Part shown: piece after piece, positions 1-64,000 of the stretch | Layout of the letters: every line of letters starts with the position of its first letter | Position numbering within the stretch: the first letter of the stretch is position 1 | From: Thermoanaerobaculia bacterium | Lineage (GTDB): Bacteria > Acidobacteriota > Thermoanaerobaculia > Multivoradales > Multivoraceae | Assembly (NCBI GenBank): GCA_963664405.1 | Contig: OY761158.1 | Location: forward strand, 256,001 to 320,000 | DNA length: 64,000 bases | Direction: 5' to 3' | The notes under the pieces: generated by a model | The model's input: only the letters and a program-made list of their open reading frames with translations | Told to the model about the DNA's origin: nothing | The model's database searches: none | Position numbers and translations under genes: made by a program

Positions 1-32
1 CGGTTGGCGACGAGCAGACTGCTGAAACTCAT
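1..32 (-). CDS. N-terminus of a biotin carboxylase-type (acyl-CoA carboxylase) protein, running off the window edge
   Basis: GAGGTG RBS, then ATG at 32 reading MSFSSLLVAN(R), matching the (I/V)ANRGEIA start motif of biotin carboxylases; only ~10 codons visible. Confidence 0.55.
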   Translation of the reverse strand, partial: MSFSSLLVAN

Positions 33-145
33 GTTCACACCTCGTGGTCCCGAGCCCGGTCGGTCGGGTCAGGCGAGGCGATTCTAGCGATGATTCCGGC
101 TATGTCGAGTAGATCGAGGATGCCGGAGTCGACTGAGCGCGCGGA

Positions 146-634
146 CTAGTCCGCGCCGGAGCTCCCACCGCCCGCCCGCTCCTGGAGCAGCTGAGCGTCC
201 AGTATGTCTTTGGGTCGGCCAGCCGCCAGCTTGTTTCGGACCAGCTGCGCACGCCCGAGGACGAGCAGTGAGATTCCCTCGATCTCCGTCTGGAAAGCAG
301 ACTCTTCGGCTTCGTCGAAGTCGACTCCGCTGATCGAAGTCATAATGTCGATTCGTCTCGGCGGCAGCCCGATTTGGTAGACGGTGCCCCGCTTCTCGAA
401 GTCTCGCTGCGAGACGCCGTGGCTCGTGAGCGGAGCGCCGAACTCCTCCAGAGCGCTTATCAGTCTACCCGCGTTCTTCTCCTCAGAAGCAACGAAGATG
501 TCGAGGTCTCCAGTGGCTCTGGGCACGCCGTGAACGGCAAGCGCATGGGCTCCGACGACGAGGAATCGCACGTCGGCCTCCCGCAGAGCCATGAGGAGAT
601 CCTTGAAGTCGTCGTGAAGAGCCGGTTCGCTCAA
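146..634 (-). CDS. Nucleotidyltransferase-fold protein (DUF6036-like), putative TA component
   Basis: VVGAHALAVHGVPRATGDLD and KLAAGRPKD motifs; TTG start at 634 overlaps the TGA of the upstream ORF (TTGA); the longer ORF-track N-terminus looks spurious. Confidence 0.8.
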   Translation of the reverse strand: MSEPALHDDFKDLLMALREADVRFLVVGAHALAVHGVPRATGDLDIFVASEEKNAGRLISALEEFGAPLTSHGVSQRDFEKRGTVYQIGLPPRRIDIMTSISGVDFDEAEESAFQTEIEGISLLVLGRAQLVRNKLAAGRPKDILDAQLLQERAGGGSSGAD

Positions 635-900
635 TCGGAGACGCCTGAGCGAAGAAGCCTGCCCGGCATGTCTCCTCGCTTGTAGTCGGGGATGTCCCGG
701 CCTGCCAGTCGCCAGGAGAGGAGGGTCAGCGGCCAGATCATCGCTAGGCGCTCTGCAGCTGTCGTCGTTTCGCTCAAGTCCTCCGAAGGCTCCTCCCCCA
801 GCTTGAAGCGCCGAATCGGCCATGCCTGCCGGGCGCGCCGTCGGCGCTCTCGGCCCTCTTTTTCGACATCTGTCCGAGACTCTGTAAAAGCGGCCTTCAC
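631..900 (-). CDS. Small hypothetical protein coupled to the nucleotidyltransferase (putative TA partner)
   Basis: 89 aa; stop overlaps the NTase start; T-AAERLAMIWPL helix typical of small partners of this NTase family; start uncertain. Confidence 0.6.
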   Translation of the reverse strand: MKAAFTESRTDVEKEGRERRRRARQAWPIRRFKLGEEPSEDLSETTTAAERLAMIWPLTLLSWRLAGRDIPDYKRGDMPGRLLRSGVSD

Positions 901-1172
901 GGGCCGATTCTATCAGTGGGTCAGTGGCAGACTGAGGCCTGTTGGTTGGCGACTGTGGTACGTGTCGCTCGAGAGTTGGCGATCTCGAGCCGACTTCGTC
1001 ATGTGGAACAACCGCTGCTCGCTGCACGCCTCGGCTCAGGTTCTCTCCGACTCCTCCTTTAGGGCTACCAGCTCTGCTCCGCTCTCGAAGTCTCATTTGG
1101 GGTTCAAGACAAGATCATCGATAATGAGTCTGAAGGGTCAGCTCGGACTTCGCGAAGCAGATTCACAGATTC

Positions 1173-3596
1173 ATGCGTTCACTTCAACGAAGGGCCTCGG
1201 GGTCGCTCTGCAGTGGCGTTCTTGTTCTGAGCCTGCTCCTTGGATGCACCCCGGACGGCGAGCCTGAAGCGACCGTTGAGCCGACGCCTGAGCCGGCACC
1301 AACCTGGCAGGAGTTGGCGGGCGACCGCGCTCCCGATCGCCTGAACGTCATTCTGGTCACCATCGACACGCTGCGTAGCGATCGCCTCTCGAGCTATGGC
1401 TCGACGCAGGTGGCGACCCCTCATATCGATGGGCTCGCTCGAGAAGGGGTGCGATTCGCGAACGCCGCGACCACCGTGCCCTTCACTCTGCCGGCCCACA
1501 GCTCGATCATGACCGGCACCTACCCTCCCTACCACGGGGTGCGGGAGAACGTGGGCTACTACCTCGACGAGGAGATTCCCACCCTTGCCGAGATCCTGTC
1601 CGGGGCGGGGTGGGAGACGGCGGGCTTCGTCAGTGCCTTTGTTCTCGACTCGCGCTGGGGCATCGGCCGCGGCTTCGATCGCTACTACGACGACTTCGAG
1701 CTCGACCCCAACAAGCCGGGGGTCAATGTCGGTCAGGTGCAGCGCGATGGACGAGAGACCATCGAGCACGCCTTCGAGTGGCTCGACCAGCCGCGCGACG
1801 CGCCGTTCTTCCTGTGGATCCACCTCTTCGAGCCCCACGATCCCTACCAGCCCCCCGAGCCCTTCCTCTCCCAATATCCCGACAACCCCTACGACGGCGA
1901 GGTGGCCTATACCGACTCTCTCGTCGGCAGCTTGCGCGAAGGCCTCGAGAGTCGTGGTGTTCTGGATCAGTCCCTCTTGGTTCTCACCGGCGACCATGGC
2001 GAGGGGCTGGGTCAGCACGACGAGGGCTTCCACGGCTACTTCATCTACGACTCCACCGTCCGCGTGCCGCTGATCCTGCGCGTGCCCTTCGGGGATCTCG
2101 CCGGCCGGGTCGTCGAGGACGCGGTCAGCCATGTCGACATCGTGCCTACGGTGCTCGAGGCTGTTGGTCTGGAGGTACCGGCACAGGTCCAGGGAGCCGA
2201 CCTCCTGCCTTTGATTCTGGGCCGGGATCTTGGGTCGCAGAGGGAGGTCTATACCGAGTCGTACTACGCCCTCTACCACTACAACTGGGCGCCACTCCGC
2301 TCCATCCGCACCCAAACGGAGAAGTTCATCGATACGACCAACCCCGAGCTCTACTTCTTGGCCGAAGACGGAGGAGAGACCACCAACGTGGTGCGGCAGA
2401 ACCGAGACCTGGGGAGGAGCCTGCGCGATCGACTCATCGCCTATGCCCGCGCTCTCGAGCGCTCCGGTGCCGGCCCGAGCCGGAAGCCTGACCTCGATGC
2501 CGAGACCCTGGCGCAGCTGCGTGCCCTTGGCTATGTAGCAGGTCGCGCAAGCAACACGGTGGACACGAACGACGGCGTGGCGCGGACCGACCCGAAAGAG
2601 AGGATCGCGGTCCACCGGTCGCTGATGGAGGCTCAGAGCCACATCGGGCAGGGCAACGAGGAGAAGGCCGAGGAGCGCCTGCGCGCGGCCCTCGCCCTCG
2701 ACGACGAGATAGTCGATGCCAACCAGATGCTAGGCGGCATCATCTCGCGGCGGGGCGACCTCACCTGGGGGCGGGGCGATCGCGACTTGGCGGTAGAGCT
2801 CTACGAGCAGGCGCTCGAGCTCTACCAGCAAGCGCTCGCCCAGAGTCCGGAGCATCACTCCTCGCTTTACGGGCTGGCGAACAGCTACTGGCAGCTCGGC
2901 TTCCTCGACGAAGCTTTGGTGGGCTTCCACCGCCTGGTCGAGCTCGCTCCCCATGAGTCTGGCGCGGCCATCGCCATGAGCGACATCTACGCCAGTCTCG
3001 ACCGGCTTCCGGACGCACTTGCGGTCGTGGAGGCAGCGGCGGCGCAGGAAGTCGCCCCGGCGTGGATTCACAACCAGTACGGCGAGCTCTTGGCGCTGCT
3101 AGGTCGGGGTGACGAATCGCCGGCTCAGTTCCGCAAAGCGATCGCCAAGAACCCCGAGATCGGTCGACCCTACTTCAACCTCGCGGTGGCATCCGAGGAG
3201 GAAGGTCGCTTCGAGGAGGCGGCCGCCTCCTACCGCGACGCGATCGAGCGCTCGCCCTACGACTTTCGCGCCCAGTTCAACCTCGGCCGCCTCTACGGCA
3301 ACCTCGGCCGGGTAGAGGAGCAACGGGCGATGTGGGAAGTGGCGCTGCAATCCAACCCGCGCTTCATCATGGGCTACTACCAGCTCGCGAAGCTCGTCAT
3401 GGACCAGGGAAGTGACCTCGACCAGGCGGAGAAGTTCGCGCGCGAGGGTCTCGATCTCGACCTCGAGGGAACCGCGGGCCCGCTCGGTTACTTCGTCCTC
3501 GCCGACATCCTCAACCGCAAGGGGCGCGTGCGCGAGGCGAGGGAAGCGGTCGCCAGCGGTCGTCGCCTGCAGGCCCGGGGCGCGTCGGCCCCGTGA
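1173..3596 (+). CDS. Sulfatase-like hydrolase (alkaline phosphatase superfamily) with C-terminal TPR repeats, probable lipoprotein
   Basis: LLLGC lipobox; NVILVTIDTLRSD, TLPAHSSIMTG, HLFEPHDPY and GDHGE motifs; TPR helices in the C-terminal ~330 aa. Confidence 0.9.
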   Translation: MRSLQRRASGSLCSGVLVLSLLLGCTPDGEPEATVEPTPEPAPTWQELAGDRAPDRLNVILVTIDTLRSDRLSSYGSTQVATPHIDGLAREGVRFANAATTVPFTLPAHSSIMTGTYPPYHGVRENVGYYLDEEIPTLAEILSGAGWETAGFVSAFVLDSRWGIGRGFDRYYDDFELDPNKPGVNVGQVQRDGRETIEHAFEWLDQPRDAPFFLWIHLFEPHDPYQPPEPFLSQYPDNPYDGEVAYTDSLVGSLREGLESRGVLDQSLLVLTGDHGEGLGQHDEGFHGYFIYDSTVRVPLILRVPFGDLAGRVVEDAVSHVDIVPTVLEAVGLEVPAQVQGADLLPLILGRDLGSQREVYTESYYALYHYNWAPLRSIRTQTEKFIDTTNPELYFLAEDGGETTNVVRQNRDLGRSLRDRLIAYARALERSGAGPSRKPDLDAETLAQLRALGYVAGRASNTVDTNDGVARTDPKERIAVHRSLMEAQSHIGQGNEEKAEERLRAALALDDEIVDANQMLGGIISRRGDLTWGRGDRDLAVELYEQALELYQQALAQSPEHHSSLYGLANSYWQLGFLDEALVGFHRLVELAPHESGAAIAMSDIYASLDRLPDALAVVEAAAAQEVAPAWIHNQYGELLALLGRGDESPAQFRKAIAKNPEIGRPYFNLAVASEEEGRFEEAAASYRDAIERSPYDFRAQFNLGRLYGNLGRVEEQRAMWEVALQSNPRFIMGYYQLAKLVMDQGSDLDQAEKFAREGLDLDLEGTAGPLGYFVLADILNRKGRVREAREAVASGRRLQARGASAP

Positions 3597-3613
3597 CCAA
3601 TCCGTAAGGGGCT

Positions 3614-3982
3614 TTAGGCCCGGTCTTCTTCGGCGTGGCAGTCGACGCAGACGCGGGTAGGTCCGGCCTCCTCCCCCGCGAGCTGCTTGTCCTCGTGGCA
3701 GCTCCGGCACAGGTGGTGGAAGTCCTCCTCGAAGAGCAGGAAGAGCTTCTGGTCGGTGACGTGGCAGTACATGCAAGGACTGCCGCCGCTGTCGTCGATG
3801 TAGTTGTGGTGACAGAGAATGCAATTCTCGGCGACGTGATCCTGGTGAGCGAACGTCATCGGCAGGACGGGATCCGGGCTCTCCCATCGATGCGCGCGTT
3901 CCGGCTTCTCCCCGGGCAGCGGCGTGCCATACAGAAGGACGAACAGCGCCGCCAGCGCCAGCAGGAGAGCGTAAGTCTTCAC
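3614..3982 (-). CDS. Tetraheme class III cytochrome c (cytochrome c3 family)
   Basis: Four CxxCH motifs (CILCH, CMYCH, CRSCH, CVDCH), FAHQDH distal-His motif, hydrophobic N-terminus; GTG start at 3982. Confidence 0.85.
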   Translation of the reverse strand: MKTYALLLALAALFVLLYGTPLPGEKPERAHRWESPDPVLPMTFAHQDHVAENCILCHHNYIDDSGGSPCMYCHVTDQKLFLLFEEDFHHLCRSCHEDKQLAGEEAGPTRVCVDCHAEEDRA

Positions 3983-4110
3983 AAAGGCACGTTTCGGATT
4001 CCAACGAACGCAATCGCAGTCCGTCCGCCGAGGCCGAGATAAAGACGAGCCGTTCGTGCGGAGACGATCTCCGCGAGGTCCGCCGTATCGGCCGCCGTTC
4101 GAGCTCCGCG

Positions 4111-5871
4111 TTAGTTGCGCCCGGGCGCGTCTCGTGCGATCCCGGTGCTGTCGAAGTCCATCCAGGTCACGCGCCACTCTCCGTCGCGCTGGTCGGCGAG
4201 CATCTCGAGTCCGAAGATGATGTCCGCACTCGTGATCCATCGCACACCGGTGATGTTGGCGGTGGGGCCCTCCCACTCGAGCTTCATCGCCGTGGTGTCG
4301 ACCTGGGTGCCGGTAGTCGACCCTAGATATTGGCGGAAGATGTCCTTCGAGCCGCCGCTGTAGGATCGGAAATCCTCCGCCAGGTAGGTGAACATCCGGT
4401 CCATCTCCCCGGCCGCCATCGCCTCCAACATCTGGCGGATCATCGCGTCGACGGCCTTCGTATCCTGGCCGCCGCCGGCCCATTCGCGCCGTTGCGCCCG
4501 CTCGGCGGTGCGCGTGGCGGGGAGGTCGGTCGCTTTGGTGTAGCGCGCCGGCAACGCGAAGCCCGTCAGGTGCTCCTCGTCCTTCACGTAGAGACGCTGT
4601 CCGGCGAGCGCCAGGTGCGCCCAGGTCGCAGACGTAGCCACTTCCCAGGAGGCCAGCTCGTGGTAGCCCTCGGGGTCAGCGGCGATGACCTTGAGATCGG
4701 CCGTATCGGTGAGCGCCAGCAGACGATCGCCGACGGCGATGGTGCTGGCGTACGCCGCCCACCGCCCGGGGCTCTGCCACAGCACCTCGCCGGTCTTGGG
4801 ATCGAGACAGACGAAGGTGCCGGCCCTCTTGTTGGAGCGGAAGTAGAGATGGTCGCCCACCCGCACCGGCGAGTCCATGTAGAGCTCGGCCCGTGTCGTC
4901 TTCCACACCTCGCTCACCTTCCAAGCCCCATCGCCTCCCTTCGGCGGCTCGATCCGGAGCGCTGCCGTCCCCTCCTGGTAGCCGGAGAGAATCAGCATGC
5001 CCTCGTAGAAGATGGTGGTGGGGCTGTTCTGGTCGAAGGCGGTCTCGAACTCGGTCGACCACAGGAGCTCACCGTCGCTCGCCCGCACGGCGAAGAAGGA
5101 CTGGTCGCCCATAGTGACGATCTGGCGCACTCCTCCGATGGTGAACGCCATCGGCGACGCGTAGGCGGGCGCGATGCCGTCCGCCCGCCAGACCTCTTTT
5201 CCGCTCGCCCGGTCGTACGCCACCAGCGCTCCCTCGGTGCGGCGCTCCTCTCCCTGCGCCCGGTTGGTGTTGCCGATCGGCACGATGAGGAGGCGTCCCT
5301 CGACGAGTGGCGACGCCGCCGTTCCCCACTCCGGGTAGGGCGGGTCGTAGACGTCTTCGAAGCTCTTCTCCCAGCGCACCGCGCCGGTTTTGGCATCCAG
5401 CGCCAGCAGGCGCTCGCGTACGCCGAAGCTGTAGACCGCATCGCCTTCGGCCACCATCGTCGATTTCGGCCCCGGGCCGTACTGGATCGCCGCCTGCGCC
5501 GGCACGAAGGGGGCCGTGTACGAATGCCGCCACAGCTCTTTGCCGGTGGATGCATCCAGCGCCAGGACGACTTCCTCCTGACCTTGCCGCGCGAGGAGGA
5601 AGAGGCGCTCGCCGACGACGATCGGAGACGACTGCCCCAGGCCGACCGGGACCTTCCACAGCTGTTCGAGAGCGGCGGGGAGCACCTCCGGCAGCTCGCT
5701 ACCGGTTGCGACTCCGTTCCGGTCGGGGCCTCGCCACTGTGGCCAATCGGCCGCTCGTGCGGCAGACGCGAGGGTCAGCGCTCCGACGACGAGTAAGAGC
5801 GTGCACCTAGGAAACGTCATCCACGCTGCCGGGTTCCACTGGAGGCGTCGCGGTTGTGATGCTGGGTCCAT
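4111..5871 (-). CDS. PQQ-type (BamB-like) beta-propeller with C-terminal NTF2/SnoaL-like domain, copy 1
   Basis: Signal peptide, ADWPQWRG, SSPIV, repeated ALDA.TGK.LW blades; ~115-aa C-terminal domain (..YLAEDF..GEWRVT); alternative ATG at 5820. Confidence 0.85.
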   Translation of the reverse strand: MDPASQPRRLQWNPAAWMTFPRCTLLLVVGALTLASAARAADWPQWRGPDRNGVATGSELPEVLPAALEQLWKVPVGLGQSSPIVVGERLFLLARQGQEEVVLALDASTGKELWRHSYTAPFVPAQAAIQYGPGPKSTMVAEGDAVYSFGVRERLLALDAKTGAVRWEKSFEDVYDPPYPEWGTAASPLVEGRLLIVPIGNTNRAQGEERRTEGALVAYDRASGKEVWRADGIAPAYASPMAFTIGGVRQIVTMGDQSFFAVRASDGELLWSTEFETAFDQNSPTTIFYEGMLILSGYQEGTAALRIEPPKGGDGAWKVSEVWKTTRAELYMDSPVRVGDHLYFRSNKRAGTFVCLDPKTGEVLWQSPGRWAAYASTIAVGDRLLALTDTADLKVIAADPEGYHELASWEVATSATWAHLALAGQRLYVKDEEHLTGFALPARYTKATDLPATRTAERAQRREWAGGGQDTKAVDAMIRQMLEAMAAGEMDRMFTYLAEDFRSYSGGSKDIFRQYLGSTTGTQVDTTAMKLEWEGPTANITGVRWITSADIIFGLEMLADQRDGEWRVTWMDFDSTGIARDAPGRN

Positions 5872-6219
5872 CGCCTAAGCCTCCAGTCGTAGACTCGTCA
5901 CGGCAGTACCTTAGTCGAAGAGCCGCCAGAAAGACGCCTACCGTGGCGTGCCCCCGAGCCACATCGGTCGTATCCCCACTGCTCTCTCGGGACCTCCTTA
6001 GGCATATGCTGCCGAGGTGGTAACGTACATCGACAACGTCAATCATGTCAAATGGCCGCACTGGCCAAGAGGGTAAGACATGGGTTTGACGCGTAGTCCC
6101 TCGAGGTCGCGCGTATCTCGGTGTTCCGCGATCGATTTGAGACAGCGACACGCCCCAAAACAGGCATCGAGTGCGTCGCTCCGTTTTGAAGATGATTCAG
6201 TTTTCTCCTAGGAGGATCT

Positions 6220-8187
6220 ATGTCTAGACATTGCCTCGTCGTCGTATGCGTCATGCTCATTTCGGCTGTCGATTTTCTGGCCGCGGCCCCCCAGCACCCC
6301 CTCGATCACCTGACGGCTGCGGAGCACTGGGCCGCCTACGAGATCCTGCAGAAGTCGGACCGCACCGACTCCGAGATGGTGATCGCCTATGTCGGTTTGC
6401 ACGAGCCGCCGAAAGCCGAGGTGCTCGCGTGGCGGAAAGGTGCAACGTTTCGGCGCCAAGCCCTGGTGCACCTGGTGCAGAACGAAGCAGGGTACGAGGC
6501 GGTGCTCGATCTGCAAGCGGGCACGATCCTCGATTGGCGCGACACGCCGGGTCGGAACTACATGCGACTTTCCGGCGAGGATGGAGCCATGACGGAGCTG
6601 CTCCTCGAGCACGACGACATCAAGGCGGCCTTCGAGCGCCGTGGCGTCGCGGACCTCAAACACGTCTATTGCTGGGTGATCAACGAGGGCTACTTCGACC
6701 AGCCGGAAGAGCGAGGCAACCGGGTCGCGCGGGCGGTCTGTGGCAACGGGCGCGGACGGTTCAGGGCGTTTGGCAGCCGATACGAGGGGCTGGTCGCTAT
6801 CGTTGATCTCCGTAGCAAGACGATCCTACGTGTGCTCGACTTCGATCCGATTCCTCTCGCACCGGACAACGGCGAATACGGCCCCGATGCTGTTGGCCCG
6901 GTCCGTGACATAGAGACGCCCATCGCGGTCGTGCAGCCGATGGGGCCTTCCTTCACGCTCGACGGTCAGTCCGTGAGTTGGCAAAACTGGCGGTTCCAAT
7001 TCCGCGTCGACCCGCGTCGAGGAATCGTCGTGTCTCTGGTGCGCTGGGTTAACGGCGAAAGCACACGCATGATCGCCTACCAGGCGTCGATCTCGGAGCT
7101 GTTCGTTCCCTACTCCAGCCCCGAGGAACCGTGGTTGTATCAGTCCTACTTCGATCTCGGCAGCTACGCCAACGTCTTTGGCGGGGTGGCCACCTCGCTC
7201 GAGCGCGGATCGGATTGCCCAGACCACGCGACCTTCTTCGACGCCGTCGTGAGCACCGAGTCGGGCCGGCCGACGCCGACCCCGCGGGCCGCGTGTCTCT
7301 TCGAGCGCGTCACCGGGGACCCTGCCTGGCGCCATACGGGTGATGGCGTGGTGGAGTCACGCGTCCGGCGTGACCTGGTTCTGCGGATGTTCGTTACGGC
7401 GGGCAACTACGACTATCTGTTCGATTACGTCTTCATGCAGGACGGCACGCTACGAGTGCGCGTGGGCGCGACAGGTATGGATCAAGTGCGCACCGTGAAG
7501 GCGGCCGATGCGACGGAGGCTCGGAGGATAGCGCCGGGCGAGGACCTCCACGGCCGCTTCATCGCGCCCCACCTCGTCGGCGTCAATCACAGCCATTTCT
7601 TTTCGTTCCGGCTGGATCTCGACGTCGACGGGAGCTCGAACTCGTTGGCGGTGGACCGCCTGGTGACCGAGCGCATGCCGAAAGGCGGCCCGAGAACGAG
7701 CTTGTGGAACTACCAGACGGCCATCGCCAAGAATGAGAGTGACGCCAAGCGACGGTCCACAATCGAGAGACCCGAGGTCTGGCGAATCATCAACCCCGAA
7801 AAGGCGGGACCCTACGGGGACCCGGTTGGTTATGAGATCGCCGGCGGCCATCAAGCCGTCACCTTGTTGTCCGAAGACGACTTCGTCCGTCGCCGCGCCG
7901 GCTTCACCGAGCACACGCTGTGGGTCACACCGTTCGAGTCCACCGAGTTGTTCGCGGCGGGCGATTACCCCACGGCGCATGCCCCTGGCCAGGGGTTGCC
8001 GGGATGGACCGCGGCGAACCGGGCGATCGCCGGCCAGGACATCGTGGCCTGGTACACGGTTGGCTTTCATCACATCCCGCGGCCCGAGGACTGGCCCTTG
8101 ATGCCGGTTGCGTGGCATAGCTTCGAGCTGCGACCGGTGGGATTCTTCAAACGGAATCCAGCGTTGGACATTCCGAAGGAACACTAG
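6220..8187 (+). CDS. tynA: Copper/TPQ-dependent primary amine oxidase, secreted
   Basis: AGGAGG RBS; signal peptide; HPLD start; TAGNYDY TPQ consensus; NHSH Cu motif; GFHHIPRPEDWPLMP C-terminal motif; YFD catalytic Asp. Confidence 0.93.
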   Translation: MSRHCLVVVCVMLISAVDFLAAAPQHPLDHLTAAEHWAAYEILQKSDRTDSEMVIAYVGLHEPPKAEVLAWRKGATFRRQALVHLVQNEAGYEAVLDLQAGTILDWRDTPGRNYMRLSGEDGAMTELLLEHDDIKAAFERRGVADLKHVYCWVINEGYFDQPEERGNRVARAVCGNGRGRFRAFGSRYEGLVAIVDLRSKTILRVLDFDPIPLAPDNGEYGPDAVGPVRDIETPIAVVQPMGPSFTLDGQSVSWQNWRFQFRVDPRRGIVVSLVRWVNGESTRMIAYQASISELFVPYSSPEEPWLYQSYFDLGSYANVFGGVATSLERGSDCPDHATFFDAVVSTESGRPTPTPRAACLFERVTGDPAWRHTGDGVVESRVRRDLVLRMFVTAGNYDYLFDYVFMQDGTLRVRVGATGMDQVRTVKAADATEARRIAPGEDLHGRFIAPHLVGVNHSHFFSFRLDLDVDGSSNSLAVDRLVTERMPKGGPRTSLWNYQTAIAKNESDAKRRSTIERPEVWRIINPEKAGPYGDPVGYEIAGGHQAVTLLSEDDFVRRRAGFTEHTLWVTPFESTELFAAGDYPTAHAPGQGLPGWTAANRAIAGQDIVAWYTVGFHHIPRPEDWPLMPVAWHSFELRPVGFFKRNPALDIPKEH

Positions 8188-8188
8188 G

Positions 8189-8355
8189 GCCGGCCGTCCA
8201 GGGCACCCCACCTCACCGCGTGCTCGTCGCTCGGCTCCTCCGACGTACGCCAAAGTACGCCTACGTCGCCTCGCTCCTGTGCCGCGGCGATCTGGGGCAC
8301 CCTGAACGGCCGGCACGAGCTCGCTTCGAGAAAAGACTTGATTCAATACGTCACG
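8189..8355. repeat. Palindromic MITE/REP-like element type A, copy 1
   Basis: Imperfect IR GCCGGCCGTCCAGGGCACCCCA...TGGGGCACCCTGAACGGCCGGC (8189-8314); reverse-orientation homolog at 54119-54365. Confidence 0.7.
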
Positions 8356-8376
8356 AATGTGAACTATTGGAGATAC

Positions 8377-8542
8377 CTAGTGTTGTGTCTCCGACATGGC
8401 TTGCCAAGAGCTCGAGGTCATTTTGTTCGCTGTCAAGGAGCGACGAGGCAGGCATATTGGGAATATGTCGACGAGTCGCAACGACGGCAGCGGGCAAAAG
8501 GGGCCGAGATATTGGTAAGCCATGTCGGAGACACGGCACTAG
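8377..8542. mobile_element. CTAG-bounded MITE type B
   Basis: ~30-bp terminal IR CTAGTGTTGTGTCTCCGACATGGCTTGCCAA / TTGGTAAGCCATGTCGGAGACACGGCACTAG; interior homologous to 52589-52767. Confidence 0.75.
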
Positions 8543-8705
8543 TACATGCGGCCACAAGTACGGTTACGTTTCGAACGACGGTGCGCCTCGCCAGCAAGGC
8601 GCGCGACTGAGGCGCACCTGGGAGTACGTCGCAGGGAGCGTAACGCCGCTGGAGAGGATGCAGCGTCGTTCCAAACGTGTCCGTATTTGTGGCCGCATGT
8701 ACTAG
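8539..8705. mobile_element. CTAG-bounded MITE type C, copy 1
   Basis: Terminal IR CTAGTACATGCGGCCACAAGTACGG / CCGTATTTGTGGCCGCATGTACTAG; closely similar copy at 45299-45465; shares its CTAG with type B. Confidence 0.8.
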
Positions 8706-8742
8706 CCATGGGGGCCGAGCACTTCGATGCGAATCCGAAGGG

Positions 8743-8980
8743 CTACGCCCGCAGGGACCTAATCTCGAGGAAGCCCGCAGCCGCGAAGTCGCCGTCGTAG
8801 GCGAGAGCCTCGGTGACGCGCAGACCCTCCATGAGAGCAAAGCTGGTCGCATCGACGAACTCTCCAGCGAGTCGAGGAAACCAACCGCAGAGCGATGATC
8901 CGCCTTTCTCCGTAGGTACGTCCACGTTTCACTGCGAACGTGGTTGCTGGTAATGAAAACGGAGCGCTCTCTTTGCCGGA
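8743..8980 (-). pseudogene. vapC: 3' part of a decayed PIN-domain (VapC) toxin gene interrupted by the transposon
   Basis: ITSNHVRSETWTYLRRK and, in another frame, FVDATSFALME..ALAYDGDFAAAGF; 5' part lies at ~12536-12595. Confidence 0.75.
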
Positions 8981-9013
8981 TGAGAGTGATCACGGTAATC
9001 GATGGCGGGCTGA

Positions 9014-9361
9014 TCACAGTAAATGATGGTCTGGGTCTTGGCTGCTGTCGCGGATGAGAGTTTCAAGGTACCGGAGGTAGCCGTTATCGAGGGGTCTATC
9101 GCGAATCTCTCGGATGACGGGGAGGAAGTAGTGGAGACTCTGGATGGGGGTTGTGGTGTGTGCCTCGTTGCATCTCCTGGCGGCGACGAGTAGTAAGGCC
9201 GCATTGATGGTGTTGACGGTAACGCCGTTTCGATAGAGGTCTGCGGCGAGGCGGCGATCGGCGTTTCTGACTCGTCCGGTGGTTTGGGGATGTCGTCGAT
9301 AGAGCTCGAGGACGCTCTGGAGGTGCCGTCGTTGTTGCTGGGCGGATGGGGAGTCAGGCAC
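9014..9361 (-). CDS. Hypothetical transposon-associated protein (ORF4)
   Basis: 115 aa; overlaps the ATPase stop; inside the element ends; IQSLHYFLPVIREI motif. Confidence 0.65.
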   Translation of the reverse strand: MPDSPSAQQQRRHLQSVLELYRRHPQTTGRVRNADRRLAADLYRNGVTVNTINAALLLVAARRCNEAHTTTPIQSLHYFLPVIREIRDRPLDNGYLRYLETLIRDSSQDPDHHLL

Positions 9362-10196
9362 GGGCTTTCCTGGGAGAGCGCTGGGAGGTAGGTGGCGAGA
9401 AGACCTCGAGGTAGAGCTTCTGATCGATGTTGGGTAGCTCTTCTTTGGCGGCCATGGCGAGGAGCTCGTTGGCCATGTGTGCGAGTACTCTGAGGTTTCC
9501 GGCGGCGTGCTCGGCGAGAGTGGTGATGACCTCGTGGTCGAGGAGACTGGGGTTTCCGGCTTGTGTCAGGGAGTGCTGGAGCCATTCGGCCAACGTCTCT
9601 GGGGGCAGGTAGTCGAGGAGGAGGCGTACGCGGATGCGGCTGGCGACGGGTAGGAAATCGTCTCGTCGGAAGAGCTGTGTGAGTCGGGAGTCGCCGCACA
9701 GGACGACGGTGAGGATGGAGCGTGAGTCGAAGTCCGCAGAGGCGAGGATGCGCAGTTCGGCCAGCACGTTGGCGGCGAGCTCCTGGGCTTCGTCGATCAA
9801 GAGTACGGGTCTTTGATGGGTGGCATCGACATGGGAGAGCCAGGTCTGTCGGAGGGCTTTGAATCCGGCCCATCGGTTGTGTGGATTGAGCGGGACCCCG
9901 AAGAGCTGTCCGAGCTCACGGTAAAAGTCGGCGAGACTGCTCTGTGGCCGCGTGAGGACTCCGGTGCGCACGTCGGGCAGGTGTTGAAGGTGGTGAGCGA
10001 GGGTGCGTAGAGCGACCGACTTGCCGGTGCCGGGATCACCGGAGATCAATGCGAAGCCACCGTCGTGGACGAGGGTCTCCAGGCGCCAGCAGAAGTGGTC
10101 GAGATGCGGGTGTCGCCACAGCGCTTCGACGGGGATGTTGGGGGTAAAGGGGTTCCACTTAAGTCCGAAGAGTGCCAGTAGTTTCTGGTTGTTCAC
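9354..10196 (-). CDS. ExeA-like AAA+ ATPase (TnsC/IstB/MuB-like transposition helper)
   Basis: FGLKWNPF N-terminus, Walker A GDPGTGKS, Walker B LLIDEAQ; GTG start overlaps the transposase TGA. Confidence 0.88.
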   Translation of the reverse strand: MNNQKLLALFGLKWNPFTPNIPVEALWRHPHLDHFCWRLETLVHDGGFALISGDPGTGKSVALRTLAHHLQHLPDVRTGVLTRPQSSLADFYRELGQLFGVPLNPHNRWAGFKALRQTWLSHVDATHQRPVLLIDEAQELAANVLAELRILASADFDSRSILTVVLCGDSRLTQLFRRDDFLPVASRIRVRLLLDYLPPETLAEWLQHSLTQAGNPSLLDHEVITTLAEHAAGNLRVLAHMANELLAMAAKEELPNIDQKLYLEVFSPPTSQRSPRKARA

Positions 10197-11617
10197 GGTG
10201 TCTCCTTTTTGAGGTAGGCGGGCGGGAGCCCGGTGGCGGCGTACTCCGCCATGTGTTTGCGGAGTAGGGGTGCGATGCCAGGCTCCGGGCCTGTCGGCTC
10301 GTCGGTGCTCTGGGGTTGGATCGGGCGGCGGATGCCGGAAGCGTTTCTTGCCTTGTCGAGGGGATAGAGGCGCTCGAGTGGGACGTCGGAGCTTTCGTCG
10401 ACCATGAAGACGGAGCTTTTCTCCCAGCTCTGGTATCGCACCGAGATCCGGTTGAGATGATGGAAACGAGAGGGGATCTCGAAACGGGTGCCGTCGAGGC
10501 TGATGGTGCCGTCGCTTTGGCGCTGGGTGCGCTTTCGAGCGGCGGTGAAGGCGAAGCGCAGCTCGTCCAGGCTGGGGCAGATCCGAGAGACGGAGGGACC
10601 CTCGAGAAAGCGGTCGAGCGGCGTCTGGCCGGTCTCGGAATGGACGCTGCGGTGATACTCCATCTCCACCCAAGCCAGCGTCGCCTCATTGAGCAATGCC
10701 AGATTGAGATCCGCGTGTCCTTCGAGCATGGCGAGGAGGCGGGATTCGACTTGAGAAAAGAAGTTTTCTTGTTTCCCGTTTTGATAGGGGCTCCGGGGCA
10801 ATGTGGTGCGATGGACGACGGAGAGGCGTAGGAGCCCCTCGGTGGTCTCGTCGGCGATCATGGCGCTGCCGTTATCGGTGAGCAGTGAGCGGCACAGTCC
10901 GCGTTTGATGAAGGCTTGGATCAGAGCGTGGATCAGACACTCGGCGGTCTCGTGCAGATACCACTGCAGATGGCAGGTGAGCCGGGAGTGATCGTCGAGA
11001 ATCGCCAGCAGCATCGGTACTTCCCAGGTCCCTGCGGAGCTCGGGATCTTGCGCGAGCCGTGGTGGAAGTCGAGGTGCCAGAGCCCGTTGACGTACTCGG
11101 CTTCGTAGCTGCGCTTCTCGCGCGCAGGGGCACCGGAGGCAGTGCTGCGATCCTTTCCCTTCGTGCGTCGTTGTTTGGGCCAACCGTGCGCGATCATGAA
11201 GCGGCGCAGGGTGGAGTAGGAAGGCACCTTCCCTGGCTCCGGTCGCTCTTTTAGCACCACGTCCAGATTGTCCCAATGGAGCTGATAGCTCCACGTCGGG
11301 TGGGCCTTGTACTGCGTGTGGATCAGCTCGGCGATCCGGGTTGGGATGGCGCGCGCTTGGCCGCTGTCGCTTCTCGATCGGCGTTGTAGCGCCCCGATCG
11401 GATCGCGACCGGCCAGGGCCGTGTAGTACCAACGCTCAATCGTCGAGCGGGCAAAGTACACCGCCTTCTCCGTGATCGGATGGCGCCAGGCCTTCTGGGA
11501 GAGTCGAGACAATTCCACCTGCAGATGTCCCGGTGCGGGAGGCGCAGCCAACAGCTCACCCACCACACTGAAGCGAAACTGCGCCCAGCGTTGTTGCGTC
11601 GAGGCTCGATGGCTCAT
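10193..11617 (-). CDS. DDE (rve) transposase with Mu-type C-terminal domain
   Basis: LWHLDF, ILDDHSR, TDNGSAM and NGKQENFF DDE signature; N-terminal HTH; DGTISLDG..FEIP C-terminal domain. Confidence 0.9.
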   Translation of the reverse strand: MSHRASTQQRWAQFRFSVVGELLAAPPAPGHLQVELSRLSQKAWRHPITEKAVYFARSTIERWYYTALAGRDPIGALQRRSRSDSGQARAIPTRIAELIHTQYKAHPTWSYQLHWDNLDVVLKERPEPGKVPSYSTLRRFMIAHGWPKQRRTKGKDRSTASGAPAREKRSYEAEYVNGLWHLDFHHGSRKIPSSAGTWEVPMLLAILDDHSRLTCHLQWYLHETAECLIHALIQAFIKRGLCRSLLTDNGSAMIADETTEGLLRLSVVHRTTLPRSPYQNGKQENFFSQVESRLLAMLEGHADLNLALLNEATLAWVEMEYHRSVHSETGQTPLDRFLEGPSVSRICPSLDELRFAFTAARKRTQRQSDGTISLDGTRFEIPSRFHHLNRISVRYQSWEKSSVFMVDESSDVPLERLYPLDKARNASGIRRPIQPQSTDEPTGPEPGIAPLLRKHMAEYAATGLPPAYLKKETP

Positions 11618-11723
11618 CTCCCTCTCCTGGGCGCCGATTCCTTCAATCGGCGGCGAGAACAGAGACCTTAAGGCCCGCTTCTCGGCGAGTCGAGACGCAT
11701 CTTCTGCGGGTTTCCGGCGACCC

Positions 11724-12290
11724 TCACACAGCTAGCACAGAGGGCCCGACCAATAGGGCGCGAATCACCGCCAGCACCCTCTCGCCTGCCGGCGACAATT
11801 GACGAAAGACTAGGAGCAGAGAGCCCGGCAAGTCTTGCCGCTGGATCGGCTCGGCATGAAAGCCTTGAAAGCGAGTCATGACCGGGCTGAGACCGAAGTC
11901 CTCTCGCCACCATCTCTGCCATCGGCGCACCGTACGTGCGCTCACCTGAAACAATTCCTGTAGACGATGCAGCCGCTCTCCCTTGGCCCCTTCCCGCAGC
12001 ACTGGGACCAGAAGTACCAACACGCTGAAGTACACCTTCCGGCCCAGAAAACGAAAGGACGCAGGCGTCTGACGACGACGGCACCCCTCCACCGAGCAGC
12101 AATAGCTCAGCCGCAACGAGGTCCTTCTGCGCAGCTCCTCGGGCCCTCCGCGAGGCTTACGTGGATAGTGAGCCTGGTGCAAACGCCCACCGCATTCGCA
12201 GCCTAGGGCGCGAGTCTTCTCCGCTAGATCCTCGTCGAGTCGCAGCAGTAGATCGTAGAAACTGGCATCCTGAAGCAGGGTCTGGTACAA
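11724..12290 (-). CDS. Transposon ORF1: zinc-ribbon/HTH protein
   Basis: AAAGGAG RBS + TTG; CECGG...CCSVEGCRRR Cys cluster; VSARTVRRW HTH-like motif. Confidence 0.7.
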   Translation of the reverse strand: MYQTLLQDASFYDLLLRLDEDLAEKTRALGCECGGRLHQAHYPRKPRGGPEELRRRTSLRLSYCCSVEGCRRRQTPASFRFLGRKVYFSVLVLLVPVLREGAKGERLHRLQELFQVSARTVRRWQRWWREDFGLSPVMTRFQGFHAEPIQRQDLPGSLLLVFRQLSPAGERVLAVIRALLVGPSVLAV

Positions 12291-12662
12291 GAGGGCTGTC
12301 TCCTTTCGGCCTTTCGTTTTTAAATTCAACGAAAGAAGACACGCCCTCCGAGGGGACGTCAACCCCCGGAGGGCACCTCACTCCCCCCCCACAACAACGG
12401 CGCGCCCGGTGGCCGCGGATGATGCCGGCTCTTTTGCCCGCTTTGATCACGCTATCCGAGGGACCAGTACGCTCTTCCCTCGACTACCGTGACTAGAACA
12501 GAGGCGAATCCCATCAACTACCCTGATCACTCTCACCGGAGCAGCGCAGCAGCATCTTGATGATGCCGGTCCCTCCTCCCAGAATGAACTTGGCGACGGG
12601 GCGCGCCGCATGAAAGAGTGGCTACCGGAGGGCTTCGAGGAGTCCGAATGAGTTAGCGGACC

Positions 12663-13151
12663 ATGTCGAAAGCCGGCGACTACACACGATTGAGCGAGGG
12701 CCACTCCGTGACGGTGTCGGTTCGACGAGCGACCCCGGCGGACGAGGGGGCAGCACTCGAGCTGATGGCCCAGCTTCAGCGCTTCGCCGATAACGGACAG
12801 GATTCAGGGCAAGAGGCGACGTGGCGCGCGGGCTTTCGCCAGGTTCTCGGACAGCGCGAGCGAGCCACCGCGCTCGTGGCCACCGACGACTCGAGGCTCC
12901 TCGGTCTCATCACGATCTCCTTCAACCTCGCGATGCGCTACGGGGGCCTCTACGCTCAGATCGAGGAGCTGATCGTGCACGAGCGTGTCCGCGGCCAGCA
13001 CCTTGGAAGCCTTCTGGTGAACGCGGGGATCGAGGCCAGCCGCGAGATCGGCTGCCGCGAGATCGGTCTCTACGCCCTGGAGCGCAACCGCCCCTTCTAC
13101 GAGAAGCTCGGCTTCGAGTACGCCGGGCCGGAGCTGCGCCAGGCGCTCTAG
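12663..13151 (+). CDS. GNAT family N-acetyltransferase
   Basis: IEELIVHERVRGQHLGSLL (R/QxxGxG-like) and FYEKLGF motifs; start may be GTG at 12708. Confidence 0.85.
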   Translation: MSKAGDYTRLSEGHSVTVSVRRATPADEGAALELMAQLQRFADNGQDSGQEATWRAGFRQVLGQRERATALVATDDSRLLGLITISFNLAMRYGGLYAQIEELIVHERVRGQHLGSLLVNAGIEASREIGCREIGLYALERNRPFYEKLGFEYAGPELRQAL

Positions 13152-13383
13152 ACGCTAGCGGGCCGACGCAGCGGGGCATGGAGCCCCCCGCAGCAGCCTT
13201 CGGCTGCGTCTCCATGAGCCTCATTAGTGGATACCGCTAAGCGGCAAACCTCAAGGCATCTGTGACCTGCCAAGCGAGGACTTTGAAATATTCTGGTGGT
13301 ACTTATGGCACCCGAAGCTGCTGTAGCGATATCGTTTTCCGATATTGAAGATGCTATGACATTCCGATATCATCATCAAGGAG

Positions 13384-13638
13384 ATGACGGGCCGCCACCA
13401 ACGAACGGTCGAGGCCATCTTCGCGACACCCACGCGGGGCAATATCGCGTGGAAGGATTGCGAAGCGTTGCTCCGGGCCTTGGGCGGAAACGTGCGGGAG
13501 GGTTCCGGGTCTCGGGTGCGCGTAACCCTTTCGGGCGTGCGCGCCACCTTCCATAGACCGCACCCCCAGAAAGAAGCGCGGAAGGCGCAGGTGCGGTCGC
13601 TTCGTGACTTTCTGAGAGAGGCGGGAATCGAGCCATGA
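13384..13638 (+). CDS. hicA: HicA family toxin
   Basis: GSGSRV and FHRPHP motifs; GGAG RBS; ATGA overlap with hicB. Confidence 0.9.
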   Translation: MTGRHQRTVEAIFATPTRGNIAWKDCEALLRALGGNVREGSGSRVRVTLSGVRATFHRPHPQKEARKAQVRSLRDFLREAGIEP

Positions 13639-13967
13639 TGCGACACAAGGGATATGTGGGAAAGGTGACCGACTTCGACGACGGCTTCTTTCACGGCCGG
13701 ATCGTCAACATTCGCGACGTCGTAACCTTCGAAGGCACGACGGCCGCGGAAGTCGAGACGTCGTTTCGGGATTCGGTCGAGGATTATCTCGCCATGTGCG
13801 AGGAGGAAGGCGCCGAGCCGCTTCGGCCGTTCTCGGGGAAGTATCTCCTTCGCCTCGATCCCGATCTACATCGCCGACTGCATTTGGCCGCGCAACTGAA
13901 AGAGAAGAGCATCAACGCCCTTGTCGTCGAAGCGATCGAGTCGGAGCTCGAAAGGAGCGAGCTCTAA
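13635..13967 (+). CDS. hicB: HicB family antitoxin
   Basis: KGY.G, DVVTFEG, SVEDYL and FSGKYLLRLDPDLH (RHH) motifs. Confidence 0.9.
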   Translation: MMRHKGYVGKVTDFDDGFFHGRIVNIRDVVTFEGTTAAEVETSFRDSVEDYLAMCEEEGAEPLRPFSGKYLLRLDPDLHRRLHLAAQLKEKSINALVVEAIESELERSEL

Positions 13968-14051
13968 TAGCCGCCATCGGAGCCTACCGATTGCCGGAAC
14001 CTTTCGGGCTCGGCGCTGATGATCGGCGGCCGTGTCTACATGGTGGGCGAT

Positions 14052-14681
14052 TCAGCTGGAGCCCGAGAAGCGCCTGACGCAGCAGCCCACTTCCGAGGCA
14101 TCCTGAGGGCTCGCTCCCTCTTCGACCAATCCCCGCTCGGACACCATGTCTCTCACCTGCCTATCGATCCAGCTCGACGTCACCTCGAAGCCCCGATCGC
14201 GATATGCGGAGACCGGGAGTCCGCCCATGAAGGTCATCACCGATCGCGCTGCCGGTGTCGCCTTGGCGACGACGGCGTCGTATCCCTGTTGCTCCGCCCA
14301 TTCCAGGAAGTAGTCGAGCAGCCCGAAGCCGATGCCGCGACCGAAGTAGCTCGCGTCGCGCTCGGCGGAATCGTCGGTCTGTCCGACGTGGTAGCAGAAG
14401 ATGGCGAGCGCGTTGCGGCCCAGATCCGGCGCGCGCACGCCGAAGTCGCCCCAATAGGCGGGCTCTGCCGCTCCGGTGGGCGAGCGCAGCTCGCGGTCGT
14501 AACGACGGAACTGCAACTGCCCGACGTGCTGCGTGCCGTTGAAGGCGAGGATTGCGCTCGCGCCGAGGTCCTCGATGCGCGCGGCAACCTCGCTCGCCTC
14601 TCCTTGGCAGCCGATGGGGTAGCGACCGACGTCGCCGCCGACCATGGGCCTGAACTCGATGGTGTCGCTCGAAGTACTCAT
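14052..14681 (-). CDS. GNAT-like hypothetical protein
   Basis: YFGRGIGFGLL and YRDRGF motifs. Confidence 0.65.
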   Translation of the reverse strand: MSTSSDTIEFRPMVGGDVGRYPIGCQGEASEVAARIEDLGASAILAFNGTQHVGQLQFRRYDRELRSPTGAAEPAYWGDFGVRAPDLGRNALAIFCYHVGQTDDSAERDASYFGRGIGFGLLDYFLEWAEQQGYDAVVAKATPAARSVMTFMGGLPVSAYRDRGFEVTSSWIDRQVRDMVSERGLVEEGASPQDASEVGCCVRRFSGSS

Positions 14682-14820
14682 GCGAAGCCCTCCCGTCGCT
14701 GGTTGCCGAAAAGTGTCTCACCCAGAATCCTCCACTGCAAGCGTCTTGGGCCTTGCTTCCTATACGCTTCGGGGAACGGCGCAGGCCGATTCTGCAACCA
14801 TCAGAAGGAGATTCGTACCC

Positions 14821-15639
14821 ATGGACCTTCAGAAACTCTTTGATGTCCACGACAAGGTCGTGTGTGTGACCGGTGGGGGAAGCGGCATCGGGCGGATGAT
14901 CGCGGGTGGGTTCGTCGCCGGCGGCGCACAGGTAACCATCGCGTCGCGCAGGGATCTCTCGGGTGTGGCAGAGGAGCTGAATGAGGAGGGGCCTGGCCGC
15001 TGCACCGGTCTGAGGGCCGATCTGTCGCAGGATGAGGACATCGCGGCGCTGGCGCAGACGCTCCAGGAGCGGGAGGGCAAGCTCGATGTGCTGGTCAACA
15101 ACGCCGGACTCACCGCCATGCACGAGTTCGAAGAGTTCCCGATGGACGTCTGGCAGGACGTCCTCGCGGTGAACTTGAGAGCCCCATTCGCGCTCACCAG
15201 GGCGTGTCTGCCGCTGCTGACCGCCGCGGGCAGTGCCCGCTCACACGCGTCGGTCATCAACATCACCTCCATCGATGGGATCCGCATACCCCAGGACGAC
15301 GACTGGGCGTACGGCCTGGGCAAGGCGGCGCTGAATCACTTGACGAAGAAGATGGCCTCAGTCCTCGGAAACAGAGGCGGTCGGGAGGGGGGCCGGAACA
15401 TCACTTTCAATGCCATTGCACCGGGTCCGTTCCCCGGCATGCTCGACCAATACGGATGGCTCGCGGACGAACAGATCAGAGCATCCATCGTTGGTTATAC
15501 CGTGGTGGGTCGCATCGGGGAGCCCGAGGACATGGCGGCTGCCTGCATCTATCTGGCGAGTCGCGCGGGCGCCTTCATCACCGGTGCCGTGATCCCCGTC
15601 GACGGTGGCTTTCTCGTCGGACCGGACGCCAACGTCTGA
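14821..15639 (+). CDS. Short-chain dehydrogenase/reductase (RhlG-like)
   Basis: AAGGAG RBS; TGGGSGIG, NNAG, YGLGK and DGG motifs. Confidence 0.9.
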   Translation: MDLQKLFDVHDKVVCVTGGGSGIGRMIAGGFVAGGAQVTIASRRDLSGVAEELNEEGPGRCTGLRADLSQDEDIAALAQTLQEREGKLDVLVNNAGLTAMHEFEEFPMDVWQDVLAVNLRAPFALTRACLPLLTAAGSARSHASVINITSIDGIRIPQDDDWAYGLGKAALNHLTKKMASVLGNRGGREGGRNITFNAIAPGPFPGMLDQYGWLADEQIRASIVGYTVVGRIGEPEDMAAACIYLASRAGAFITGAVIPVDGGFLVGPDANV

Positions 15640-16350
15640 TCAAGAAGCTCTCTCCTCGAGGAAGTTCAGAATCCAACTCGACACCAGGCGCTCATCGGTC
15701 TCTTTGGCAAGCGAGGCGATGGCTCGCTCGAAGGTCTGGTCATCAAACACTTCCCTACGAAGGTGTATTAACGCCTCGGCATAGGGCCTGGTGAATTCGG
15801 GGTGGCATTGAAAGGTGAGCACTTGCTCGCCCACCACAAAGCCCGCGTTTGGGCAGAGCTTGCTACCTAGAAACAAACGAGCGTTATCGGGAAGTTCCGC
15901 AACCTGGTCCTGGTGAACCGCAACCAGATCAAGGTGGGACGCATTGGGTTGCATCCACCCCTCTCGGCTGAGAATTTGCGCGCCATGCACGCCTACTCCC
16001 CAACCGGTTCCGGCAGCCGCAACGCGTCCCCCGAAATAGTGAGCCATGAGTTGATGACCGAAACAGATGCCAACGATCTTACGTTTCGCGGCGAGCGCAG
16101 CATCGACGAATTCGACCAGCGGCTCGATCCACGGTTGGTCCTCGTACACGCTGTTTCGACTGCCGGTGATGATATAGGCATCGCAGGCCTCCGGTTCCGG
16201 ATAGATCATGAGCTGCGCATCGTAGGCACACATTTTCGGACCGGGATCTCCGCCCCTTGCCAACAGGTCGGCAAACATTTCCGGGTAGTCACCCCATTTC
16301 GGGCGTAGCTCGCCTCGTACTGAATCTGTGCACAAAACGCCTACATGCAT
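15640..16350 (-). CDS. Type 1 glutamine amidotransferase (candidate gamma-glutamyl hydrolase)
   Basis: ITGS, GICFGHQ (catalytic Cys), QCHPEF (His-Glu). Confidence 0.9.
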   Translation of the reverse strand: MHVGVLCTDSVRGELRPKWGDYPEMFADLLARGGDPGPKMCAYDAQLMIYPEPEACDAYIITGSRNSVYEDQPWIEPLVEFVDAALAAKRKIVGICFGHQLMAHYFGGRVAAAGTGWGVGVHGAQILSREGWMQPNASHLDLVAVHQDQVAELPDNARLFLGSKLCPNAGFVVGEQVLTFQCHPEFTRPYAEALIHLRREVFDDQTFERAIASLAKETDERLVSSWILNFLEERAS

Positions 16351-16377
16351 CCTTCGACCCCATTCGAGGCACGATCG

Positions 16378-16451
16378 CTAGCGGGCTCGTGGTAGTCACC
16401 ACTCCCCATCGAGCTCGTCTCTCTTGCGCGGTCATACCACGACCCCGCTAG
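16378..16451. repeat. Short CTAG-bounded palindromic element
   Basis: CTAGCGGGCTCGTGGTA / TACCACGACCCCGCTAG, 17-bp IR with one mismatch. Confidence 0.5.
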
Positions 16452-16555
16452 CTGATGTTTCCCGCCAAGCGCGCTTCGCGCGCGGCTCAGAGCGACTAGC
16501 GCCGCAAGCAAACTTGACCGAATTGTCAACTTCTCTGGCCCTAGTCGCTCTGCCT

Positions 16556-17947
16556 TCATGCCAGCTCGAGGAATCGCTCCAGGTCTCTGTTTGTCACCAT
16601 CTTTGCGAAGTGCTCCGACTGCGCGCGCCGCGTGCCCGCGTAGATCTCGACAAAGTCGTCGCCGAATAATCGTCGTGCGTCGGCCGAGGCGTGAAATCTC
16701 TCTATAGCCGCTTCGAAAGTGGCCGGAAAACGCAATGCATCCGGCACGCTCTCATTCAAATGACTGGCACGCTCGACAGGCTGGCTAGGTTCCAACTTCT
16801 GCTCGACGCCTTCGAGGCCCGCCGCAAGCAAACACGCAGCAACCAGATACGGATTAGAGTCAGACCCGGGCGCACGCAATTCAATACGCTGCGACACCTC
16901 GGAGCCTTCGATGATACGCATCCCGGTGGTGCGATTCTCGAACCCCCAGTCCGCAACCGTTGGAGCGTGTCTGCCGGGTACGAAGCGCTTAAAGGAGTTG
17001 ATATTGGGTGCCATCATGAGCAGCAGGTCGGGCAACAGGTTCTGCACGCCGCCGATAAAGAACCGCTGCAAGTCACTCATCGAGTGTTCTGTGTCGCGAT
17101 CAAAGAACACGTTTTTCCTATCTTCATCGAGCAAAGAGAAATGAACGTGCCCACTCTGACCTTCACCGTCTTCAAAGGGCTTGGCCATAAACGTCAGCGT
17201 TAAATCGTGACGTCTGGCCAATACCTTTGCATAGGTCTTGAAAAGTACCGCGTCATCCAGCGCTGTAATGCCGGTCTGATGGAGCAGAGCGATCTCGCCC
17301 AGGCCGGTCGAAAACTCCCAGTGCATGCCGGAGACACCAATGTCCAATCGCTCGCACACACTACGCATTTCCGCGAAAAACTCCGACCACACGCTTTGAT
17401 GCATGATGCCCAAGGTCGAACTAGCATCGTCGACGAGGGTCAGGTCGGTGAAATGTTTTTTCCGCAAGGAGTCCGGCGATTCGCGCAAGAGACGGTACTC
17501 ATACTCGAGGCCGTACACGGGCGTAAGACCGAGAGACCTGGCCCGATCTTCTACCACGCCATACAGTCGGCGAGGGTCCCAGCCACTCCCTTGAGTACCC
17601 TCGGCAAACTGATTGAAGAAGAACAGACTGGAATCAGCATCTTCGAACGGCAGCGTGCGGGGCCGCTCCCAGTCGATGTCACCCGCGTTATCGCCCAACC
17701 CGCCGCCGGGCTTCAGATACCCGCTGGGGAACAGGACGTCGTCGCCCAAATCGAGCGCCAACATGAAAGGTACGAAGGGCAGCCCGCTTGGATATCCAGA
17801 CAGCAGCCTCTCAGCGCTGACGGTTTTGCCGCGAAGTTGACCCTGCAAATCGACAAGCGCGACGGTTGCGTACTTCGCGCCACATTCCTCGAAACGGGCC
17901 TTGATCAGTTCGAACGCGTCAGACACTCGAATTGTCTCCCTTGTCAC
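16556..17947 (-). CDS. Glutamine synthetase-like gamma-glutamyl-amine ligase (PuuA/AtdA1-like)
   Basis: LRGK, GLEYEY, FMAKPF..GQSGHVHFS, NSFKRF, ENRT and ELRAPGSDSNPYL motifs; upstream of a GATase. Confidence 0.88.
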   Translation of the reverse strand: MTRETIRVSDAFELIKARFEECGAKYATVALVDLQGQLRGKTVSAERLLSGYPSGLPFVPFMLALDLGDDVLFPSGYLKPGGGLGDNAGDIDWERPRTLPFEDADSSLFFFNQFAEGTQGSGWDPRRLYGVVEDRARSLGLTPVYGLEYEYRLLRESPDSLRKKHFTDLTLVDDASSTLGIMHQSVWSEFFAEMRSVCERLDIGVSGMHWEFSTGLGEIALLHQTGITALDDAVLFKTYAKVLARRHDLTLTFMAKPFEDGEGQSGHVHFSLLDEDRKNVFFDRDTEHSMSDLQRFFIGGVQNLLPDLLLMMAPNINSFKRFVPGRHAPTVADWGFENRTTGMRIIEGSEVSQRIELRAPGSDSNPYLVAACLLAAGLEGVEQKLEPSQPVERASHLNESVPDALRFPATFEAAIERFHASADARRLFGDDFVEIYAGTRRAQSEHFAKMVTNRDLERFLELA

Positions 17948-17998
17948 GACTCTGAGGAGTGGTTCGTCGTGAGTCAGTCTTTCGTCGGCGTGGTCTCG

Positions 17999-19114
17999 TC
18001 AGCTGCCGCCGTTCTTCTTCGTCTCCAGCGCTTCCTTCTCGAGCAGCCGGGCCCCACGCATGATGTTGCCGAGGGCGTAGTTGCCTTCGTGACAGGCGTA
18101 CTCGTAGACCCTCTCGTCGCTGGCGCGCCAGACATACTCGCCGGTCCACGGAGCCTGCCAGAGGGTGTCGTCCTCGACTGTGAAGTTGTACAGAAGGTCG
18201 CCGTTGTCGAGTCGGCTGAAGCGCTCCACCAGGTGGGTGTTGGCGCCAACGATGTTTCCGATCAGCCCCCCGCTCGGCGCGCGGAGCTCCGTGCCCTTCG
18301 GGTTGTAGTTGGTGGTGTCGACGACTAACGTGTCACCCTCCCACCAGCCGACCGAGTCACCCAACCAGTGCTGGATTTGGGGACCGAGATGCTCACTGTT
18401 CATCCGGACGATGCGGGCGTCGTGGACCATCTCGATCACGATCATCACATAGTCGTCGGTCTGCACGATCCGCTTGAAGCTGTTGTACATACCGGGAATG
18501 GGCGGTGCCGCCCCGCTGAAGCCGAGGAGGCAACGCTCGCTGATATGAAGCTGCTCCATGTTGTCGTACGGGCCGGGTCCCTCCTCGTCGATCCACCACG
18601 CGGTGCCGTCGTTGCCGTGGGCAATGATCGGATGCCGGCCGAGCAACGCCGCCAGCGCCTTGCGCCCCTCCGGCGTCATCGGTGGGAACTGACCGTTGTT
18701 CGGATCGATGATGATCGAGGTCGGGAACTTGGCGTCGACGCTGAAGGCGTCGGTGCCGGGATCGATCCAGAAGTGGTTGTAGCCGCCGACGTTGCCCCCC
18801 GCGCCGGGAGAGCCGTCTCCGCCCTCGGGCGGTGCCAGCCGATTGGGGTCGCTCGACTGTGAGCTCTTCTCGACGTTGCGCCGCTCCTCCTCGGCCAGCT
18901 TGTCGGCCTCCTCTCTGGTGAGATACAGAGTGTCGCCGAATTGGTCCGGCCTCACGAGGGGCGTGAGCGTCGCGCCGTCGTAGGTGCCGGAGAGGTCCGG
19001 TCGGCCCGACGCGGTCCGACGGAGTCCTTCCTCAGCCGCCACCGCCGCGGTGCACACCAGCGCCAGGCCGGTTGTGAGAATGGCCGTGATCGGAACCCGG
19101 TGAAACTGTTGCAT
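17999..19114 (-). CDS. Conserved secreted hypothetical protein
   Basis: Signal peptide; GRPDLSG, ERCL, GDSVGWWEGDTLVVDT and EYACHEGN motifs of a widespread uncharacterised family. Confidence 0.8.
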   Translation of the reverse strand: MQQFHRVPITAILTTGLALVCTAAVAAEEGLRRTASGRPDLSGTYDGATLTPLVRPDQFGDTLYLTREEADKLAEEERRNVEKSSQSSDPNRLAPPEGGDGSPGAGGNVGGYNHFWIDPGTDAFSVDAKFPTSIIIDPNNGQFPPMTPEGRKALAALLGRHPIIAHGNDGTAWWIDEEGPGPYDNMEQLHISERCLLGFSGAAPPIPGMYNSFKRIVQTDDYVMIVIEMVHDARIVRMNSEHLGPQIQHWLGDSVGWWEGDTLVVDTTNYNPKGTELRAPSGGLIGNIVGANTHLVERFSRLDNGDLLYNFTVEDDTLWQAPWTGEYVWRASDERVYEYACHEGNYALGNIMRGARLLEKEALETKKNGGS

Positions 19115-19168
19115 GACGATCCTCTCTCGCCGAAGGAGTGGCCGCGGTCCGCCGCGTAGGGCTCGACG

Positions 19169-19372
19169 ATGTCGTGGGTGAGGAGGAATGATAGCAGCGG
19201 GTACGAGGCTGTCGTGTTGATAGAGTCAGTAAAGATCCTCGAAGCCTACCTGACGCGCCGCGCCGAATCGCTGGTTCTATCGCGAGCAAGGCAGCATCAG
19301 CGACGGCTGCTGGAGAATTGGACCCTGGCCAGACAGCACGAGCCTCTCATTCTGATCGAGCCTCTGGATTGA
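19169..19372 (+). pseudogene. C-terminal remnant of a DUF4160 family protein
   Basis: ILEAYLTRRAESLVL..ARQHQ..LLENW.LAR..EPL..IEPL matches the DUF4160 C-terminus; the N-terminal HxPPHxH motif is missing. Confidence 0.55.
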
Positions 19373-19721
19373 ATTCGTAATGAGCCGAGCTAGACGCGTC
19401 CAACGCCAGCGCGATGAGAAGAGTGCGATCGAGCAGCTGTATCTTTGCTGTGGTCAGGCTGCCGACGAAGTCGGAGAGGGCGGACTTGTGAAGGCTGACT
19501 AGGGCATCACAGTGGATGCAGGAGTCATGGCGAAGCCCCTCCGCGGTACCAACGTCAACCTGGGTCGAAAGCCCGTCACGCCGAGTGTAGACCGGAGCGC
19601 AGACCACAGTGGAGAACCGGGACTCGATCAGGGTCTGGCGGCTGACCACCACAAAGACGCGGCTTCGTCTGGGGTCACTTCCGCCTGGCTTCTTCAGACG
19701 GTAGAGATCGCCTCGCCTCAC
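19347..19721 (-). CDS. mazF: MazF/PemK family toxin
   Basis: MRRGDLY, RVFVVVS and EGLRHDS motifs; start overlaps the antitoxin stop. Confidence 0.88.
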
Positions 19722-19948
19722 ACCTCGACCTGGTAAGACAGCACGTCTTCCATCTCTCGTTCGAGCTCCTGTTCGGCGGCGGCATAGATCTCGAGATCCT
19801 TCTGGTCCCTGTCTTCACGCTCGAGCCGACGAAGGAAGTCGTCGATCGCACTCTCGATCGCCTTAGACCTGTTTCCCTGCGGACCGATGAGCCGATCGAG
19901 GGCTCGAATCTTCTCCTCCGGAATCGAGATCGATGTCTTGATTCTCAT
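19718..19948 (-). CDS. Ribbon-helix-helix antitoxin
   Basis: KTSISI...NRSKAIE RHH; acidic tail; TACTACGA direct repeats just upstream. Confidence 0.8.
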
Positions 19949-20005
19949 ACCGAAGATCTTACTACGAATGTACTACGAGTAGAGTACGCAGGCTTGGCCC
20001 CGCCC

Positions 20006-20119
20006 TCACCCGCTCCGTCGATTGCCCGAGGCTCCTCGGCGCTCGTCGATCAGTTGGCTCAGGGCCGCGTTCTCCGGCAGCACGAGCCCACCGTCCACCA
20101 CGATCGTCTGGCCGGTGAG
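20006..20119 (-). pseudogene. C-terminal relic of an SDR gene
   Basis: Reads LTGQTIVVDGGLVLPE...stop with no upstream SDR body. Confidence 0.6.
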
Positions 20120-20180
20120 TATGACTTCGAAAGGAGCGTTTGGTATACTTATTCTACAAAGCCGACAATGGAGGTGGAGA

Positions 20181-23003
20181 ATGCTCTTCTCTCACAATCG
20201 CAGAGTCACTGGTCTCGTCATTTTGGCGCTTGTGGCGGCAACGCCTATCTGCGCCCAAAACGTTGGAACGATACGCGGCACGGTCACCTCACCGGATGGC
20301 GAACCGCTTCCGGGAGTGCTGGTGCAGGTCACGGGAGACATCGTCCGTGGCGAGCGCACCTCGATCACCGGGGCCACTGGGGAGTACTTGGTCGCGGGGC
20401 TGCCGCCGGGGATGGTGGCGGTGACCGGGACACTCGAAGGGCTCGAGCCCAGCACGGTCGAAGGGGTCCGAGTCTCCATCTCCGGCGTCGCCACCGTCAA
20501 CCTCAGGATGCGTCCCGCGGACGTGGTCGAGGAGATCACGGTGACCTCGGAGGCAGCCCTCATCGATGTGACGAGCTCTTCCGTCAGCATGGACTTCCAG
20601 GCAGAGCTCATCGACGCTCTGCCGACGACGACGCGCAACTACCAGGAGTTCGCCCTGCTGGCCCCTGGCGTCAACTCGCAAGGTCGCGTCGGGGGCGTCG
20701 GAGAGTATCAGGGGTTCATCACGGCGTACGGTCGCGACTTCGGGTCGCACGGGTGGAACGTCGACGGACTCGCCGTCGCCATTCCAGATGACGGCGCTCC
20801 CTTTGGTGGGTCTATCGACCCCGACACCATCGCCGAGTATCAGGTGCTCGGCGCCGGCGCCCCGGCAGAGTACGGAAACATGACCGGAGTCGCCATCAAC
20901 GTTGTCACCAAGTCCGGGACTAACACCCACCATGGGCGTCTGGCCTCTAGTGGTGAGTGGGACGACACCACCGCCACCGGGCCCAAGGTCGCGGACGCGT
21001 TCGGGGTGGAGCGAGGCTTCGAGAGAGTCACCTACGAGAGTTACTCCCTGTGGTCGGGCGGGCCGATCAAGGAGGACAAGCTGTTCTATTTCCTCTCGAT
21101 CGGGTTGAGGGAGGAGCTCATGAACAATCCAGGCGCCACTCGTAGCATCACCATCCCCGTCGGTCAGGCAGACCACTACAACCTCAAGCTCGATTGGTCG
21201 ATGCACCCGTCGCATACGCTGACGGGCGGGTACCAGTGGGAAGACGTCAATAGACCGAGCTTCTCAACGACAGGGGGTCGCGTACTCGCCAACCCGAATT
21301 CCGTCGGCATCCAGCAGGCAAGCGGCCAGCCGTACACTCGGCTCGGCTACCAGGGGGTTCTGGGTTCCAACACCCTCGTCGAGGGCAACTGGTCGAACAT
21401 CTACACCTTGACCCATCATACCGCGGCGACCGGCAGTTTTGAGTCGCCATTCATCGACTTCAACACGTCTCCCGCCACCTCCCTGGGCGGATTGATTTAT
21501 CCTTATCTCTACCCCGTCTGGTAGTCTCGCGGCCACGCCAAGGTGACGCACTTCGCCGACGATCTCGCCGGCAGCCACGAGTTCAAGTTCGGTATCCAGT
21601 ACAACAACAGCAGTCAGCAGGCAGGGGCCGTCTTTCCCGGTTTCGGCGGCAAGTACTACTACAAGTTCGGGGCCACCTACTACGTCTACGCCCGCGCAGT
21701 TCACTACTACGGCGCCAAAGTAGAGGCTGTCGGGCTCTACGTCGACGACTCGTGGCGTATCACCGACAGGCTGACCCTGAACGTCGGAGTGCGCGCCGAC
21801 CAGGACGGGGCTGATCTGCCCCCCTTTCCGGTACTCGAGGAATACCTGTGTAACGACATCGGCTGCGGCGTTGTCGTTCCCGGAGAGTTCACGCCCAACT
21901 ACCCCGACGTCGTCGACTATGACAGCGTCGACCCGCGCATCGGAATCGCCTACCAGGTCGGTGAGGGACGCAGGCAAGGGGTCCTGCGGGCGTCCGCCGG
22001 CAGGTACCACGAGTTCAACATCACTTCCATGTGGCAACAACCGCACCCCGACCGGCCGCAGGCGCGCTTCGGCTACAGCCCCAACCGGTACGGCCCGTTT
22101 AGCTACTTCTTCGAGACCTCGGAGGACACCTTCGGGCTACCGCGCGAGGGCATGGAGCGACCCCAGACGGACCAGTTCGCCGTCGGCTACGACCAGCAGC
22201 TCGGGAACTACGTCGTCGGCCTTCAGCTCGTCAAACATGACACGACGGATATGATTGGCTGGTCGCTCGACGATGGCGGCGTCTACGAGGACTTTCCCTA
22301 CGTCAACCCCTTGACCGGCGAGACGATCATCCTCAAGAACATCATCGTGGAGGCCACCGCTCGAAAAGGCAACGCGCCCGGTGCGGACGCCAACGTCCCA
22401 CCAGGCTCGAAGTACGAGCAGGAGTACCAGGCCGTTTTCCTCACCTTCGCGAAGCGCCACACCGGCCGCTGGTCGCTGAGCTCGTCCCTCGCCTGGTCGG
22501 AGACGAAGGGATTCCAGGCTCAGTCAGCCAGCCAGAACCAGGGGGGCACTTTCTTCGTCGGTCTAAATGGCAGAGATCCGAACAACCATCTCTACAATGG
22601 AGGCCTCGGACAGTCCGACCGGCCGTGGGTGTTTCGGACCCAGGCACAGGTCGACCTGCCCTGGCAGCTCAAGGCGGTAGGCAGCTTCAACTATCAGGAC
22701 GGCAGACCGTACCGATTTCTGGCGCGCGTGACCGGAATGAACCAGGGGAATGTCACGATTCCACTCGAGCCGATGACCGGCGACCGCCGGTATCCAACCA
22801 ACACCAACCTCGACCTCGGTCTCTCGCGTCGCTTCCTCCTCGGCGATCGGCTCGGGTTGGCCGTCGACCTCCAGCTGTTGAACGTCTTCGACGACGACAC
22901 CTTCCATTACTGGGGTGGCTACGGCCTCTACCCCGCTCCGCTCACTCCCTCGCAGTACACCTTTCCGCGGCGGCTGGCGGTGCGGGTGGGTGTGGACTGG
23001 TAG
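20181..23003 (+). pseudogene. Oar-type TonB-dependent receptor copy 1, with in-frame TAG at 21522-21524
   Basis: Carboxypeptidase-regulatory-like N-domain, PAEYG and INVVTKSGTN plug motifs, C-terminal W; the two ORFs are in the same frame (PVW*SRGHAKVTH vs PVWFSRGH in copy 2). Confidence 0.85.
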
Positions 23004-23005
23004 AG

Positions 23006-23548
23006 ATGAGAGCGACACCCGAGGCACCACGCCTCGTCCGCGAGGCGCGACGTCTCGTCGATCGCCGTCGTCTGCTGGCATCGACGTCGTTGGGAGTCGT
23101 TGCGGCGGCCTTCGTCCCGCGGTCGGCGCGCGCCGCCCTGACGGCGCCGGAGCCGGGGGCCGCCTTGACGGCGGACGAGAAGGCGAATCGACAGACGACG
23201 CGCGACTTCATCAAGGCGCTCGAGACCATGGACTGGGATCGGTTCTCGAGCCTCCTCGCCGAGGATGCCCGGTTCTGGACTCATGCGGCGAGCGGGGAGT
23301 GGGCCCGCTCGGAGATGAAGGGCCGAGCGACGATCCTGGACGCGATGAAGAGGGTCATGCCTCCACTGAAGGATCCGAAGTTCACGATCACGCGTGAAGA
23401 AGCGCTGGGACACGTGGTCATTCACGTGCGTCGAGAGAACTTCACCACCACCGATGGCCCTCAAACGGTGACCAATACATGTATGTTCCTCGTCGACCAG
23501 GGCAAGGTACAGGTTTGGTTCGAGCAGGTCGGGCCGCTGCCCGCGTAG
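23006..23548 (+). CDS. Tat-exported NTF2-like (SnoaL / limonene epoxide hydrolase-like) protein, copy 1
   Basis: DRRRLL twin-arginine signal, ARA cleavage site; LLAEDARF..KGRATI and FLVDQGKVQVW pattern. Confidence 0.8.
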   Translation: MRATPEAPRLVREARRLVDRRRLLASTSLGVVAAAFVPRSARAALTAPEPGAALTADEKANRQTTRDFIKALETMDWDRFSSLLAEDARFWTHAASGEWARSEMKGRATILDAMKRVMPPLKDPKFTITREEALGHVVIHVRRENFTTTDGPQTVTNTCMFLVDQGKVQVWFEQVGPLPA

Positions 23549-23590
23549 CGAATCGACTGCGAATCGGCGCATCTCCAGAAGGAGGACGAC

Positions 23591-24148
23591 ATGGGTTTGA
23601 CACGAGATCTCGGCCGCGCATCGGTGGCAGCCACCCTCTTCTGTGCGTCGATCGCAACTGCACAATCTTCCGCGCTGGCGGACCCCGAATGCGCCGACGC
23701 GCACTTTCTGGTCGGGGAATGGGAGGTCAACCAAGGCGACGGCACGCTTCTTTCCGAAGTCCTCTGGGAGCTAGGTCCCGAGGGCTGTTACCTGGTGGAG
23801 ACGTGGAAGGGTATCGCCGAGGGCAATGTAGATGTCTTGGCCATCATGGCCTACCGCCGCGAACAAAAGGACTGGAGGTATTTCGCGGCGTCGACGAGGC
23901 CAGGCCCGGAGACTTGGTGGGCTGAGAATCCCCCGTGGCGGACACAGCGCGCGCTCTTCGACGACGGAAAGATGGTTGGCAACGAATTACGCTTCGTCAC
24001 CAAGGAGCCGCTAGCGAAGGGGACGACGGCCCGCTTCAGTTACTTCAACCTGCCCGACGGTCGGATCCGCGAGCTATCGCTGCTTTCGTCCGACGGGGGC
24101 AAGACCTGGGAGACCGAGTACGATCTGTTCTGGCAGCGAAAGAAGTGA
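23591..24148 (+). CDS. Secreted DUF1579-like protein, copy 1
   Basis: AAGGAGG RBS; signal peptide; FLVGEW, GCYLVETW and SSDGGKTW motifs. Confidence 0.7.
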   Translation: MGLTRDLGRASVAATLFCASIATAQSSALADPECADAHFLVGEWEVNQGDGTLLSEVLWELGPEGCYLVETWKGIAEGNVDVLAIMAYRREQKDWRYFAASTRPGPETWWAENPPWRTQRALFDDGKMVGNELRFVTKEPLAKGTTARFSYFNLPDGRIRELSLLSSDGGKTWETEYDLFWQRKK

Positions 24149-24187
24149 GTGCAGGCGTCAAGGATGTGAGTTCGGATAAATCTAGAC

Positions 24188-24760
24188 ATGAGGGAGACAC
24201 TGGACATGAGAGAGACACCCGAGGCACCACGCCTCGTCCGCGAGTCGCGACAACTCGTCGATCGCCGTCGTCTGCTGGCATCGACCTCCTTGGGAATCGC
24301 TGCGGCGGCTTTCCTGCCGCGGTCGGCGCGCGCCGCCCTGACGGCGCCGGAACCCGGCGCCACCTCGACGGCGGACGAGAAGGCGCATATACAGACCACG
24401 CGCGACTTCACCAAGGCGATGGAGGCGGGCGACTGGGATCGGGTCTCCAGCCTCCTCGCCGAGGACGCCCGATTCTGGACCCACGGGGACGCGGCCACCA
24501 GCGGGGAGTGGGCCCGAAAAGAGGTGAAGGGCCGGACGGCGATCATGGAGACGCTGGAGTCGTGCTGCTTTGACAACACGGATCAGAAGCTGATGATCAC
24601 GCGCGAAGAGGCGCTCGGACACGTGGTCATCCACCAGCGTCGAGATAACTGGACCAACGCCCAGGGCCCTCAGGTCGATGTGCCAAACACCAGTATGTTC
24701 CTCGTCCACCAGGGCAAGATCCAGGTTTGGTTCGAGCTTATCGGGGAGCTCCCCGCCTAG
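24188..24760 (+). CDS. Tat-exported NTF2-like protein, copy 2
   Basis: Paralog of 23006-23548; DRRRLL; ESCCFDN insert; start may be 24206. Confidence 0.8.
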   Translation: MRETLDMRETPEAPRLVRESRQLVDRRRLLASTSLGIAAAAFLPRSARAALTAPEPGATSTADEKAHIQTTRDFTKAMEAGDWDRVSSLLAEDARFWTHGDAATSGEWARKEVKGRTAIMETLESCCFDNTDQKLMITREEALGHVVIHQRRDNWTNAQGPQVDVPNTSMFLVHQGKIQVWFELIGELPA

Positions 24761-24777
24761 CGAATCGGCGAGCCGGA

Positions 24778-24817
24778 CTAGCCGAGGAAAATGATGAGTA
24801 TCATTTCCCTCTGCTAG
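24778..24817. repeat. 40-bp CTAG-bounded palindrome (IR-only mini element or terminator hairpin)
   Basis: CTAGCCGAGGAAAATGAT-gagt-ATCATTTCCCTCTGCTAG, between convergent genes. Confidence 0.55.
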
Positions 24818-24924
24818 TTATCCTTTGGCGCCGAGGACGGCGCACTTTGAGCTTGCTTCTTATACGCTTCGGACAGCGCCGTTTCGTTTTCTGCCGCGGC
24901 AGACTCCTGGATTATTCATGAAGC

Positions 24925-26217
24925 CTACTGCGGTGCCGCTGCCGACGGTGGAGTGGGGCGGCGGCAGAGGAAGGCCGACGTAGCTCCCAGCAGCGCTATG
25001 GCGACACATGCCCAGAACACGAGGACGTACGACCCGGTGGTATCTGCGACCTTGCCGGCGAGGCGCGGGGCCAGGTAGCCGAAGACTCCGGCGATCATGA
25101 TGCGTATCCCGCCGGTGAGAGCGAACGCCTTCATTCCGAAGAAGTCCCCGAACACGACGGGCAGGGAGATGTAGGCGGCGCCGAAGCCGAGGCCAAGGAG
25201 GACGACGCCGACGTAGAGCAGACCCTCTGAGTTGGCAAGCGCGAGACAGGCTACTCCGGCAGCTTCGACCACGTGGGCCAGCGCCAGTACCTTCGACGGC
25301 GCGAGGAAGTCTCCCGCGCTGGCGCTCAGCCGCCCGACGGCGCTGGCGCCGACGCGAAGTGTCCCGAGAATGAGCGCTGCGACGCCCACCGAGATCCCCA
25401 TCTCCTCGCGCACGTAGAGCCCACCGTGAGCGCTGACGATCCCCCACGGCACTCCAAGGGTGATGCTACAGATCGTGACAAGCACGAACTGCGGCGTCCG
25501 CAGCGCCTCCCGCGCGCTCCACGAGTAGCGAGCCTGGTCCTGCGCCACCGCGACCCGCGCGTCGATCGTCGCCGCAGCTCCGTCAGGCCGGAGACCCATC
25601 GACGCTGGCGTGTCACGAACGAAGATCAGAGCGAGGATCGCGACCCCGACCGAGACCCCGGCGATGATCACCCACGCGTCGCGCCAGCTGCCGCCCTCGA
25701 GGATCGCTGCGTTGAAGGGATTCACCGCCATACCCACCAGCGCTCCGCCGGTGAAGATGAAAGCCATCGCTCGGGCTCTGTACTTCTCGAACCAGAAGGT
25801 GGCCAAGGATTGATTCGGAAGGATGCAGGAGAAGCCGATTCCGATGCCGCCGATCAAGGCGTAGGCGACGTAGCAATCCGCGGCCGACTGGGCCTGGCTG
25901 AGGAGGTAGAACCCCAGTGCCGCCACCAGTGAGCCGGCCGTGATCATGGCCCGGATGCCGAAGCGGGCTATGCCCAGGCCAACCAGCGGCCCGACGGCGC
26001 CGAAGGTGAACACGAACACTCCGAAGATGCTCCCGGTCTGCTCGCGGGTGAGCCCGAGATCCTGGCGCAGCTCGGGACCGAAGAATCCCCAGCTGTAGTA
26101 GGCGGGCGAGATCCCGAAGCCGTAACAGAGAACGCCTATCCCGACCAGAATCCAGCCGTAGTAGATCCGCCGCCCACCGGGGCTAAACAAGGCCCGCCGA
26201 CGGCCTGGGGAACTCAC
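24925..26217 (-). CDS. MFS transporter (monocarboxylate/OFA-like)
   Basis: YYGWI start, G..IARFG.R motif A, WFEKYRARA, DFFG; ~12 hydrophobic segments; GTG overlaps the thioesterase stop. Confidence 0.85.
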   Translation of the reverse strand: MSSPGRRRALFSPGGRRIYYGWILVGIGVLCYGFGISPAYYSWGFFGPELRQDLGLTREQTGSIFGVFVFTFGAVGPLVGLGIARFGIRAMITAGSLVAALGFYLLSQAQSAADCYVAYALIGGIGIGFSCILPNQSLATFWFEKYRARAMAFIFTGGALVGMAVNPFNAAILEGGSWRDAWVIIAGVSVGVAILALIFVRDTPASMGLRPDGAAATIDARVAVAQDQARYSWSAREALRTPQFVLVTICSITLGVPWGIVSAHGGLYVREEMGISVGVAALILGTLRVGASAVGRLSASAGDFLAPSKVLALAHVVEAAGVACLALANSEGLLYVGVVLLGLGFGAAYISLPVVFGDFFGMKAFALTGGIRIMIAGVFGYLAPRLAGKVADTTGSYVLVFWACVAIALLGATSAFLCRRPTPPSAAAPQ

Positions 26218-26642
26218 CCGCGGGGCAGCGGACGGAGGGGGAAAAACTTCCCGGTGGTTCGCGCAATCAGCGTCTCGCCGTTGCACAGGCTCGCCTCCAC
26301 GACGAAATACTTTTCCCGCTCCTCCACGATCGAGGCCCTGGCCTCCACCGTGATCTCGAGCGGGCAGGGTCGTTCGAAGCGAATCGAAAGCTCCCCGGTC
26401 ATAACCTCCTGGTCGCGCAGGAAGTTCGGCGCGGCACAGCTGACCTCGTCCATGAGCGCGGCCACGATGCCCCCGTGGGCGGTTCCCGGCGGGCCCTGGA
26501 AGCGCGGGGGCACCGTGTACCGAGTGAACACCTCGTCGCCATCGCGGCCAAAGCGCAGCTGCAGCCCGCCCTCGAGGCTCCCGGAGCAACCGAAACAACC
26601 CATATCAGGGGTGGTGGCGAGATCGAGCTCTGGATCTGTCAC
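26214..26642 (-). CDS. PaaI family thioesterase (hotdog fold)
   Basis: CFGC and FQGPPGTAHGGIVAALMDE motifs. Confidence 0.88.
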   Translation of the reverse strand: MTDPELDLATTPDMGCFGCSGSLEGGLQLRFGRDGDEVFTRYTVPPRFQGPPGTAHGGIVAALMDEVSCAAPNFLRDQEVMTGELSIRFERPCPLEITVEARASIVEEREKYFVVEASLCNGETLIARTTGKFFPLRPLPRG

Positions 26643-26711
26643 AGCAGCAGGGTATCAGCCTGCAGGCACCCGGCGGCGATGCGTAGCGAATCGATCGACG
26701 AAGGCGGCATG

Positions 26712-28406
26712 TCAGTTCCGTCCCGGGGTGCCCCTCGGGATACCGGTACTGTCGAAGACGATATAGGTGACGCGCCACTCTTCGTCGCGCGGGTCGACGA
26801 GAAACTCGAGTTTGTAATTCATGCCCGGGCCGGCATTCCAGGCAACACCGGTGACGCTGGCGGTCGCGCCGTCCCACTCGATCTTCATCGCCTCGGTGTC
26901 GTAGCTGGTACCGGCGCCTGCAAAGAGGGTCTTTCTGAACATCTCCTTCGACCCACCGCTGGAGTTTGTGAAATCGTCGGCGAGGTAAGTGAGCATCCGA
27001 TCCACGTCCCCGGCCACCCACGCCTCCATCATTTGGCGGATCGTGGTCTCTACAGCCCCGGTATCTTGCGAGCCGCGCGCCCCTCCAAGCCGCTGCGCCT
27101 GAGCGGCGGTGCGCATAGCGGAGCTGCCCGTCGCTTTCGTGGTCCGCGTCGCGAGGTCGAAGCTCGCCAGGTGCTCCTCGTCCTTCACATATACCCGTGA
27201 TCCGGCGAGCGCCAGGTGCGACCAAGTCGGGGAAGTCGCCACTTCCCATGAGGCAAGCTCTCGGTAGGCGTCGGGGTCGGTGGCGATCACTTTGAGCTCG
27301 GCGCCATCGGTGAGTGCGAGCAGGCGATCCCCGACGACAATCACCGACGAGTAGGCCGCCCACCGCCCGGGGCTCTGCCAGACAAGTTTCCCGGTTGCGG
27401 CATCGAAACTGACGAAGGTGCCGGCCTTCTTGTTCGAGCGGAAATACAGGCGGTCGCCGACCCGCACCGGGGAGTCCATGTAGAGGTCCGCCTGGTTCGT
27501 CTTCCACACTTCGGTCACTTTCCAAGCTCCATCTCGTTGCGGTGGCTCGACCCTGAGCCCGGCGGTCCCCAACTGGTAGCCCGAGAGGATGAGCAGGTCC
27601 TTGTAGCGGACGGTGGTGACGGAATTCTGGTCGAAGGCGGTCTCGAACGCGGTCGACCACAAGAGCTCGCCGTCACTCGCTCGCACCCCGAAGAAGGCCT
27701 CATCGCCCAAGGTGACGATCTGGCGCACCCCTCCGATCGTGAACGCCATCGGCGAGGCGTAGGCGGGCGGTCCGTCTGCCCGCCAGACCTCTTTTCCGGT
27801 CGCCTTGTCGTAGGCAACCAGAGCTCCGTGGTCGTCCTCCTGCTCTAAGCCGGTGTTGCCGACGGGGACGATGATCAGATTTCCTTCGACCAGAGGCGAC
27901 GCCGCCGTTCCCCATATCGGGTACGGCGGGTCGTAGATGTCCTCGAAGCTCTTCTCCCACTGCACCGCGCCGGACTTGGCATCCAGTGCGAGGAGCCGCG
28001 ATCGGATGCCGAAGCTGTAGACCGAATCGCCATCGGCCAGCATCGTCGACTTGGGGCCCGGGCCATACTGGAGGGCCGCGGTCGCCGGCACGTACGGAAC
28101 CACGTACGCATGCCGCCACAGCTCCTTGCCGGTGGACGCCTCGAGCGCGAGCACGACTTCTTCCTCGCCCTGTCGCGCGAGGATGAAGACGCGGTCTCCA
28201 ACCACGATCGGAGAGGATTGCCCAACGCCAACGTGCACCTTCCACCGCCGCTCGAGAGCCGCGGGAAGCACCTCCGGCAACTCGCTTCCGGCAGCGACTC
28301 CGTTCCGTTCGGGGCCTCGCCACTGCGGCCAATCGGCTGCTTGTACAGAGAAGGCGAGACACAGCACTAGGAAGGGCGCCCACCTTCGAATCAGCCTACC
28401 GTTCAT
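26712..28406 (-). CDS. PQQ-type beta-propeller-NTF2 fusion, copy 2
   Basis: Collinear paralog of 4111-5871. Confidence 0.88.
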   Translation of the reverse strand: MNGRLIRRWAPFLVLCLAFSVQAADWPQWRGPERNGVAAGSELPEVLPAALERRWKVHVGVGQSSPIVVGDRVFILARQGEEEVVLALEASTGKELWRHAYVVPYVPATAALQYGPGPKSTMLADGDSVYSFGIRSRLLALDAKSGAVQWEKSFEDIYDPPYPIWGTAASPLVEGNLIIVPVGNTGLEQEDDHGALVAYDKATGKEVWRADGPPAYASPMAFTIGGVRQIVTLGDEAFFGVRASDGELLWSTAFETAFDQNSVTTVRYKDLLILSGYQLGTAGLRVEPPQRDGAWKVTEVWKTNQADLYMDSPVRVGDRLYFRSNKKAGTFVSFDAATGKLVWQSPGRWAAYSSVIVVGDRLLALTDGAELKVIATDPDAYRELASWEVATSPTWSHLALAGSRVYVKDEEHLASFDLATRTTKATGSSAMRTAAQAQRLGGARGSQDTGAVETTIRQMMEAWVAGDVDRMLTYLADDFTNSSGGSKEMFRKTLFAGAGTSYDTEAMKIEWDGATASVTGVAWNAGPGMNYKLEFLVDPRDEEWRVTYIVFDSTGIPRGTPGRN

Positions 28407-28431
28407 CTTCGCTTCCGATAGCTGTTCGATG

Positions 28432-28610
28432 GCCTAGACACCTGAGGAGCAACGGTCGTCACCGCGGGGTCAAAACGACTTCCAGTGCTGGTCAGCAGGG
28501 TCACCTTACATCCCCGAGCTTCAATGGGTCAACGGCGAGACGTGCCCACTTCCTCACTTCACCGGGTCTCGTCCGCATCGCACCTTCTTCGAGTCGCGGG
28601 GGCGAGGCAG
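28432..28610 (-). promoter_or_regulatory. Conserved upstream region of propeller copy 2 with a sigma70-like promoter
   Basis: TTGACC (28532-28527)-18 bp-TAAGGT (28508-28503); homologous to 62515-62690, including an identical 37-bp block. Confidence 0.6.
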
Positions 28611-28702
28611 AGTATCGATCGCTTGGACGGCGGGCATGGGTACGGCCCCAACCTGCGCGGCGTGCTTGGGCGCCGTGCGTGGAAGACGCGCAGAATCTCG
28701 AT

Positions 28703-28804
28703 CGCGAGTCGCAACCGGTACAGAACCAGACCTCACCCCCAGGCTCATAGCCGTACCAGACCGGGGCGGAGAGAGGACCGCGCCCCTCGGCAGGGAGGCT
28801 AAGC
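28703..28804 (-). pseudogene. Internal relic of a PPOX-family gene
   Basis: Reads LSLPAEGRGPLSAPVWYGYEPGGEVWFCTGCDSR, nearly the same as part of 55407-55841. Confidence 0.75.
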
Positions 28805-28891
28805 TGGAGAACGTTCTGAGGACGCGCGGTCGTTAGGCTGGGACCGTCGACGTCTTCGCCAAGGGCCCGGCGTGCTACGGTCGGGCCGCTC

Positions 28892-29575
28892 ATGCCAAGG
28901 TCTGCCGAAGCCTCACATGCCGAAGAGAAGAGGTCTGGAGAGCAGAGTCCAAGGGCTGAGAAGGGACGGAATCGCCACGGGGCGAAGGGCCTTCGTCGAC
29001 GTGAGGAGATCCTCGACGCGGCCCGCGCTCAACTGGGCGACTCCGAAAACGGCTCCGGTCTCTTGCGCAGTGTGGCGAAAGACCTCGAGATCTCGTTAGG
29101 GAACCTCCAATACTACTTCCCGACCCGAGAAGATCTGCTCGCGGCGCTGTTTCGTGCCGAGTCCGATTCCGACTGCGAGCTGATCGATTTGCTCAGCGCG
29201 CGCGACGAGACGCCCAGAGACCGGTTGGCTGCCATCACCCGCGCCTTCATCGCACGGTGGGAGGATGGCCCCGCTGGGACGACCCACGTCCCGATCTGGA
29301 GGGCTCTCGCCGACTCTGCGCAGCAGAGTCCACGGTTCCGGGCTCTCCGGCACGAGCTCTGGGAGCGCAACTACGAGCTGTTGACTCCGATTCTGAGAGA
29401 GCTCGAGCCGGGAGCGACCGCGAGCCAACTGCGGCTCAAGGCCGTCCTCGTCGCGGCGATGATCGACGGTACTACGATGATGCCACCCGAGACTCTCGAG
29501 AGCATACGCGGGCTGAGACACCCGTCCTATGAGAACGAAGTCGTAGCCGCCGTCTTGTGGATCGCAGAGCGCTGA
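28892..29575 (+). CDS. TetR/AcrR family regulator, copy 1
   Basis: RREEILDAA...LRSVAKDLEISLGNLQYYFPTREDLL HTH. Confidence 0.9.
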   Translation: MPRSAEASHAEEKRSGEQSPRAEKGRNRHGAKGLRRREEILDAARAQLGDSENGSGLLRSVAKDLEISLGNLQYYFPTREDLLAALFRAESDSDCELIDLLSARDETPRDRLAAITRAFIARWEDGPAGTTHVPIWRALADSAQQSPRFRALRHELWERNYELLTPILRELEPGATASQLRLKAVLVAAMIDGTTMMPPETLESIRGLRHPSYENEVVAAVLWIAER

Positions 29576-29694
29576 GTCTGTTGGTTCCGGAGTGACGCTT
29601 GTCGCGTCTCGGCCGGGACGCTTCCACTGCGAAGCTCTGCTCGGCGATGTAGACCCACTTCATGGCGTCGCGGAACAGAGTCGCATTTGGGGGC

Positions 29695-29736
29695 TTGACA
29701 TGGTCTTCGTCCGTGTTCCACAATCGGTCATTGACC
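29695..29736 (+). promoter_or_regulatory. Receptor promoter with putative TetR operator
   Basis: TTGACA (29695-29700), CACAAT (29719-29724), then palindrome GGTCA-T-TGACC (29726-29736). Confidence 0.55.
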
Positions 29737-29773
29737 TAAAACAGCAATGGCGGCTTCTCCGGAGGATTGGCTG

Positions 29774-32612
29774 ATGCGGCTACGTCCCATTACCTCGGCG
29801 ATGCCTTTCGTTCTTCTCGCAACGGCGCTGCTACCTGCAGCAACCGTCTACGCACAAAACGTCGGCACCGTACGTGGGACGGTCAGCTCGCCGGATGGCG
29901 ATCCTCTCCCCGGGGTGCTGGTGCAGGTGACGGGCGACATCGTACGTGGTGAGCGCACCTCGACGACCGGAGCCACTGGCGAGTGGTTGATCCCCGGGCT
30001 GCCGCCGGGGATCGTGACGGTGACCGGAACGCTCGAGGGCCTCGACAACGCCGAGGTCCAAGGTGTGCGTGTCTCCATCTCCGGCGCCGCCACCGTGAAC
30101 CTCACCATGCGTGTCGCCGGGGTCGAAGAGCAGATCACGGTGAGCGGGGAGGCACCCATCATCGATGTGACGAGCTCTTCCTTCGCCAACGACTACCAGG
30201 CAGAGCTCATCGACGCTCTGCCGACGAAGGGGCGCAACTACCAGGAGTTCGCCCTGCTGGCCCCTGGCGTCAACGCGATAGGTCGCGTCGGGAGCGTCGG
30301 AGAGTATGAGGGGTTCATCGGGGCGTACGGCCGCGATTTTGGGTCGCTGGGGTGGAACGTCGACGGACTCGGCGTTGCCCTTCCAGATGACGGCGCTCCA
30401 TTTGGTGGGTCTATCGACCCCGACACCATCGCCGAAATTCAGGTGCTCGGCGCCGGCGCCCCGGCGGAGTACGGAAACACGACCTCAGTGGCCATCAACG
30501 TGGTCACCAAGTCGGGGACCAACACCCACCATGGGCGTCTGGCCTATAACGGTGAGTACGACGACACCACCGCCACCGGGCCCACGCTCCCGGACGGGTT
30601 CGGGGTGGAGCAAGGTTTCGAGAGAGTCACCCAAGAGGGTTACTCCCTGTGGTCGGGCGGGCCCATCAAGAAGGACAAGCTGTTCTATTTCCTGTCGGTC
30701 CAAAACAGGGAGGAGCTCATGCGCAATCCCGGCTACACTGCCAGCATAGACATCCCCGCCGGTCAGGCAGACCACTACAACCTCAAGGTCGATTGGTCGA
30801 TCAACCCGTCGCATACGCTGGTGGGGGCGTACCAGTGGGAAGAGGTTGCCAGACCGAGCTTCTCAACGACGGGGGGTTACATACTCACCAACCCGAATTC
30901 CGTCGGCATTCAGAACACAAGCGGCCAGCCGTACTGGCGCGCCGGCTACCAGGGGATTCTGGGTTCCAACACCATCCTCGAGGCCAACTGGTCGAACATC
31001 TACTCCATCCTCGATCATGTCTCGGCGACCGGCAGTTTTGAGTCGCCATTGATCGACTTCAACACCTCTCCCGCCACGTCCCTGGGCGGATTGATTTATC
31101 CTTATCTCTACCCCGTCTGGTTTTCTCGCGGCCACGCCAAGGTGACGCACTTCGCCGACGATCTCGCCGGCAGCCACGAGTTCAAGTTCGGTGTCCAGTA
31201 CAGCAACAACGGTCAGAAGGCAGGGGGCGTCTTTCCCGGTTTCGGCGGCACGTACTACTACATATACGGGGCCAACTACTACGTCTACGCCCGCGATCCT
31301 CACTACTACGGCGTCAAAGGAGAGGATATCGGGATCTACGTCGACGACTCGTGGCGTATCAACGAAAGGCTGACCGTGAACATCGGGGTGCGCGCCGACC
31401 AGGCCTATTCTGATCTGCCTTCCTTTCCGATAATCGACGAATACAAATGTAACGAGATCGGCTGCGGCGTCGTCGTTCCCGGAGAGTTCTCGAACCACTA
31501 CTCCGACGTCGTCGACTATGACAGCGTCGACCCGCGCCTCGGAATCGCCTACCAGGTCGGTGAGGGACGCAGGCAAGGGGTGCTGCGGGCGTCGGCCGGC
31601 AGGTACCACGAGTTCAACGTCGTCTCCATGTGGCAGATGCCGCACCCCGATCGGCCCCAGGCGCGCTTCGGCTACAGCCCCAACCGGTACGGCCCGTTCT
31701 ATTACTTCTTCGAGAGCTCGGAGACCATTCTTCGAGAGCTCGGAGACCAGCTTCGGGCTACCGGCCCAAGGCATGGGGCGACCCGAGAGCGACCAGTTCT
31801 CGGTCGGCTACGAGCAGCAGCTCGGGAACTACAAAGTCGGCCTTCAGATCATCACAAGTGAAACGACGGATCTGATTGGCTGGCAGCTCGACGAGGGCGG
31901 CGTCTACGAGGACTTTCCCTACGTCAACCCCTTGACCGGCGAGACGATGATCCTCCAGAACCAGATCGTGGAGCCCACCGCTCGAAAAGGCAACGCGCCC
32001 GGAGCGGAAGTACCGGGCAGGGAGTACACGCAGGAGTACGAGGCCGCTTTCCTCACCTTCGAGAAGCGCCACACCGGCGGCTGGTCGCTGTACTCGTCCC
32101 TCGCCTGGTCGGAGACGAAGGGATTCCAGGCTCGGCCACTCACCCAGAGCCAAGGGCAAACTTACTTCCACAGTGATGATGGCAAAGATCCGAACCACCA
32201 TCTCTTCAATGGAGGCCTCGGATCAGCCGACCGTCCGTGGGTGTTTCGGGTTCAGGGAATGGTCGACCTGCCCTGGCAGCTCAAGGCGACAGCCAACTTC
32301 AACTATCAGGACGGCAGACCGTGGAGACATCAGGCGCGCGTGGGACTGAACCAGGGGTTTGTCACGGTTCCACTCGAGCCGATGACCGGCGACCGCCGGT
32401 ATCCAACCAACACCAACCTCGACCTCGGTCTTATGCGTCGGTTCCTGCTCGGCGATCGGCTCGGGTTGAGCGTCGACCTCCAGGTGTTGAACGTCTTCAA
32501 CGACGACACCCACTATTTCTGGGGGGGCTACGGCTTATACCCCCTTGAGCTCACTCCCTCGCACTACACCTATCCGCGGCGGCTGGCGGTGCGGGTGGGT
32601 GTGGACTGGTAG
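29774..32612 (+). pseudogene. Oar-type TonB-dependent receptor copy 2, frameshifted by a 22-bp tandem duplication
   Basis: GGAGG RBS; TTCTTCGAGAGCTCGGAGACCA occurs twice at 31706-31749; removing one unit restores YFFESSETSFGL (copy 1: YFFETSEDTFGL). Confidence 0.88.
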
Positions 32613-32614
32613 AC

Positions 32615-33121
32615 ATGAGAGAGACACCCGAGGCCCGACTCCTCGTCGATCGCCGTCGTCTACTGGCGTCGACCTCGTTGGGAGTCGCTGCGGCGGCTTT
32701 CCTGCCGCGGTCGGCGCGCGCCGACCTGACGGCGGACGAGAAGGCGCATTTACAGACCGCTCGCGACTTCACTAAGGCGCTGGAGACGCCCGACTGGGAT
32801 CGGGTCGAGAGCCTCCTCGCCGAGGACGCCCGATTCTGGACCCACATGGACGCGGCCACCGGCGGGGACTGGGCCCGCAAAGGGGTGAAGGGCCGAACGG
32901 CGATCATGGACACGATGGAGTCGTGCTGCTTTGACAACACGGATCTGAAGCTCATGATCACGCGCGAAGAGGCGCTCGGACACGTGGTCATCCAGGAGCG
33001 TCAAGATAGTTACACCGACGGGGACGGCACTCGAGTCGATGTGGCCATCACCAGTATGTTCCTCGTCCACAAGGGCAAAATCGAGGTTTGGTTCGAGCTT
33101 ATCGGGGAGCTCCCCGCCTAG
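32615..33121 (+). CDS. Tat-exported NTF2-like protein, copy 3
   Basis: DRRRLL; VIQERQD (LEH-like ERxD); ESCCFDN. Confidence 0.8.
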   Translation: MRETPEARLLVDRRRLLASTSLGVAAAAFLPRSARADLTADEKAHLQTARDFTKALETPDWDRVESLLAEDARFWTHMDAATGGDWARKGVKGRTAIMDTMESCCFDNTDLKLMITREEALGHVVIQERQDSYTDGDGTRVDVAITSMFLVHKGKIEVWFELIGELPA

Positions 33122-33231
33122 CGAATCGGCGAACCGGAGAGGGTGCACGACACCAGAGTGATGAGCTGGATCCGGGTTGACGTTCCGTAGGGCTTGGCGA
33201 TAGTGTTCTGACAGCTCTATAGACTGTCAGA

Positions 33232-33663
33232 ATGGAGGCTGCTATGACCGACACTCCGCCCCGCCTTGCCGAGCTAGAGAAGCGACGCCGAGAAGTGCGA
33301 GAGCTGCTGGCCAATATCGGGGAGATGCGCCCCGGATCTTTGGTCGGACGCTACCGCAAGTGTGGCAAGCCGGGCTGCCACTGTGCTCGGCCCTCCGAGC
33401 AGGGGCATGGCCCCAGCTGGTCACTCACCCGCCGAGTCGAGGGCAAGACCGTGACCAAGGTAATCCCCCCAGGCCCAGGCGTCGAGCGCACCAGAGTGCA
33501 GATTGACGAGTGCCGGCGCTTTCGGCGCCTGGCTCGGGAGCTGATCGAGATCAACGAGCAGCTGTGCGACGCGGCACTGCGAAGGGCGGAGGGTCCGGGG
33601 GAGCAAAAAGGGGGCTCCAGACGATCTTCGAGGCCGAGATCGCGACCGAAGTCGAGACGCTGA
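33232..33663 (+). CDS. DUF6788-like zinc-finger ORF of the ISKra4 element
   Basis: MRPGSL..RYRKCGKPGCHC...HGP motif; overlaps the transposase frame. Confidence 0.75.
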   Translation: MEAAMTDTPPRLAELEKRRREVRELLANIGEMRPGSLVGRYRKCGKPGCHCARPSEQGHGPSWSLTRRVEGKTVTKVIPPGPGVERTRVQIDECRRFRRLARELIEINEQLCDAALRRAEGPGEQKGGSRRSSRPRSRPKSRR

Positions 33664-34961
33664 TCAGCCCAGAGGCGGTCGAGGCGCTCGACTTTGAGGC
33701 CTTGGAGACGAGCGTGCGCCGGCGGGCCCTCGAGCTGGCGGCGCGGGCGGTCGAGCAGCGGCTCAATTCGGATCACACCGATCACGTCGGTGCGGCGGCG
33801 CCGTGCGACTGCGGTCAGACGGCTCGCTACGCGGGTCGTCGGGCCAAACGCTTCGAGACCGTGCTCGGAGCGATGCGCCTGGAGCGGGCGTATTACGACT
33901 GTCCCAACTGTAAGACAGGCTTCTGCCCTCGCGACCGGGGGCTGGGTCTGGAAGGGCGCTCGCTGTCGCCGGCCGTCACCCGGATGGTGGGCACCGTTGG
34001 TGCCCTGGTGAGCTTCCAGGAGGGCAGCGAGCTGCTCTCGGAGCTTTCGGGGATCGAGGTCGGCGCGAAACAGGTGGAGCGCACCGCCGAGGCCTTGGGG
34101 CGTGAGATCGCCCAGCATGAGCGACAGGTCGTCGAGTCCGCCAACTCTTCCGAGATCCCGGAGACACTGTACCTGGGAGTGGACGGCACCGGGGTGCCGA
34201 TGCGCCGCTGCGAGCTTACCGGCCGCCCGGGCAAGCAGCCCGACGGATCGGCCAAGACCCGGGAGGTGAAGCTTTGTACGCTCTGGAGCGCCGAAGCCCG
34301 CGACGACGAGGACCGCCCGGTGCGCGATCGGGGCTCGGTGAGCTACTCCGCCGCCATCGAGACGGCGGCTACTCAGGACGTGGACTCAACCGTGGCTCCC
34401 TTCTGGCAGCGAGTCGAGCGCGAAGCGAAGCGTCGAGGCTTCGATCGTGCCCGACGCCAGGTCTTCCTCGGCGATGGGGCACTGTGGATCTGGAATCTCG
34501 CCGACGAGCTCTTTCCTCGGGCGACCCAGATCGTCGACCTCTTCCACGCCATGGAGCACCTCAGCGAGGTGGCGCGGGCGATCTATGGAGCCTCCAGCGA
34601 CCTCGCCACCGCCTGGGCTCGGCAGCGCTATGACGAGCTCGAGGCCGGAGACCTCGACGCCCTTCTCGGAGTCCTCCGTACGCACCAGACCAGCTGTGAG
34701 GAGGCTCGCAAGGCGGCGGCGTACTTCCAACGCAACCAACACCGTATGCGCTACCATCGCTTCCGCGCCAAAGGGCTCTGCACCTCGACCGGCGTCGTTG
34801 AAGCCGGGTGCAAGGTCGTCGTCGGCCACCGCCTCAAGCGCGCTGGGATGCACTGGAGCCTCAACGGCGCTAACGCCATCCTGGCTCTGCGCTGTGCGAG
34901 GCTCAGCGGCCGATTCGAGATGTTCTGGAACTCCACACACCGCTGCCGACACACTGCGTAA
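33510..34961 (+). CDS. ISKra4 family transposase (true start uncertain, possibly frameshift-fused)
   Basis: YLGVDGTGVP, FLGDGALWIW, VDLFHAMEHL and GVVEAGCK...RLKRAGMHWS motifs. Confidence 0.88.
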   Translation: MPALSAPGSGADRDQRAAVRRGTAKGGGSGGAKRGLQTIFEAEIATEVETLISPEAVEALDFEALETSVRRRALELAARAVEQRLNSDHTDHVGAAAPCDCGQTARYAGRRAKRFETVLGAMRLERAYYDCPNCKTGFCPRDRGLGLEGRSLSPAVTRMVGTVGALVSFQEGSELLSELSGIEVGAKQVERTAEALGREIAQHERQVVESANSSEIPETLYLGVDGTGVPMRRCELTGRPGKQPDGSAKTREVKLCTLWSAEARDDEDRPVRDRGSVSYSAAIETAATQDVDSTVAPFWQRVEREAKRRGFDRARRQVFLGDGALWIWNLADELFPRATQIVDLFHAMEHLSEVARAIYGASSDLATAWARQRYDELEAGDLDALLGVLRTHQTSCEEARKAAAYFQRNQHRMRYHRFRAKGLCTSTGVVEAGCKVVVGHRLKRAGMHWSLNGANAILALRCARLSGRFEMFWNSTHRCRHTA

Positions 34962-35054
34962 CAGCCGCACCCAACCACCTCATCTCACAAATCTGACGTA
35001 CACCCAACCGGAGAGGGCTCGCCCCGGGCGCCGCATCTCCAGAAGGAGGACGAC

Positions 35055-35534
35055 ATGGGTTCGACACCAGGCCCCGCACAATCTTCCGCGCTGGCGGACC
35101 CGGCCGGCGCCGCCGCGCACTTTCTGCTCGGAGAATGGGAGGTCACCGTCGGCGACGGTACGCCTATTGGCAAAACCCTCTGGGAGCTGGGTCCCGAGGG
35201 CTGTTACCTGGTCCAGAAGTGGACCGGCCTCGCCGAAGGCGTTCCAGATTCTCTCTGCCTGCTCGCCTACAGCAGCGAAGAGAACAACTGGGCGCTCTTT
35301 GCCGGAGAGTCGAAGCCAGGCGGACGGCGCTCGCTATTCGAAGACGGAAACATGGTTGGCAACGAACTTCGCTTCGTCACCAAGGAAAGCGGAGGCTTGG
35401 CAAAGGGCAAGGCGGGCCGCTTCAGCTACTTCAACCTGCCCGACGGCCGGATCCGCGAGCTATCGCTGCTTTCGTCGGACGGGGGCGAGACCTGGGAGAC
35501 CGAGTACGATCTGGTCTGGCAGCGAAAGAAGTGA
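35055..35534 (+). CDS. DUF1579-like protein copy 2, lacking the signal peptide
   Basis: Same AAGGAGGACGAC RBS as copy 1; hydrophobic signal region absent. Confidence 0.75.
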   Translation: MGSTPGPAQSSALADPAGAAAHFLLGEWEVTVGDGTPIGKTLWELGPEGCYLVQKWTGLAEGVPDSLCLLAYSSEENNWALFAGESKPGGRRSLFEDGNMVGNELRFVTKESGGLAKGKAGRFSYFNLPDGRIRELSLLSSDGGETWETEYDLVWQRKK

Positions 35535-35564
35535 GTCCGGGTAGGGTCGCGCGGGAAAGAAAGC

Positions 35565-36773
35565 ATGAAGAACGATAAGGCGTTGCGGGCTCGGGCCGAG
35601 CGGGTGATTCCCGGAGGCATGTACGGGCACCAGTCGGTGTCCTACAGGATGCCGAAGAACTACCCGCAGTTCTTCGCGCGTGCCGAAGGCTGCCGACTGT
35701 GGGACGTGGACGACAACGAGTACATCGACTTCATGTGCTCGTACGGACCCATGATTGCCGGCTACCGCAATCCGCGCATCTGCGCTGCGGCCGATGCGCA
35801 GCGCGGCGCGCTCGACATCGCGAACGGCCCACCGGCCCTCATCGTGGACTTGGCCGAGCGCCTGGTAGCTCAAGTCGGGCACGCCGACTGGGCGATCTTC
35901 GCGAAGAACGGCAACGATGCGACGACGGTCTGCAACATGGTCGCGCGAGCCAAGAGTGAGAAGCACAAGATCCTGGTTGCGGCCGGCGCTTACCACGGCT
36001 CTCAGCCGTGGGCAAACCACTTGTCGCGTGGAACGCCGGCAGAGGAGCACGCGAACTACCCGACGTTCACGTACAACGACACAGAAAGCCTGCGCGCGGC
36101 CGCCGAGGCTTCCGCCGGCGACCTCGCGGGAATCGCCGTGTCGGCCTTCAAGCACGACGCGGGCTACCCGCAGGAGCTCGTCGACCCGGCCTTCGCCCGC
36201 GCGGTGCGCCAGATCTGCGACTCGGAGGGAGCCGCCCTCATCCTTGACGAGGTGCGGGCCGGGTTGCGTCTGTCGCTGGATGCGAGCTGGGCGACCCTTG
36301 GCGTCGAGCCGGACCTCTCGGCGTGGGGCAAGGCGATAGCAAACGGAGAGCCGCTTGCAGCAGTTCTGGGCAGCGAGGCGTACCGGGACGCCGCGTCGCA
36401 GATCTTTGTCACGGGCTCGTTCTGGTATCAGGCCGCGCCCTTTGCGGCGGCGCTCGCGACGCTCGACGTCGTAGAGGAGCTCGACGCGCCGACCCGGCTC
36501 CTCGAGCTGGGCCAGGCGTTCAGGGCCGGGCTTGCCGAGCAGGCGCAGCGCTACGGCCACGCGATCCAGCAGACCGGTCCGCCGCAGATGCCGACCGTGA
36601 TGTTCGAGGACGACCCCGAGCTATCGAAGGGCCTTGCGTTCTGCGGGCATGCGCTCGCCAACGGAGTTTACTTACACCCCTGGCACAACATGTTCCTGTC
36701 CGTGGCGCACACCGAGCGCGACATCGAGCAAGCCCTGGCCGGCACAGCGCGCGCCTTCCAGGCGCTCGGCTGA
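35565..36773 (+). CDS. Class III PLP aminotransferase, FumI (aminopentol aminotransferase)-like
   Basis: LILDEVRAG and WGKAIANG (PLP Lys); RAERVIPGGMYGH, HADWAIFAKNG, IFVTGSFW and QTGPPQMP segments resemble Sphingopyxis FumI as I recall it. Confidence 0.85.
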   Translation: MKNDKALRARAERVIPGGMYGHQSVSYRMPKNYPQFFARAEGCRLWDVDDNEYIDFMCSYGPMIAGYRNPRICAAADAQRGALDIANGPPALIVDLAERLVAQVGHADWAIFAKNGNDATTVCNMVARAKSEKHKILVAAGAYHGSQPWANHLSRGTPAEEHANYPTFTYNDTESLRAAAEASAGDLAGIAVSAFKHDAGYPQELVDPAFARAVRQICDSEGAALILDEVRAGLRLSLDASWATLGVEPDLSAWGKAIANGEPLAAVLGSEAYRDAASQIFVTGSFWYQAAPFAAALATLDVVEELDAPTRLLELGQAFRAGLAEQAQRYGHAIQQTGPPQMPTVMFEDDPELSKGLAFCGHALANGVYLHPWHNMFLSVAHTERDIEQALAGTARAFQALG

Positions 36774-36795
36774 GCCGACGGCGCCCGGGATTGGG

Positions 36796-38181
36796 ATGTC
36801 AGAGACGGCCGATCAAGCCTCGCCCGCAGCTGAGCGAGAGTCGCCCTACCCGGCGCCAGCCTACGCCTGGTACTGCGTCTTCATCCTGACGGGGATCTAT
36901 CTGAACTCTTTTCTCGATCGGCAGATCCTCGGCCTCCTGGTCGACCCGATCAAGGCCGACATGAAGATCTCGGACACCCAGATGGGTTTTCTCATGGGCC
37001 CCTCGTTTGCGATCGCCTACATCATCGCCGGGCTGCCGCTCGGTTGGCTGGCGGATCGGATGAGTCGGCGCTGGTTGATCGCCCTCGGCCAGTTCTTCTG
37101 GTCGCTCGCCTCGGTGAGCTTCGGACTCGGACGCACCTACTCTCAGCTTCTTGCGGCACGAATCTGCGTCGGAGTCGGCGAGGCATCGCTTGGGCCATCG
37201 GCCTATTCCCTGATTACCGACCTCTTCCCGCGGCGTCGCCTTTCCACGGCTATGAGCGTCTACGGCCTCGGGATCTTTCTGGGAGGCGGTCTCGCCAATT
37301 TGGTCGGCGGCTACGTCCTCGAACTCGTCGGAACCGGCACGCTTTACGATCTGCCTTTCGTCGGTCCGCGCAAATCCTGGCAGATGGTCTTCTTTATCAT
37401 CGCCACGCCGACCATTCCGCTCACTCTCTTGCTCCTGACAATACGCGAGCCGATTCGCAGAGGAGTGCACAAAATAGTAGGAGAGGACGGCACGGCACGG
37501 GCGGCGAAGCTGCCGCTCTCGGCCTTCTTGCGCTACGCCCGTCGCAACGCCAAGACCGTACTGAGCCACAACATCGGGTTCGCCTGGCTCTCCTTCGCCG
37601 GCTACGGTTCCGGCGCCTGGGTACCGTCGCTCTTTATTCGCATCCACGGCTGGGAGCCCGCTCTGACCGGCAAGGTGCTGGGTGTGATCCTTATCACCGT
37701 CGGCCCCCTCGGGATCCTGACCGCCGGCTGGCTCGCCGACTGGCTCGGGGAGCGCGGCTACCGTGACGCCACGATCCGCGTCGGCCTGTTCTCGGCCTTG
37801 GCCCCCTTGCCGCTCGTCGTGGCCTACCCGCTGGTGCCGAACGCGACCTTGGCCATCGTGCTCTACGCCGTTGCCTCCTTCTTCGGGGCGATGCCGTGGG
37901 GGATTGCAGTGGCGGCCATCCACGAGATGATGCCGAATCAGATGCGCGGGCAGGCGACGGCCGTCTATCTTTTCGTGGGCGGCCTTCTCGGCACGGCCTT
38001 AGGCCCACAAATCGTGGCGATCGTCACCGACTACGTCTTCAAAGACGAGATGATGGTGCACTACTCGCTGGCTTTGACTGCGTTAATCGCGAAGGCGTTC
38101 GCCGTCGTCTGCTTGGCGATCTGTCTACGCCACTATACGAAGAGCTTGGATCGACTCGAGAGCTGGTCCTTCGACGACTAA
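36796..38181 (+). CDS. Spinster-family MFS transporter
   Basis: SFLDRQILGLLVDPIKAD..ISDTQMG, G.LADRMSRR, ARICVGVGEA and REP.R motifs. Confidence 0.88.
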   Translation: MSETADQASPAAERESPYPAPAYAWYCVFILTGIYLNSFLDRQILGLLVDPIKADMKISDTQMGFLMGPSFAIAYIIAGLPLGWLADRMSRRWLIALGQFFWSLASVSFGLGRTYSQLLAARICVGVGEASLGPSAYSLITDLFPRRRLSTAMSVYGLGIFLGGGLANLVGGYVLELVGTGTLYDLPFVGPRKSWQMVFFIIATPTIPLTLLLLTIREPIRRGVHKIVGEDGTARAAKLPLSAFLRYARRNAKTVLSHNIGFAWLSFAGYGSGAWVPSLFIRIHGWEPALTGKVLGVILITVGPLGILTAGWLADWLGERGYRDATIRVGLFSALAPLPLVVAYPLVPNATLAIVLYAVASFFGAMPWGIAVAAIHEMMPNQMRGQATAVYLFVGGLLGTALGPQIVAIVTDYVFKDEMMVHYSLALTALIAKAFAVVCLAICLRHYTKSLDRLESWSFDD

Positions 38182-38192
38182 AGGAGCGCGCC

Positions 38193-39167
38193 ATGGATTT
38201 CTCGCAAACGGAACTGCTCGACGTCTACCGTCTGATGCGAACGATTCGATCGTTCGAAGAGAAGCTCGAGGAGCTGGTCGCGGCCGGCAAGGTCGGGGGG
38301 TTCATGCACATGTACGCCGGCGAGGAAGCCATCGCGGTGGGCGTGTGTGCGCACCTCGATGACGACGATCAGGTCGGCTCGACCCACCGGGGACATGGCC
38401 ACTGCATCGCCAAGGGGGTGGATGTGAAGGCCATGATGGCCGAGCTCTTCGGCCGCACCACTGGGACCAATCGGGGCAAGGGTGGCTCCATGCATATCGC
38501 CGACGTCGACAGGGGAATGCTCGGCGCGAACGGAATCGTCGGCGGCGGCATTCCGCTGGTGACGGGTGCCGCCCTCAGCGCGCAGGTGCAGGGCCGGAGC
38601 AACGTCGCCGTCAGCTTCTTCGGTGATGGCGCTACCAATCAGGGGCAGTTCCACGAATCGCTGACCATGGCATCGAACTGGAAGCTGCCCGCGGTGTACG
38701 TGTGCGAGAACAATGGCTTCGGCGAGTTCACGCCGACCGATTTCGCAGTGCCCGTGAAGGACATCGTCGAGAGAGCGTCTTCCTACGGAATGCGGGCCGT
38801 CATCGCCGACGGCATGGATTTCTTCGACGTCTACGAGAAGGCGGGACAAGCGATCGAGCTGGCACGTCAGGGAGAGGGGCCGACACTCCTCGAATGCAAG
38901 ACCTATCGGTTCTCCGGCCACTACGTGGGCGACACGACTCCGTATCGCGACAAGGAAGAAGCCGAGGACTGGATCCAGAACCGCGATCCGCTCGATCTCT
39001 TCGAAGCCCGGGTTACCGAAGCGAACCTGCTCGAATCCGACGACTGCCGCACGGTCGACGGCGAGGTGGCCGCCTTTCTCAGCGAAGCCTTCGAGCAGGC
39101 CGAGCAGGGGCCGATGCCCACTCCCGATGACGTCCTGACGGACGTCTACGTGAGGTACAGCGAATGA
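38193..39167 (+). CDS. acoA: TPP-dependent acetoin-dehydrogenase-like E1 alpha
   Basis: AAAGGAG RBS; HMYAGEEA, THRGHGHCIAKG, FFGDGA..(N) TPP motif, TYRF.GH..GD. Confidence 0.88.
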   Translation: MDFSQTELLDVYRLMRTIRSFEEKLEELVAAGKVGGFMHMYAGEEAIAVGVCAHLDDDDQVGSTHRGHGHCIAKGVDVKAMMAELFGRTTGTNRGKGGSMHIADVDRGMLGANGIVGGGIPLVTGAALSAQVQGRSNVAVSFFGDGATNQGQFHESLTMASNWKLPAVYVCENNGFGEFTPTDFAVPVKDIVERASSYGMRAVIADGMDFFDVYEKAGQAIELARQGEGPTLLECKTYRFSGHYVGDTTPYRDKEEAEDWIQNRDPLDLFEARVTEANLLESDDCRTVDGEVAAFLSEAFEQAEQGPMPTPDDVLTDVYVRYSE

Positions 39168-40171
39168 CGCGTGAACTCAACACCGGCGGTGCCATCAACG
39201 AGGCCATCGCGATCGCGATGCGAAGCGACCCGAAGGTGATCCTGATCGGCGAGGACGTGGCAGGCGGTGGCGATCGATCATCGGAAGGCACCGAAGAGAT
39301 GGGCGGCGTGCTCGGCACTACGCGCGGCCTGGTTGGTGAGTTCGGCATGAACCGCGTGCGCGATACGCCGATCGCCGAGATGGGCCTGATCGGAACGGCC
39401 GTCGGCGCGGCGGTTACGGGGCTGCGTCCGATCGCCGAGCTGATGTTCATCGACTTCCTCGGCACCTGTCTCGACCCGCTGCTCAATCAGGCGGCGAAGC
39501 TCCGCTACATGTTCGGCGGCAAGGTGAAGGTGCCGCTCACCGTTCGCACCGTGAGCGGTGCCGGCATGCAGGCCGCCGCCCAACACTCCCAGTCGCTGTA
39601 TTGGATCACCACAGGAATCCCCGGTCTGAAGACGGTGATCCCGTCGTCGCCGCGGGACGCGAAGGGGCTGCTGCTTGCCGCCATCCGCGACGACGACCCC
39701 GTGATCTTCTGTGAAGCCAAGGGCATCTTGAACGAGGTCGGCGAGGTTCCCGAGGGTGATTACGAAATCCCCCTCGGCGAAGCCAACTTGATCCGCGAGG
39801 GCAGCGACGTCTCCCTGGTCGCTTTCGGGGCAATGGTGAAGGTGGCGGTGGAGGCGGCCGAGGCGCTCGACGGCGCCGGCACCAGTGCGGAGATCCTCGA
39901 TCTACGCTCGCTCTCGCCGCTCGACGAAGGGGCGATCCTGCGCACGCTCGAAAAGACCGGGCGTCTGGTCGTGATCGACGAATCGACACCGCGCTGTTCG
40001 GTGGCCCGCGACGTGGCGGCCTTGTGTGTCGACCGCGGCTTCGACTTCCTGCAGGCACCCGTGAAGTGCGTCACGGCGCCGCACACGCCCGTACCTTTCA
40101 GCGCTGTTCTAGAGCAGGCGTTCGTCCCCTCGGCCCAGGACGTTCTCGACGCTGTCGGCGAAATGGGCTGA
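39164..40171 (+). CDS. acoB: Acetoin-dehydrogenase-like E1 beta
   Basis: GEDVAGG, DTPIAE, ELMFIDF, AAAQHSQ and APHTPVPFS motifs. Confidence 0.88.
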   Translation: MTRELNTGGAINEAIAIAMRSDPKVILIGEDVAGGGDRSSEGTEEMGGVLGTTRGLVGEFGMNRVRDTPIAEMGLIGTAVGAAVTGLRPIAELMFIDFLGTCLDPLLNQAAKLRYMFGGKVKVPLTVRTVSGAGMQAAAQHSQSLYWITTGIPGLKTVIPSSPRDAKGLLLAAIRDDDPVIFCEAKGILNEVGEVPEGDYEIPLGEANLIREGSDVSLVAFGAMVKVAVEAAEALDGAGTSAEILDLRSLSPLDEGAILRTLEKTGRLVVIDESTPRCSVARDVAALCVDRGFDFLQAPVKCVTAPHTPVPFSAVLEQAFVPSAQDVLDAVGEMG

Positions 40172-40177
40172 GCGAAC

Positions 40178-41449
40178 ATGGCCACCGCGATCTCGATGCC
40201 GAAGCTCGGCATGACCATGGAGGAGGGCACGGTCATCGAGTGGCCGCTGTCCATCGGCGAGCCGGTCGAGAAGGGCGAGATCGTCCTGATCATCGAGTCC
40301 GAGAAGGCCGAAGTCGAAATCGAGGCTGCGACCAGTGGCATCCTCCGGCACACCTACATCGAAACGGGGGACACAGTCCCCTGTGGAACCTTGCTTGGCG
40401 CCATCACCGACACGGTCGAAGAGGAGTTCGACGCCGAGTCGTTTCGAGCCACCGAGGATCGCCCAGAGCCCAAGAGCGCGTCGGGGCTCCAGGTGAAGAC
40501 CGCGCCAGCCTCCGTAGCCAGGTCGACCGCGGCGGCCAGCAAGCCGATCGTGCCCGCCGCGCGCGCCTTGGCCAAGAGACTCGGGATCGATCTTCAACGC
40601 GTTGCCGGAACAGGCCCGGGCGGGCGCGTCACGAAGCAGGACGTCGAAGCCCATGCGGCGGCACGCGAAGCGCTGGTCGAGGTGGCCAAGGGCGTGCGGC
40701 TGGAGGTGCTCGACGCCGGTAGCGGGGACGACGTCGTCCTCCTGCCCGGTCTCGGCACCGACGTTTCGGCCTTCGCGCGGCAGGCGCCTCTGTTGGCCGA
40801 GCGATTTCGGGTGCGCGGCGTCAACCCGCGCGGCGTGGGCCTCTCCGACGCGCCCGATTCAGAAACCTACAGCGTCGCCCAGATGGCGTCGGATGCCGCT
40901 GCCGTATACGAAGGGGCTGCGCATGTGATCGGTGCCAGCCTCGGTGCCGCTGTGGCACTGGAGCTCGCGCTGGACCAGCCCGATCGCGTGAAGTCCCTCA
41001 TCCTGATCACACCCTTCGTCGAGACCACGCCGCGCCTGCTGGCGGTGGCAGAGGGCTGGCGCCGCATGGCGGCCGAGACGACTCCCGAGACCTTGGCCGC
41101 GGCGCTGCTGCCCTGGTTCTTCTCATCGGGGCTCCTGGCTGACACCGCGGTGCGCAGTCGCATGTTGCGAGGCCTGTCCCAGACCGTGGCGCGAGTTCCC
41201 GCCGCCACACTCGACCGCATGATCGCCGGAATGGCGAGCTGGTCCGGTACCCGCGTCGACGACCTCGCCAAGCTATCGGTGCCGACGCTCGTCGTCGCCG
41301 CCGGCGAGGACCTGCTCACGCCCGGCTCGGACGCCATCGCCCGGGCCATCCCCGCAGCGCGGCTGCACGTCGAGCCGCGGGCGGGTCACGCGGTCGCACT
41401 GGAAGCTCCCGACGCGGTCAACCGGGCGATCGCGGACCACCTCGGGTGA
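40178..41449 (+). CDS. acoC: AcoC-type E2: lipoyl domain + E3-binding domain + alpha/beta hydrolase
   Basis: MPKLGMTMEEG..ESEKA lipoyl domain; GTGPGGRVTKQDV; GASLG nucleophile elbow and AGH His. Confidence 0.82.
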   Translation: MATAISMPKLGMTMEEGTVIEWPLSIGEPVEKGEIVLIIESEKAEVEIEAATSGILRHTYIETGDTVPCGTLLGAITDTVEEEFDAESFRATEDRPEPKSASGLQVKTAPASVARSTAAASKPIVPAARALAKRLGIDLQRVAGTGPGGRVTKQDVEAHAAAREALVEVAKGVRLEVLDAGSGDDVVLLPGLGTDVSAFARQAPLLAERFRVRGVNPRGVGLSDAPDSETYSVAQMASDAAAVYEGAAHVIGASLGAAVALELALDQPDRVKSLILITPFVETTPRLLAVAEGWRRMAAETTPETLAAALLPWFFSSGLLADTAVRSRMLRGLSQTVARVPAATLDRMIAGMASWSGTRVDDLAKLSVPTLVVAAGEDLLTPGSDAIARAIPAARLHVEPRAGHAVALEAPDAVNRAIADHLG

Positions 41450-41639
41450 ATCATCACGCCGGACTGGTGACTCGGTTGTAGAGGCCGGTGTTGAAATCCC
41501 TGATGAGATCGATTGCATCGTGTTGTGGCTCATCAAAGCGATCTCTCTCGGACATAGCGGTTCCCTCTACCCTGCAGGCTCGGCGTAGACGGCCGCGACC
41601 GAGTTCCGCGATGAGATGGGCGGGCGGGCTCCAGATTGC

Positions 41640-42413
41640 CTAGCCGAGCGGTCCTGCACTCAGCTCACCGCCGTCCAGAACGTAGGTGGTAGCGGTCGTG
41701 AACCTTCCTGCCTGAGTCGCCAGGGTCAACACCAGGGCCGCGATATCCTCCGGCTCCGCAATGCGGCCCATCGGGTTGATGGCGATGTTGTTTTTCTCCA
41801 CCCACTCGATCAGGCCCGCAGCCAGTTCAGTCCGGACCAGACCGGGAGCGATGGCAGCCGTGCGGATGCCGTCCTTCGCCCACTCCTTGCCGATCATCTG
41901 GCTGAAGTTGATCAACGCCGCCTTGGAGGGCGGGTAGATGCCCAGTCCTGGCGACGCCCGGACGCCCTCGTTCGACGCGATGTTGATGATCATGCCGCCG
42001 CCGCGCTCTTTCATCGTTGTCCGGCACAGCTGCGACAGTCGGATCGGTCCCCACACGTTGATGGCCATCACCCGCTGGAAGTCGTCCTCCTTCAGCTCGG
42101 CGATCGGGGTGCCGCCGCCGCCGGCGGCTGCGTTGTTGACCAGGATGTCAATGCCACCGAGCTCGGCGATCACCTGCTCGTAGAGGTCGTTGACGGCTTC
42201 GGTACTACCGACATCGGCCTGAATCGCTACTGCGCGGCGGCCAAGCTTGCGCAGCTCGCCACCGGTAGCCTCGAGTGCCTCGAGACCTCGAGCAGCGATC
42301 GCGACATCGGCTCCGTTCTCGGCAAACGCCAGGGCGATGGCACGACCGATGCCCTTGGAGCCACCGGTGACCAGCGCTACCTGGCCGTCCATGGAAAAAT
42401 CGACGATTGGCAT
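41640..42413 (-). CDS. Short-chain dehydrogenase/reductase
   Basis: TGGSKGIG, NNAA, YPPSK and DGG motifs; GGAGG RBS before ATG 42413. Confidence 0.9.
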   Translation of the reverse strand: MPIVDFSMDGQVALVTGGSKGIGRAIALAFAENGADVAIAARGLEALEATGGELRKLGRRAVAIQADVGSTEAVNDLYEQVIAELGGIDILVNNAAAGGGGTPIAELKEDDFQRVMAINVWGPIRLSQLCRTTMKERGGGMIINIASNEGVRASPGLGIYPPSKAALINFSQMIGKEWAKDGIRTAAIAPGLVRTELAAGLIEWVEKNNIAINPMGRIAEPEDIAALVLTLATQAGRFTTATTYVLDGGELSAGPLG

Positions 42414-42460
42414 GATGACCTCCGTTCCTGATTTGGTGGGTGGTTGAGCTGGGGCGACTG

Positions 42461-44170
42461 TCAGTTCGGGCCCGGGGTGCCCGCTTCGACCGGCTTGGCG
42501 TCGACGTACTCGAAGTAGGTCAGGCGCCACTCGCCGTCGCGCTCGTCGACCAGCAGGTCGAGTCCGAAATTCAGGGTGCCTCTGATCCATCGCACACCGG
42601 TGACGCTGGCGGTCGCACCCTGCCATTCGATCTTCATCGACTCGGTCTCGGCCGTGGTGCCGGCAGTGGGGCCGAGGTATTCGCGCCAGACCTCCCTCGA
42701 CGCGCCGGTGTCCGATCTGAAATCTTCGGCGACATAGGTCATCATGAGATCGAGATCCCCGGCCGTTATCGCCACCATCATCTGGCGGATCATGACAGCT
42801 ACCGCCTCGGTATCGTCCGAGCCGCGAGCCCTCCCCCCTCGCTGCGCCCCGTCGGCGGTGCGCGTGGCGGAGCTGTCGGTCGCTTTCGTGGACCGCACCG
42901 CGAGGTCGAAGCTTGCAAGATGCCCCTCGTCCTTCACGTATACCCGTGATCCGGAGAGTGCCACGTGGGCCCATGTGGCAGAGCTCGCCACCTCCCAAGA
43001 GGCCAGCTCCCGATAGCCCTCCGGGTCCGCCGCGATCACTTTGAGCTCGGCGGTGTCGGTCAGCGCGAGCAGGCGATCGCCGACGGCGATGACCGACGAG
43101 TACGCCGCCCACCGCCCCGGGCTCTGCCAGACAATCTTGCCGGTCATGGGATCGAGACAGACGAAGGTGCCGGCCCTCTTGTAGGAGCGGAAGTACAGAT
43201 AGTCGCCGACGCGCACCGGCGAATCCATGTAGAGCTCGACCTGCGTCGTCTTCCACACCTCGGTCACCTTCCAATCGCCGTCCCCTTTCGGGGGCTCGAC
43301 CTTGAGCGCCGCGGTCCCCCACTGGTAGCCCGAGAGGATGAACATGCCCTTGTAGAGGATGGTGGTGGGAGTGTTCTGGGAGAAGGCGGTTGCAATCTCC
43401 TTCGACCACAGCAGCTCACCGTCACTCGCCCGGACAGCGAAGAAGGCCACATTGCTCATCGTTACGATCTGGCGAACCCCTCCGTGAGTGAACGCCATCG
43501 GGGAGGCGTAAGCGGGCGGTCCGTCTGACCGCCAGACCTCCCTTCCGGTCGCCTTGTCGAAAGCAATCAGGGCTCCGTGATCGTCCTCATGCGCTGAGCC
43601 GGTGACGCCGACCGGGACGATGATCAGATTTCCCTCCACCAGAGGCGACGCCGCCGTTCCCCATATCGGGTAGGGCGGGTTGTAGACATCCTCGAAGGTC
43701 TTCTCCCAGCGCACCGCGCCGGACTTGGCATCCAAAGCCAGGAGGCGCTCGCGGATGCCGAAACTGTAAACCGAATCGCCTTCGGCCAGCATGGTCGACT
43801 TGGGGCCAGGGCCGTACTGGATGGCCGCGGTCGCCGGTACGTACGGAACCGTGTACGAATGCCGCCACAGCTCCTTGCCGGTGGACTTCGAAAGGGCGAG
43901 GACGACTTCTTCCTCACCCTGTCGCGCGTGGATGAAGACGCGGTCGCCGACGATGATCGGAGCGGACTGCCCAACGCCGACGTGCACCTTCCACAGACCG
44001 TGGAGGGCGGCGGGAAGCTCCGCCGGCAGCTCGCTTTCGGCAGCCACTCCGTCGCGCTGCGGCCCTCGCCACTGCGGCCAATCGGCTGCCCATGCAACCG
44101 GGCCCGAAGTGGTCAGGACGAGGGTCAGGAGCGTCAGCAGCAACACGAGGATCCATCGTCTGCCTTTCAC
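42461..44170 (-). CDS. PQQ-type beta-propeller-NTF2 fusion, copy 3
   Basis: Collinear paralog; GTG start overlaps the AraC stop. Confidence 0.88.
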   Translation of the reverse strand: MKGRRWILVLLLTLLTLVLTTSGPVAWAADWPQWRGPQRDGVAAESELPAELPAALHGLWKVHVGVGQSAPIIVGDRVFIHARQGEEEVVLALSKSTGKELWRHSYTVPYVPATAAIQYGPGPKSTMLAEGDSVYSFGIRERLLALDAKSGAVRWEKTFEDVYNPPYPIWGTAASPLVEGNLIIVPVGVTGSAHEDDHGALIAFDKATGREVWRSDGPPAYASPMAFTHGGVRQIVTMSNVAFFAVRASDGELLWSKEIATAFSQNTPTTILYKGMFILSGYQWGTAALKVEPPKGDGDWKVTEVWKTTQVELYMDSPVRVGDYLYFRSYKRAGTFVCLDPMTGKIVWQSPGRWAAYSSVIAVGDRLLALTDTAELKVIAADPEGYRELASWEVASSATWAHVALSGSRVYVKDEGHLASFDLAVRSTKATDSSATRTADGAQRGGRARGSDDTEAVAVMIRQMMVAITAGDLDLMMTYVAEDFRSDTGASREVWREYLGPTAGTTAETESMKIEWQGATASVTGVRWIRGTLNFGLDLLVDERDGEWRLTYFEYVDAKPVEAGTPGPN

Positions 44171-45249
44171 TGTCTAGCCTCCCTCGATTCTCGACCTGTT
44201 GAGGTCACGCTGTGCGCCGGAAACCACGTCACTTCGTTGCGAAACTTGCTCGGTGGCTGCCCGGTCCAACGCTTGAAGGCATGCCGGAAGTTGGCCGCGT
44301 CGCTGTAGCCTAGTCGTTCGGCGATCGCCTCTACGGTCAGCTCCGATTGCGACAAGTAGCGCAGGGCGAGATCCCGGCGTACCTCAGCCACGACCTCACG
44401 GTAGGACGTACCCGCCGCGGCGAGTCGCCGCCGCACCGAGCGTCGAGAAAGGTGGAGATGATGGGCGACGTCGCTCAGCGATGCGCTCGCATCGGCATGC
44501 TCGACGTAGCTTCGCACCCGAGCGATCGGATCGGATGAGGTACGAAGCTCTTCGATCGCCGCCGCACAGAGATCGAGGCAGTGGGAATGGGTGGCGGCGT
44601 CGCGCAGGGGCAGAGCCCTGTGAAAGAGGTCGGCGCTGACGAGCAACTGCGCAGTGCGACCCGAGGGGTCGAGGGCACGGATGAGGCCGGGCCTTTGCAA
44701 GCGTGAGGCCCTCTCCAGGCGTGAGGCTCTCTCGGAATCGCAATCGCGATCGAGGTCGCAACTCCGAGGGCTAGATCCGAGGAGATCGTGCAGGATGCGT
44801 GTCAGCTTCGCAAACTCCAGGGCGAGGAAGAAATCTCGATCGTCGGTGGCGAAGGCGAAGGTGTCCTCGAAAGAGACTGCCGTGCCCTGGCCGGTGGAGC
44901 GGAGGCGAATCGAGAACTTCAGGTTGAAGAGCGGCGCCAGGCTCCCGGCAAAGAGGTCGAGGGCGTCGCTAAGACGCTCGCAGGTGAGAAGCGCGTAGCC
45001 CGCCAGGCCGAACGAGGACAGGCGTAGCTGCGAGCCGGTGGTAACCGCCAGATCGTGTGCTGGAGCGATCTCGCTGGCAGCGCGCGCGATGGCGACCTGC
45101 TCGCGCATCGAGATCTTTCGATGTCGATCTCCCGGCTCGATCCCTCGCCCTCGCAGTAGACGCTCGACGACGGAGGAAGGCGCCCCTAGGCGCACCGCGG
45201 CCGCGGCGAGGATGCAAACCTCAGAGGTGGAGTAGACGGGCTCGTCCAT
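44167..45249 (-). CDS. AraC family regulator (OruR-like)
   Basis: FGLAGYALLT N-domain; C-terminal double HTH (IAERLGYSDAANFRHAFKRWTG); start moved to ATG 45249 because the upstream ORF part is MITE sequence. Confidence 0.85.
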   Translation of the reverse strand: MDEPVYSTSEVCILAAAAVRLGAPSSVVERLLRGRGIEPGDRHRKISMREQVAIARAASEIAPAHDLAVTTGSQLRLSSFGLAGYALLTCERLSDALDLFAGSLAPLFNLKFSIRLRSTGQGTAVSFEDTFAFATDDRDFFLALEFAKLTRILHDLLGSSPRSCDLDRDCDSERASRLERASRLQRPGLIRALDPSGRTAQLLVSADLFHRALPLRDAATHSHCLDLCAAAIEELRTSSDPIARVRSYVEHADASASLSDVAHHLHLSRRSVRRRLAAAGTSYREVVAEVRRDLALRYLSQSELTVEAIAERLGYSDAANFRHAFKRWTGQPPSKFRNEVTWFPAHSVTSTGRESREARQ

Positions 45250-45298
45250 GCTCGGCGGCAGCCAGGGCTCGTGGCGCGTGCCGCGGCCGGCAGTCACA

Positions 45299-45465
45299 CT
45301 AGTACATGCGGCCATAAGTACGGGTACGTTTCGAGGGACGATGCGCCTCGCCAGCAAGGCGCGTGACAGAGGCGTACCTGGCAGTACGCCGCAGGGAGCG
45401 CAACGCTGCTGGAGAGGATGCAGCGTCGCTCAAAACGTGTCCGTATTTGTGGCCGCGTGTACTAG
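45299..45465. mobile_element. CTAG-bounded MITE type C, copy 2
   Basis: Same length and termini as 8539-8705. Confidence 0.8.
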
Positions 45466-45558
45466 TCACCATGGACACACGAGTCGGCTCCCCACTTGCG
45501 AACACAGATGGCCGAGCGGATCCGGTCCCCGACGTCCGTTGGGGGACCGGCGGCACAG

Positions 45559-46077
45559 TCAGGCGGGCAGCTCCCCAACGAGCTCAAACCACACCTGGAC
45601 CTTGCCTTCGCTGACCAGGAACATCGCGCTGATGTTCCCTCCCGCAGGGCCTTGGGCGGTGGTGAAGGTCTCCTCACGATAGTGAAGGACCAAGTGGCCC
45701 AGCGCTTCTTCGCGCGTGATCTTGAATTCGGGATCTTTCAGGCCGGACATCACGTCCTTCATCCGGTCGACGATCGCCGCCCGGCCCTTTATCTCTGCCC
45801 GTGCCCAATCTCCGCTGGCAGAGTGGCTCATGAACCGGGCGTCCTCGGCGAGGAGGCTCGAGAAGCGATCCCAGTCACTGGCCTCCAGCGCCTTAGCGTA
45901 GTCGTGCGCGGTCTTGACATGCGCCTGCTCGTCGGCCGTTAATGCGGCGCCCGCCGAGCGCGGCAAGAAGGCCGCCGCAGCGAGTCCCATCGAGGTCGAT
46001 GCCAGTACAGTACGACGATCAACGCCGCGTCGCTTCTCGGGTATCGAAGTCATGCGCTTCCCTTTCTTCTCGGTCAT
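45559..46077 (-). CDS. Tat-exported NTF2-like protein, copy 4
   Basis: DRRTVL twin-arginine signal; paralog of copies 1-3. Confidence 0.8.
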   Translation of the reverse strand: MTEKKGKRMTSIPEKRRGVDRRTVLASTSMGLAAAAFLPRSAGAALTADEQAHVKTAHDYAKALEASDWDRFSSLLAEDARFMSHSASGDWARAEIKGRAAIVDRMKDVMSGLKDPEFKITREEALGHLVLHYREETFTTAQGPAGGNISAMFLVSEGKVQVWFELVGELPA

Positions 46078-46108
46078 ACGGTCCCCTTCTCGCTCATTTC
46101 AGGGATAT

Positions 46109-48925
46109 CTAGAGCCCCAAACTCAATCGCAGCCCCATCCGCCGTGGCAGGTAGTACAAGGAGGGTACGGGCTCCCTGGGGTAGCGCCCATAGCTTGCGT
46201 TCGCGAAGTAGTAATACCCCTCCTCGTTCAGGAGGTTCATAACCTGCAGGTCGACACCGAACCTGACGCGATCGCCGAGCTGGAACTGCCGCGACAGACC
46301 GAGGTCGATGAAGGTCTTGGACGGCATGCGGCGGTCGCCGGTGAACGGCTCGAGGGGCACTACCGTTACGCCCTGGTTCAGGCGTACGCGCGCCATCTGC
46401 CGCCACGGGCGGCCGTCCTCATAGTTGACAACGCCGACCCCCTGGATCTTCCAGGGCAGGTCGACCAATCCCTGAGCCCGAAACACCCACGGCCGGTCGC
46501 CCTGTAGGAAACCTCCCTGGTAGAGATGATGATTCGGATCGCGGCCCTCTGAGCCGGTGTAGAAGGCCTGGCCCTGGTTCTGGTTGAGCGGACGTTGGCT
46601 GACTCCCTTCGCCTCCGACCAGCCCAGCGACGCGTTGAGTGACCAGCGGCCGGTGTGGCGCTTGTTGAAGGTGAGAAAAACGCCCTTGTAGTCCTGCTCG
46701 AACTTCGCTAATGGAACGTTGGGGTCTGCGCTAGGGTCGTTGGCCTTGCGCAGGATGGGCTGGTCGATGATGTTCCTGAGCGTGATCGTCTCGCCCGTCA
46801 AGGGGTTGAGGTAAGGAACGTCCTCGAAGACGCCGCCGCCCTGTAGCTGCCAGCCGATGAGGTCGGTCGTTTCGGTGATGACGACCTGAGCGCCGACGGT
46901 GTAGTTCCCCAGCTGCTGCTCGTAGCCGACGGCGAACTCGTCGGTCTGCGGCCGCTCCATGCCCTCGACCGGTAGAGCGAAGTCCTCGTTGCCGACCGTG
47001 CGGAAGTAGGTGAAGGGGCCGTAGCGGTTGGGGCTGTAGCCGAAGTACGCAGACGGCCGGGTGGGGGCCGGCTGGTTCCACATCGAAACGACGTTCATCT
47101 CGTGGTATCGGCCGAGGGACGCCCGCAGCACGCCTTGCCGGCGGCCCTCGCCGACCTGGTATGCGATGCCGATACGCGGATCGACGCTGTCATAGTCGAT
47201 GACGTCGGGGACGCCGTCGCTGAACTCGCCGGTGGTCACGCCGCAGTTGAGCTGATCACAGAGGTAGGACTCGAGGATCGGTTGGGGGGGAAGCTCGCCC
47301 ACGTCGTTGTCGGCTCGCACGCCGATATTCAGCGTCAGCCTGTCGGTTATACGCCACGAATCGTCGACGTAGAGCCCGATAGCCTCTGAGTCGCCGCCGT
47401 AGTAGTGCGCGGCGCGGGAGTAGATGTAGTAGTTGGCTCCGAACTTGTAGTAGTACTTGCCGGTGAAACCGGGATAGACCGCTCCGGCCTGCTCGCCGGT
47501 CTTGCTGTACTGCACACCGAACTTGAACTCGTGGCTGCCGGCGAGGTCGTCGGCGAAGTGGGTCACCTTGGCGTGGCCGCGATTCCACCACACGGGGTAG
47601 AGGTAGGGATAGGTGGGGCCGCCGCTATGAGTCGGAATAGGCGTGTTGTAGTTGATGAGGGGCGGCTCCAAGCTGCCGGTCGCCGAGACGTTGCGGTCCT
47701 CGTTCTTAGTGTCGGAGTAGTAGGCCTCGATGATGGTGTTGGCGCCAAGCACCGACTGGTAGCCGAGACGCCAGTAGGGGACCTCCTCGTACTCGCGGCT
47801 GTAAGCACCCGGGTTGGTCTTGAAGGTTCCAGAGCCGCCGCTGGCGATCTCCAGGTCCTCGTGACGGCCGTGAGCCGTCAGCGTATTCGACGGATTGATC
47901 GACCAGTCGAGCTTGAGGCTGTAGTGCTGGGCTTCGTCGTTGCGGACGAATTCCGCGATCTCTCCCGGCTCGATCAGCAGGTCTTCCTTTTGCGTGAGCG
48001 AGGCGAAGAAGAACAGCTTGTCCTTCTGCAAAGGACCGCCCGCCCACAGGCTGTAGTTCTCGAAGGTGTCTCTCTGGAAGCCCTGCAGGTTTCCCCGGGC
48101 GTCCTCGACTGCGGTCCCCGTGGCGGTGGTGTCGTCGAACTCGCCGCTGTAGGAAAAGCGGCCGTGGAAGATGTTGGTTCCGGACTTGGTGACGACGTTG
48201 ACCGCGGCGCCGGTCATGTTGCCGTACTCCGCCGGGGCGCCGACGCCGAGCACCTGGACTTCGGCGATGGTGTCGGGGTCGGTCCAGCCACCGAAGATGT
48301 TGCCGTTGTCCGGGAAGCTGCCGTCGAGTCCATCGACGTTCCAGGCCACCGAGGCTTGATCACGACCGTAGGCCGAGGGGTGCCCCGCATAGGCTCCGAC
48401 ATTGCCGAGGCGACCGGTCATGTTCATGCCGGGCGCCATCAGGGCGAGCTCCTGGAAGTTCCCCGTGGTCGACGGCTTCGCATCGAGCAGCTCTTCTGCG
48501 AAGCTGACGCTGGCCGAAGAGCTAGTCACATCGAGGATCGCTGCCTCCGAGGTCACCGTGATCGCCTCTTCGACGGCTTCGGGACGCATCGTCAGGTTCA
48601 CGCTGGCCACACCGGAGATGGAGACGCGGACCCCTTCGACGGTCTCGGTCTCCAGCCCTTGGAGACTCGCGGTCACAGTCACCCGTCCCGGAGGGAGGCT
48701 GGGGATCAACCACTCGCCGGTGGCTCCGGTCGTCGAGATACGCTCACCGCGTACGACGTCGCCCGTTACCTGGACCCGCACGCCGGGGAGCGGCTCCCCA
48801 TCTGCCGAAGTGACGGTTCCACGCACAGTGCCGACGTTTTGGGCGTAGACGGCCGCAGCAGGTACCAGCGCAACTGCGAGAAGAACGAGAGGTACTGCCG
48901 GCGAGACAAAGGAACGTAGCCGCAT
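46109..48925 (-). CDS. Oar-type TonB-dependent receptor copy 3 (intact)
   Basis: GGAGG RBS, 938-aa uninterrupted frame, same motifs as copies 1 and 2. Confidence 0.9.
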   Translation of the reverse strand: MRLRSFVSPAVPLVLLAVALVPAAAVYAQNVGTVRGTVTSADGEPLPGVRVQVTGDVVRGERISTTGATGEWLIPSLPPGRVTVTASLQGLETETVEGVRVSISGVASVNLTMRPEAVEEAITVTSEAAILDVTSSSASVSFAEELLDAKPSTTGNFQELALMAPGMNMTGRLGNVGAYAGHPSAYGRDQASVAWNVDGLDGSFPDNGNIFGGWTDPDTIAEVQVLGVGAPAEYGNMTGAAVNVVTKSGTNIFHGRFSYSGEFDDTTATGTAVEDARGNLQGFQRDTFENYSLWAGGPLQKDKLFFFASLTQKEDLLIEPGEIAEFVRNDEAQHYSLKLDWSINPSNTLTAHGRHEDLEIASGGSGTFKTNPGAYSREYEEVPYWRLGYQSVLGANTIIEAYYSDTKNEDRNVSATGSLEPPLINYNTPIPTHSGGPTYPYLYPVWWNRGHAKVTHFADDLAGSHEFKFGVQYSKTGEQAGAVYPGFTGKYYYKFGANYYIYSRAAHYYGGDSEAIGLYVDDSWRITDRLTLNIGVRADNDVGELPPQPILESYLCDQLNCGVTTGEFSDGVPDVIDYDSVDPRIGIAYQVGEGRRQGVLRASLGRYHEMNVVSMWNQPAPTRPSAYFGYSPNRYGPFTYFRTVGNEDFALPVEGMERPQTDEFAVGYEQQLGNYTVGAQVVITETTDLIGWQLQGGGVFEDVPYLNPLTGETITLRNIIDQPILRKANDPSADPNVPLAKFEQDYKGVFLTFNKRHTGRWSLNASLGWSEAKGVSQRPLNQNQGQAFYTGSEGRDPNHHLYQGGFLQGDRPWVFRAQGLVDLPWKIQGVGVVNYEDGRPWRQMARVRLNQGVTVVPLEPFTGDRRMPSKTFIDLGLSRQFQLGDRVRFGVDLQVMNLLNEEGYYYFANASYGRYPREPVPSLYYLPRRMGLRLSLGL

Positions 48926-48963
48926 CAGCCAATCCTCCGGGAAAGCCCGCCATGTCATTTTTA

Positions 48964-49003
48964 GGTCGACGACCCATTGTTGCATAGTCGAGGACCATGT
49001 CAA
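48964..49003 (-). promoter_or_regulatory. Receptor promoter with putative TetR operator, copy 2
   Basis: TTGACA (49003-48998), AACAAT, then palindrome GGTCG-T-CGACC (48964-48974). Confidence 0.55.
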
Positions 49004-49130
49004 GCCCCAGAAATGCGACTTTGCTCCGCGACGCCACGAAGTGGCGCCATGAAGTGGGTCTACGTTGCCGAGCAGAGCATCGCAGTCTCTCTGTCGAGAC
49101 GCGACAGGCGTCACGCCGGATGCAACAGAC

Positions 49131-49814
49131 TCAGCGCTCTGCGATCCACAAGACGGAGGCTACGACTTCGTCCTCATAGGACGGGTGTCTCAGCCCGCGT
49201 ATGCTCTCGAGAGTCTCGGCTGGCATCATCGAAGTACCGTCGATCATCGCCGTGACGAGGACGGCCTTGAGCCGCAGTTGGCTCGCGGTCGCTCCCGGCT
49301 CGAGCTCTCTCAGAATCGGAGTCAACAGCTCGTAGTTGCGCTCCCAGAGCTCGTGCCGGAGAGCCCGGAACCGTGGACTCTGCTGCGCAGAGTCGGCGAG
49401 AGCCCTCCAGATTGGGACGTGGGTCGTCCCAGCGGGGCCATCCTCCCACCGTGCGATGAAGGCGCGGGTGATGGCAGCCAACCGGTCCCTGGGCTTCTCT
49501 TCGCGCGCGCAGAGCAAATCGATCAGCTCGCAGTCGGAATCGGACTCGGCACGAAACAGCGCCGCGAGCAGATCTTCTCGGGTCGGGAAGTAGTATTGGA
49601 GGTTCCCTAACGAGATCTCGAGGTCTTTGGCCACACTGCGCAAGAGACCGGAGCCGTTTTCGGAGTCGCCCAGTTGAGCGCGGGCCGCGTCGAGGATCTC
49701 CTCACGTCGACGAAGGCCCTTCGCCCCGTGGCGATTCCGTCCCTTCTGAGCTCCTGGACTCTGCTCTCCAGATCTCTTCTCGTCGACCTGTGAGCCTTCG
49801 TCAGAAGTTGGCAT
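49131..49814 (-). CDS. TetR/AcrR family regulator, copy 2
   Basis: 227 aa, nearly identical to 28892-29575, in inverted orientation. Confidence 0.9.
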   Translation of the reverse strand: MPTSDEGSQVDEKRSGEQSPGAQKGRNRHGAKGLRRREEILDAARAQLGDSENGSGLLRSVAKDLEISLGNLQYYFPTREDLLAALFRAESDSDCELIDLLCAREEKPRDRLAAITRAFIARWEDGPAGTTHVPIWRALADSAQQSPRFRALRHELWERNYELLTPILRELEPGATASQLRLKAVLVTAMIDGTSMMPAETLESIRGLRHPSYEDEVVASVLWIAER

Positions 49815-49914
49815 GAGCGGCCCGACCGTCGCACGCCGGGCCCTTGGCGCGCCGGGTCGACGGCAGACCAGCCTAACGAGAACTACTCGCCTGTCCGATT
49901 ACTCGGACACCCTC

Positions 49915-50328
49915 CTAGGGCGCCGGAATCAGCTTAGCGGCAACTGCCACGACCGCCTCCGCCTCCACCGACGCCTTCTCCGCGTCGGTGGCGCTGTATC
50001 GCTCAGTCGGTATGAAGTCGACGTCGCCGTAGAACGAGAACTCTCGCTCCTTTCGCAGCCAGGCCGAGGTAAGCGCCAGAGAGTCGAGCGAGGAGCGCAC
50101 CGGCTCCGGGAAGCGATCGGAGAACTCGAGCAGCAGGGGCCCGACGTCGTGCCACTTGGGTGGGTCGATGCCCACCTGTCGCAGCATCCCCTTCAGAGCC
50201 AACTCCACGATCTCCTGCGCCTCGCGCATGACGTCGGAGAACGCGTCCTCTTCCGTCAGCACGGGCAGGATCTTGAGCCGCTTCGTCGCTTTGACGAGAT
50301 AGCTCTGCGCCAGCGTCGAGTTGGTCAT
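49915..50328 (-). CDS. HEPN domain protein (HEPN/MNT pair)
   Basis: AQEIVELALKGML..GIDPPKWHDV and REFSFYGD motifs; ATGA-coupled to the MNT. Confidence 0.85.
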   Translation of the reverse strand: MTNSTLAQSYLVKATKRLKILPVLTEEDAFSDVMREAQEIVELALKGMLRQVGIDPPKWHDVGPLLLEFSDRFPEPVRSSLDSLALTSAWLRKEREFSFYGDVDFIPTERYSATDAEKASVEAEAVVAVAAKLIPAP

Positions 50329-50828
50329 AGCTCGAAGATGTCTCCCGGTCGGTAGTCGGGTTTCAAGTCCCAGTACCAGCCGCCGGCTCGACGGACCCGC
50401 CGGGCTCCGAGCGTGGCAAGTCGCTCCGCGAGTCGGGCCAGCTCGTCAGCGAAGAAGCCGTCCCGATCGATCAGGAGGCGAGAGTCCTCAACCATGTCGA
50501 GGAAGAGCGGGCTACCGATGCGCACTTCGTCGGGGGTCTTGAAAATGGGTGAGAGGTAGGTCTCGAGGCCCGAGTCACGAGCCGCGCTCATCACGGGCCG
50601 CAGTCTGCGCTCCACCTCCGCGAACTCCTCGACTCGGGGCATCCTTCCCTCCGGAAGCCGGTTCGCGACCACGAGTAGGTCGACGTCGGAGTCGGGGCGC
50701 GCGCTGCCCCGCCCCACCGAGCCGAAAACAACGAGAGACACCAGCCGATCCCCGTACACCTCGAGGCAGGCCGCCTCCAACTCGCCCAGAAGGCCGTCTA
50801 TCAGAGCCCTATGTCCGTACCGAGCCAT
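50325..50828 (-). CDS. Minimal nucleotidyltransferase (MNT)
   Basis: VFGSVGRG...DSDVDLLVV motif. Confidence 0.9.
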   Translation of the reverse strand: MARYGHRALIDGLLGELEAACLEVYGDRLVSLVVFGSVGRGSARPDSDVDLLVVANRLPEGRMPRVEEFAEVERRLRPVMSAARDSGLETYLSPIFKTPDEVRIGSPLFLDMVEDSRLLIDRDGFFADELARLAERLATLGARRVRRAGGWYWDLKPDYRPGDIFEL

Positions 50829-50884
50829 CGGCTCATTATGCCAGACGGATCCCCCTCAGGGGACAATGCGTACGGCAGGGCAGC

Positions 50885-52534
50885 CTAACGACCACGCGCC
50901 CTCAGGACTTTCTCCAGCTCCAGGCAAGCTGCACGCTCGCCCAGGTCACACCCTCTGGAATAGAGCTCGATGGCCCTGGCCTCGTCCCGGGGAACGCCGC
51001 TCCCGTGAGCGTGGGCATACGCCAGTAAGTAGCAGCTGACGCCGTCGCCGCCGTCACAGCCCTCGGGAAGCTGTGCGATCGCATTGGCGACCCCAGCAGA
51101 CGTGATCGAGACATTGCGGTCGAGAAGGGCCTGAATGGCCACGTTGACGCAGCCTCTGTAGAAGCCGCTGGTGCAGGCCTGATCGAAGTAGGAAATGCCC
51201 TGCAGCGGATCCAGTGGGGTGATCTCTCCCTGGTTGAAGAGCACTCCCATCAGATTGCATTCTTCACCGGACCCTGCGGCGCACTGGGACTCGAGAATGA
51301 CCAGCAGGTTGTCGCAAGCATTACGCCGTCCTTCTTCGCAGGCGGCCTGCCAGAACGTAAACCTGGCGCCTTCGTGCGTACTGCCGACGAAATTCGACGC
51401 CAACATCCAACCGAAGAGGCCGATCCACACCGCCATGAAAACGAGATTGACCCGCTGCGACCTCGTCGCTCCGCCGAGGAGGGGCACTTTCAGGCTGTCC
51501 ACGCGTCGCGATCTCCCCACTCTGTCGAGCATGCGGACGCTTAGGTTCAGAAGAGGTACGGCCAGGAGCTTGTCGTAGAACAGTGGCGCGTCGACGTAGG
51601 CCAGGAGCTCCCAGAAGGCCATCACACTTGCTCCGTAGAGGCCGCCGAAAATGGCGCTGCCAACTCTGCTCCGGGGCGAGGTCGAAGGGTCTGTCACCAA
51701 CAGGTGAAGACCGAGGAAAACCGCGATGGGGATGCTTGCATCGACGAAGAAATAGACTCCCGTGAGGCTGGAATAGAGGAGGTTCAACCCCACCAATGTC
51801 GCCACCGCCGACACCGTCACGATCGTCACCGAGAAGAAGTACTGCACCACCAGCCCCGCCAGGAAGATCGCCACATACATGTGGGGGGCGTCGAGGAGTG
51901 TGGTCGCGATCTCCAGTCCCCAGGTGAGCTCTGTTCTGTCGGTCAGGATCAAAGCGATCGAGAAGACCGACAGAGCGAAGCCCGAGGGATTGAAGATGTG
52001 CCTCGCTTGGCCGTCTCTCTGCCATTTGAAGAGCTCCTTACCGAGGCTGCCTACTGCGATCATCGCAAACTGCAGGTAGAACCAGTCGTCTCTGAAGCAC
52101 AAGAAGAAGTTGGTGCTGAGGATGATCGGAAACTGGCCGAAGCCGAGGAACCAGGTCTTCCGCCTCGACCAGACGAGGAGCATGTCGAAGGCGTAGGCAA
52201 AGACGATCTGCGCCAGGATGAGCCAAGCCTGGTGCCGCATCTGCTCCCAGTGCCAGGCCCAGTAGATATAGACGCAGATCTGGACGGAGGCCTGGACGTA
52301 ATGCGACGGGAAGAGAGCGACTTTGAATTCCAGCCTGCGGCCTTGACGGATGGAGTTGGTCAGCAACCAGGCTTGAAAGAGAAGCAGGGCGGCGCAGGCC
52401 CCCCACAACGAACGGCTCAGCTCCGCGCTGGTGCGGAAAGCGGGAACCAAAGAGAGGACGAAGAGGAGGAGCGTCAGCGAAGCAGGCAGCCAAAAAGCCG
52501 GTTGTTGGCTCAGCGCCTTCTTGACGTCGGTCAT
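50885..52534 (-). CDS. RnfD/NqrB-like polytopic membrane protein with C-terminal Cys-rich Sel1-like repeats
   Basis: HIFNPS and VTDPSTSP motifs; many TM segments; ACEEG..AC / C..G...GC repeats. Confidence 0.75.
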   Translation of the reverse strand: MTDVKKALSQQPAFWLPASLTLLLFVLSLVPAFRTSAELSRSLWGACAALLLFQAWLLTNSIRQGRRLEFKVALFPSHYVQASVQICVYIYWAWHWEQMRHQAWLILAQIVFAYAFDMLLVWSRRKTWFLGFGQFPIILSTNFFLCFRDDWFYLQFAMIAVGSLGKELFKWQRDGQARHIFNPSGFALSVFSIALILTDRTELTWGLEIATTLLDAPHMYVAIFLAGLVVQYFFSVTIVTVSAVATLVGLNLLYSSLTGVYFFVDASIPIAVFLGLHLLVTDPSTSPRSRVGSAIFGGLYGASVMAFWELLAYVDAPLFYDKLLAVPLLNLSVRMLDRVGRSRRVDSLKVPLLGGATRSQRVNLVFMAVWIGLFGWMLASNFVGSTHEGARFTFWQAACEEGRRNACDNLLVILESQCAAGSGEECNLMGVLFNQGEITPLDPLQGISYFDQACTSGFYRGCVNVAIQALLDRNVSITSAGVANAIAQLPEGCDGGDGVSCYLLAYAHAHGSGVPRDEARAIELYSRGCDLGERAACLELEKVLRARGR

Positions 52535-52588
52535 GCCGGAGTCCTCGGGCTCAGCTTATCCCAGGCAACACCGTTGCCCCGCGACGAC

Positions 52589-52767
52589 CTAGAGCAGCGT
52601 TTCCAAAGTTCGCGACACTTATCTCGGCCCCTTCTGCCCGCTGGCGGCGTTGGCTGGGCGCCCCCGCGCTCCTCGACAGATTCCCAATATGCCTGCGTCG
52701 GCGCGCCTGGCCAGCGAACAGAATGACCTCGAGCTATGCGACTCGAACTTCGGAAACGCTGGTCTAG
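52589..52767. mobile_element. CTAG-bounded MITE with type B core but different terminal IRs
   Basis: IR CTAGAGCAGCGTTTCCAAAGTTCG / CGAACTTCGGAAACGCTGGTCTAG; interior is a reverse-complement homolog of ~8408-8510. Confidence 0.75.
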
Positions 52768-52844
52768 GACCTGACGGATGGACGCGATGGAGTCCGCTAT
52801 GACCCTGGCATAGAGCCAACAATATGATAGTGTCTCGACCCAAC

Positions 52845-53087
52845 ATGGCCGCCAAGGCAGTGCAGATCTCGATAGACGAACAGCTGCTCCAGCGAATCGA
52901 CTTGGATCCGGAAGTCGTCGCCGCCGGGAGGTCGGCGTTCATCCGCAATGCTGTGGAGCACTACTTGCGCGAGCGCGCAAGGCGGATGCGCGACGAGCAG
53001 ATCACTAGCGCCTACCGTGCCCAGGGCGACGCGATGCAGAGCGAGATCGCCGAGCTCCTCGAGGATCAGCTGTGGCCGAACGAGTGA
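52845..53087 (+). CDS. Ribbon-helix-helix (CopG) antitoxin
   Basis: VQISIDEQLL.RID...RSAFIR RHH; overlaps the toxin gene. Confidence 0.82.
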   Translation: MAAKAVQISIDEQLLQRIDLDPEVVAAGRSAFIRNAVEHYLRERARRMRDEQITSAYRAQGDAMQSEIAELLEDQLWPNE

Positions 53088-53398
53088 GCCGCGGGCAAAT
53101 CTGGCTCCTCGACCTGCCAAAGCCCGACAAGCGCCGTCCAGTGCTGGTGCTGAGCCGACAGTCATTGATTGACGTATTGGGCACGGTCACGGTGGTCGCG
53201 ATCACCAGCACCCTTCGCGGCTCACCGACCGAGGTTGAGCTCGGTGTGGGCGAGGGCCTCAAACACACCTCCTGCGCCAATCTTTGCAATCTGTTGACGG
53301 TTCCGCAGCGCCAGCTGCGCACATTCGTGGGCGGTGTGAGCTCCGACAAACTCAAGCACGTCTGCGCTGCTCTGGTCGTCGCCTGCGGCTGCGACTGA
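53072..53398 (+). CDS. mazF: MazF/PemK family toxin
   Basis: RGQIW, DKRRPVLVLS, AITST and EGLKHTS motifs; start may be GTG 53084. Confidence 0.9.
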   Translation: MAERVSRGQIWLLDLPKPDKRRPVLVLSRQSLIDVLGTVTVVAITSTLRGSPTEVELGVGEGLKHTSCANLCNLLTVPQRQLRTFVGGVSSDKLKHVCAALVVACGCD

Positions 53399-53422
53399 GC
53401 TCGACGCGCCGGCGTGGGAGTT

Positions 53423-53456
53423 TTGACGGCGACGAATATATATGTAATTCTACATA
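53423..53456 (+). promoter_or_regulatory. vapBC promoter/operator
   Basis: TTGACG at 53423; AT-rich palindrome TATGTA-ATTC-TACATA (53441-53456) right before the ATG. Confidence 0.55.
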
Positions 53457-53458
53457 CA

Positions 53459-53710
53459 ATGAGCACGAAGACAGTCGCTCTCGATTCGAGGGTCTACGAA
53501 CGGCTGGCCTCGGCCAAAAAGGAGGGCGAGTCGTTCTCGAAAGCGATCGACCGACTTCTCACCAAGGTCGAGTCGGCGCACACCGGGAGCGACATCTTGC
53601 TTGGGCTCGACGGGTTTTCGGCGCTCTCGCCGGAGGATTCGCCGAAGTTCCTCGAGGTCGTTCGGGAGAACCGGGCTGGAGAGGCATGGCAGCGCCGTGA
53701 TCTGCGTTGA
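53459..53710 (+). CDS. vapB: VapB antitoxin (DUF217-like)
   Basis: TKTVAL...YERL...K.EGESFSKAI.RLL. Confidence 0.82.
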   Translation: MSTKTVALDSRVYERLASAKKEGESFSKAIDRLLTKVESAHTGSDILLGLDGFSALSPEDSPKFLEVVRENRAGEAWQRRDLR

Positions 53711-54098
53711 CACCACCTTTCTCGTAGATCTGTGGCGGGAGAAGGGGCTGCAGAGCTCGGCGCCGGGGACATTACTTGCCGCCCATCGCGCTGAGGACTT
53801 CGCGGTTCCTGCCCATGCGGCAGGAGAGTTCCTCGAGGGTGGAGCCTCGGTCTCCCGGGAGAGAATGGCGGAATCTCTCCGTTTCCTGAGGCTCTTCCGA
53901 ATCGGCGGAGTCGGGATCGAGACCGCTCTCCACTACGCGCAAATCGTCGCGTACCTCCGTCGTGACAACAGCCTCAGCGGCAGGTCGGAGCCAGATCTTT
54001 GGATCGCCGCCTGGGCAATCGAGCACGCTGCGCCGCTCGCCACCCGGAACACGAGGCATTTTCAGCAAGTGCCGGATTTGGACCTTCTCGACTACTAG
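53697..54098 (+). CDS. vapC: PIN-domain VapC toxin
   Basis: ICVDTTFLVD, GEF, DLWIAA.A and TRNTRHF motifs. Confidence 0.9.
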   Translation: MICVDTTFLVDLWREKGLQSSAPGTLLAAHRAEDFAVPAHAAGEFLEGGASVSRERMAESLRFLRLFRIGGVGIETALHYAQIVAYLRRDNSLSGRSEPDLWIAAWAIEHAAPLATRNTRHFQQVPDLDLLDY

Positions 54099-54118
54099 GT
54101 GCCTTTAATCGCTCAACC

Positions 54119-54365
54119 CGTGACGTATGGCTCAAGTTTTCCTCGAAGCGAACTCGTGCCGCCGGCCGTTCAGGGTGCCCCAGATCGCCGCAGCGCAGGA
54201 GCGAGGCGACAGAGGCGTACTTAGGCCCAGGAGCCTGCGTAGCAGGAGAGTGGTTCTCAGGCGGGGATGGGCCGGAGAAAGGGCCGAAGGGCCGTTCTCC
54301 GGGGCTACCTCGGAGGAGCCGAGCGACGAGCACGCGGTGAGGTGGGGCGCCCTGGACGGCCGGCG
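54119..54365. repeat. Palindromic element type A, copy 2 (expanded central loop)
   Basis: Reverse-complement homolog of 8189-8355 with ~80 extra internal bp. Confidence 0.7.
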
Positions 54366-54968
54366 ATGAGACCACGTCTGACTTGGGCCGTGACCGTGGC
54401 GCTGGCGGCGCTCGCCGTCGTCGCCGTGCTCGCTCTGCGCTCGGCACGGGAGAGCCGCGCGCAGGCGGCTCTCGCCGACATTCTGGTCGCCTTCGAGCCG
54501 CCCTTCGACCCCGCCTCGCCGGAGCCTTCGGATCTCGAGGCGCCGTCGTTCGCCACCGGGAGCGAACGCAGCGCGCCGGCCCGGCAGCGCTTCGCGCGAC
54601 TGATCGAGGAGCATGAGGGCAGCGCGGCAGCCGAGGTCGCGCGGGTCTACCTCGCCGACCTGGAGGCGAGGGCCGGCAGATTCGTCCAGGCCCGCGAGAT
54701 CTGGCAAGGTCTGGCCGAGGGTGGCGACGACGAGCTGGCGGCGATCGCGGAGCTCAACCTCATTCGCCTCGACCGCAAGGAAGGTCGGCTGGAAGAGCTG
54801 GTGTCGACGCTCGAAAGTCGCCTCGAGAGCCAGGAGAGCAGCCTGCCGACGGATGTGCTCCTCTTCGAGCTCGCCAGCACTCTCGAGCAGCTCGGACGGC
54901 ACGAGGAGGTCGGGAGGATCAAACGCTTCGAGGAGGTGGTCCCGGAAGGGGGTCGAGTACGAAGGTGA
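54366..54968 (+). CDS. Membrane-anchored TPR protein (YfgM-like)
   Basis: N-terminal TM helix followed by TPR-like helices. Confidence 0.6.
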   Translation: MRPRLTWAVTVALAALAVVAVLALRSARESRAQAALADILVAFEPPFDPASPEPSDLEAPSFATGSERSAPARQRFARLIEEHEGSAAAEVARVYLADLEARAGRFVQAREIWQGLAEGGDDELAAIAELNLIRLDRKEGRLEELVSTLESRLESQESSLPTDVLLFELASTLEQLGRHEEVGRIKRFEEVVPEGGRVRR

Positions 54969-55031
54969 CGGGAGCACCTCGACGGACCCTGTGGCACATT
55001 GAGATGAGAAGGCGAAGAAAGGATCTTGCCC

Positions 55032-55361
55032 ATGACCTATCTGTACTTGTTTCTGGCCATCGCGGCTGAAGTCGTTGCCACCAGTGCCCTGAAGACGTCG
55101 GAGGGGTTCACAAAGCTGGGGCCCAGCCTGGTGGTGGTTGTCGGTTACGGATGTGCTTTCTATCTCTTGAGCGTGGTCCTGGAGAAGTTGACGGTGGGGA
55201 TCACCTATGCCATCTGGTCAGGAGTCGGCATCGTTCTCGTGACCTTGGTGGGAGCCGTTGCCTTTCGCGAGATCCCGGATACCCCCGCCGTTATCGGCAT
55301 GGGGTTGATAATCGCGGGAGTCGTGGTCATCAATGCTTTTTCCACAGCAGTGCGCGTTTGA
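55032..55361 (+). CDS. emrE: SMR family small multidrug efflux pump (EmrE/Qac type)
   Basis: 109 aa, four TM segments; AIAAEV (conserved Glu), KTSEGFT, YAIWSGVG. Confidence 0.88.
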   Translation: MTYLYLFLAIAAEVVATSALKTSEGFTKLGPSLVVVVGYGCAFYLLSVVLEKLTVGITYAIWSGVGIVLVTLVGAVAFREIPDTPAVIGMGLIIAGVVVINAFSTAVRV

Positions 55362-55406
55362 TGAGCGCCGAGAACGTCCATTCAGACCCAAGGAGTTAGA
55401 ACACCG

Positions 55407-55841
55407 ATGAGCAACACCATGTCCCGAGACGAGAGAGAGGCCTACCTCGCAGACGCGCACGTAGCCGTGCTTAGCATCCCTGCCAAGGGGCGCGGTCCTC
55501 TCTCCGCCCCCGTCTGGTACGGCTATGAGCCGGGCGGTGAGGTCTGGTTCTGTACCGGACGCGATTCGCGCAAGGGCAAGCTGCTGCGGGAGGGCGTTCA
55601 GGTGAGCCTGTGCGTCCAGACCGAGACGCCTCCCTACCAGTACGTCAGTGTGGAGGGTCCGGTCACTTCGATCGTGCCGTCGGACACCGAAGCGCACATA
55701 CGCCCTCTCGCCCGTCGCTATCTCGGTAACGAGGCCGGCGACCGCTATGTCGAAAGCACCGCCGCCACGCAGGGCAGCGGCATCCTTGTGGCCATGCGCC
55801 CGAGTCGCTGGCTCAGCGTCGACTACGGCAAAGGCCCTTAA
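55407..55841 (+). CDS. Pyridoxamine 5'-phosphate oxidase-like (PPOX, FMN/F420 split-barrel) protein
   Basis: AAGGAG RBS; GPLSAPVWY, SRK, SLCVQ.E.PPY.YVSVEG and W.SVDY motifs. Confidence 0.88.
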   Translation: MSNTMSRDEREAYLADAHVAVLSIPAKGRGPLSAPVWYGYEPGGEVWFCTGRDSRKGKLLREGVQVSLCVQTETPPYQYVSVEGPVTSIVPSDTEAHIRPLARRYLGNEAGDRYVESTAATQGSGILVAMRPSRWLSVDYGKGP

Positions 55842-55860
55842 CCAGGCTCGCGCACCCAGG

Positions 55861-55965
55861 TCACTTCTTCAACGCCTCGAGAAAGCTCACGATCTCTTTT
55901 CCCTGAGCGGTGTTCGGCCATACCAGCTCTCGATTACCATCGGCGTATTCGGAACGAGCAATCGC
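55861..55965 (-). pseudogene. C-terminal relic of a cytochrome c paralogous to 58183-58977
   Basis: LLVPNTPMVIES / frameshift / VWPNTAQGKEIVSFLEALKK* vs ALVPNTTMVIDTMPWPEAAELEEIVGFLEALE*. Confidence 0.65.
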
Positions 55966-56056
55966 TGCCTACCGGCTAGCGGAAAGCCCGCCGCGTCGTT
56001 TTTGATGCATAACGATAAACGTTATAAAGTCAAGGAGGCGGGGCGGAACGGGTGCG

Positions 56057-56341
56057 GTGCCGATCAAGAGCTTCAAAGACAAAGAGACGGAGAAGGTCTT
56101 CGGCACCCGCTTCTCAAAGCGGTTCCCGCCTGATATCCAAAGACGAGCAGTCAAGAGATTAAAGGCGCTCGACGCCGCAGAGGAGTTGAGCGACCTGGCC
56201 GCACTCCCTGGAAACCGCTTAGAAGTGCTCAAGGGCGACCGAAAAGGACAACACAGCATCAGAATCAACGACCAGTGGCGAGTCTGTTTCCTCTGGAAGG
56301 ATGGGGAGCCGCGCAACGTCGAGATCACCGACTACCACTAA
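56057..56341 (+). CDS. higB: HigB (RelE-superfamily) toxin
   Basis: IKSFKDKETE...PGNRLEVLKGDRKGQHSIRINDQWRVCF...EITDYH. Confidence 0.93.
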   Translation: MPIKSFKDKETEKVFGTRFSKRFPPDIQRRAVKRLKALDAAEELSDLAALPGNRLEVLKGDRKGQHSIRINDQWRVCFLWKDGEPRNVEITDYH

Positions 56342-56353
56342 AGGGGTGAAGAG

Positions 56354-56668
56354 ATGACGGAATGGATCAAGCCAATCCACCCCGGGGAGATCCTACTCGA
56401 GGACTTCCTCGAGCCTACTGGAATGAGCCGCAGCGCACTCGCGAAGGCGATTGGAGTTCCCGCCCCGCGCGTCAACGACATCGTCCTCTGCCGCCGTGGC
56501 ATCACCGCCGACACGGCGATGCGCCTGGCGGCCTTCATCGGAACCACGCCCGAGTTCTGGATCAATCTGCAAGCGAGCTATGAGCTCGATGTCGCACGAC
56601 AGAAGACAGACTTGATCGAGATCGTCGAGAAGATCGAACCGTACCAACCGGAGACAGCTGCCGGATGA
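56354..56668 (+). CDS. higA: HigA antitoxin (HTH)
   Basis: PIHPGEILLEDFL, ITADTAMRL, TPEFWINLQ. Confidence 0.93.
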   Translation: MTEWIKPIHPGEILLEDFLEPTGMSRSALAKAIGVPAPRVNDIVLCRRGITADTAMRLAAFIGTTPEFWINLQASYELDVARQKTDLIEIVEKIEPYQPETAAG

Positions 56669-57186
56669 GGGTGGCGCCCCGAGGTCGATGCGTTCCGGCG
56701 CGACCCCCAACTGAAGGATCTCGTCGACCTCTCGCGCATCCATCAGGTTTGGTCAGGGGCGGGCATCGTCCTCGTGACCAAAGAGAGTCCTTCTTAGCAG
56801 GCGTGCACGTAGCCGTGCGGAGCATTCCCACGGAGGGGCGCGGCCCGCTCTCCGCCCCGGTCTGGTACGGCTACGAGTCGGGGGGTGAGGTCTGGTTCTG
56901 TACCGGAGGCGATTCGCGCAAAGGCAAGCTGCTACGAGAAGGAGTTCGGATCAGCCTGTGCGTCCAGACCGAGACTCCTCCCTACGAGTATGTGACCGTG
57001 GAGGGTCCGGTCACCTCGATCGCTCGATCGGACATCGAAGCGGATATACGCCCTCTCGCCCATCGCTACCTCGGTGAAGAGGGGGGCGACAATTACGTCG
57101 AGAGCACTGCCGACCTGGACGACAGTGGCATTCGTGTGGCGATGCGTCCCAGTCGGTGGCTCAGCGTCGATTACGGCAAAGGCTAG
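56665..57186 (+). CDS. PPOX-like protein copy 2, with degenerate N-terminus (possible pseudogene)
   Basis: Homology to 55407-55841 starts near 56765; the ATG-equivalent position is disrupted. Confidence 0.65.
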   Translation: MRVAPRGRCVPARPPTEGSRRPLAHPSGLVRGGHRPRDQRESFLAGVHVAVRSIPTEGRGPLSAPVWYGYESGGEVWFCTGGDSRKGKLLREGVRISLCVQTETPPYEYVTVEGPVTSIARSDIEADIRPLAHRYLGEEGGDNYVESTADLDDSGIRVAMRPSRWLSVDYGKG

Positions 57187-57342
57187 CGGCGATGGCATTA
57201 GCGATCGACCGCGAGGGAGCGCGGACCCACCTCGACGCTGTTCGCACGACGCTTGGTGGTCGCCAAGACGAGAGTGCCGAGCATCTGGTGCGGGGCCTGC
57301 GAGATAGCCGCGCCCAACAGCTCTCTTGGTGATTCGGGGAGT

Positions 57343-57561
57343 TTAGGCCGCGCCCGCGAAGACTTTGGCAGCCTCTTTGGGAACCTTGATGGGGACAAAC
57401 AGGCTCGTTGGAAAGAGGTAGTCCTCGCCGGATTCGTCCACGACTCGAAGCATGCCGAGGGACTCGGCTTCGGCGTCGGTTACCCCTCGATAGATGGTGC
57501 GAACCTGAAGCGACGCAGCGTAGCCCTCGTTGCTCACGCAAACAAAGTACTGTTCCTTCAT
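57343..57561 (-). CDS. Conserved small hypothetical protein (downstream member of a putative TA-like pair)
   Basis: 72 aa; FVCVSNEGYAASL..R.IY and LRVVDESGEDYLFP motifs. Confidence 0.75.
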   Translation of the reverse strand: MKEQYFVCVSNEGYAASLQVRTIYRGVTDAEAESLGMLRVVDESGEDYLFPTSLFVPIKVPKEAAKVFAGAA

Positions 57562-57571
57562 TCGTTCTTGC

Positions 57572-57814
57572 TCATTCGCTCAGCAAGCGCTTGATCTTGA
57601 CATCGATTCGCCCTCTGCCGTGTGCCTCGTACCAGTGTACCTCCGCCCGCCCAACGAAGCCATCGGGAAGGCGAACCGTAGCCACTCCTTTGAGCTTTCG
57701 CCAACGACCGGGACCGTACACTTTGGCAAGCAGTGGACGAAGTCGCACTGACGAGCCCGAGGCGATGGTCTCAATCGACTCGATCTCGCCGATTATCTTG
57801 ACCTGATCTTCCAC
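57572..57814 (-). CDS. Conserved small basic hypothetical protein (upstream member of a putative TA-like pair)
   Basis: 80 aa; YGPGRWRKLKG and AEVHWYEAHGRG motifs; 10 bp from its partner. Confidence 0.75.
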   Translation of the reverse strand: MEDQVKIIGEIESIETIASGSSVRLRPLLAKVYGPGRWRKLKGVATVRLPDGFVGRAEVHWYEAHGRGRIDVKIKRLLSE

Positions 57815-57854
57815 GCAGCGACGATCCTACGAAGGGGAGGCAGTGCGTCCTTGA

Positions 57855-57950
57855 CAGGACATGACCTTGCCGGCCTCCAGGTAATCGAACAGATTCTTGA
57901 CCGGGACGCGCGCCCGCGGAAAACCGGTGCGCCATGAACGCCAAGAGTCA
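57855..57950 (-). pseudogene. DUF433 antitoxin relic
   Basis: GAPVFRG / frameshift / VPVKNLFDYLEAG matches the DUF433 signature. Confidence 0.6.
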
Positions 57951-58182
57951 GACTGGGCAACCGGAGTGGAGCAGAGCCGACGACTCATACCCTTCTAGGG
58001 TGCGGAGGCTTGGGAATTGATGGTGCGGAGGTCAACCTCTTTCGGCTGGCACCATCATCGCTCGGCGCGATGGGTCGCCGCCGCGTCATCGGCGCCACTC
58101 GAACCGCCACACACGAGGCCGAGCGCGATCACTGCCGCGGCGATTGGAACGGACACTACGGGACGACCCGAGCGCACCTCGG

Positions 58183-58977
58183 TTATTCCAACGCCTCGAG
58201 GAAGCCCACGATCTCTTCGAGCTCGGCGGCCTCCGGCCACGGCATGGTGTCGATTACCATCGTCGTGTTGGGAACGAGGGCCGATGGATCCTCGACATAT
58301 GCCAGCAAGTTTTCGCGCGACCACGGCAGCCCATATCTCTTCATCGCGGCCGAGTACGAAAACCCGGGCGCAGAGCCCGCTACTCGCCCGAGCGCGCCGT
58401 GCAGGTTCGGGCCCTTCCCGTGGCCACCGGCCGCGCCGGCCGGGTGACACACTGCGCAGAAGTCATCGTAGGCATCCCGTCCCGCCGGTGCTGCAGCGGC
58501 AGACACCGCGGTCCCGGGGAGGTTGGCGATGATCCGCTCTCGCTCGAAGCTCGGCCGAGACATCGGCTCACGGCGCAGCCGCGCCACCTCGGCGCCATCG
58601 TAGGGCCGGAAGTCGGCCGGGATGTTATCGGCATCGAAGCGCCGGAGCATCCAGTTCAAAACTCTCGCGACCGCTTCGTCGTCGAGCAGTGCCTGGGCTA
58701 CTCCTGGCACGCGGACGAGATACTCCCGCCCTTCCTGAGTGGCGAGGAACTTCCCCATCTCGCCGCCAACCGAGGGGACTGTGCCCTCCAGCCCCGAGCC
58801 ATCGGCCTTATGACAGCCCTCGCAGTGCGACATGTAGTCGATCTTGGTGCGGCGATCCGCTGCGTCATCGGCGGCGGCCGGACCAGCCCAAGCCAGCCCG
58901 AGCGCGATCAGGCCCGCGGCGCAGCCCACTCCCCCGCCCGCGCGCCGAGGCGTTTTACTCGGCGATCGCGAGAACAC
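58183..58977 (-). CDS. Diheme cytochrome c (class I domain + cytochrome c2-like domain)
   Basis: Signal peptide; CEGCH and CAVCH; GPNLHG..GR.AGS.PGFSYS..M...VP.T.M c2 signature; start uncertain. Confidence 0.85.
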   Translation of the reverse strand: MFSRSPSKTPRRAGGGVGCAAGLIALGLAWAGPAAADDAADRRTKIDYMSHCEGCHKADGSGLEGTVPSVGGEMGKFLATQEGREYLVRVPGVAQALLDDEAVARVLNWMLRRFDADNIPADFRPYDGAEVARLRREPMSRPSFERERIIANLPGTAVSAAAAPAGRDAYDDFCAVCHPAGAAGGHGKGPNLHGALGRVAGSAPGFSYSAAMKRYGLPWSRENLLAYVEDPSALVPNTTMVIDTMPWPEAAELEEIVGFLEALE

Positions 58978-59464
58978 GGGAGGTCGTGCAATGGTACGAG
59001 GCCGGGGCGCCGCCGTTACCACACCAGCTGACGGAGTTTGCGCGCTGCGGCTGATACCTCGCCGTGTCCCCCTCGTTGGTGTTGCAATAGCAGCGCTTGC
59101 AGGGGATGGCTCCACAGCAATCGTGGTAGGCAACGACGTAGCTCTTGCCGTCGCTCGGATTCAGGCAGGTTCCGGTCCAGGCGATCGGAGCCGCAACGGA
59201 TCCGGGCGGGCATTGGCTCGTCGTGCCGCCGCAGCAGGTGCACAGCCAACCGTCGACCGAGCAGTACGCCCAGTAGTCGCAGGTCTTCGAATCCATCGGG
59301 GTCTTCTCTGCTGCCTCCTGCGCGAAGGTGCGGTCTACAGGTAGAAGCGGCAGCAGAGCGCCACCGGCGATAACGCCACCGAGTGAGGCGAGGAGAGACC
59401 GCCGGGAGGTCTTTCCGGCGAGGTCGGCGGCCGCGTGAGCCGAGATCTTGTCGAACCAATTCAT
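58955..59464 (-). CDS. mauA: TTQ amine dehydrogenase light chain (aromatic amine dehydrogenase AauA-like)
   Basis: TSRRSLL Tat signal; CDYW.YC..DG.LC.CCGG, IAWTGTC (TTQ Trp), YHDCCG, NSVSWC (cross-link Trp), YHCT. Confidence 0.93.
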   Translation of the reverse strand: MNWFDKISAHAAADLAGKTSRRSLLASLGGVIAGGALLPLLPVDRTFAQEAAEKTPMDSKTCDYWAYCSVDGWLCTCCGGTTSQCPPGSVAAPIAWTGTCLNPSDGKSYVVAYHDCCGAIPCKRCYCNTNEGDTARYQPQRANSVSWCGNGGAPASYHCTTSRVLAIAE

Positions 59465-59471
59465 GAAAACC

Positions 59472-60110
59472 TCACGATCGTTGTTGTGAGCTCCCTGCGA
59501 GCCGCGCCGGGCCTTCGGCCTCGCGCTCGAGAAACTCTTGAATCGAGCTGACACCCAGTCGCTTCGCCTCGAACAGGCTCTCGACGTGCTCCCTACTGTT
59601 GGCGAGCCCTTGCGCGGCGATGACACCATCCTCGTCGAGCAGCACCGCGTAGGGGAGCTTTCCGATCTCGTAGGTCATGCCGAGCTCCGCTGAGAGCACG
59701 TATTCGAAGTCCTCCAACTGCTTTTCCCGGCGGAACTCGGCGTGCTTTGCGGGATCACCGTCACTTGCAAAAACGAGCCGGAGCCAGCTCGACTCCGCAC
59801 GCGCGATCGAGCGGAGTGCGGGAAGCAGCTGGGCGCATACCGGGCAATTGGGCGTTAGAAACGTAATCAGTGTGCTCTTTCCGCTCGGGTCGGGCGCACC
59901 GATTGAGACCGCCTCGCCGTCGAGGTTGGCAAGATGAAACTCCGGCGACTTCTCGCCCACTTGTACGTGTTTGCTGAGCATCAGAGCGCCGACCGGGCCC
60001 AGTCGCTGATGCAGCACGCCGACCTGTCGCGCCAGCGCGAAGCACACCAAGGCGAGGCACAGGATCGCGAAGCCTTGGATCGCGAGCAGGACCGCAACGG
60101 TGGTGGTCAA
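59472..60110 (-). CDS. mauD: MauD/AauD thioredoxin-like maturation protein
   Basis: LARQVGVLHQR..PVGAL, CPVC, LPYAVL and NSREHVESLFEA motifs; TTG overlaps the mauE stop. Confidence 0.9.
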   Translation of the reverse strand: MTTTVAVLLAIQGFAILCLALVCFALARQVGVLHQRLGPVGALMLSKHVQVGEKSPEFHLANLDGEAVSIGAPDPSGKSTLITFLTPNCPVCAQLLPALRSIARAESSWLRLVFASDGDPAKHAEFRREKQLEDFEYVLSAELGMTYEIGKLPYAVLLDEDGVIAAQGLANSREHVESLFEAKRLGVSSIQEFLEREAEGPARLAGSSQQRS

Positions 60111-60667
60111 GAGGCTCGCCCCCACAGCAGGCCGGAGTTCGCGATCAGCACGTCGGCGGTGGCGTAGATGGCGATGCCGAAGACCCCGAGCATGAAGGCA
60201 CCCGCGTAGTCCGCGAGCGCGAGCGAGCGCGGCACCGCACTCGGCACCAACAAGAGAGCCGCGGCCACGAGCACGAGATTGCGCCACACCAAGGGCCACC
60301 CGGCAGGCTGCTCGGCGTTGCCTGCCCAGGAGCATCCGCAGTCCTCGGGAGCGTTACCGCGCACCAGGCTCACGCCCATGCCGAGGGCGTAAACGGTGAG
60401 CAGCGTTGCCACCAGAGCGGCCGCCGCCAGGCCCGACGGATGGGCGGCGCACAGGCCTGCCGCAGCAAGCTCGGCAGCGACCAGCGCCGCGGTCACCGGG
60501 CCGGCGAGCGCAGACGAAAACGGTATGCCGAAGCCCTTCAAATAGTGCGAGGTGATGCCCGAAGTGGTGCGGAATTCTCGGAGCTTGTGCACGGCGGTGC
60601 CGAGAAAGAGGAGAGTGAGCGAGAGTCTCACGCCGAGCTGCACAACCGGGTCGATTGCAATGTTCAT
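60107..60667 (-). CDS. mauE: MauE/AauE membrane protein
   Basis: HKLR, DCGC and WRN motifs; five hydrophobic segments. Confidence 0.9.
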   Translation of the reverse strand: MNIAIDPVVQLGVRLSLTLLFLGTAVHKLREFRTTSGITSHYLKGFGIPFSSALAGPVTAALVAAELAAAGLCAAHPSGLAAAALVATLLTVYALGMGVSLVRGNAPEDCGCSWAGNAEQPAGWPLVWRNLVLVAAALLLVPSAVPRSLALADYAGAFMLGVFGIAIYATADVLIANSGLLWGRAS

Positions 60668-60674
60668 CGTACGC

Positions 60675-61856
60675 TCATGGCACCGGCAGAATCATGATCT
60701 GCGTGCCCGACAGCTCCTTATTGTCGGACAGCTCGCGAGACCGCACTCCGGTGCGCGCATCGTAGATATCCGCGAACTTGTACGCCGTTACGTACAGCAG
60801 CGGCGCGCGGTCTTGGCTCACTGCGATCGCGGCGGCGTAGCCGCGCTCCAGCTTGAAGCGATCGACCCGCTCGTGGCTCTGTTCGTCGAATACCCAGACC
60901 TCGCTGCCCAGGCCGCGATGGAAGTCGTAGCCCCCCGGCTTCGGCTCGAGATCTGGCACGGCGCCCATCAACACGAAGATTCGGCCTGATGCTGTATGGA
61001 CCGCGAGGTGCTGCGAGGGCGCGGCGGGGACCCAGACCCCGGCTTCATCGCTCTCTCCGAAGTTCCAGGGCTCCAGGAAGCGAATCTGTCCGCCGCTGGT
61101 GTCGACGGCATGCATCACGCCACGGACCGACGCGAAGTACCAGACATCTCCTGAGCGCGCCCCGGTGCCATGCAGGGGATCTCCTTCGGCGTCGAAGAAG
61201 CCTCGGTGCCGCTGCCTTGCCTTCTCGGTCCCAGAGTTGTCCAGGTCTACCGTAAGCAGCGACCCGTCTCCGCACAGCGAGAAGAATCGCCGCGATCCCG
61301 CCGCCATCACGTGAGCGCAGCCTGCGGTCTCGATCTCCCCCACGTACTCTCGCAACGCGAGATCGACGACCCCGAAGGTCAAGGCGGGGGTGAAGAAGGA
61401 CTGCAGTAGGAAGCGATCATCGTCCGTCAGAGTGGTGAGATTCGTGCTCGGCAAGCCCCGCATCGACTTCGGGGCGATCTCGATCTCGCCCTGCTTGGCG
61501 AGCGTCTTGGGATCGAAGATCTCCACTACATCGGTGCGCTCGCCGTGGAAGCCGCGCGAGAAGTACATACCGACGTTGTAGATGGCGTCCCCGGAGCGGG
61601 AAAGCTGGGGCAGAATGCCTTGGTACCCGAGCTCCAAGGTGCCGAGAACTACACCCGAGTCGGCGTCGACGAGGGTCCCGTGGCCGTAGTCGACAAACGA
61701 GCAGAACCAGACCCAATGCGCACCCGCCGGTTTGTCCGGGAGCACTAGGACTCCGAGCGGCTCCGGCAGCGAAGCCGGGTCGATGGTCTGAGCAGAGGAC
61801 GCGGCGACACCGGCCCCCATCGAAGCAACAAGAACGAGCCCGAGCCCTCTTCTCAT
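60675..61856 (-). CDS. mauB: Amine dehydrogenase heavy chain (beta-propeller, MauB/AauB)
   Basis: Signal peptide; YFSRGFHGERTDVV, FTPA, EIETAGC, SLCGDGSL and VSQD.APLLY motifs; first gene of BEDA. Confidence 0.9.
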   Translation of the reverse strand: MRRGLGLVLVASMGAGVAASSAQTIDPASLPEPLGVLVLPDKPAGAHWVWFCSFVDYGHGTLVDADSGVVLGTLELGYQGILPQLSRSGDAIYNVGMYFSRGFHGERTDVVEIFDPKTLAKQGEIEIAPKSMRGLPSTNLTTLTDDDRFLLQSFFTPALTFGVVDLALREYVGEIETAGCAHVMAAGSRRFFSLCGDGSLLTVDLDNSGTEKARQRHRGFFDAEGDPLHGTGARSGDVWYFASVRGVMHAVDTSGGQIRFLEPWNFGESDEAGVWVPAAPSQHLAVHTASGRIFVLMGAVPDLEPKPGGYDFHRGLGSEVWVFDEQSHERVDRFKLERGYAAAIAVSQDRAPLLYVTAYKFADIYDARTGVRSRELSDNKELSGTQIMILPVP

Positions 61857-61875
61857 CGCGACCGTGGCGGCAGGG

Positions 61876-62394
61876 CTACTTCTTTCGCTGCCAAAAAAAC
61901 TCATACTCGGTCTCCCAGGTCTTTCCGTTGTCGGTCGAGAGCACCGAGACCTCGCGCAGACGTCCATCGGGCAGCTTGAAGTAGCTGAAGCGGCCCGACT
62001 TACCCTCGTCCAGCTCCCGCGTAGTGAAGCGGAACTCGTTGCCGATGATGGCTCCGTCTTCGAAGCGCTGGCGCAGCCCACCCGGGTTCGCCGACGCGGA
62101 AAAGTACCCCCAGTCACCCTTCTTTGGGTTGTAGGCCATCATGCAGAAGAAGTCCGGCATGCCTTCGGATATGCCCTTCCAGGTCTCGACCAGGTAGCAG
62201 CCGTCGTCTCCTTTCTCGAAGACCACGCTGGAGATAGGCGAGCCATCGCCGGCTGTGACGTCCCATTCTCCCACCAGGAAGTGGGCGTCGGCACAGGCGG
62301 GGTCCGCAGACGGTTGCGCGCCGGCACTCGGCCCACCGAAGAGCGTGACGGCGGCTGCCAGTGCCGTCAACCCAAGAACTCCCGTAAAACTCAT
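61876..62394 (-). CDS. Secreted DUF1579-like protein, copy 3
   Basis: GAGGAGG RBS; signal peptide; paralog of 23591-24148; 19 bp upstream of mauB. Confidence 0.78.
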   Translation of the reverse strand: MSFTGVLGLTALAAAVTLFGGPSAGAQPSADPACADAHFLVGEWDVTAGDGSPISSVVFEKGDDGCYLVETWKGISEGMPDFFCMMAYNPKKGDWGYFSASANPGGLRQRFEDGAIIGNEFRFTTRELDEGKSGRFSYFKLPDGRLREVSVLSTDNGKTWETEYEFFWQRKK

Positions 62395-62514
62395 GTCACA
62401 TTCCTCCTCGAAATGTCAGCGCCACTTCGGCGGAAACCCTCTAAGTATTCATCCCCACACGCATGCCCGTCCGGACAGCGCGGCTCGACCATTGTAGTCC
62501 AAGAGGTTGAATTT

Positions 62515-62690
62515 TGCCTCGCCCCCGAGGCTCGAGGAAGGTGCGATGCGGACGAGACCCGGTGAAGTGAGGACGGAGACTTGGCGCCGTTGACCGTTCG
62601 GAGTTGGCGATGTAGCGTGATCCCCTGCTGACCAAGAATGGAAGTCGTTTTCACCGAGCCGTGACGATCGGTGCCCCTGAGGTGTCTACA
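62515..62690 (+). promoter_or_regulatory. Conserved upstream region of propeller copy 4
   Basis: TTGACC (62590-62595)-17 bp-TAGCGT (62613-62618); homolog of 28432-28610. Confidence 0.6.
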
Positions 62691-62705
62691 GCGGAGGACT
62701 CAGCC

Positions 62706-64000
62706 ATGGACTGCTTATCAGAACCGGGACAGCTCCAGATCAACCGTAGGCTCGGCGGAAGGTGGGCGGCCTTGCTCATTCTCGGAGCGCTGACCCTCAC
62801 CTTCTCTGCGCAAGGAGCCGATTGGCCGCAGTGGCGGGGGCTCCAGCGCGACGGAGTAGCCGCCGAAAGCGAGCTGCCGGCGGAGCTTCCGGCCGCTCTC
62901 CACGGTCTCTGGAAGGTCCACGTCGGCCAGGGCCAGTCCTCTCCGATCGTCGTCGGCGACCGCGTTTTCATCCACACCCGTCAGGGTGAGGAAGAAGTCG
63001 TGCTCGCCCTTTCGGCGTCCACCGGCAAGGAGCTGTGGCGGCATGCTTACTCGGTTCCGTACGTACCGGCAAACGCGGCCATCCAGTATGGTCCCGGGCC
63101 CAAGTCGACGATGTTGGCCGATGGCGATTCGGTCTACAGCTTCGGCATCCGCGAGCGCCTCCTGGCATTGGATGCCAGCTCAGGGGCGGTGCGGTGGGAG
63201 AAGACCTACGAAGACACCTTCGACCCGCCCTACCCGACCTGGGGGACCGCAGCGTCGCCTCTGGTCGAGGGAAGCTTGCTCATCGTCCCGGTCGGCAACA
63301 CCGTTGCAGGGAAAGAAGCTGGAGCTCTGGTCGCCTACGACAAGACGACCGGAAAGGAGGTGTGGCGGGCGGACGGAGCTCCCGCCTATGCCTCGCCCAT
63401 GGCCTTCACTCACGGGGGGGTGCGCCAGATCGTGACCATGGACGACCTCGCCTTCTTCGGTGTTCGGGCAAGTGACGGCGAGCTACTGTGGTCGACCGAG
63501 TTCGAGACCTCCTTCGACCAGAACACGCCCACCACCATCCTCCACAACGGCATGTTCATCCTTTCGGGCTACCAGTGGGGAACCGCTGCGCTCAGGGTCG
63601 AGCCGCCGAAGGGGCCACACGACGGAGCTTGGAAGGTGAGCGAGGTGTGGAAGACAACGAAGGCGGAGCTCTACATGGACTCTCCGGTGCGCGTCGGTGA
63701 CCATCTGTACTTCCGCTCGAACAAGAGGGCCGGCACCTTCGTCTGTCTCGATCCCGCTACCGGGGAGATTGTCTGGCAAAGCCCCGGGCGGTGGGCAGCC
63801 TACGCGTCGGTGATCGCCGTGGGGGATCGCCTGCTCGTGCTCACCGATGGCGCCGAGCTCAAAGTCATCGCGGCCGACCCCGAGGCCTACCGCGAGCTGG
63901 CCTCCTGGGAAGTGGCGACTTCCACCACCTGGGCGCACTTGGCGCTCTCCGGATCGAGGCTGTACGTAAAGGACGAGGAGCACCTGACGAGCTTCGACCT
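62706..64000 (+). CDS. PQQ-type beta-propeller copy 4 (partial, runs off the window)
   Basis: GGAGG RBS, ATG 62706, ADWPQWRG; collinear with copies 1-3; absent from the ORF track because there is no stop in the window. Confidence 0.88.
   Translation, partial: MDCLSEPGQLQINRRLGGRWAALLILGALTLTFSAQGADWPQWRGLQRDGVAAESELPAELPAALHGLWKVHVGQGQSSPIVVGDRVFIHTRQGEEEVVLALSASTGKELWRHAYSVPYVPANAAIQYGPGPKSTMLADGDSVYSFGIRERLLALDASSGAVRWEKTYEDTFDPPYPTWGTAASPLVEGSLLIVPVGNTVAGKEAGALVAYDKTTGKEVWRADGAPAYASPMAFTHGGVRQIVTMDDLAFFGVRASDGELLWSTEFETSFDQNTPTTILHNGMFILSGYQWGTAALRVEPPKGPHDGAWKVSEVWKTTKAELYMDSPVRVGDHLYFRSNKRAGTFVCLDPATGEIVWQSPGRWAAYASVIAVGDRLLVLTDGAELKVIAADPEAYRELASWEVATSTTWAHLALSGSRLYVKDEEHLTSFD

Follow-up and report, generated by a model that had tools for sequence, protein, structure and literature searches.

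What is the repeated array of envelope genes in this 64,000-nucleotide stretch of DNA (the window) for, and do its members form a functional unit? The window carries three Oar-type TonB-dependent receptors, four NTF2 proteins with a twin-arginine (Tat) signal, three barrel proteins, four propellers, and two TetR regulators, with true paralogy inside each family. DNA identity between paralogues is 74–96%, far above chance, and Pfam, repeat searches, and translations reproduced the family totals of the original prediction. The conserved core consists of an Oar-type receptor, a Tat NTF2 directly behind it, a 10-stranded barrel, and a BamB-like periplasmic propeller that ends in an NTF2-like tail.

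All three receptors have CarboxypepD_reg, Plug, and OMP_b-brl_4/TonB barrel domains (Pfam). Copy 3 (46109–48925, − strand) is intact, with 938 aa counted from the Met before the signal peptide, in an ORF that extends to 49114. Copies 1 and 2 are pseudogenes. The domains of copy 1 (20181–23003, +) are split over two ORFs of one frame by an in-frame TAG at 21522–21524, which reads TGG in the 96%-identical copy at 2.62 Mb of the genome. Copy 2 (29747–32612, +) has lost its frame through a 22-nt tandem duplication at about 31706–31749, visible in the alignment with the other two copies; its tblastn match switches frame between 31708 and 31752. Much of the array may be non-functional, because two of the three receptors are dead. 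The closest orthologues of the receptor (78–81% identity, in seven genomes) lie at a different locus; in the one such locus scanned (L034, genome G236), a beta-lactamase-family gene, and no NTF2, stands behind the orthologue.

A Tat NTF2 had been described directly behind each receptor, and the gaps at the three sites are indeed 2–32 nt. The fourth NTF2 gene lies behind a barrel gene. NTF2a (23006–23548, +), SnoaL/LEH-like by paralogue alignment, has its ATG 2 nt past the receptor stop. NTF2b (24188–24760, +; Pfam LEH 33.9 bits, SnoaL_2 33.5 bits), NTF2c (32615–33121, +), and NTF2d (45559–46077, −) were assigned by Pfam and alignment, the last also by an AF2 model with LEH/KSI fold matches. 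Foldseek matches of the NTF2 model are to LEH, KSI, and SnoaL (structures 5aif, 2bng, 6uae), and no sequence match to a solved structure is better than weak (E≥0.0076). In the family alignment a D-R-R set is invariant in 18/18 sequences, together with about 45 further columns. Eleven of the 18 also have the lipobox-like context AAAC with its Cys, and behind it an Ala/Glu-rich linker. In the sister genus NTF2 looks like a lipoprotein on a flexible linker; in the window genome it is predicted to be soluble. Here, as for the rest of the set, the export route is predicted from signal motifs.

The barrels resemble the nitrobindin/DUF1579 superfamily and occur both with a Sec signal and with no signal at all. 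D_a (23591–24148, +; alignment) has a signal peptide in its translation; D_b (35055–35534, +; alignment), which starts at an ATG behind AGGAGG, has none and is probably cytoplasmic; D_c (61876–62394, −) opens the dehydrogenase operon described below, with its stop 19 nt before the heavy-chain ATG. The barrel model (pLDDT 85.9) matches OssO/OlmO, nitrobindin, THAP4, Rv2717c, and FABPs. With 12 clusters, the close subfamily is a rare one. The proposed DUF1579 label holds only at the level of superfamily and fold: no window barrel gene matches the Pfam family, even at E≤10. Similarly, two receptors had been described as followed by such a gene: the barrel genes are present, but an insertion sequence parts NTF2c from the barrel behind receptor 2.

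Propeller 1 (4111–5871, −) is divergent from a copper amine oxidase (6220–8187, +; both Pfam/NCBIfam). Propeller 2 (26712–28406, −) has a signal peptide, a BamB-like PQQ_2 propeller (110 bits), and an NTF2-like tail; propeller 3 (42461–44170, −; PQQ_2 106.6 bits) has a similar tail by alignment; and propeller 4 (62661–64000, +), which stands divergently to the dehydrogenase operon, continues beyond the end of the window, with its tail at genome positions 320068–320406. The propellers of the predicted propeller–NTF2 fusion are clear, and the tail is moderately supported, by DUF4440 in one copy (propeller 2, E 5e-4, residues 455–522) and by an hhalign probability of 75% against the NTF2 family.

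The organising partner of the set lies outside the interval covered by the original prediction (20181–49814). It is a TTQ amine dehydrogenase operon (58183–62394, −; Pfam/NCBIfam) that encodes D_c, the heavy chain (60675–61856, −), MauE, a MauD-like protein, the light chain (58955–59629, −), and a cytochrome c. The light chain, aligned to MADH and AADH, retains both TTQ tryptophans and the Cys pattern, so that the dehydrogenase looks functional from its sequence. The locus has no mauG, and two MauG-type genes lie elsewhere in the genome. An amicyanin-type family is not among the Pfam matches of the window ORFs.

Other catabolic genes accompany the set. A class-III aminotransferase, an MFS transporter, E1 alpha, E1 beta, and an AcoC-like E2 with lipoyl/E3-binding/alpha-beta-hydrolase architecture occupy 35565–41449 (+; Pfam, NCBIfam). 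A short-chain dehydrogenase (41640–42416, −; TGGSKGIG...YPPSK pattern in the translation) lies downstream of propeller 3, and an L-lactate/monocarboxylate-like MFS transporter with a hotdog thioesterase lies at 24925–26642 (−). The window also holds an SMR efflux gene and several MFS genes. An AraC-family regulator (44167–45357, −) has QhpR as its best NCBIfam match (129.8 bits; cut-off 250 bits). TetR1 (28892–29575, +), with a BetI-type C-terminal domain (TetR_C_6, 35.4 bits), and TetR2 (49131–49814, −; Pfam, repeat search) form an inverted repeat with 96% identity over 762 nt (93% in protein).

We searched 57 genomes of the family: 42 are from the sister genus, "Candidatus Multivorans", and 14 of other genera were tabulated; the search profiles A3 and A4 probably include sister-genus sequences. 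The light chain was found in 27/42 sister-genus genomes and NTF2 in 25/42, both in 0/14 of the other genera. The barrel was found in 25/42 at E ~1e-85, with weaker matches (E 1e-14 to 1e-33) in 9/14 other-genus genomes, and the propeller tail (E≤1e-28) in 26/42 and in none of the other genera. Every genome with NTF2, a strong barrel match, or a propeller tail is one of the 27 dehydrogenase carriers. Dehydrogenase, NTF2, and barrel occur together in 24/42 genomes and are all missing from 15/42, counts that overstate independence because the sister-genus genomes are close kin. By visual comparison of coordinates, 26 of 27 NTF2 genes lie at most about 213 nt downstream of a same-strand receptor match. 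In 25 of the 27 carriers the dehydrogenase operon begins with the barrel gene. The layout light chain ← MauD ← MauE ← heavy chain ← barrel / receptor → NTF2 recurs in the first five sister-genus genomes examined (5/5), and the full layout in L033 adds a cytochrome c, a TPR, a Sel1-membrane protein, and two propeller–NTF2 genes. G437 has a second cassette, in the order receptor, NTF2, barrel, and copper amine oxidase. Exceptions are G436, in which NTF2 and barrel adjoin the dehydrogenase without a receptor; G431, with the dehydrogenase alone; and G418, with no strong barrel match. The families therefore co-occur in another genus, at just 50–67% protein identity, and are more than a local duplication. 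The predicted TetR genes do form a near-identical pair upstream of receptors, but they fall outside the conserved set, with no match in any of the 42 sister-genus genomes.

Within the window genome the set is duplicated, with a TetR gene gained upstream of the receptor, and nonsense mutation, frameshift, and IS insertion are driving its turnover. Two window blocks share 96–97% identity with a contiguous 14.5-kb unit that lies 2.3 Mb away, and the catabolic proteins of 35565–41449 are 99.7–100% identical to the copy at 2.62 Mb; judging from such identities, the amplification is recent. The second locus lacks a 10.2-kb window block, which contains the MFS–thioesterase pair, and retains fragments of the propeller 1/copper amine oxidase pairing. 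The insertion sequence (33140–35005, +; 1.87 kb; DUF6788 gene and UPF0236-family transposase, Pfam), located between NTF2c and D_b, has 12-nt direct repeat flanks and two further full copies in the genome (97% and 96%). The window also carries an integrase and six toxin–antitoxin-type modules. The suggestion that the paralogues diversify specificity is weakened, because two receptors are dead and much of the amplification is a recent duplicate.

In our preferred reading, to which we give slightly better than even chances, these envelope genes would take up and carry a hydrophobic primary amine and so supply enzymes that convert amines; the class of substrate, the role as carrier, and the regulation are what we infer. 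The receptor would import the amine, periplasmic NTF2 and barrel would hold the amine or the aldehyde formed from it, and it would then be handed to the periplasmic TTQ dehydrogenase or to a copper amine oxidase. In the window genome the amine may also pass through an MFS transporter to the cytoplasmic aminotransferase and the acetoin-dehydrogenase-like cleavage complex, with the signal-less barrel as a putative cytoplasmic carrier. The original interpretation is thus partly supported: its guess of an amine gains independent, sequence-based support from the TTQ dehydrogenase that adjoins the set in the sister genus, from the copper amine oxidase beside it in the second G437 cassette and in the window, and from the aminotransferase, QhpR-like AraC, and BetI-type TetR of the window, and its hydrophobic ligand agrees with the predicted NTF2 and barrel folds, both of types that typically hold such ligands. 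LEH, SnoaL, and OlmO catalyse reactions, so NTF2 and barrel could be enzymes instead of carriers.

The set is linked to two enzymes whose quinone cofactors are protein-derived, the TTQ dehydrogenase and the copper amine oxidase, and could instead serve their supply and maturation: the receptor would import copper, quinone, or another cofactor, and NTF2, barrel, and propeller would be periplasmic chaperones, maturation factors, or electron-transfer accessories. The place of the barrel at the head of the dehydrogenase operon, the PQQ_2-type repeats, and the haem bound by nitrobindin-fold relatives are compatible with this, and other maturation helpers are conceivable because the locus has no MauG gene. 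However, the same cassette heads a PLP aminotransferase/MFS/TPP-lipoyl operon under TetR, which resembles substrate catabolism and not metal supply; the neighbourhood has no regulator of the Fur, ECF-sigma, or anti-sigma type; the barrel alignment shows no invariant His/Met/Cys metal- or haem-ligand set (its sole invariant Cys is C66); one barrel copy is signal-less; and the propellers score far below the cut-off of true PQQ dehydrogenase models (70 vs 480 bits). We regard this explanation as unlikely.

TetR regulators commonly control xenobiotic responses, and the set might sense and remove a toxic lipophilic amine or a reactive aldehyde, with TetR as the sensor and NTF2 and barrel as periplasmic sponges or as hydrolase-, isomerase-, or cyclase-like enzymes. 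The enzymes among the NTF2 matches (LEH, SnoaL, KSI), the spirocyclases OssO and OlmO as best barrel matches, the SMR and MFS genes, and the rapid birth and death of the cassette fit such a role. Yet a TonB-dependent receptor is an importer, the downstream aminotransferase and E1/E2 convert the carbon skeleton in a way typical of assimilation, and the sister genus keeps the set without TetR. We regard detoxification as rather improbable. That there is no functional unit, and that genes merely hitch-hike on segmental duplication and recombination in a plastic island, would fit the near-identical second locus, the dead receptors, and the IS, integrase, and toxin–antitoxin-type modules, but this is very improbable and largely refuted by the receptor–NTF2 adjacency and dehydrogenase/barrel/propeller neighbourhood kept in another genus and by the invariant NTF2 columns.

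Several known systems come closest to the proposed amine uptake set. Its dehydrogenase operon shares with the mau/aau clusters of Paracoccus and Alcaligenes (PDB 3c75, 2agl) the order heavy chain, MauE, MauD-like redoxin, and light chain, and the light chain matches MADH at 137 bits and AADH at 134 bits. In contrast to these clusters, its first gene encodes a nitrobindin-like barrel and its last a cytochrome c, a TonB receptor–NTF2 operon forms a divergent pair with it, and its scores fall far under the NCBIfam equivalog cut-offs (138 vs 197 bits for the light chain, 115 vs 454 for the heavy chain). The NTF2 proteins pass the Pfam cut-offs of SnoaL_2 (32–34 bits) and LEH (27–36 bits), but differ from LEH/SnoaL/KSI proteins in their twin-arginine signal, in the lipoprotein-like form of the sister genus, and in being encoded behind a TonB receptor. 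The barrel is modelled, like nitrobindin/THAP4 and OlmO/OssO, as 10 strands behind an N-terminal helix (Foldseek TM 0.53–0.79 to 7sfn, 7sfp, 3wjf, 3ia8, and 2fr2), but its alignment shows no invariant His for haem; 4 of 18 scanned profile relatives match DUF1579 (PF07617), 2 of them above the cut-off.

TonB-dependent utilisation loci include the SusC/SusD polysaccharide utilisation loci (PULs) of Bacteroidota and the receptor-centred catabolic loci of Proteobacteria. As in these, genes for accessory envelope proteins, an inner-membrane transporter, catabolic enzymes, and a local regulator accompany the receptor gene, and paralogous cassettes are amplified. The predicted PUL-likeness stands as an analogy only, because a SusD-like partner is absent. 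The window receptors also lack a SusC-type signature and stay well below the cut-off of every NCBIfam receptor model. Unlike SusC, the receptor is Oar-type with an N-terminal CarboxypepD_reg domain, its partner is a Tat-exported NTF2 protein, and the enzymes linked to the set act on amines, not glycans.

What is conserved at this locus is a set of envelope genes tied to amine oxidation in the periplasm. Its predicted parts are an importer, an NTF2 partner exported by Tat, a barrel with a hydrophobic pocket, and a propeller-NTF2 protein. A profile built from the four window NTF2 paralogues (NTF2a to NTF2d) matched in 12 of 401 sampled genomes of the phylum, with strong matches only in the source genome and in five of the nine sampled genomes of the sister genus, "Candidatus Multivorans". 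The 20-kb loci of all five share one arrangement: the barrel, the heavy chain and, further on, the light chain of an amine dehydrogenase read leftward, and the receptor followed by NTF2 reads rightward. The left part of the locus of genome G445 has two propeller-NTF2 genes and the genes of a Sel1-membrane protein and a TPR protein; its right part has the leftward series cytochrome c, light chain, MauD, MauE, heavy chain, and barrel (named from left to right), then receptor and NTF2, and finally a sulfatase-TPR gene. The window has the same flanking genes (sulfatase-TPR, 1173-3596; Sel1-membrane, 50885-52534; TPR, 54267-54968) and so corresponds to the syntenic locus in an expanded, rearranged form. 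A single NTF2 protein used as a query in genome contigs returned no related loci; the family alignment returned 27.

A family-wide search covered 57 genomes, of which 42 belong to the sister genus and 14 are others. The light chain of the tryptophan tryptophylquinone (TTQ) dehydrogenase was found in 27 of the 42, NTF2 in 25, and neither in the 14. The barrel at E ~1e-85 was found in 25 of the 42 (nine of the 14 others have weaker matches, uncounted at that threshold), and the propeller tail at E<=1e-28 in 26 and, at that threshold, in none of the others. The carriers of NTF2, of the strong barrel, and of the propeller tail are subsets of the 27 dehydrogenase carriers. The families thus co-occur outside the source genome: dehydrogenase, NTF2, and barrel are together in 24 genomes of the sister genus and all absent from 15, counts that are descriptive and not a test because the genomes are related to one another and their sequences are probably part of the profiles. 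Three genomes have partial sets: G414 lacks NTF2 (its assembly is fragmented), G418 lacks the strong barrel, and G431 has the dehydrogenase alone. When coordinates were compared by eye, 26 of the 27 NTF2 genes in the 25 genomes had a same-strand receptor match at most about 213 nt upstream; in the remaining case, G436, no receptor stands between the NTF2 and barrel genes. TetR, which the original prediction placed in the cassette, was found in none of the 42 genomes and only as three distant matches (27-33% identity) among the others.

Within the window, every predicted family and count was reproduced by a search for repeats and a Pfam scan of 66 ORFs, chosen from all strands and frames with a third-codon-position GC filter; 21 of these ORFs were also scanned with NCBIfam. 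The Oar-type receptors (20181-23003, plus strand; 29747-32612, plus; 46109-49114, minus) each have CarboxypepD_reg, Plug, and OMP_b-brl_4. An NTF2 gene directly follows all three, as predicted, after a gap of 2-32 nt (23006-23548; 32615-33121; 45559-46077, minus), and the fourth, NTF2b, lies at 24188-24760. The barrel genes are D_a (23591-24148), D_b (35055-35534), and D_c (61876-62394, minus). Four propellers have a signal peptide and PQQ_2 repeats (4111-5871, 26712-28406, and 42461-44170, all minus; 62661 onward). The two TetR genes (28892-29575; 49131-49814, minus) are 96% identical over 762 nt in the repeat search, and the other paralogues share 74-92% DNA identity. A plus-strand ORF at 41616-42431 was discarded as spurious, the true gene there being a minus-strand SDR.

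Much of the "amplification" goes back to a very recent segmental duplication, as indicated by a second locus of the same genome, a single 6.78-Mb contig. This locus (2,613,877-2,628,450) is one contiguous unit by tblastn and blastn, in the order TetR, intact receptor (951 aa), NTF2, barrel, NTF2, barrel, class-III aminotransferase, MFS, E1 alpha, E1 beta, and a lipoyl/alpha-beta-hydrolase E2, followed by convergent SDR and propeller genes. Window positions 20248-24777 are 96.2% identical to one part of it and 35008-44090 are 97.3% identical to the remainder; between the two loci, catabolic proteins share 99.7-100% identity. A stretch of 10.2 kb (24778-35007) lies between the window blocks and carries an MFS gene, a thioesterase, propeller 2, TetR1, the frameshifted receptor 2, NTF2c, and an insertion sequence (IS). 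The IS (33140-35005, 1.87 kb), which consists of a UPF0236-type transposase and a DUF6788 gene, lies between NTF2c and the barrel gene that comes next, with a 12-nt direct repeat at its flanks; elsewhere in the genome there are two more full copies (97% and 96%) and several fragments. The second locus is also decaying, with a split MFS gene, propeller fragments, and a fragment of a Cu amine oxidase. Identity and lesions together show an array in turnover and a clear natural case of birth-and-death evolution of an uptake cassette; the idea that the paralogues diversify specificity is not supported.

Toxin-antitoxin-type modules (HicAB, a MazF-like gene, HEPN/MNT, RHH with MazF, VapBC, and HigBA) are dense in the window (13384-13967, 19347-19721, 49915-50828, 52824-54098, 56057-56668), which also has an rve integrase (10193-11617); they are consistent with a plastic island surrounding the cassette array. 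One HigBA pair lies between two PNPOx-like paralogues (pyridoxamine-phosphate-oxidase fold; 55407-55841 and 56665-57186, 84% DNA identity). A direct repeat of 172 nt (91% identity) occurs both downstream of the Cu amine oxidase gene (8537-8708) and across the 5' end and upstream region of the QhpR-like AraC gene (45297-45468). A secreted 371-aa protein (17999-19114, minus) seemed co-localised in related loci and was dropped from the set as a member of a huge paralogue family, with 57 tblastn HSPs in the source genome. It has no match in Pfam or NCBIfam, its neighbours in the Atlas are all nameless Acidobacteriota clusters, and in three genomes from a different family within the phylum its arrays adjoin distant NTF2-like genes (L026, 8709-13297; L028, 10328-15191).

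Oar-like TonB-dependent receptors have an N-terminal CarboxypepD_reg domain, a plug, and a 22-strand barrel. The window receptors have the N-terminal CarboxypepD_reg, the plug, and OMP_b-brl_4/TonB_dep_Rec_b-barrel: copy 3 scores 56.8 bits with PF13620, 90.4 with PF25183, 36.3 with PF00593, and 21.9 with Plug (cut-off 23.9), and copies 1 and 2 have the same Pfam domains split across broken frames. Copy 3 (938 aa, counted from the Met ahead of the signal peptide) is the only one of the three with an intact reading frame. Copy 1 has an in-frame TAG at 21522-21524, a codon that reads TGG in its 96%-identical counterpart at the second locus. In copy 2, tblastn places a frame switch between 31708 and 31752, caused by a 22-nt tandem duplication absent from copies 1 and 3. 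Public DNA contigs spanning the region (three runs, two studies) show no listed difference at 21523 nor any indel at 31706-31749. They do not contradict the lesions and give no independent confirmation of them, since the absence of a listed difference is no proof and the source sample may be among the runs. Contigs of two runs from different studies (X1 and X3) fuse 33143, at the end of NTF2c, to 23568, in the start region of D_a, with 15 other letters between, which points either to an NTF2-barrel junction free of the IS within the population or to a connection made via paralogous sequence. Similar decay is seen in the sister genus (G437:C1:1500187-1502958; L032 of G436, 7450-8791; G349:C3:1477862-1478185; G444:C1:2122708-2122914), as an in-frame TAG in a dehydrogenase-locus receptor, a receptor-less locus, and second cassettes cut to NTF2 and barrel fragments. 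The nearest orthologues of receptor 3 (78-81% identity) are at a different locus in seven sister-genus genomes. In the one such locus scanned (L034, G236:C1:2466000-2485999, 9011-13183) a beta-lactamase-family gene takes the place of NTF2, which suggests that receptors of this clade are reused alongside different partners in the periplasm.

The NTF2 proteins form a narrow family (28 clusters, each at least 48% identical to the query). The three window copies scanned match SnoaL_2 (32.4-34.5 bits, cut-off 27) and LEH (27.2-36.3 bits, cut-off 24), and a moderate AF2 model (pLDDT 65.8) matches LEH, KSI, and SnoaL structures. All 18 aligned sequences are predicted Tat substrates with an invariant D-R-R, followed by LLA(S/A)xSLG...AAA and then ARA or Cys. 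In 11 of them the Cys stands in a lipobox-like context and precedes an Ala/Glu-rich linker; the signal of the other seven, including all four window copies, ends in an AxA-type site. The invariant polar residues of the aligned NTF2 family are D79, R81, H85, E123, and H128. The enzyme limonene-epoxide hydrolase has a catalytic Asp-Arg-Asp triad with Tyr/Asn. Co-folding of receptor residues 118-938 with NTF2 residues 45-172 gave 0.00 against a mark of 0.32, which speaks neither for nor against binding.

The barrels had been described as DUF1579-like, and this kinship holds at the superfamily level only, since PF07617 matches 4 of 18 relatives scanned (found by the barrel profile; 2 over cut-off) and none of the three window copies at E<=10. 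The profile retrieved 4117 proteins at E<=1e-3 among 1.84 billion representatives; the close family is rare (12 clusters). The model, a helix and a 10-stranded barrel (pLDDT 85.9), matches the OssO/OlmO spirocyclases, the anti-sigma factor RsfG, nitrobindin/THAP4, Rv2717c, and FABPs. D_a and D_c have Sec signals; D_b has none, and its ATG is preceded by AGGAGG. The propellers match the BamB-like PQQ_2 repeat at 106-135 bits in Pfam, and their tail aligns with the N-terminal helices of the NTF2 family (hhalign probability 75%). PqqU-like PQQ import was considered and rejected, the NCBIfam match of 16 bits against a 1200-bit cut-off being meaningless.

Links to amine chemistry recur around the set. 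The dehydrogenase is of the TTQ class in Pfam (PF02975, 138 bits; PF06433, 112 bits; MauE, 64 bits; and a redoxin). Its light chain, aligned with 3c75 (methylamine dehydrogenase) and 2agl (aromatic amine dehydrogenase), keeps both TTQ tryptophans (AWTG, SWC) and the Cys framework; its scores fall below the NCBIfam equivalog cut-offs. A cytochrome c gene closes the operon in the Pfam scan, in which no amicyanin-type family turned up among the window ORFs. Propeller 4 is divergent from the barrel-dehydrogenase operon, and propeller 1 from a Cu amine oxidase (NCBIfam primary-amine oxidase model, 596 bits). The second cassette of G437 runs from receptor to NTF2, barrel, and Cu amine oxidase, the latter in two frames, and the duplicated unit encodes a class-III aminotransferase. 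The AraC gene beside NTF2d is nearest, below cut-off, to the model of QhpR (130 bits), which regulates quinohemoprotein amine dehydrogenase; tblastn found no second copy of it. TetR matches TetR_C_6 (35 bits, cut-off 27), with TetR_N at 17.7 bits, under its 24-bit cut-off. Its ligand domain is BetI-type, and with 42 bits against a cut-off of 201 it is not a BetI equivalog. The TetR-receptor spacer of about 190 nt is 88% conserved in all three copies (29560-29860; 48840-49150; 15480-15790 of L029) and has TTGACA, a 12-nt motif once or twice, and AGGAGG ahead of the receptor ATG. It is a candidate promoter/operator region; an alignment of three upstream and three TetR-receptor intergenic regions did not define a TetR operator. 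Contigs of the one metatranscriptome (X12) touch 11 of 30 bins, too few to claim expression.

The unit probably takes up and chaperones a hydrophobic primary amine. In the source genome, the cassette was copied ahead of a cytoplasmic aminotransferase/acetoin-dehydrogenase-like route, with an MFS transporter and a signal-less barrel, and came under a lineage-specific TetR. In a bolder version, the receptor would pass the amine to the Tat-exported NTF2 (lipo)protein, in a SusD-like role from the periplasmic side, and the nitrobindin-like barrels would ferry it either to the inner membrane or to a periplasmic TTQ dehydrogenase or Cu amine oxidase. The signal-less barrel of the source genome would carry the amine in the cytoplasm, where it could be a sphingoid base or another long-chain amino alcohol; the aminotransferase would turn it into an alpha-hydroxyketone, and the acetoin-dehydrogenase-like TPP/lipoyl complex would cleave the product. 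Taken whole, as the first TonB-dependent uptake system for lipophilic amines, with NTF2/barrel hand-over and perhaps a sphingoid-base substrate, this reading is possible but rather unlikely. Of the original interpretation, the amine substrate and the analogy with polysaccharide-utilisation loci (PULs) are plausible; the roles given to TetR and to diversifying paralogues are not supported. A first rival is that the genes beside the amine enzymes supply a cofactor or metal, or mature the enzymes. A second is that they act in detoxification. Mere hitch-hiking of the envelope genes with their neighbours is the last.

Amine dehydrogenases and oxidases are usually assumed to be fed by diffusion of substrate through porins. 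If lipophilic amines are indeed taken up here, some bacteria actively scavenge scarce or greasy amines via a TonB receptor and periplasmic carrier-type proteins, and four poorly annotated envelope families common in Acidobacteriota (Oar-type receptors, exported NTF2 proteins, DUF1579-superfamily barrels, and BamB-like propellers) gain a first functional context. Because they are small and soluble, the proteins lend themselves readily to binding assays. In titles and the openings of abstracts, we found no description of the association of receptor, NTF2, barrel, and amine enzyme, and nothing under "DUF1579" or "Candidatus Multivorans".

PQQ-dependent dehydrogenases are full 8-bladed quinoproteins, and the window propellers score far under the cut-offs of their models (TIGR03075, 70 against 480 bits; TIGR04528, 55 against 650). 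The barrels have the 10-stranded fold of the nitrobindin/THAP4-type barrels, whose proximal haem ligand is a His; no His is invariant among 13 aligned members. Clusters of the mau type include mauG, the gene of a di-haem maturation enzyme, which is not in the cluster here; the genome has only two CCP_MauG matches, at 1.97 and 6.59 Mb. In SusC/SusD PULs, a SusD-family lipoprotein gene adjoins that of the SusC-type receptor; neither family appears in the Pfam and NCBIfam scans of the selected window ORFs, and an NTF2 protein stands behind each receptor instead. The locus is a new variant of TonB-dependent utilisation loci, with a predicted function.

Follow-up and report, generated by a model that had tools for sequence, protein, structure and literature searches.

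The five genes between positions 35565 and 41449 all read in one direction and encode, in order, a class-III aminotransferase (AT), a spinster-like MFS transporter, the alpha and beta subunits of a TPP-dependent E1 and an AcoC-type 'E2' (Table 1). They lie in a stretch of 64,000 nt, referred to here as the window, from a Thermoanaerobaculia bacterium (assembly GCA_963664405.1, contig OY761158.1, positions 256,001-320,000 of the forward strand). The AT and MFS genes of this block are 22 nt apart and the MFS and E1-alpha genes 11 nt, E1-alpha and E1-beta overlap by 4 nt, and 6 nt separate E1-beta from the AcoC gene; this spacing suits one transcript, and the GC3 of all five frames (0.72-0.86) is typical of real genes in this DNA; the gene content and coordinates given in a preliminary description agree with the open reading frames and domains. 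The MFS frame opens at 36634, the ATG at 36796 being the likely start. Contigs from the runs of two studies span 38132-41520 and 38132-41682 with no differences from the window and, on the basis of these contigs, which start at 38132, the block DNA is not an assembly artefact; among the records listed, none bridged the AT/MFS junction with at least 31 letters on both sides.

Table 1. Features of the block and its surroundings in the window.
Feature	Coordinates	Strand	Evidence and remarks
TetR-family regulator, BetI-type C-terminal domain	28892-29575	+	PF13977, E 1.4e-8; first gene of upstream uptake cassette
TonB-dependent receptor	29747-32612	+	Overlapping frames 29747-31861 and 31518-32612; CarboxypepD_reg, Plug, beta-barrel
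SnoaL / limonene-epoxide-hydrolase-like (NTF2-fold) protein	32615-33121	+	PF07858 8e-9, PF12680 3e-8; in repeated cassette
ISKra4-family insertion sequence (IS)	33138-35005	+	NF033572, 313 bits (cut-off 205); transposase ORF 33510-34961
Small 159-aa protein	35055-35534	+	GGAGG ribosome-binding site; GC3 0.76
FumI-family class-III (PLP-dependent) AT	35565-36773	+	Aminotran_3 (PF00202), 143 bits
Spinster-like MFS transporter, 461 aa	36796-38181	+	MFS_1, 151 bits
E1-alpha, TPP-dependent, acetoin-dehydrogenase-like	38193 (likely start)-39167	+	E1_dh, 272 bits
E1-beta	39164-40171	+	Transket_pyr, Transketolase_C
AcoC-type 'E2'	40178-41449	+	Biotin_lipoyl, E3_binding and Abhydrolase domains (Pfam)
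Classical SDR oxidoreductase	41640-42413	-	Frame and GC3 analysis; adh_short, 188 bits; convergent with operon
PQQ-type beta-propeller protein	42461-44170	-	PQQ_2, 107 bits
AraC-family regulator	44167-45357	-	Best model QhpR (NF049968), 130 bits (cut-off 250)

The best solved relative of the AT is the fumonisin-detoxifying transaminase FumI (PDB 6HBS, 'aminopentol aminotransferase'; E 1e-130, 440 bits), to which it is ~51% identical (201 of 397 aligned positions, counted by hand on the alignment). HemL reached at best ~133 bits (~1e-37) among PDB entries, and all NCBIfam HemL models scored under their cut-offs; the resemblance to FumI named in the preliminary description is thus real, and the AT belongs with FumI rather than with HemL. 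Lys256, in AWGKAIANG, aligns with the PLP lysine of FumI and is unchanged in all 30 homologues. In the tree of ATs, the 44-row clade that holds the window's enzyme is sister to a four-row clade containing the Novosphingobium AT, the top scorer against FumI among the fetched ATs (588 bits). The class-III fold is common to the AT, to FumI of Sphingopyxis sp. MTA144 and to the tested homologues FumIB, FumTSTA, FumUPTA and FumPHTA, although the host here is an uncultured Acidobacteriota-like genome rather than a sphingomonad. The characterized FumI enzymes have as substrate an amine that bears no carboxylate, and the product of FumI is a 2-keto-3-ol (PMC3136697). PMC9858248 reports tests of three further homologues, with 62-74% identity to FumI or FumIB, the two enzymes already known; all three acted on hydrolysed fumonisin B1, removing the amino group of its 2-amino-3-ol head. 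The ~51% identity of our AT to FumI lies below that range. The fum cluster itself has tricarballylate-utilization genes (FumE, FumF and FumG), and the accessible portion of its description mentions no E1/AcoC system.

Both E1 subunits are homologous to those of pyruvate and branched-chain 2-oxo-acid dehydrogenases, and E1-alpha shows the GDG...NN TPP motif. However, E1-alpha is 50% identical to its counterpart in 'aco' triads labelled by PGAP, compared with 28% to the other E1 of the genome, and E1-beta is 46-56% identical to AcoB-type subunits, compared with 40% to the other E1-beta of the genome, so that the names acoA and acoB, given to these genes beforehand, are supported, as is 'hydrolase-type acoC' by the domain architecture of the third protein. 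The latter matches PRK14875, which models the E2 of acetoin dehydrogenase, over the full length of the model (positions 2-369 of 372); its Lys43, Ser254 (in GASLG), Asp378 and His404 are shared by all 34 homologues, and it is only 25-30% identical to labelled AcoC proteins. None of the three triad proteins reached a curated NCBIfam cut-off: E1-alpha scored 360 bits against TIGR03182 (cut-off 394), the AcoC-like protein 160 bits against PRK14875 (cut-off 307), and the scan of the triad gave 309.5 for PRK09212 (cut-off 321). As in AcoABC systems of the PRK14875 type, the E1 is split into alpha and beta subunits with a TPP motif, the E2 combines a lipoyl domain with an alpha/beta-hydrolase bearing a conserved Ser-Asp-His triad and has no 2-oxoacid_dh catalytic domain, and the operon is without an E3 gene. 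The block differs from them in the extra E3-binding domain of its AcoC-like protein and in the transaminase and lipid-type transporter linked to it. That no E3 gene lies within the block had been remarked on before and is correct, but it is uninformative: outside the block, the genome has two lipoamide dehydrogenase genes that score above cut-off, and other aco operons also do without one. The ORFs scanned around the block included no AcoX, AcoR or butanediol dehydrogenase, the adjoining SDR being generic (161 bits against the BudC model, cut-off 270).

The homology of the E1 (human PDH E1-alpha, E 3e-61; TIGR03182, 360 bits) would also suit a route modelled on a transaminase feeding a branched-chain 2-oxo-acid dehydrogenase, in which deamination of an unusual amino acid by the AT would give a 2-oxo acid, for E1/E2 to decarboxylate oxidatively to an acyl-CoA. 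We consider such a route distinctly unlikely: PRK14875 is the sole full-length model match of the AcoC-like protein, and hydrolase-type E2 proteins are known only from acetoin systems. The closeness of the E1 to aco-type triads rather than to the genome's own 2-oxo-acid E1 and the carboxylate-free substrate of FumI (PMC3136697) argue in the same direction.

Among PDB entries the transporter comes closest to 6E8J, a bacterial homologue (E 1.5e-37); human SPNS2 and then SPNS1 come next (E ~3e-15 to 5e-15), and these nearest solved relatives uphold the earlier assignment as a spinster MFS, although the match to the human members is weak and near the score for DgoT (7e-14). The family is TC 2.A.1.49, and its bacterial members are not known to have a defined substrate or transport direction. 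Eukaryotic spinster proteins are lipid exporters, TPP enzymes are capable of carboligation and transaminases are reversible, all of which count for biosynthesis followed by export: E1 would join an activated C2 unit and an aldehyde to give an acyloin, the AT would aminate this to a 2-amino-3-ol and the MFS would export the product. However, the lipoyl-bearing E2 with its E3-binding domain points to oxidative cleavage, the block is without chain-building genes, and its neighbours are uptake receptors and amine oxidases; we therefore judge this direction of flux to be highly improbable.

Amine-oxidizing genes are plentiful in the window and comprise a copper amine oxidase, a methylamine-dehydrogenase-heavy-chain-like gene with MauE and the QhpR-like regulator, QhpR being the regulator of quinohemoprotein amine dehydrogenase, whose model cut-off the AraC-family gene does not reach. 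The region is pieced together from paralogous cassettes, with paralogues of the TetR-family regulator at 49131-49814(-), of the SnoaL-like protein at 24188-24760 and 45559-46077(-), and of the PQQ-type protein at 4111-5871(-), 26712-28406(-) and 62661-64000. The TonB receptor likewise has an intact, 1001-aa paralogue at 46109-49114(-); its own second frame terminates like a receptor C-terminus, and the two-frame form is probably due to a frameshift or an assembly error.

The block itself forms part of a duplication. Positions 35008-41600 are present twice in the genome with 22 differences (99.7% identity), and the adjoining 41600-44091 of the two copies show 223 differences (~91% identity), a contrast which indicates that the block was moved or converted as a unit; on their divergence, the flanks are older than the block. 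In the second copy the MFS is frameshifted. The ISKra4-family element sits precisely where the near-identical block begins on the left and is absent from the second operon copy; copies 96-97% identical to it occur at two other sites in the genome, and the joint without it (33143 to 35022) is present in contigs of three of four runs.

The preliminary description had itself named a linkage confined to this genome as speaking against its proposal; the synteny check found the exact set in this genome only. The survey of the AT covered 80 genome loci (full 10-kb flanks in 52), and none of the 79 besides the window carried the exact set, apart from one distant analogue (the MAG locus L066). A parallel survey of 80 triad loci, with all three genes in 52 and at least 2.7 kb in front in 23, also gave none, and no full-length AcoC homologue occurred in 40 related genomes. 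The triad was absent from the five MAGs with the nearest ATs (93-95% identical), and in Ca. Multivorans MAGs, which have unrelated flanks and no triad, DNA identity to ours is 95% for the AT gene and 92% for the SDR gene. There the SDR orthologue adjoins the AT divergently; in loci L001-L003 the SDR protein is 90-91% identical and the two genes lie on opposite strands. The family of the triad is found widely and on its own, among varied neighbours, which implies that it has a role independent of the AT.

These distributions, the patchwork character of the region and the IS at the block edge are what would be expected had recombination or the IS fortuitously joined an AT, with its SDR partner, to an MFS-E1-AcoC module in a heavily rearranged island, the triad degrading acetoin or another substrate of its own and the AT serving a different amine. 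We think this unlikely, though by no means negligible, since the close spacing suits one transcript, the block has been kept twice as a unit and similar associations have arisen in other lineages.

Plasmids of Shinella HZN7, Agrobacterium T29 and Sinorhizobium RAC02 carry, in uncharacterized clusters, the same functional pairing, a FumI-family AT being accompanied by an E1 of the aco type and an E2 of the hydrolase type; identities to the window's proteins are 52% (AT), 34% (E1) and 28% (AcoC). These clusters contain a fused E1-alpha-beta, an ABC binding protein, the FumI-like AT and a class-IV AT; genes for AcoC, a kinase and a class II aldolase lie close by. They thus differ from the block in having a single fused E1 rather than a split one, ABC transport rather than an MFS, and additional genes for an ACAD, a DUF1537-type kinase and the class II aldolase. 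A fused E1-alpha-beta also lies near the FumI-family AT of L066, and a split transketolase adjoins such an AT in Variovorax VAI-C, Rhizobium SSA_523 (on a plasmid) and the MAG L071. A kinase with a class II aldolase accompanies the AT in seven of the 12 fetched plasmid loci and two of the 80 genome loci. The acid-sugar kinases near some FumI-family genes could imply carboxylated substrates, as decarboxylation of a 2-oxo acid would require, but the transketolase partners act on ketols. Mapped onto the AT tree, the fused E1 has at least two origins and the transketolase at least three, the window adding one more. In at least five other settings, each independent, FumI-family ATs thus stand next to a TPP-dependent cleaving enzyme; as read from the tree, they have been joined independently to alpha-hydroxyketone-cleaving enzymes in several lineages. 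It is these recurrences that back the coupling of a FumI-type transaminase with TPP-dependent C-C cleavage envisaged in the preliminary description.

We therefore favour, tentatively and at somewhat less than an even chance, a recently assembled catabolic operon in which a vicinal amino alcohol, a compound with a 2-amino-3-ol head, would be transaminated to an alpha-hydroxyketone and cleaved with TPP to an acyl unit and an aldehyde. The substrate would pass the inner membrane via the spinster-like MFS, after possibly crossing the outer membrane via the neighbouring TonB-dependent receptor. The AT would pass its amino group to a 2-oxo acid, giving an alpha-hydroxyketone (2-oxo-3-ol, acyloin), whose C2-C3 bond the E1-alpha-beta with TPP would split; the aldehyde would leave, and the AcoC-like protein would take up the acyl (acetyl) unit on its lipoyl arm. 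From there its hydrolase domain may transfer the acyl unit to CoA, the lipoamide being reoxidized by an E3 encoded elsewhere. A long-chain, sphingoid-like substrate is plausible by analogy with the spinster family, the nearby TonB receptors and FumI. Counting for this catabolic reading are the FumI-family AT, the aco-type E1/E2, the tight spacing, the duplication as a unit, the recurrences, the amine-oxidizing neighbours and the E3 genes elsewhere. Counting against it are the linkage in this genome only, the triad alone elsewhere, the sub-cut-off scores, the ~51% identity to FumI, the absence of an aldehyde dehydrogenase from the block, the IS upstream and the frameshifted second MFS. If correct, it would represent an undescribed way of degrading amino alcohols.

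Three features adjoining the five genes, namely the small upstream gene, the convergent SDR gene and the IS element, had been overlooked in the preliminary description. At the SDR position, a plus-strand ORF (41616-42431) was rejected as spurious, the minus-strand SDR being the real gene. The 159-aa gene lies 30 nt upstream of the AT, within the duplicated block. Its product gave no Pfam or NCBIfam matches and none in the loci fetched from other genomes; the five matches in its own genome are itself, the second copy and three more distant paralogues. It is possibly DUF1579-like, an atlas feature match of 0.92 that we treat as a lead.

The five genes listed in the preliminary description, encoding an aminotransferase (AT), an MFS transporter, E1-alpha and E1-beta subunits and an AcoC-like protein, were all confirmed in place on the plus strand by ORF calling and domain searches (see the table). 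That description had overlooked the insertion sequence and the 159-aa gene upstream, the short-chain dehydrogenase/reductase (SDR) gene downstream, the TetR, TonB-dependent receptor (in two overlapping frames) and SnoaL/limonene-epoxide-hydrolase-like genes that precede the block, and the richness of the 64-kb window in amine-oxidising functions. The intervals between the five genes are, from 5' to 3', 22 nt, 11 nt, a 4-nt overlap and 6 nt, and third-position G+C is high in five of the five frames, as in real genes of this 64% G+C genome. A consensus scan of 32500-45600 for promoters and terminators gave about as many hits as shuffled sequence (2 versus 1.3 and 4 versus 5.8, respectively), so that it is the gene spacing that argues for an operon. 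The window matches contigs of two studies' public runs without a single difference over 38132-41520 and 38132-41682, and the contiguity of the MFS, E1 and AcoC genes is therefore real DNA. A 1198-nt public-run contig spans 36756-37953; among the public-run records listed, none bridged the AT/MFS junction with at least 31 letters on each side.

Coordinates of the block and of other features of the window
Feature	Position	Strand	Remarks
Sulfatase-TPR protein	1173-3596		
Copper amine oxidase	6220-8187		
Repeated cassette, sites	20022-24760; 28892-33121; 45559-49814(-); genome C1:2.62 Mb		
ISKra4-family insertion sequence	33138-35005		transposase 313 bits, cut-off 205
159-aa gene	35055-35534		GGAGG ribosome-binding site; 30 nt upstream of AT
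Class-III aminotransferase (AT)	35565-36773	+	
MFS transporter	ORF opens 36634; first ATG past AT stop 36796; end 38181	+	461 aa
E1-alpha subunit	likely start 38193, end 39167	+	
E1-beta subunit	39164-40171	+	
AcoC-like protein	40178-41449	+	423 aa; lipoyl, E3-binding and alpha/beta-hydrolase domains
Classical SDR	41640-42413	-	adh_short, 188 bits
HEPN + nucleotidyltransferase pair	49915-50828	-	
PIN-domain gene	53601-54098		
Methylamine-dehydrogenase-heavy-chain-like gene with MauE	60107-62117	-	
PQQ-type propellers			four in window; weak matches to 'acido-empty-quinoprotein'

The MFS protein is spinster-like by sequence, as had been suggested, its best solved relative being 6e8j (E 1.5e-37), which we take to be the Hyphomonas spinster homologue; human SPNS2 and SPNS1 follow at about 3e-15, barely ahead of DgoT. 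The resemblance of the AT to FumI, proposed in the preliminary description, was borne out by alignment: the best solved relative is 6hbs, 'aminopentol aminotransferase' (E 1e-130, 440 bits, residues 4-400), and the next PDB matches, glutamate-1-semialdehyde aminomutases, score about 133 bits. PMC9858248 gives 6HBS_A as FumI of Sphingopyxis sp. MTA144. The two proteins are about 51% identical (201/397, by hand count of the alignment midline), and the PLP lysine, Lys256 of the AT, is aligned with that of FumI and does not vary in 30 of 30 homologues. To the HemL-like gene of this genome the AT is 29% identical.

The AcoC-like protein matches the NCBIfam model for acetoin dehydrogenase E2 (PRK14875) over its full length, although its 160 bits fall short of the cut-off of 307, and all three proteins of the triad (E1-alpha, E1-beta and AcoC) fall below curated cut-offs. 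Residues Lys43, Ser254 (in GASLG), Asp378 and His404 of the AcoC-like protein are invariant in 34 of 34 homologues. As none of 14 control genomes had a protein above the cut-off of the NCBIfam AcoC model, reference AcoABC proteins were taken from plasmid records. To the PGAP-labelled acetoin dehydrogenase triads of Rhizobium and Terrarubrum plasmids the window's E1-alpha is 50% and its E1-beta 46-56% identical, compared with 28% and 40%, respectively, to the genome's other E1 pair; identity of the AcoC-like protein to labelled AcoC proteins is no more than 25-30%. The absence of an E3 gene from the block, remarked on in the preliminary description, was dropped as a meaningful feature, because the genome has two lipoamide dehydrogenase genes above cut-off at other places. 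The labelled triads themselves (L188, Rhizobium sp. N324 plasmid; L189, Terrarubrum plasmid) are surrounded by sugar ABC-transporter and SDR genes or by PTS-sorbitol genes, on which ground hydrolase-type AcoC systems may act on ketols besides acetoin.

Acetoin-type E1 enzymes split CH3-CO-CH(OH)-R, transketolase splits HOCH2-CO-CH(OH)-R, and a kinase with a class II aldolase splits phosphorylated ketols; the three types act on a shared target, a carbonyl next to a carbinol. FumI turns a 2-amino-3-ol into such an alpha-hydroxyketone, its product from hydrolysed fumonisin B1 (HFB1), 2-keto-HFB1, having been identified by NMR according to PMC3136697. Because the product of FumI is what these partners attack, the most economical reading of the window is a four-step route, in which a substrate would be taken up; transaminated to an alpha-hydroxyketone; cleaved between C2 and C3 in a TPP-dependent step that loads the acyl unit onto the lipoyl arm and releases an aldehyde; and the acyl unit passed to CoA by the hydrolase domain, with E3 encoded elsewhere in the genome. 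We put this route, with transamination of a vicinal amino alcohol followed by TPP-dependent C2-C3 cleavage, at slightly short of an even chance. An amino-acid route via a 2-oxo acid would draw on the same genes, and we consider it improbable; operation in the biosynthetic or export direction, rather than in uptake, is very improbable indeed. The spinster-like transporter, the TonB-dependent receptors, the nearby NTF2-fold proteins and the analogy with FumI would point to a long-chain, sphingoid-like base as the substrate, which we think unlikely; the data would be met just as well by small amino alcohols or by aminopolyols.

The preliminary description, which had proposed that the operon imports vicinal amino alcohols, transaminates them to long-chain acyloins and cleaves these by AcoAB-type chemistry into an acetyl unit and an aldehyde, had taken linkage confined to this genome as evidence against itself. 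We followed the linkage from both sides, with GC3-filtered ORF calling in high-GC comparison loci. For the AT we took the best 80 of at least 598 matching genome stretches, 52 of which extended a full 10 kb to either side; no locus except L066 had a homologue of the MFS, E1-alpha, E1-beta or AcoC at E 1e-10 or better with coverage of at least 50%. Five Candidatus Multivorans MAGs have ATs 93-95% identical to the window's, and the triad is absent from them. At the DNA level, loci L001-L003 share with the window only the AT (35561-36783, 95%) and the SDR (41639-42432, 92%), with no other match to the 64-kb window in their 21-kb flanks, and loci L027 and L042 share the AT gene alone. Where present in the Ca. 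Multivorans MAGs, the SDR is divergent from the AT, unlike the arrangement in the window. The sharing of AT and SDR alone, in differing relative orientation, suggests gene-sized transfer or recombination between related genomes. From the other side, no full-length match to the AcoC-like protein was found in 40 related genomes of the same family or order. Among 80 metagenome loci with AcoC relatives 52-70% identical to the window's, the triad was complete in 52 (E1-alpha up to 84%, E1-beta up to 90% identical), and in none of the 80 did a FumI-like AT or the window's MFS lie nearby, 23 of them reaching at least 2.7 kb ahead of the triad. No outside family recurred in more than about 12 of the 80, and a Pfam scan of 50 triad neighbours gave a mixture of TetR, thiolase, SDR, CoA-transferase III, PhyH and efflux pumps; the triad family mostly stands alone, without an AT. 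The exact linkage is thus not conserved at the AT loci, at the triad loci or in the 40 relatives, which would leave the original interpretation in trouble by its own measure.

Two more results alter this assessment, the duplication of the block and its counterparts in other lineages. The block is present in two copies in the 6.78-Mb genome, which differ at 22 positions over 35008-41600 (99.7% identity), exactly the extent of the small gene, AT, MFS, E1-alpha, E1-beta and AcoC, and at 223 positions over 41600-44091 (about 91%); the cassettes upstream of the two copies are 85-87% identical. Such a block within more divergent flanks has evidently been moved or converted as one unit, recently, inside older paralogous surroundings. 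In the second copy an extra C after the position matching 36998 breaks the MFS frame (C1:2619782-2621165). A third MFS paralogue (C1:3822768-3824142, 84% nucleotide identity) is split over two frames, and its neighbours, a serine recombinase, an integrase and a two-component system, are uninformative on substrate. The ISKra4-family element, with 96-97% identical copies at two other genome sites, lies exactly at the left edge of the window's block copy and is absent from the second. Its insertion looks recent or polymorphic, because contigs of three of four public runs contain a joint lacking it (33143 to 35022, with 5 letters between). That two modules were fortuitously juxtaposed in a rearranging island is a reading we consider unlikely, though not negligibly so; the points that weigh against the four-step route are that no aldehyde dehydrogenase gene lies within the block, that the triad scores below cut-off and mostly occurs alone, that close relatives of the AT lack it, and that an insertion sequence stands directly upstream. 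Should the coupling prove unreal, the block would still illustrate clearly how an operon is assembled through gene-sized transfer and duplication.

Comparable associations occur in other lineages. Plasmid records matching the AT at E 1e-60 or better numbered 15, of which 12 were fetched and screened with neighbour proteins from the annotated records (record H30, at 39% identity, was left out). On plasmids of Shinella sp. HZN7, Agrobacterium sp. T29 and Sinorhizobium sp. RAC02 the genes for a fused E1-alpha-beta, an ABC binding protein, a FumI-like AT and a class-IV AT follow one another, with a hydrolase-type AcoC a few kb away, and two more Shinella plasmids have the same spacing, by coordinates only. 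A split transketolase adjoins the AT in Variovorax paradoxus VAI-C and Rhizobium sp. SSA_523 (2 of the 12 fetched loci), a DUF1537-type or PfkB kinase and class II aldolase occur in 7 of the 12, and 3 of the 12 have none of the fused E1, transketolase or kinase/aldolase. Within the best 80 of the at least 598 stretches, locus L066 shows, one after another, a penicillin-acylase-family gene, a GntR regulator, a fused E1-alpha-beta (56% identical to the Shinella protein) and then the AT; at L071 the AT is accompanied by a split transketolase, a kinase and an aldolase, and at L047 by a kinase and an aldolase. Since identity to the window's proteins is just 34% for the Shinella E1 and 28% for its AcoC, the associations of FumI-like AT with E1/AcoC are, to judge from their sequences, separate recruitments and not one inherited cluster.

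In a quick maximum-likelihood tree of 92 AT rows (tblastn segments of at least 370 residues, shorter ones being dropped), the window's AT falls with five Ca. Multivorans rows in a six-row clade (SH-aLRT 100), itself part of a larger clade of 44 rows, from MAGs of Acidobacteriota, Spirochaetota and marine Gammaproteobacteria, in which no row besides the window's has E1-, transketolase- or kinase/aldolase-type neighbours. A sister four-row clade holds the Novosphingobium AT, which at 588 bits against FumI was the top of four ATs scored, the window's included. Besides the window, the fused-E1 label needs at least two origins on this tree and the transketolase label at least three, counts that are a lead rather than a statistic, because related rows carry the same labels and Rhizobiaceae are over-represented among the plasmids. 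On this comparative evidence, FumI-family transaminases have been joined independently, in other lineages, to alpha-hydroxyketone-cleaving enzymes. In several loci (L195, of V. paradoxus VAI-C, and L066, L064, L070, L073, L074, L076 and L078) FumI-like ATs occur with penicillin-acylase-family and amidase genes, GntR regulators and peptide-type ABC transporters, a context frequent in Alpha- and Betaproteobacteria; the acylase and amidase genes suggest that an N-acylated amine is deacylated first and the free amine then transaminated.

A broader reading, which taken as a whole we regard as doubtful, is that a widespread, undescribed degradation of vicinal amino alcohols (e.g. 1-deoxysphingoid and sphingoid bases, hydrolysed fumonisins and other aminopolyols) begins with FumI-family transaminases. 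Cleavage of the hydroxyketone would fall to any of three interchangeable modules, an acetoin-type E1/AcoC (window, Rhizobiaceae plasmids), a split transketolase or a kinase with class II aldolase, and the window's version, with its spinster-like importer and TonB-dependent receptors, would be specialised for converting long-chain 2-amino-3-alkanols to acetyl-CoA and a fatty aldehyde. If true, it would supply candidate enzymes for the steps of fumonisin catabolism after 2-keto-HFB1, at which the pathway ends as described in the accessible parts of PMC3136697, PMC2933618, PMC9858248 and a 2024 review (PMC11291262); the founding fum cluster paper (Heinl et al. 2010) may list relevant genes. The full-text literature searched yielded no description of a transaminase plus acetoin-type route for amino alcohols and nothing relevant on 1-deoxysphinganine degradation or on sphingoid base catabolism with transketolase, and literature searches found no paper on Candidatus Multivorans and no structure paper under 6HBS. 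Taken singly, the parts belong or come close to known families (FumI family, acetoin-type E1/E2, spinster-like MFS); their combination, not described in the texts searched, makes a candidate new pathway supported by comparative context. Were the coupling real, it would provide a chemical logic for bacterial breakage of the C2-C3 bond in aminopolyols and 2-amino-3-ol lipids, mycotoxin backbones and toxic 1-deoxysphingoid bases among them. It would also mean that acetoin-type dehydrogenases act on more than acetoin, and would offer testable enzymes in culturable Shinella, Agrobacterium, Variovorax and Novosphingobium as well as in this uncultured genome.

The genes around the block include a cassette of TetR (BetI-type), TonB-dependent receptor, 159-aa DUF1579-like and SnoaL/limonene-epoxide-hydrolase-like genes, repeated at 75-89% identity, and these recurring cassettes look like a family of putative uptake modules. 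The receptor genes at 29747-32612 and 20022-23003 are each split into two frames or ORFs, which are either real frameshifts/pseudogenes or homopolymer errors of long-read assembly. No Pfam or NCBIfam model matched the 159-aa protein, whose five matches all lie in its own genome (itself, the second copy and three more distant paralogues); an atlas feature search gave DUF1579 at 0.92, as a lead only. Downstream, the minus strand carries a row of genes that starts with an AraC-family regulator, whose best model, QhpR, scores below cut-off, continues with a PQQ-type propeller and ends with the SDR. Taken whole, the window is an amine-oxidation island, to which the copper amine oxidase, the methylamine-dehydrogenase-heavy-chain-like gene with MauE, the QhpR-like AraC regulator, the four PQQ-type propellers and the sulfatase-TPR protein are assigned. 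A plus-strand ORF at 41616-42431 was rejected as a gene, being antisense to the SDR with a GC3 of 0.65 and a junk-like translation; many such antisense shadows occur in ORF lists of this high-GC genome. The HEPN/nucleotidyltransferase pair and the PIN gene are toxin-antitoxin-like modules, lying just past the amine-oxidation island.
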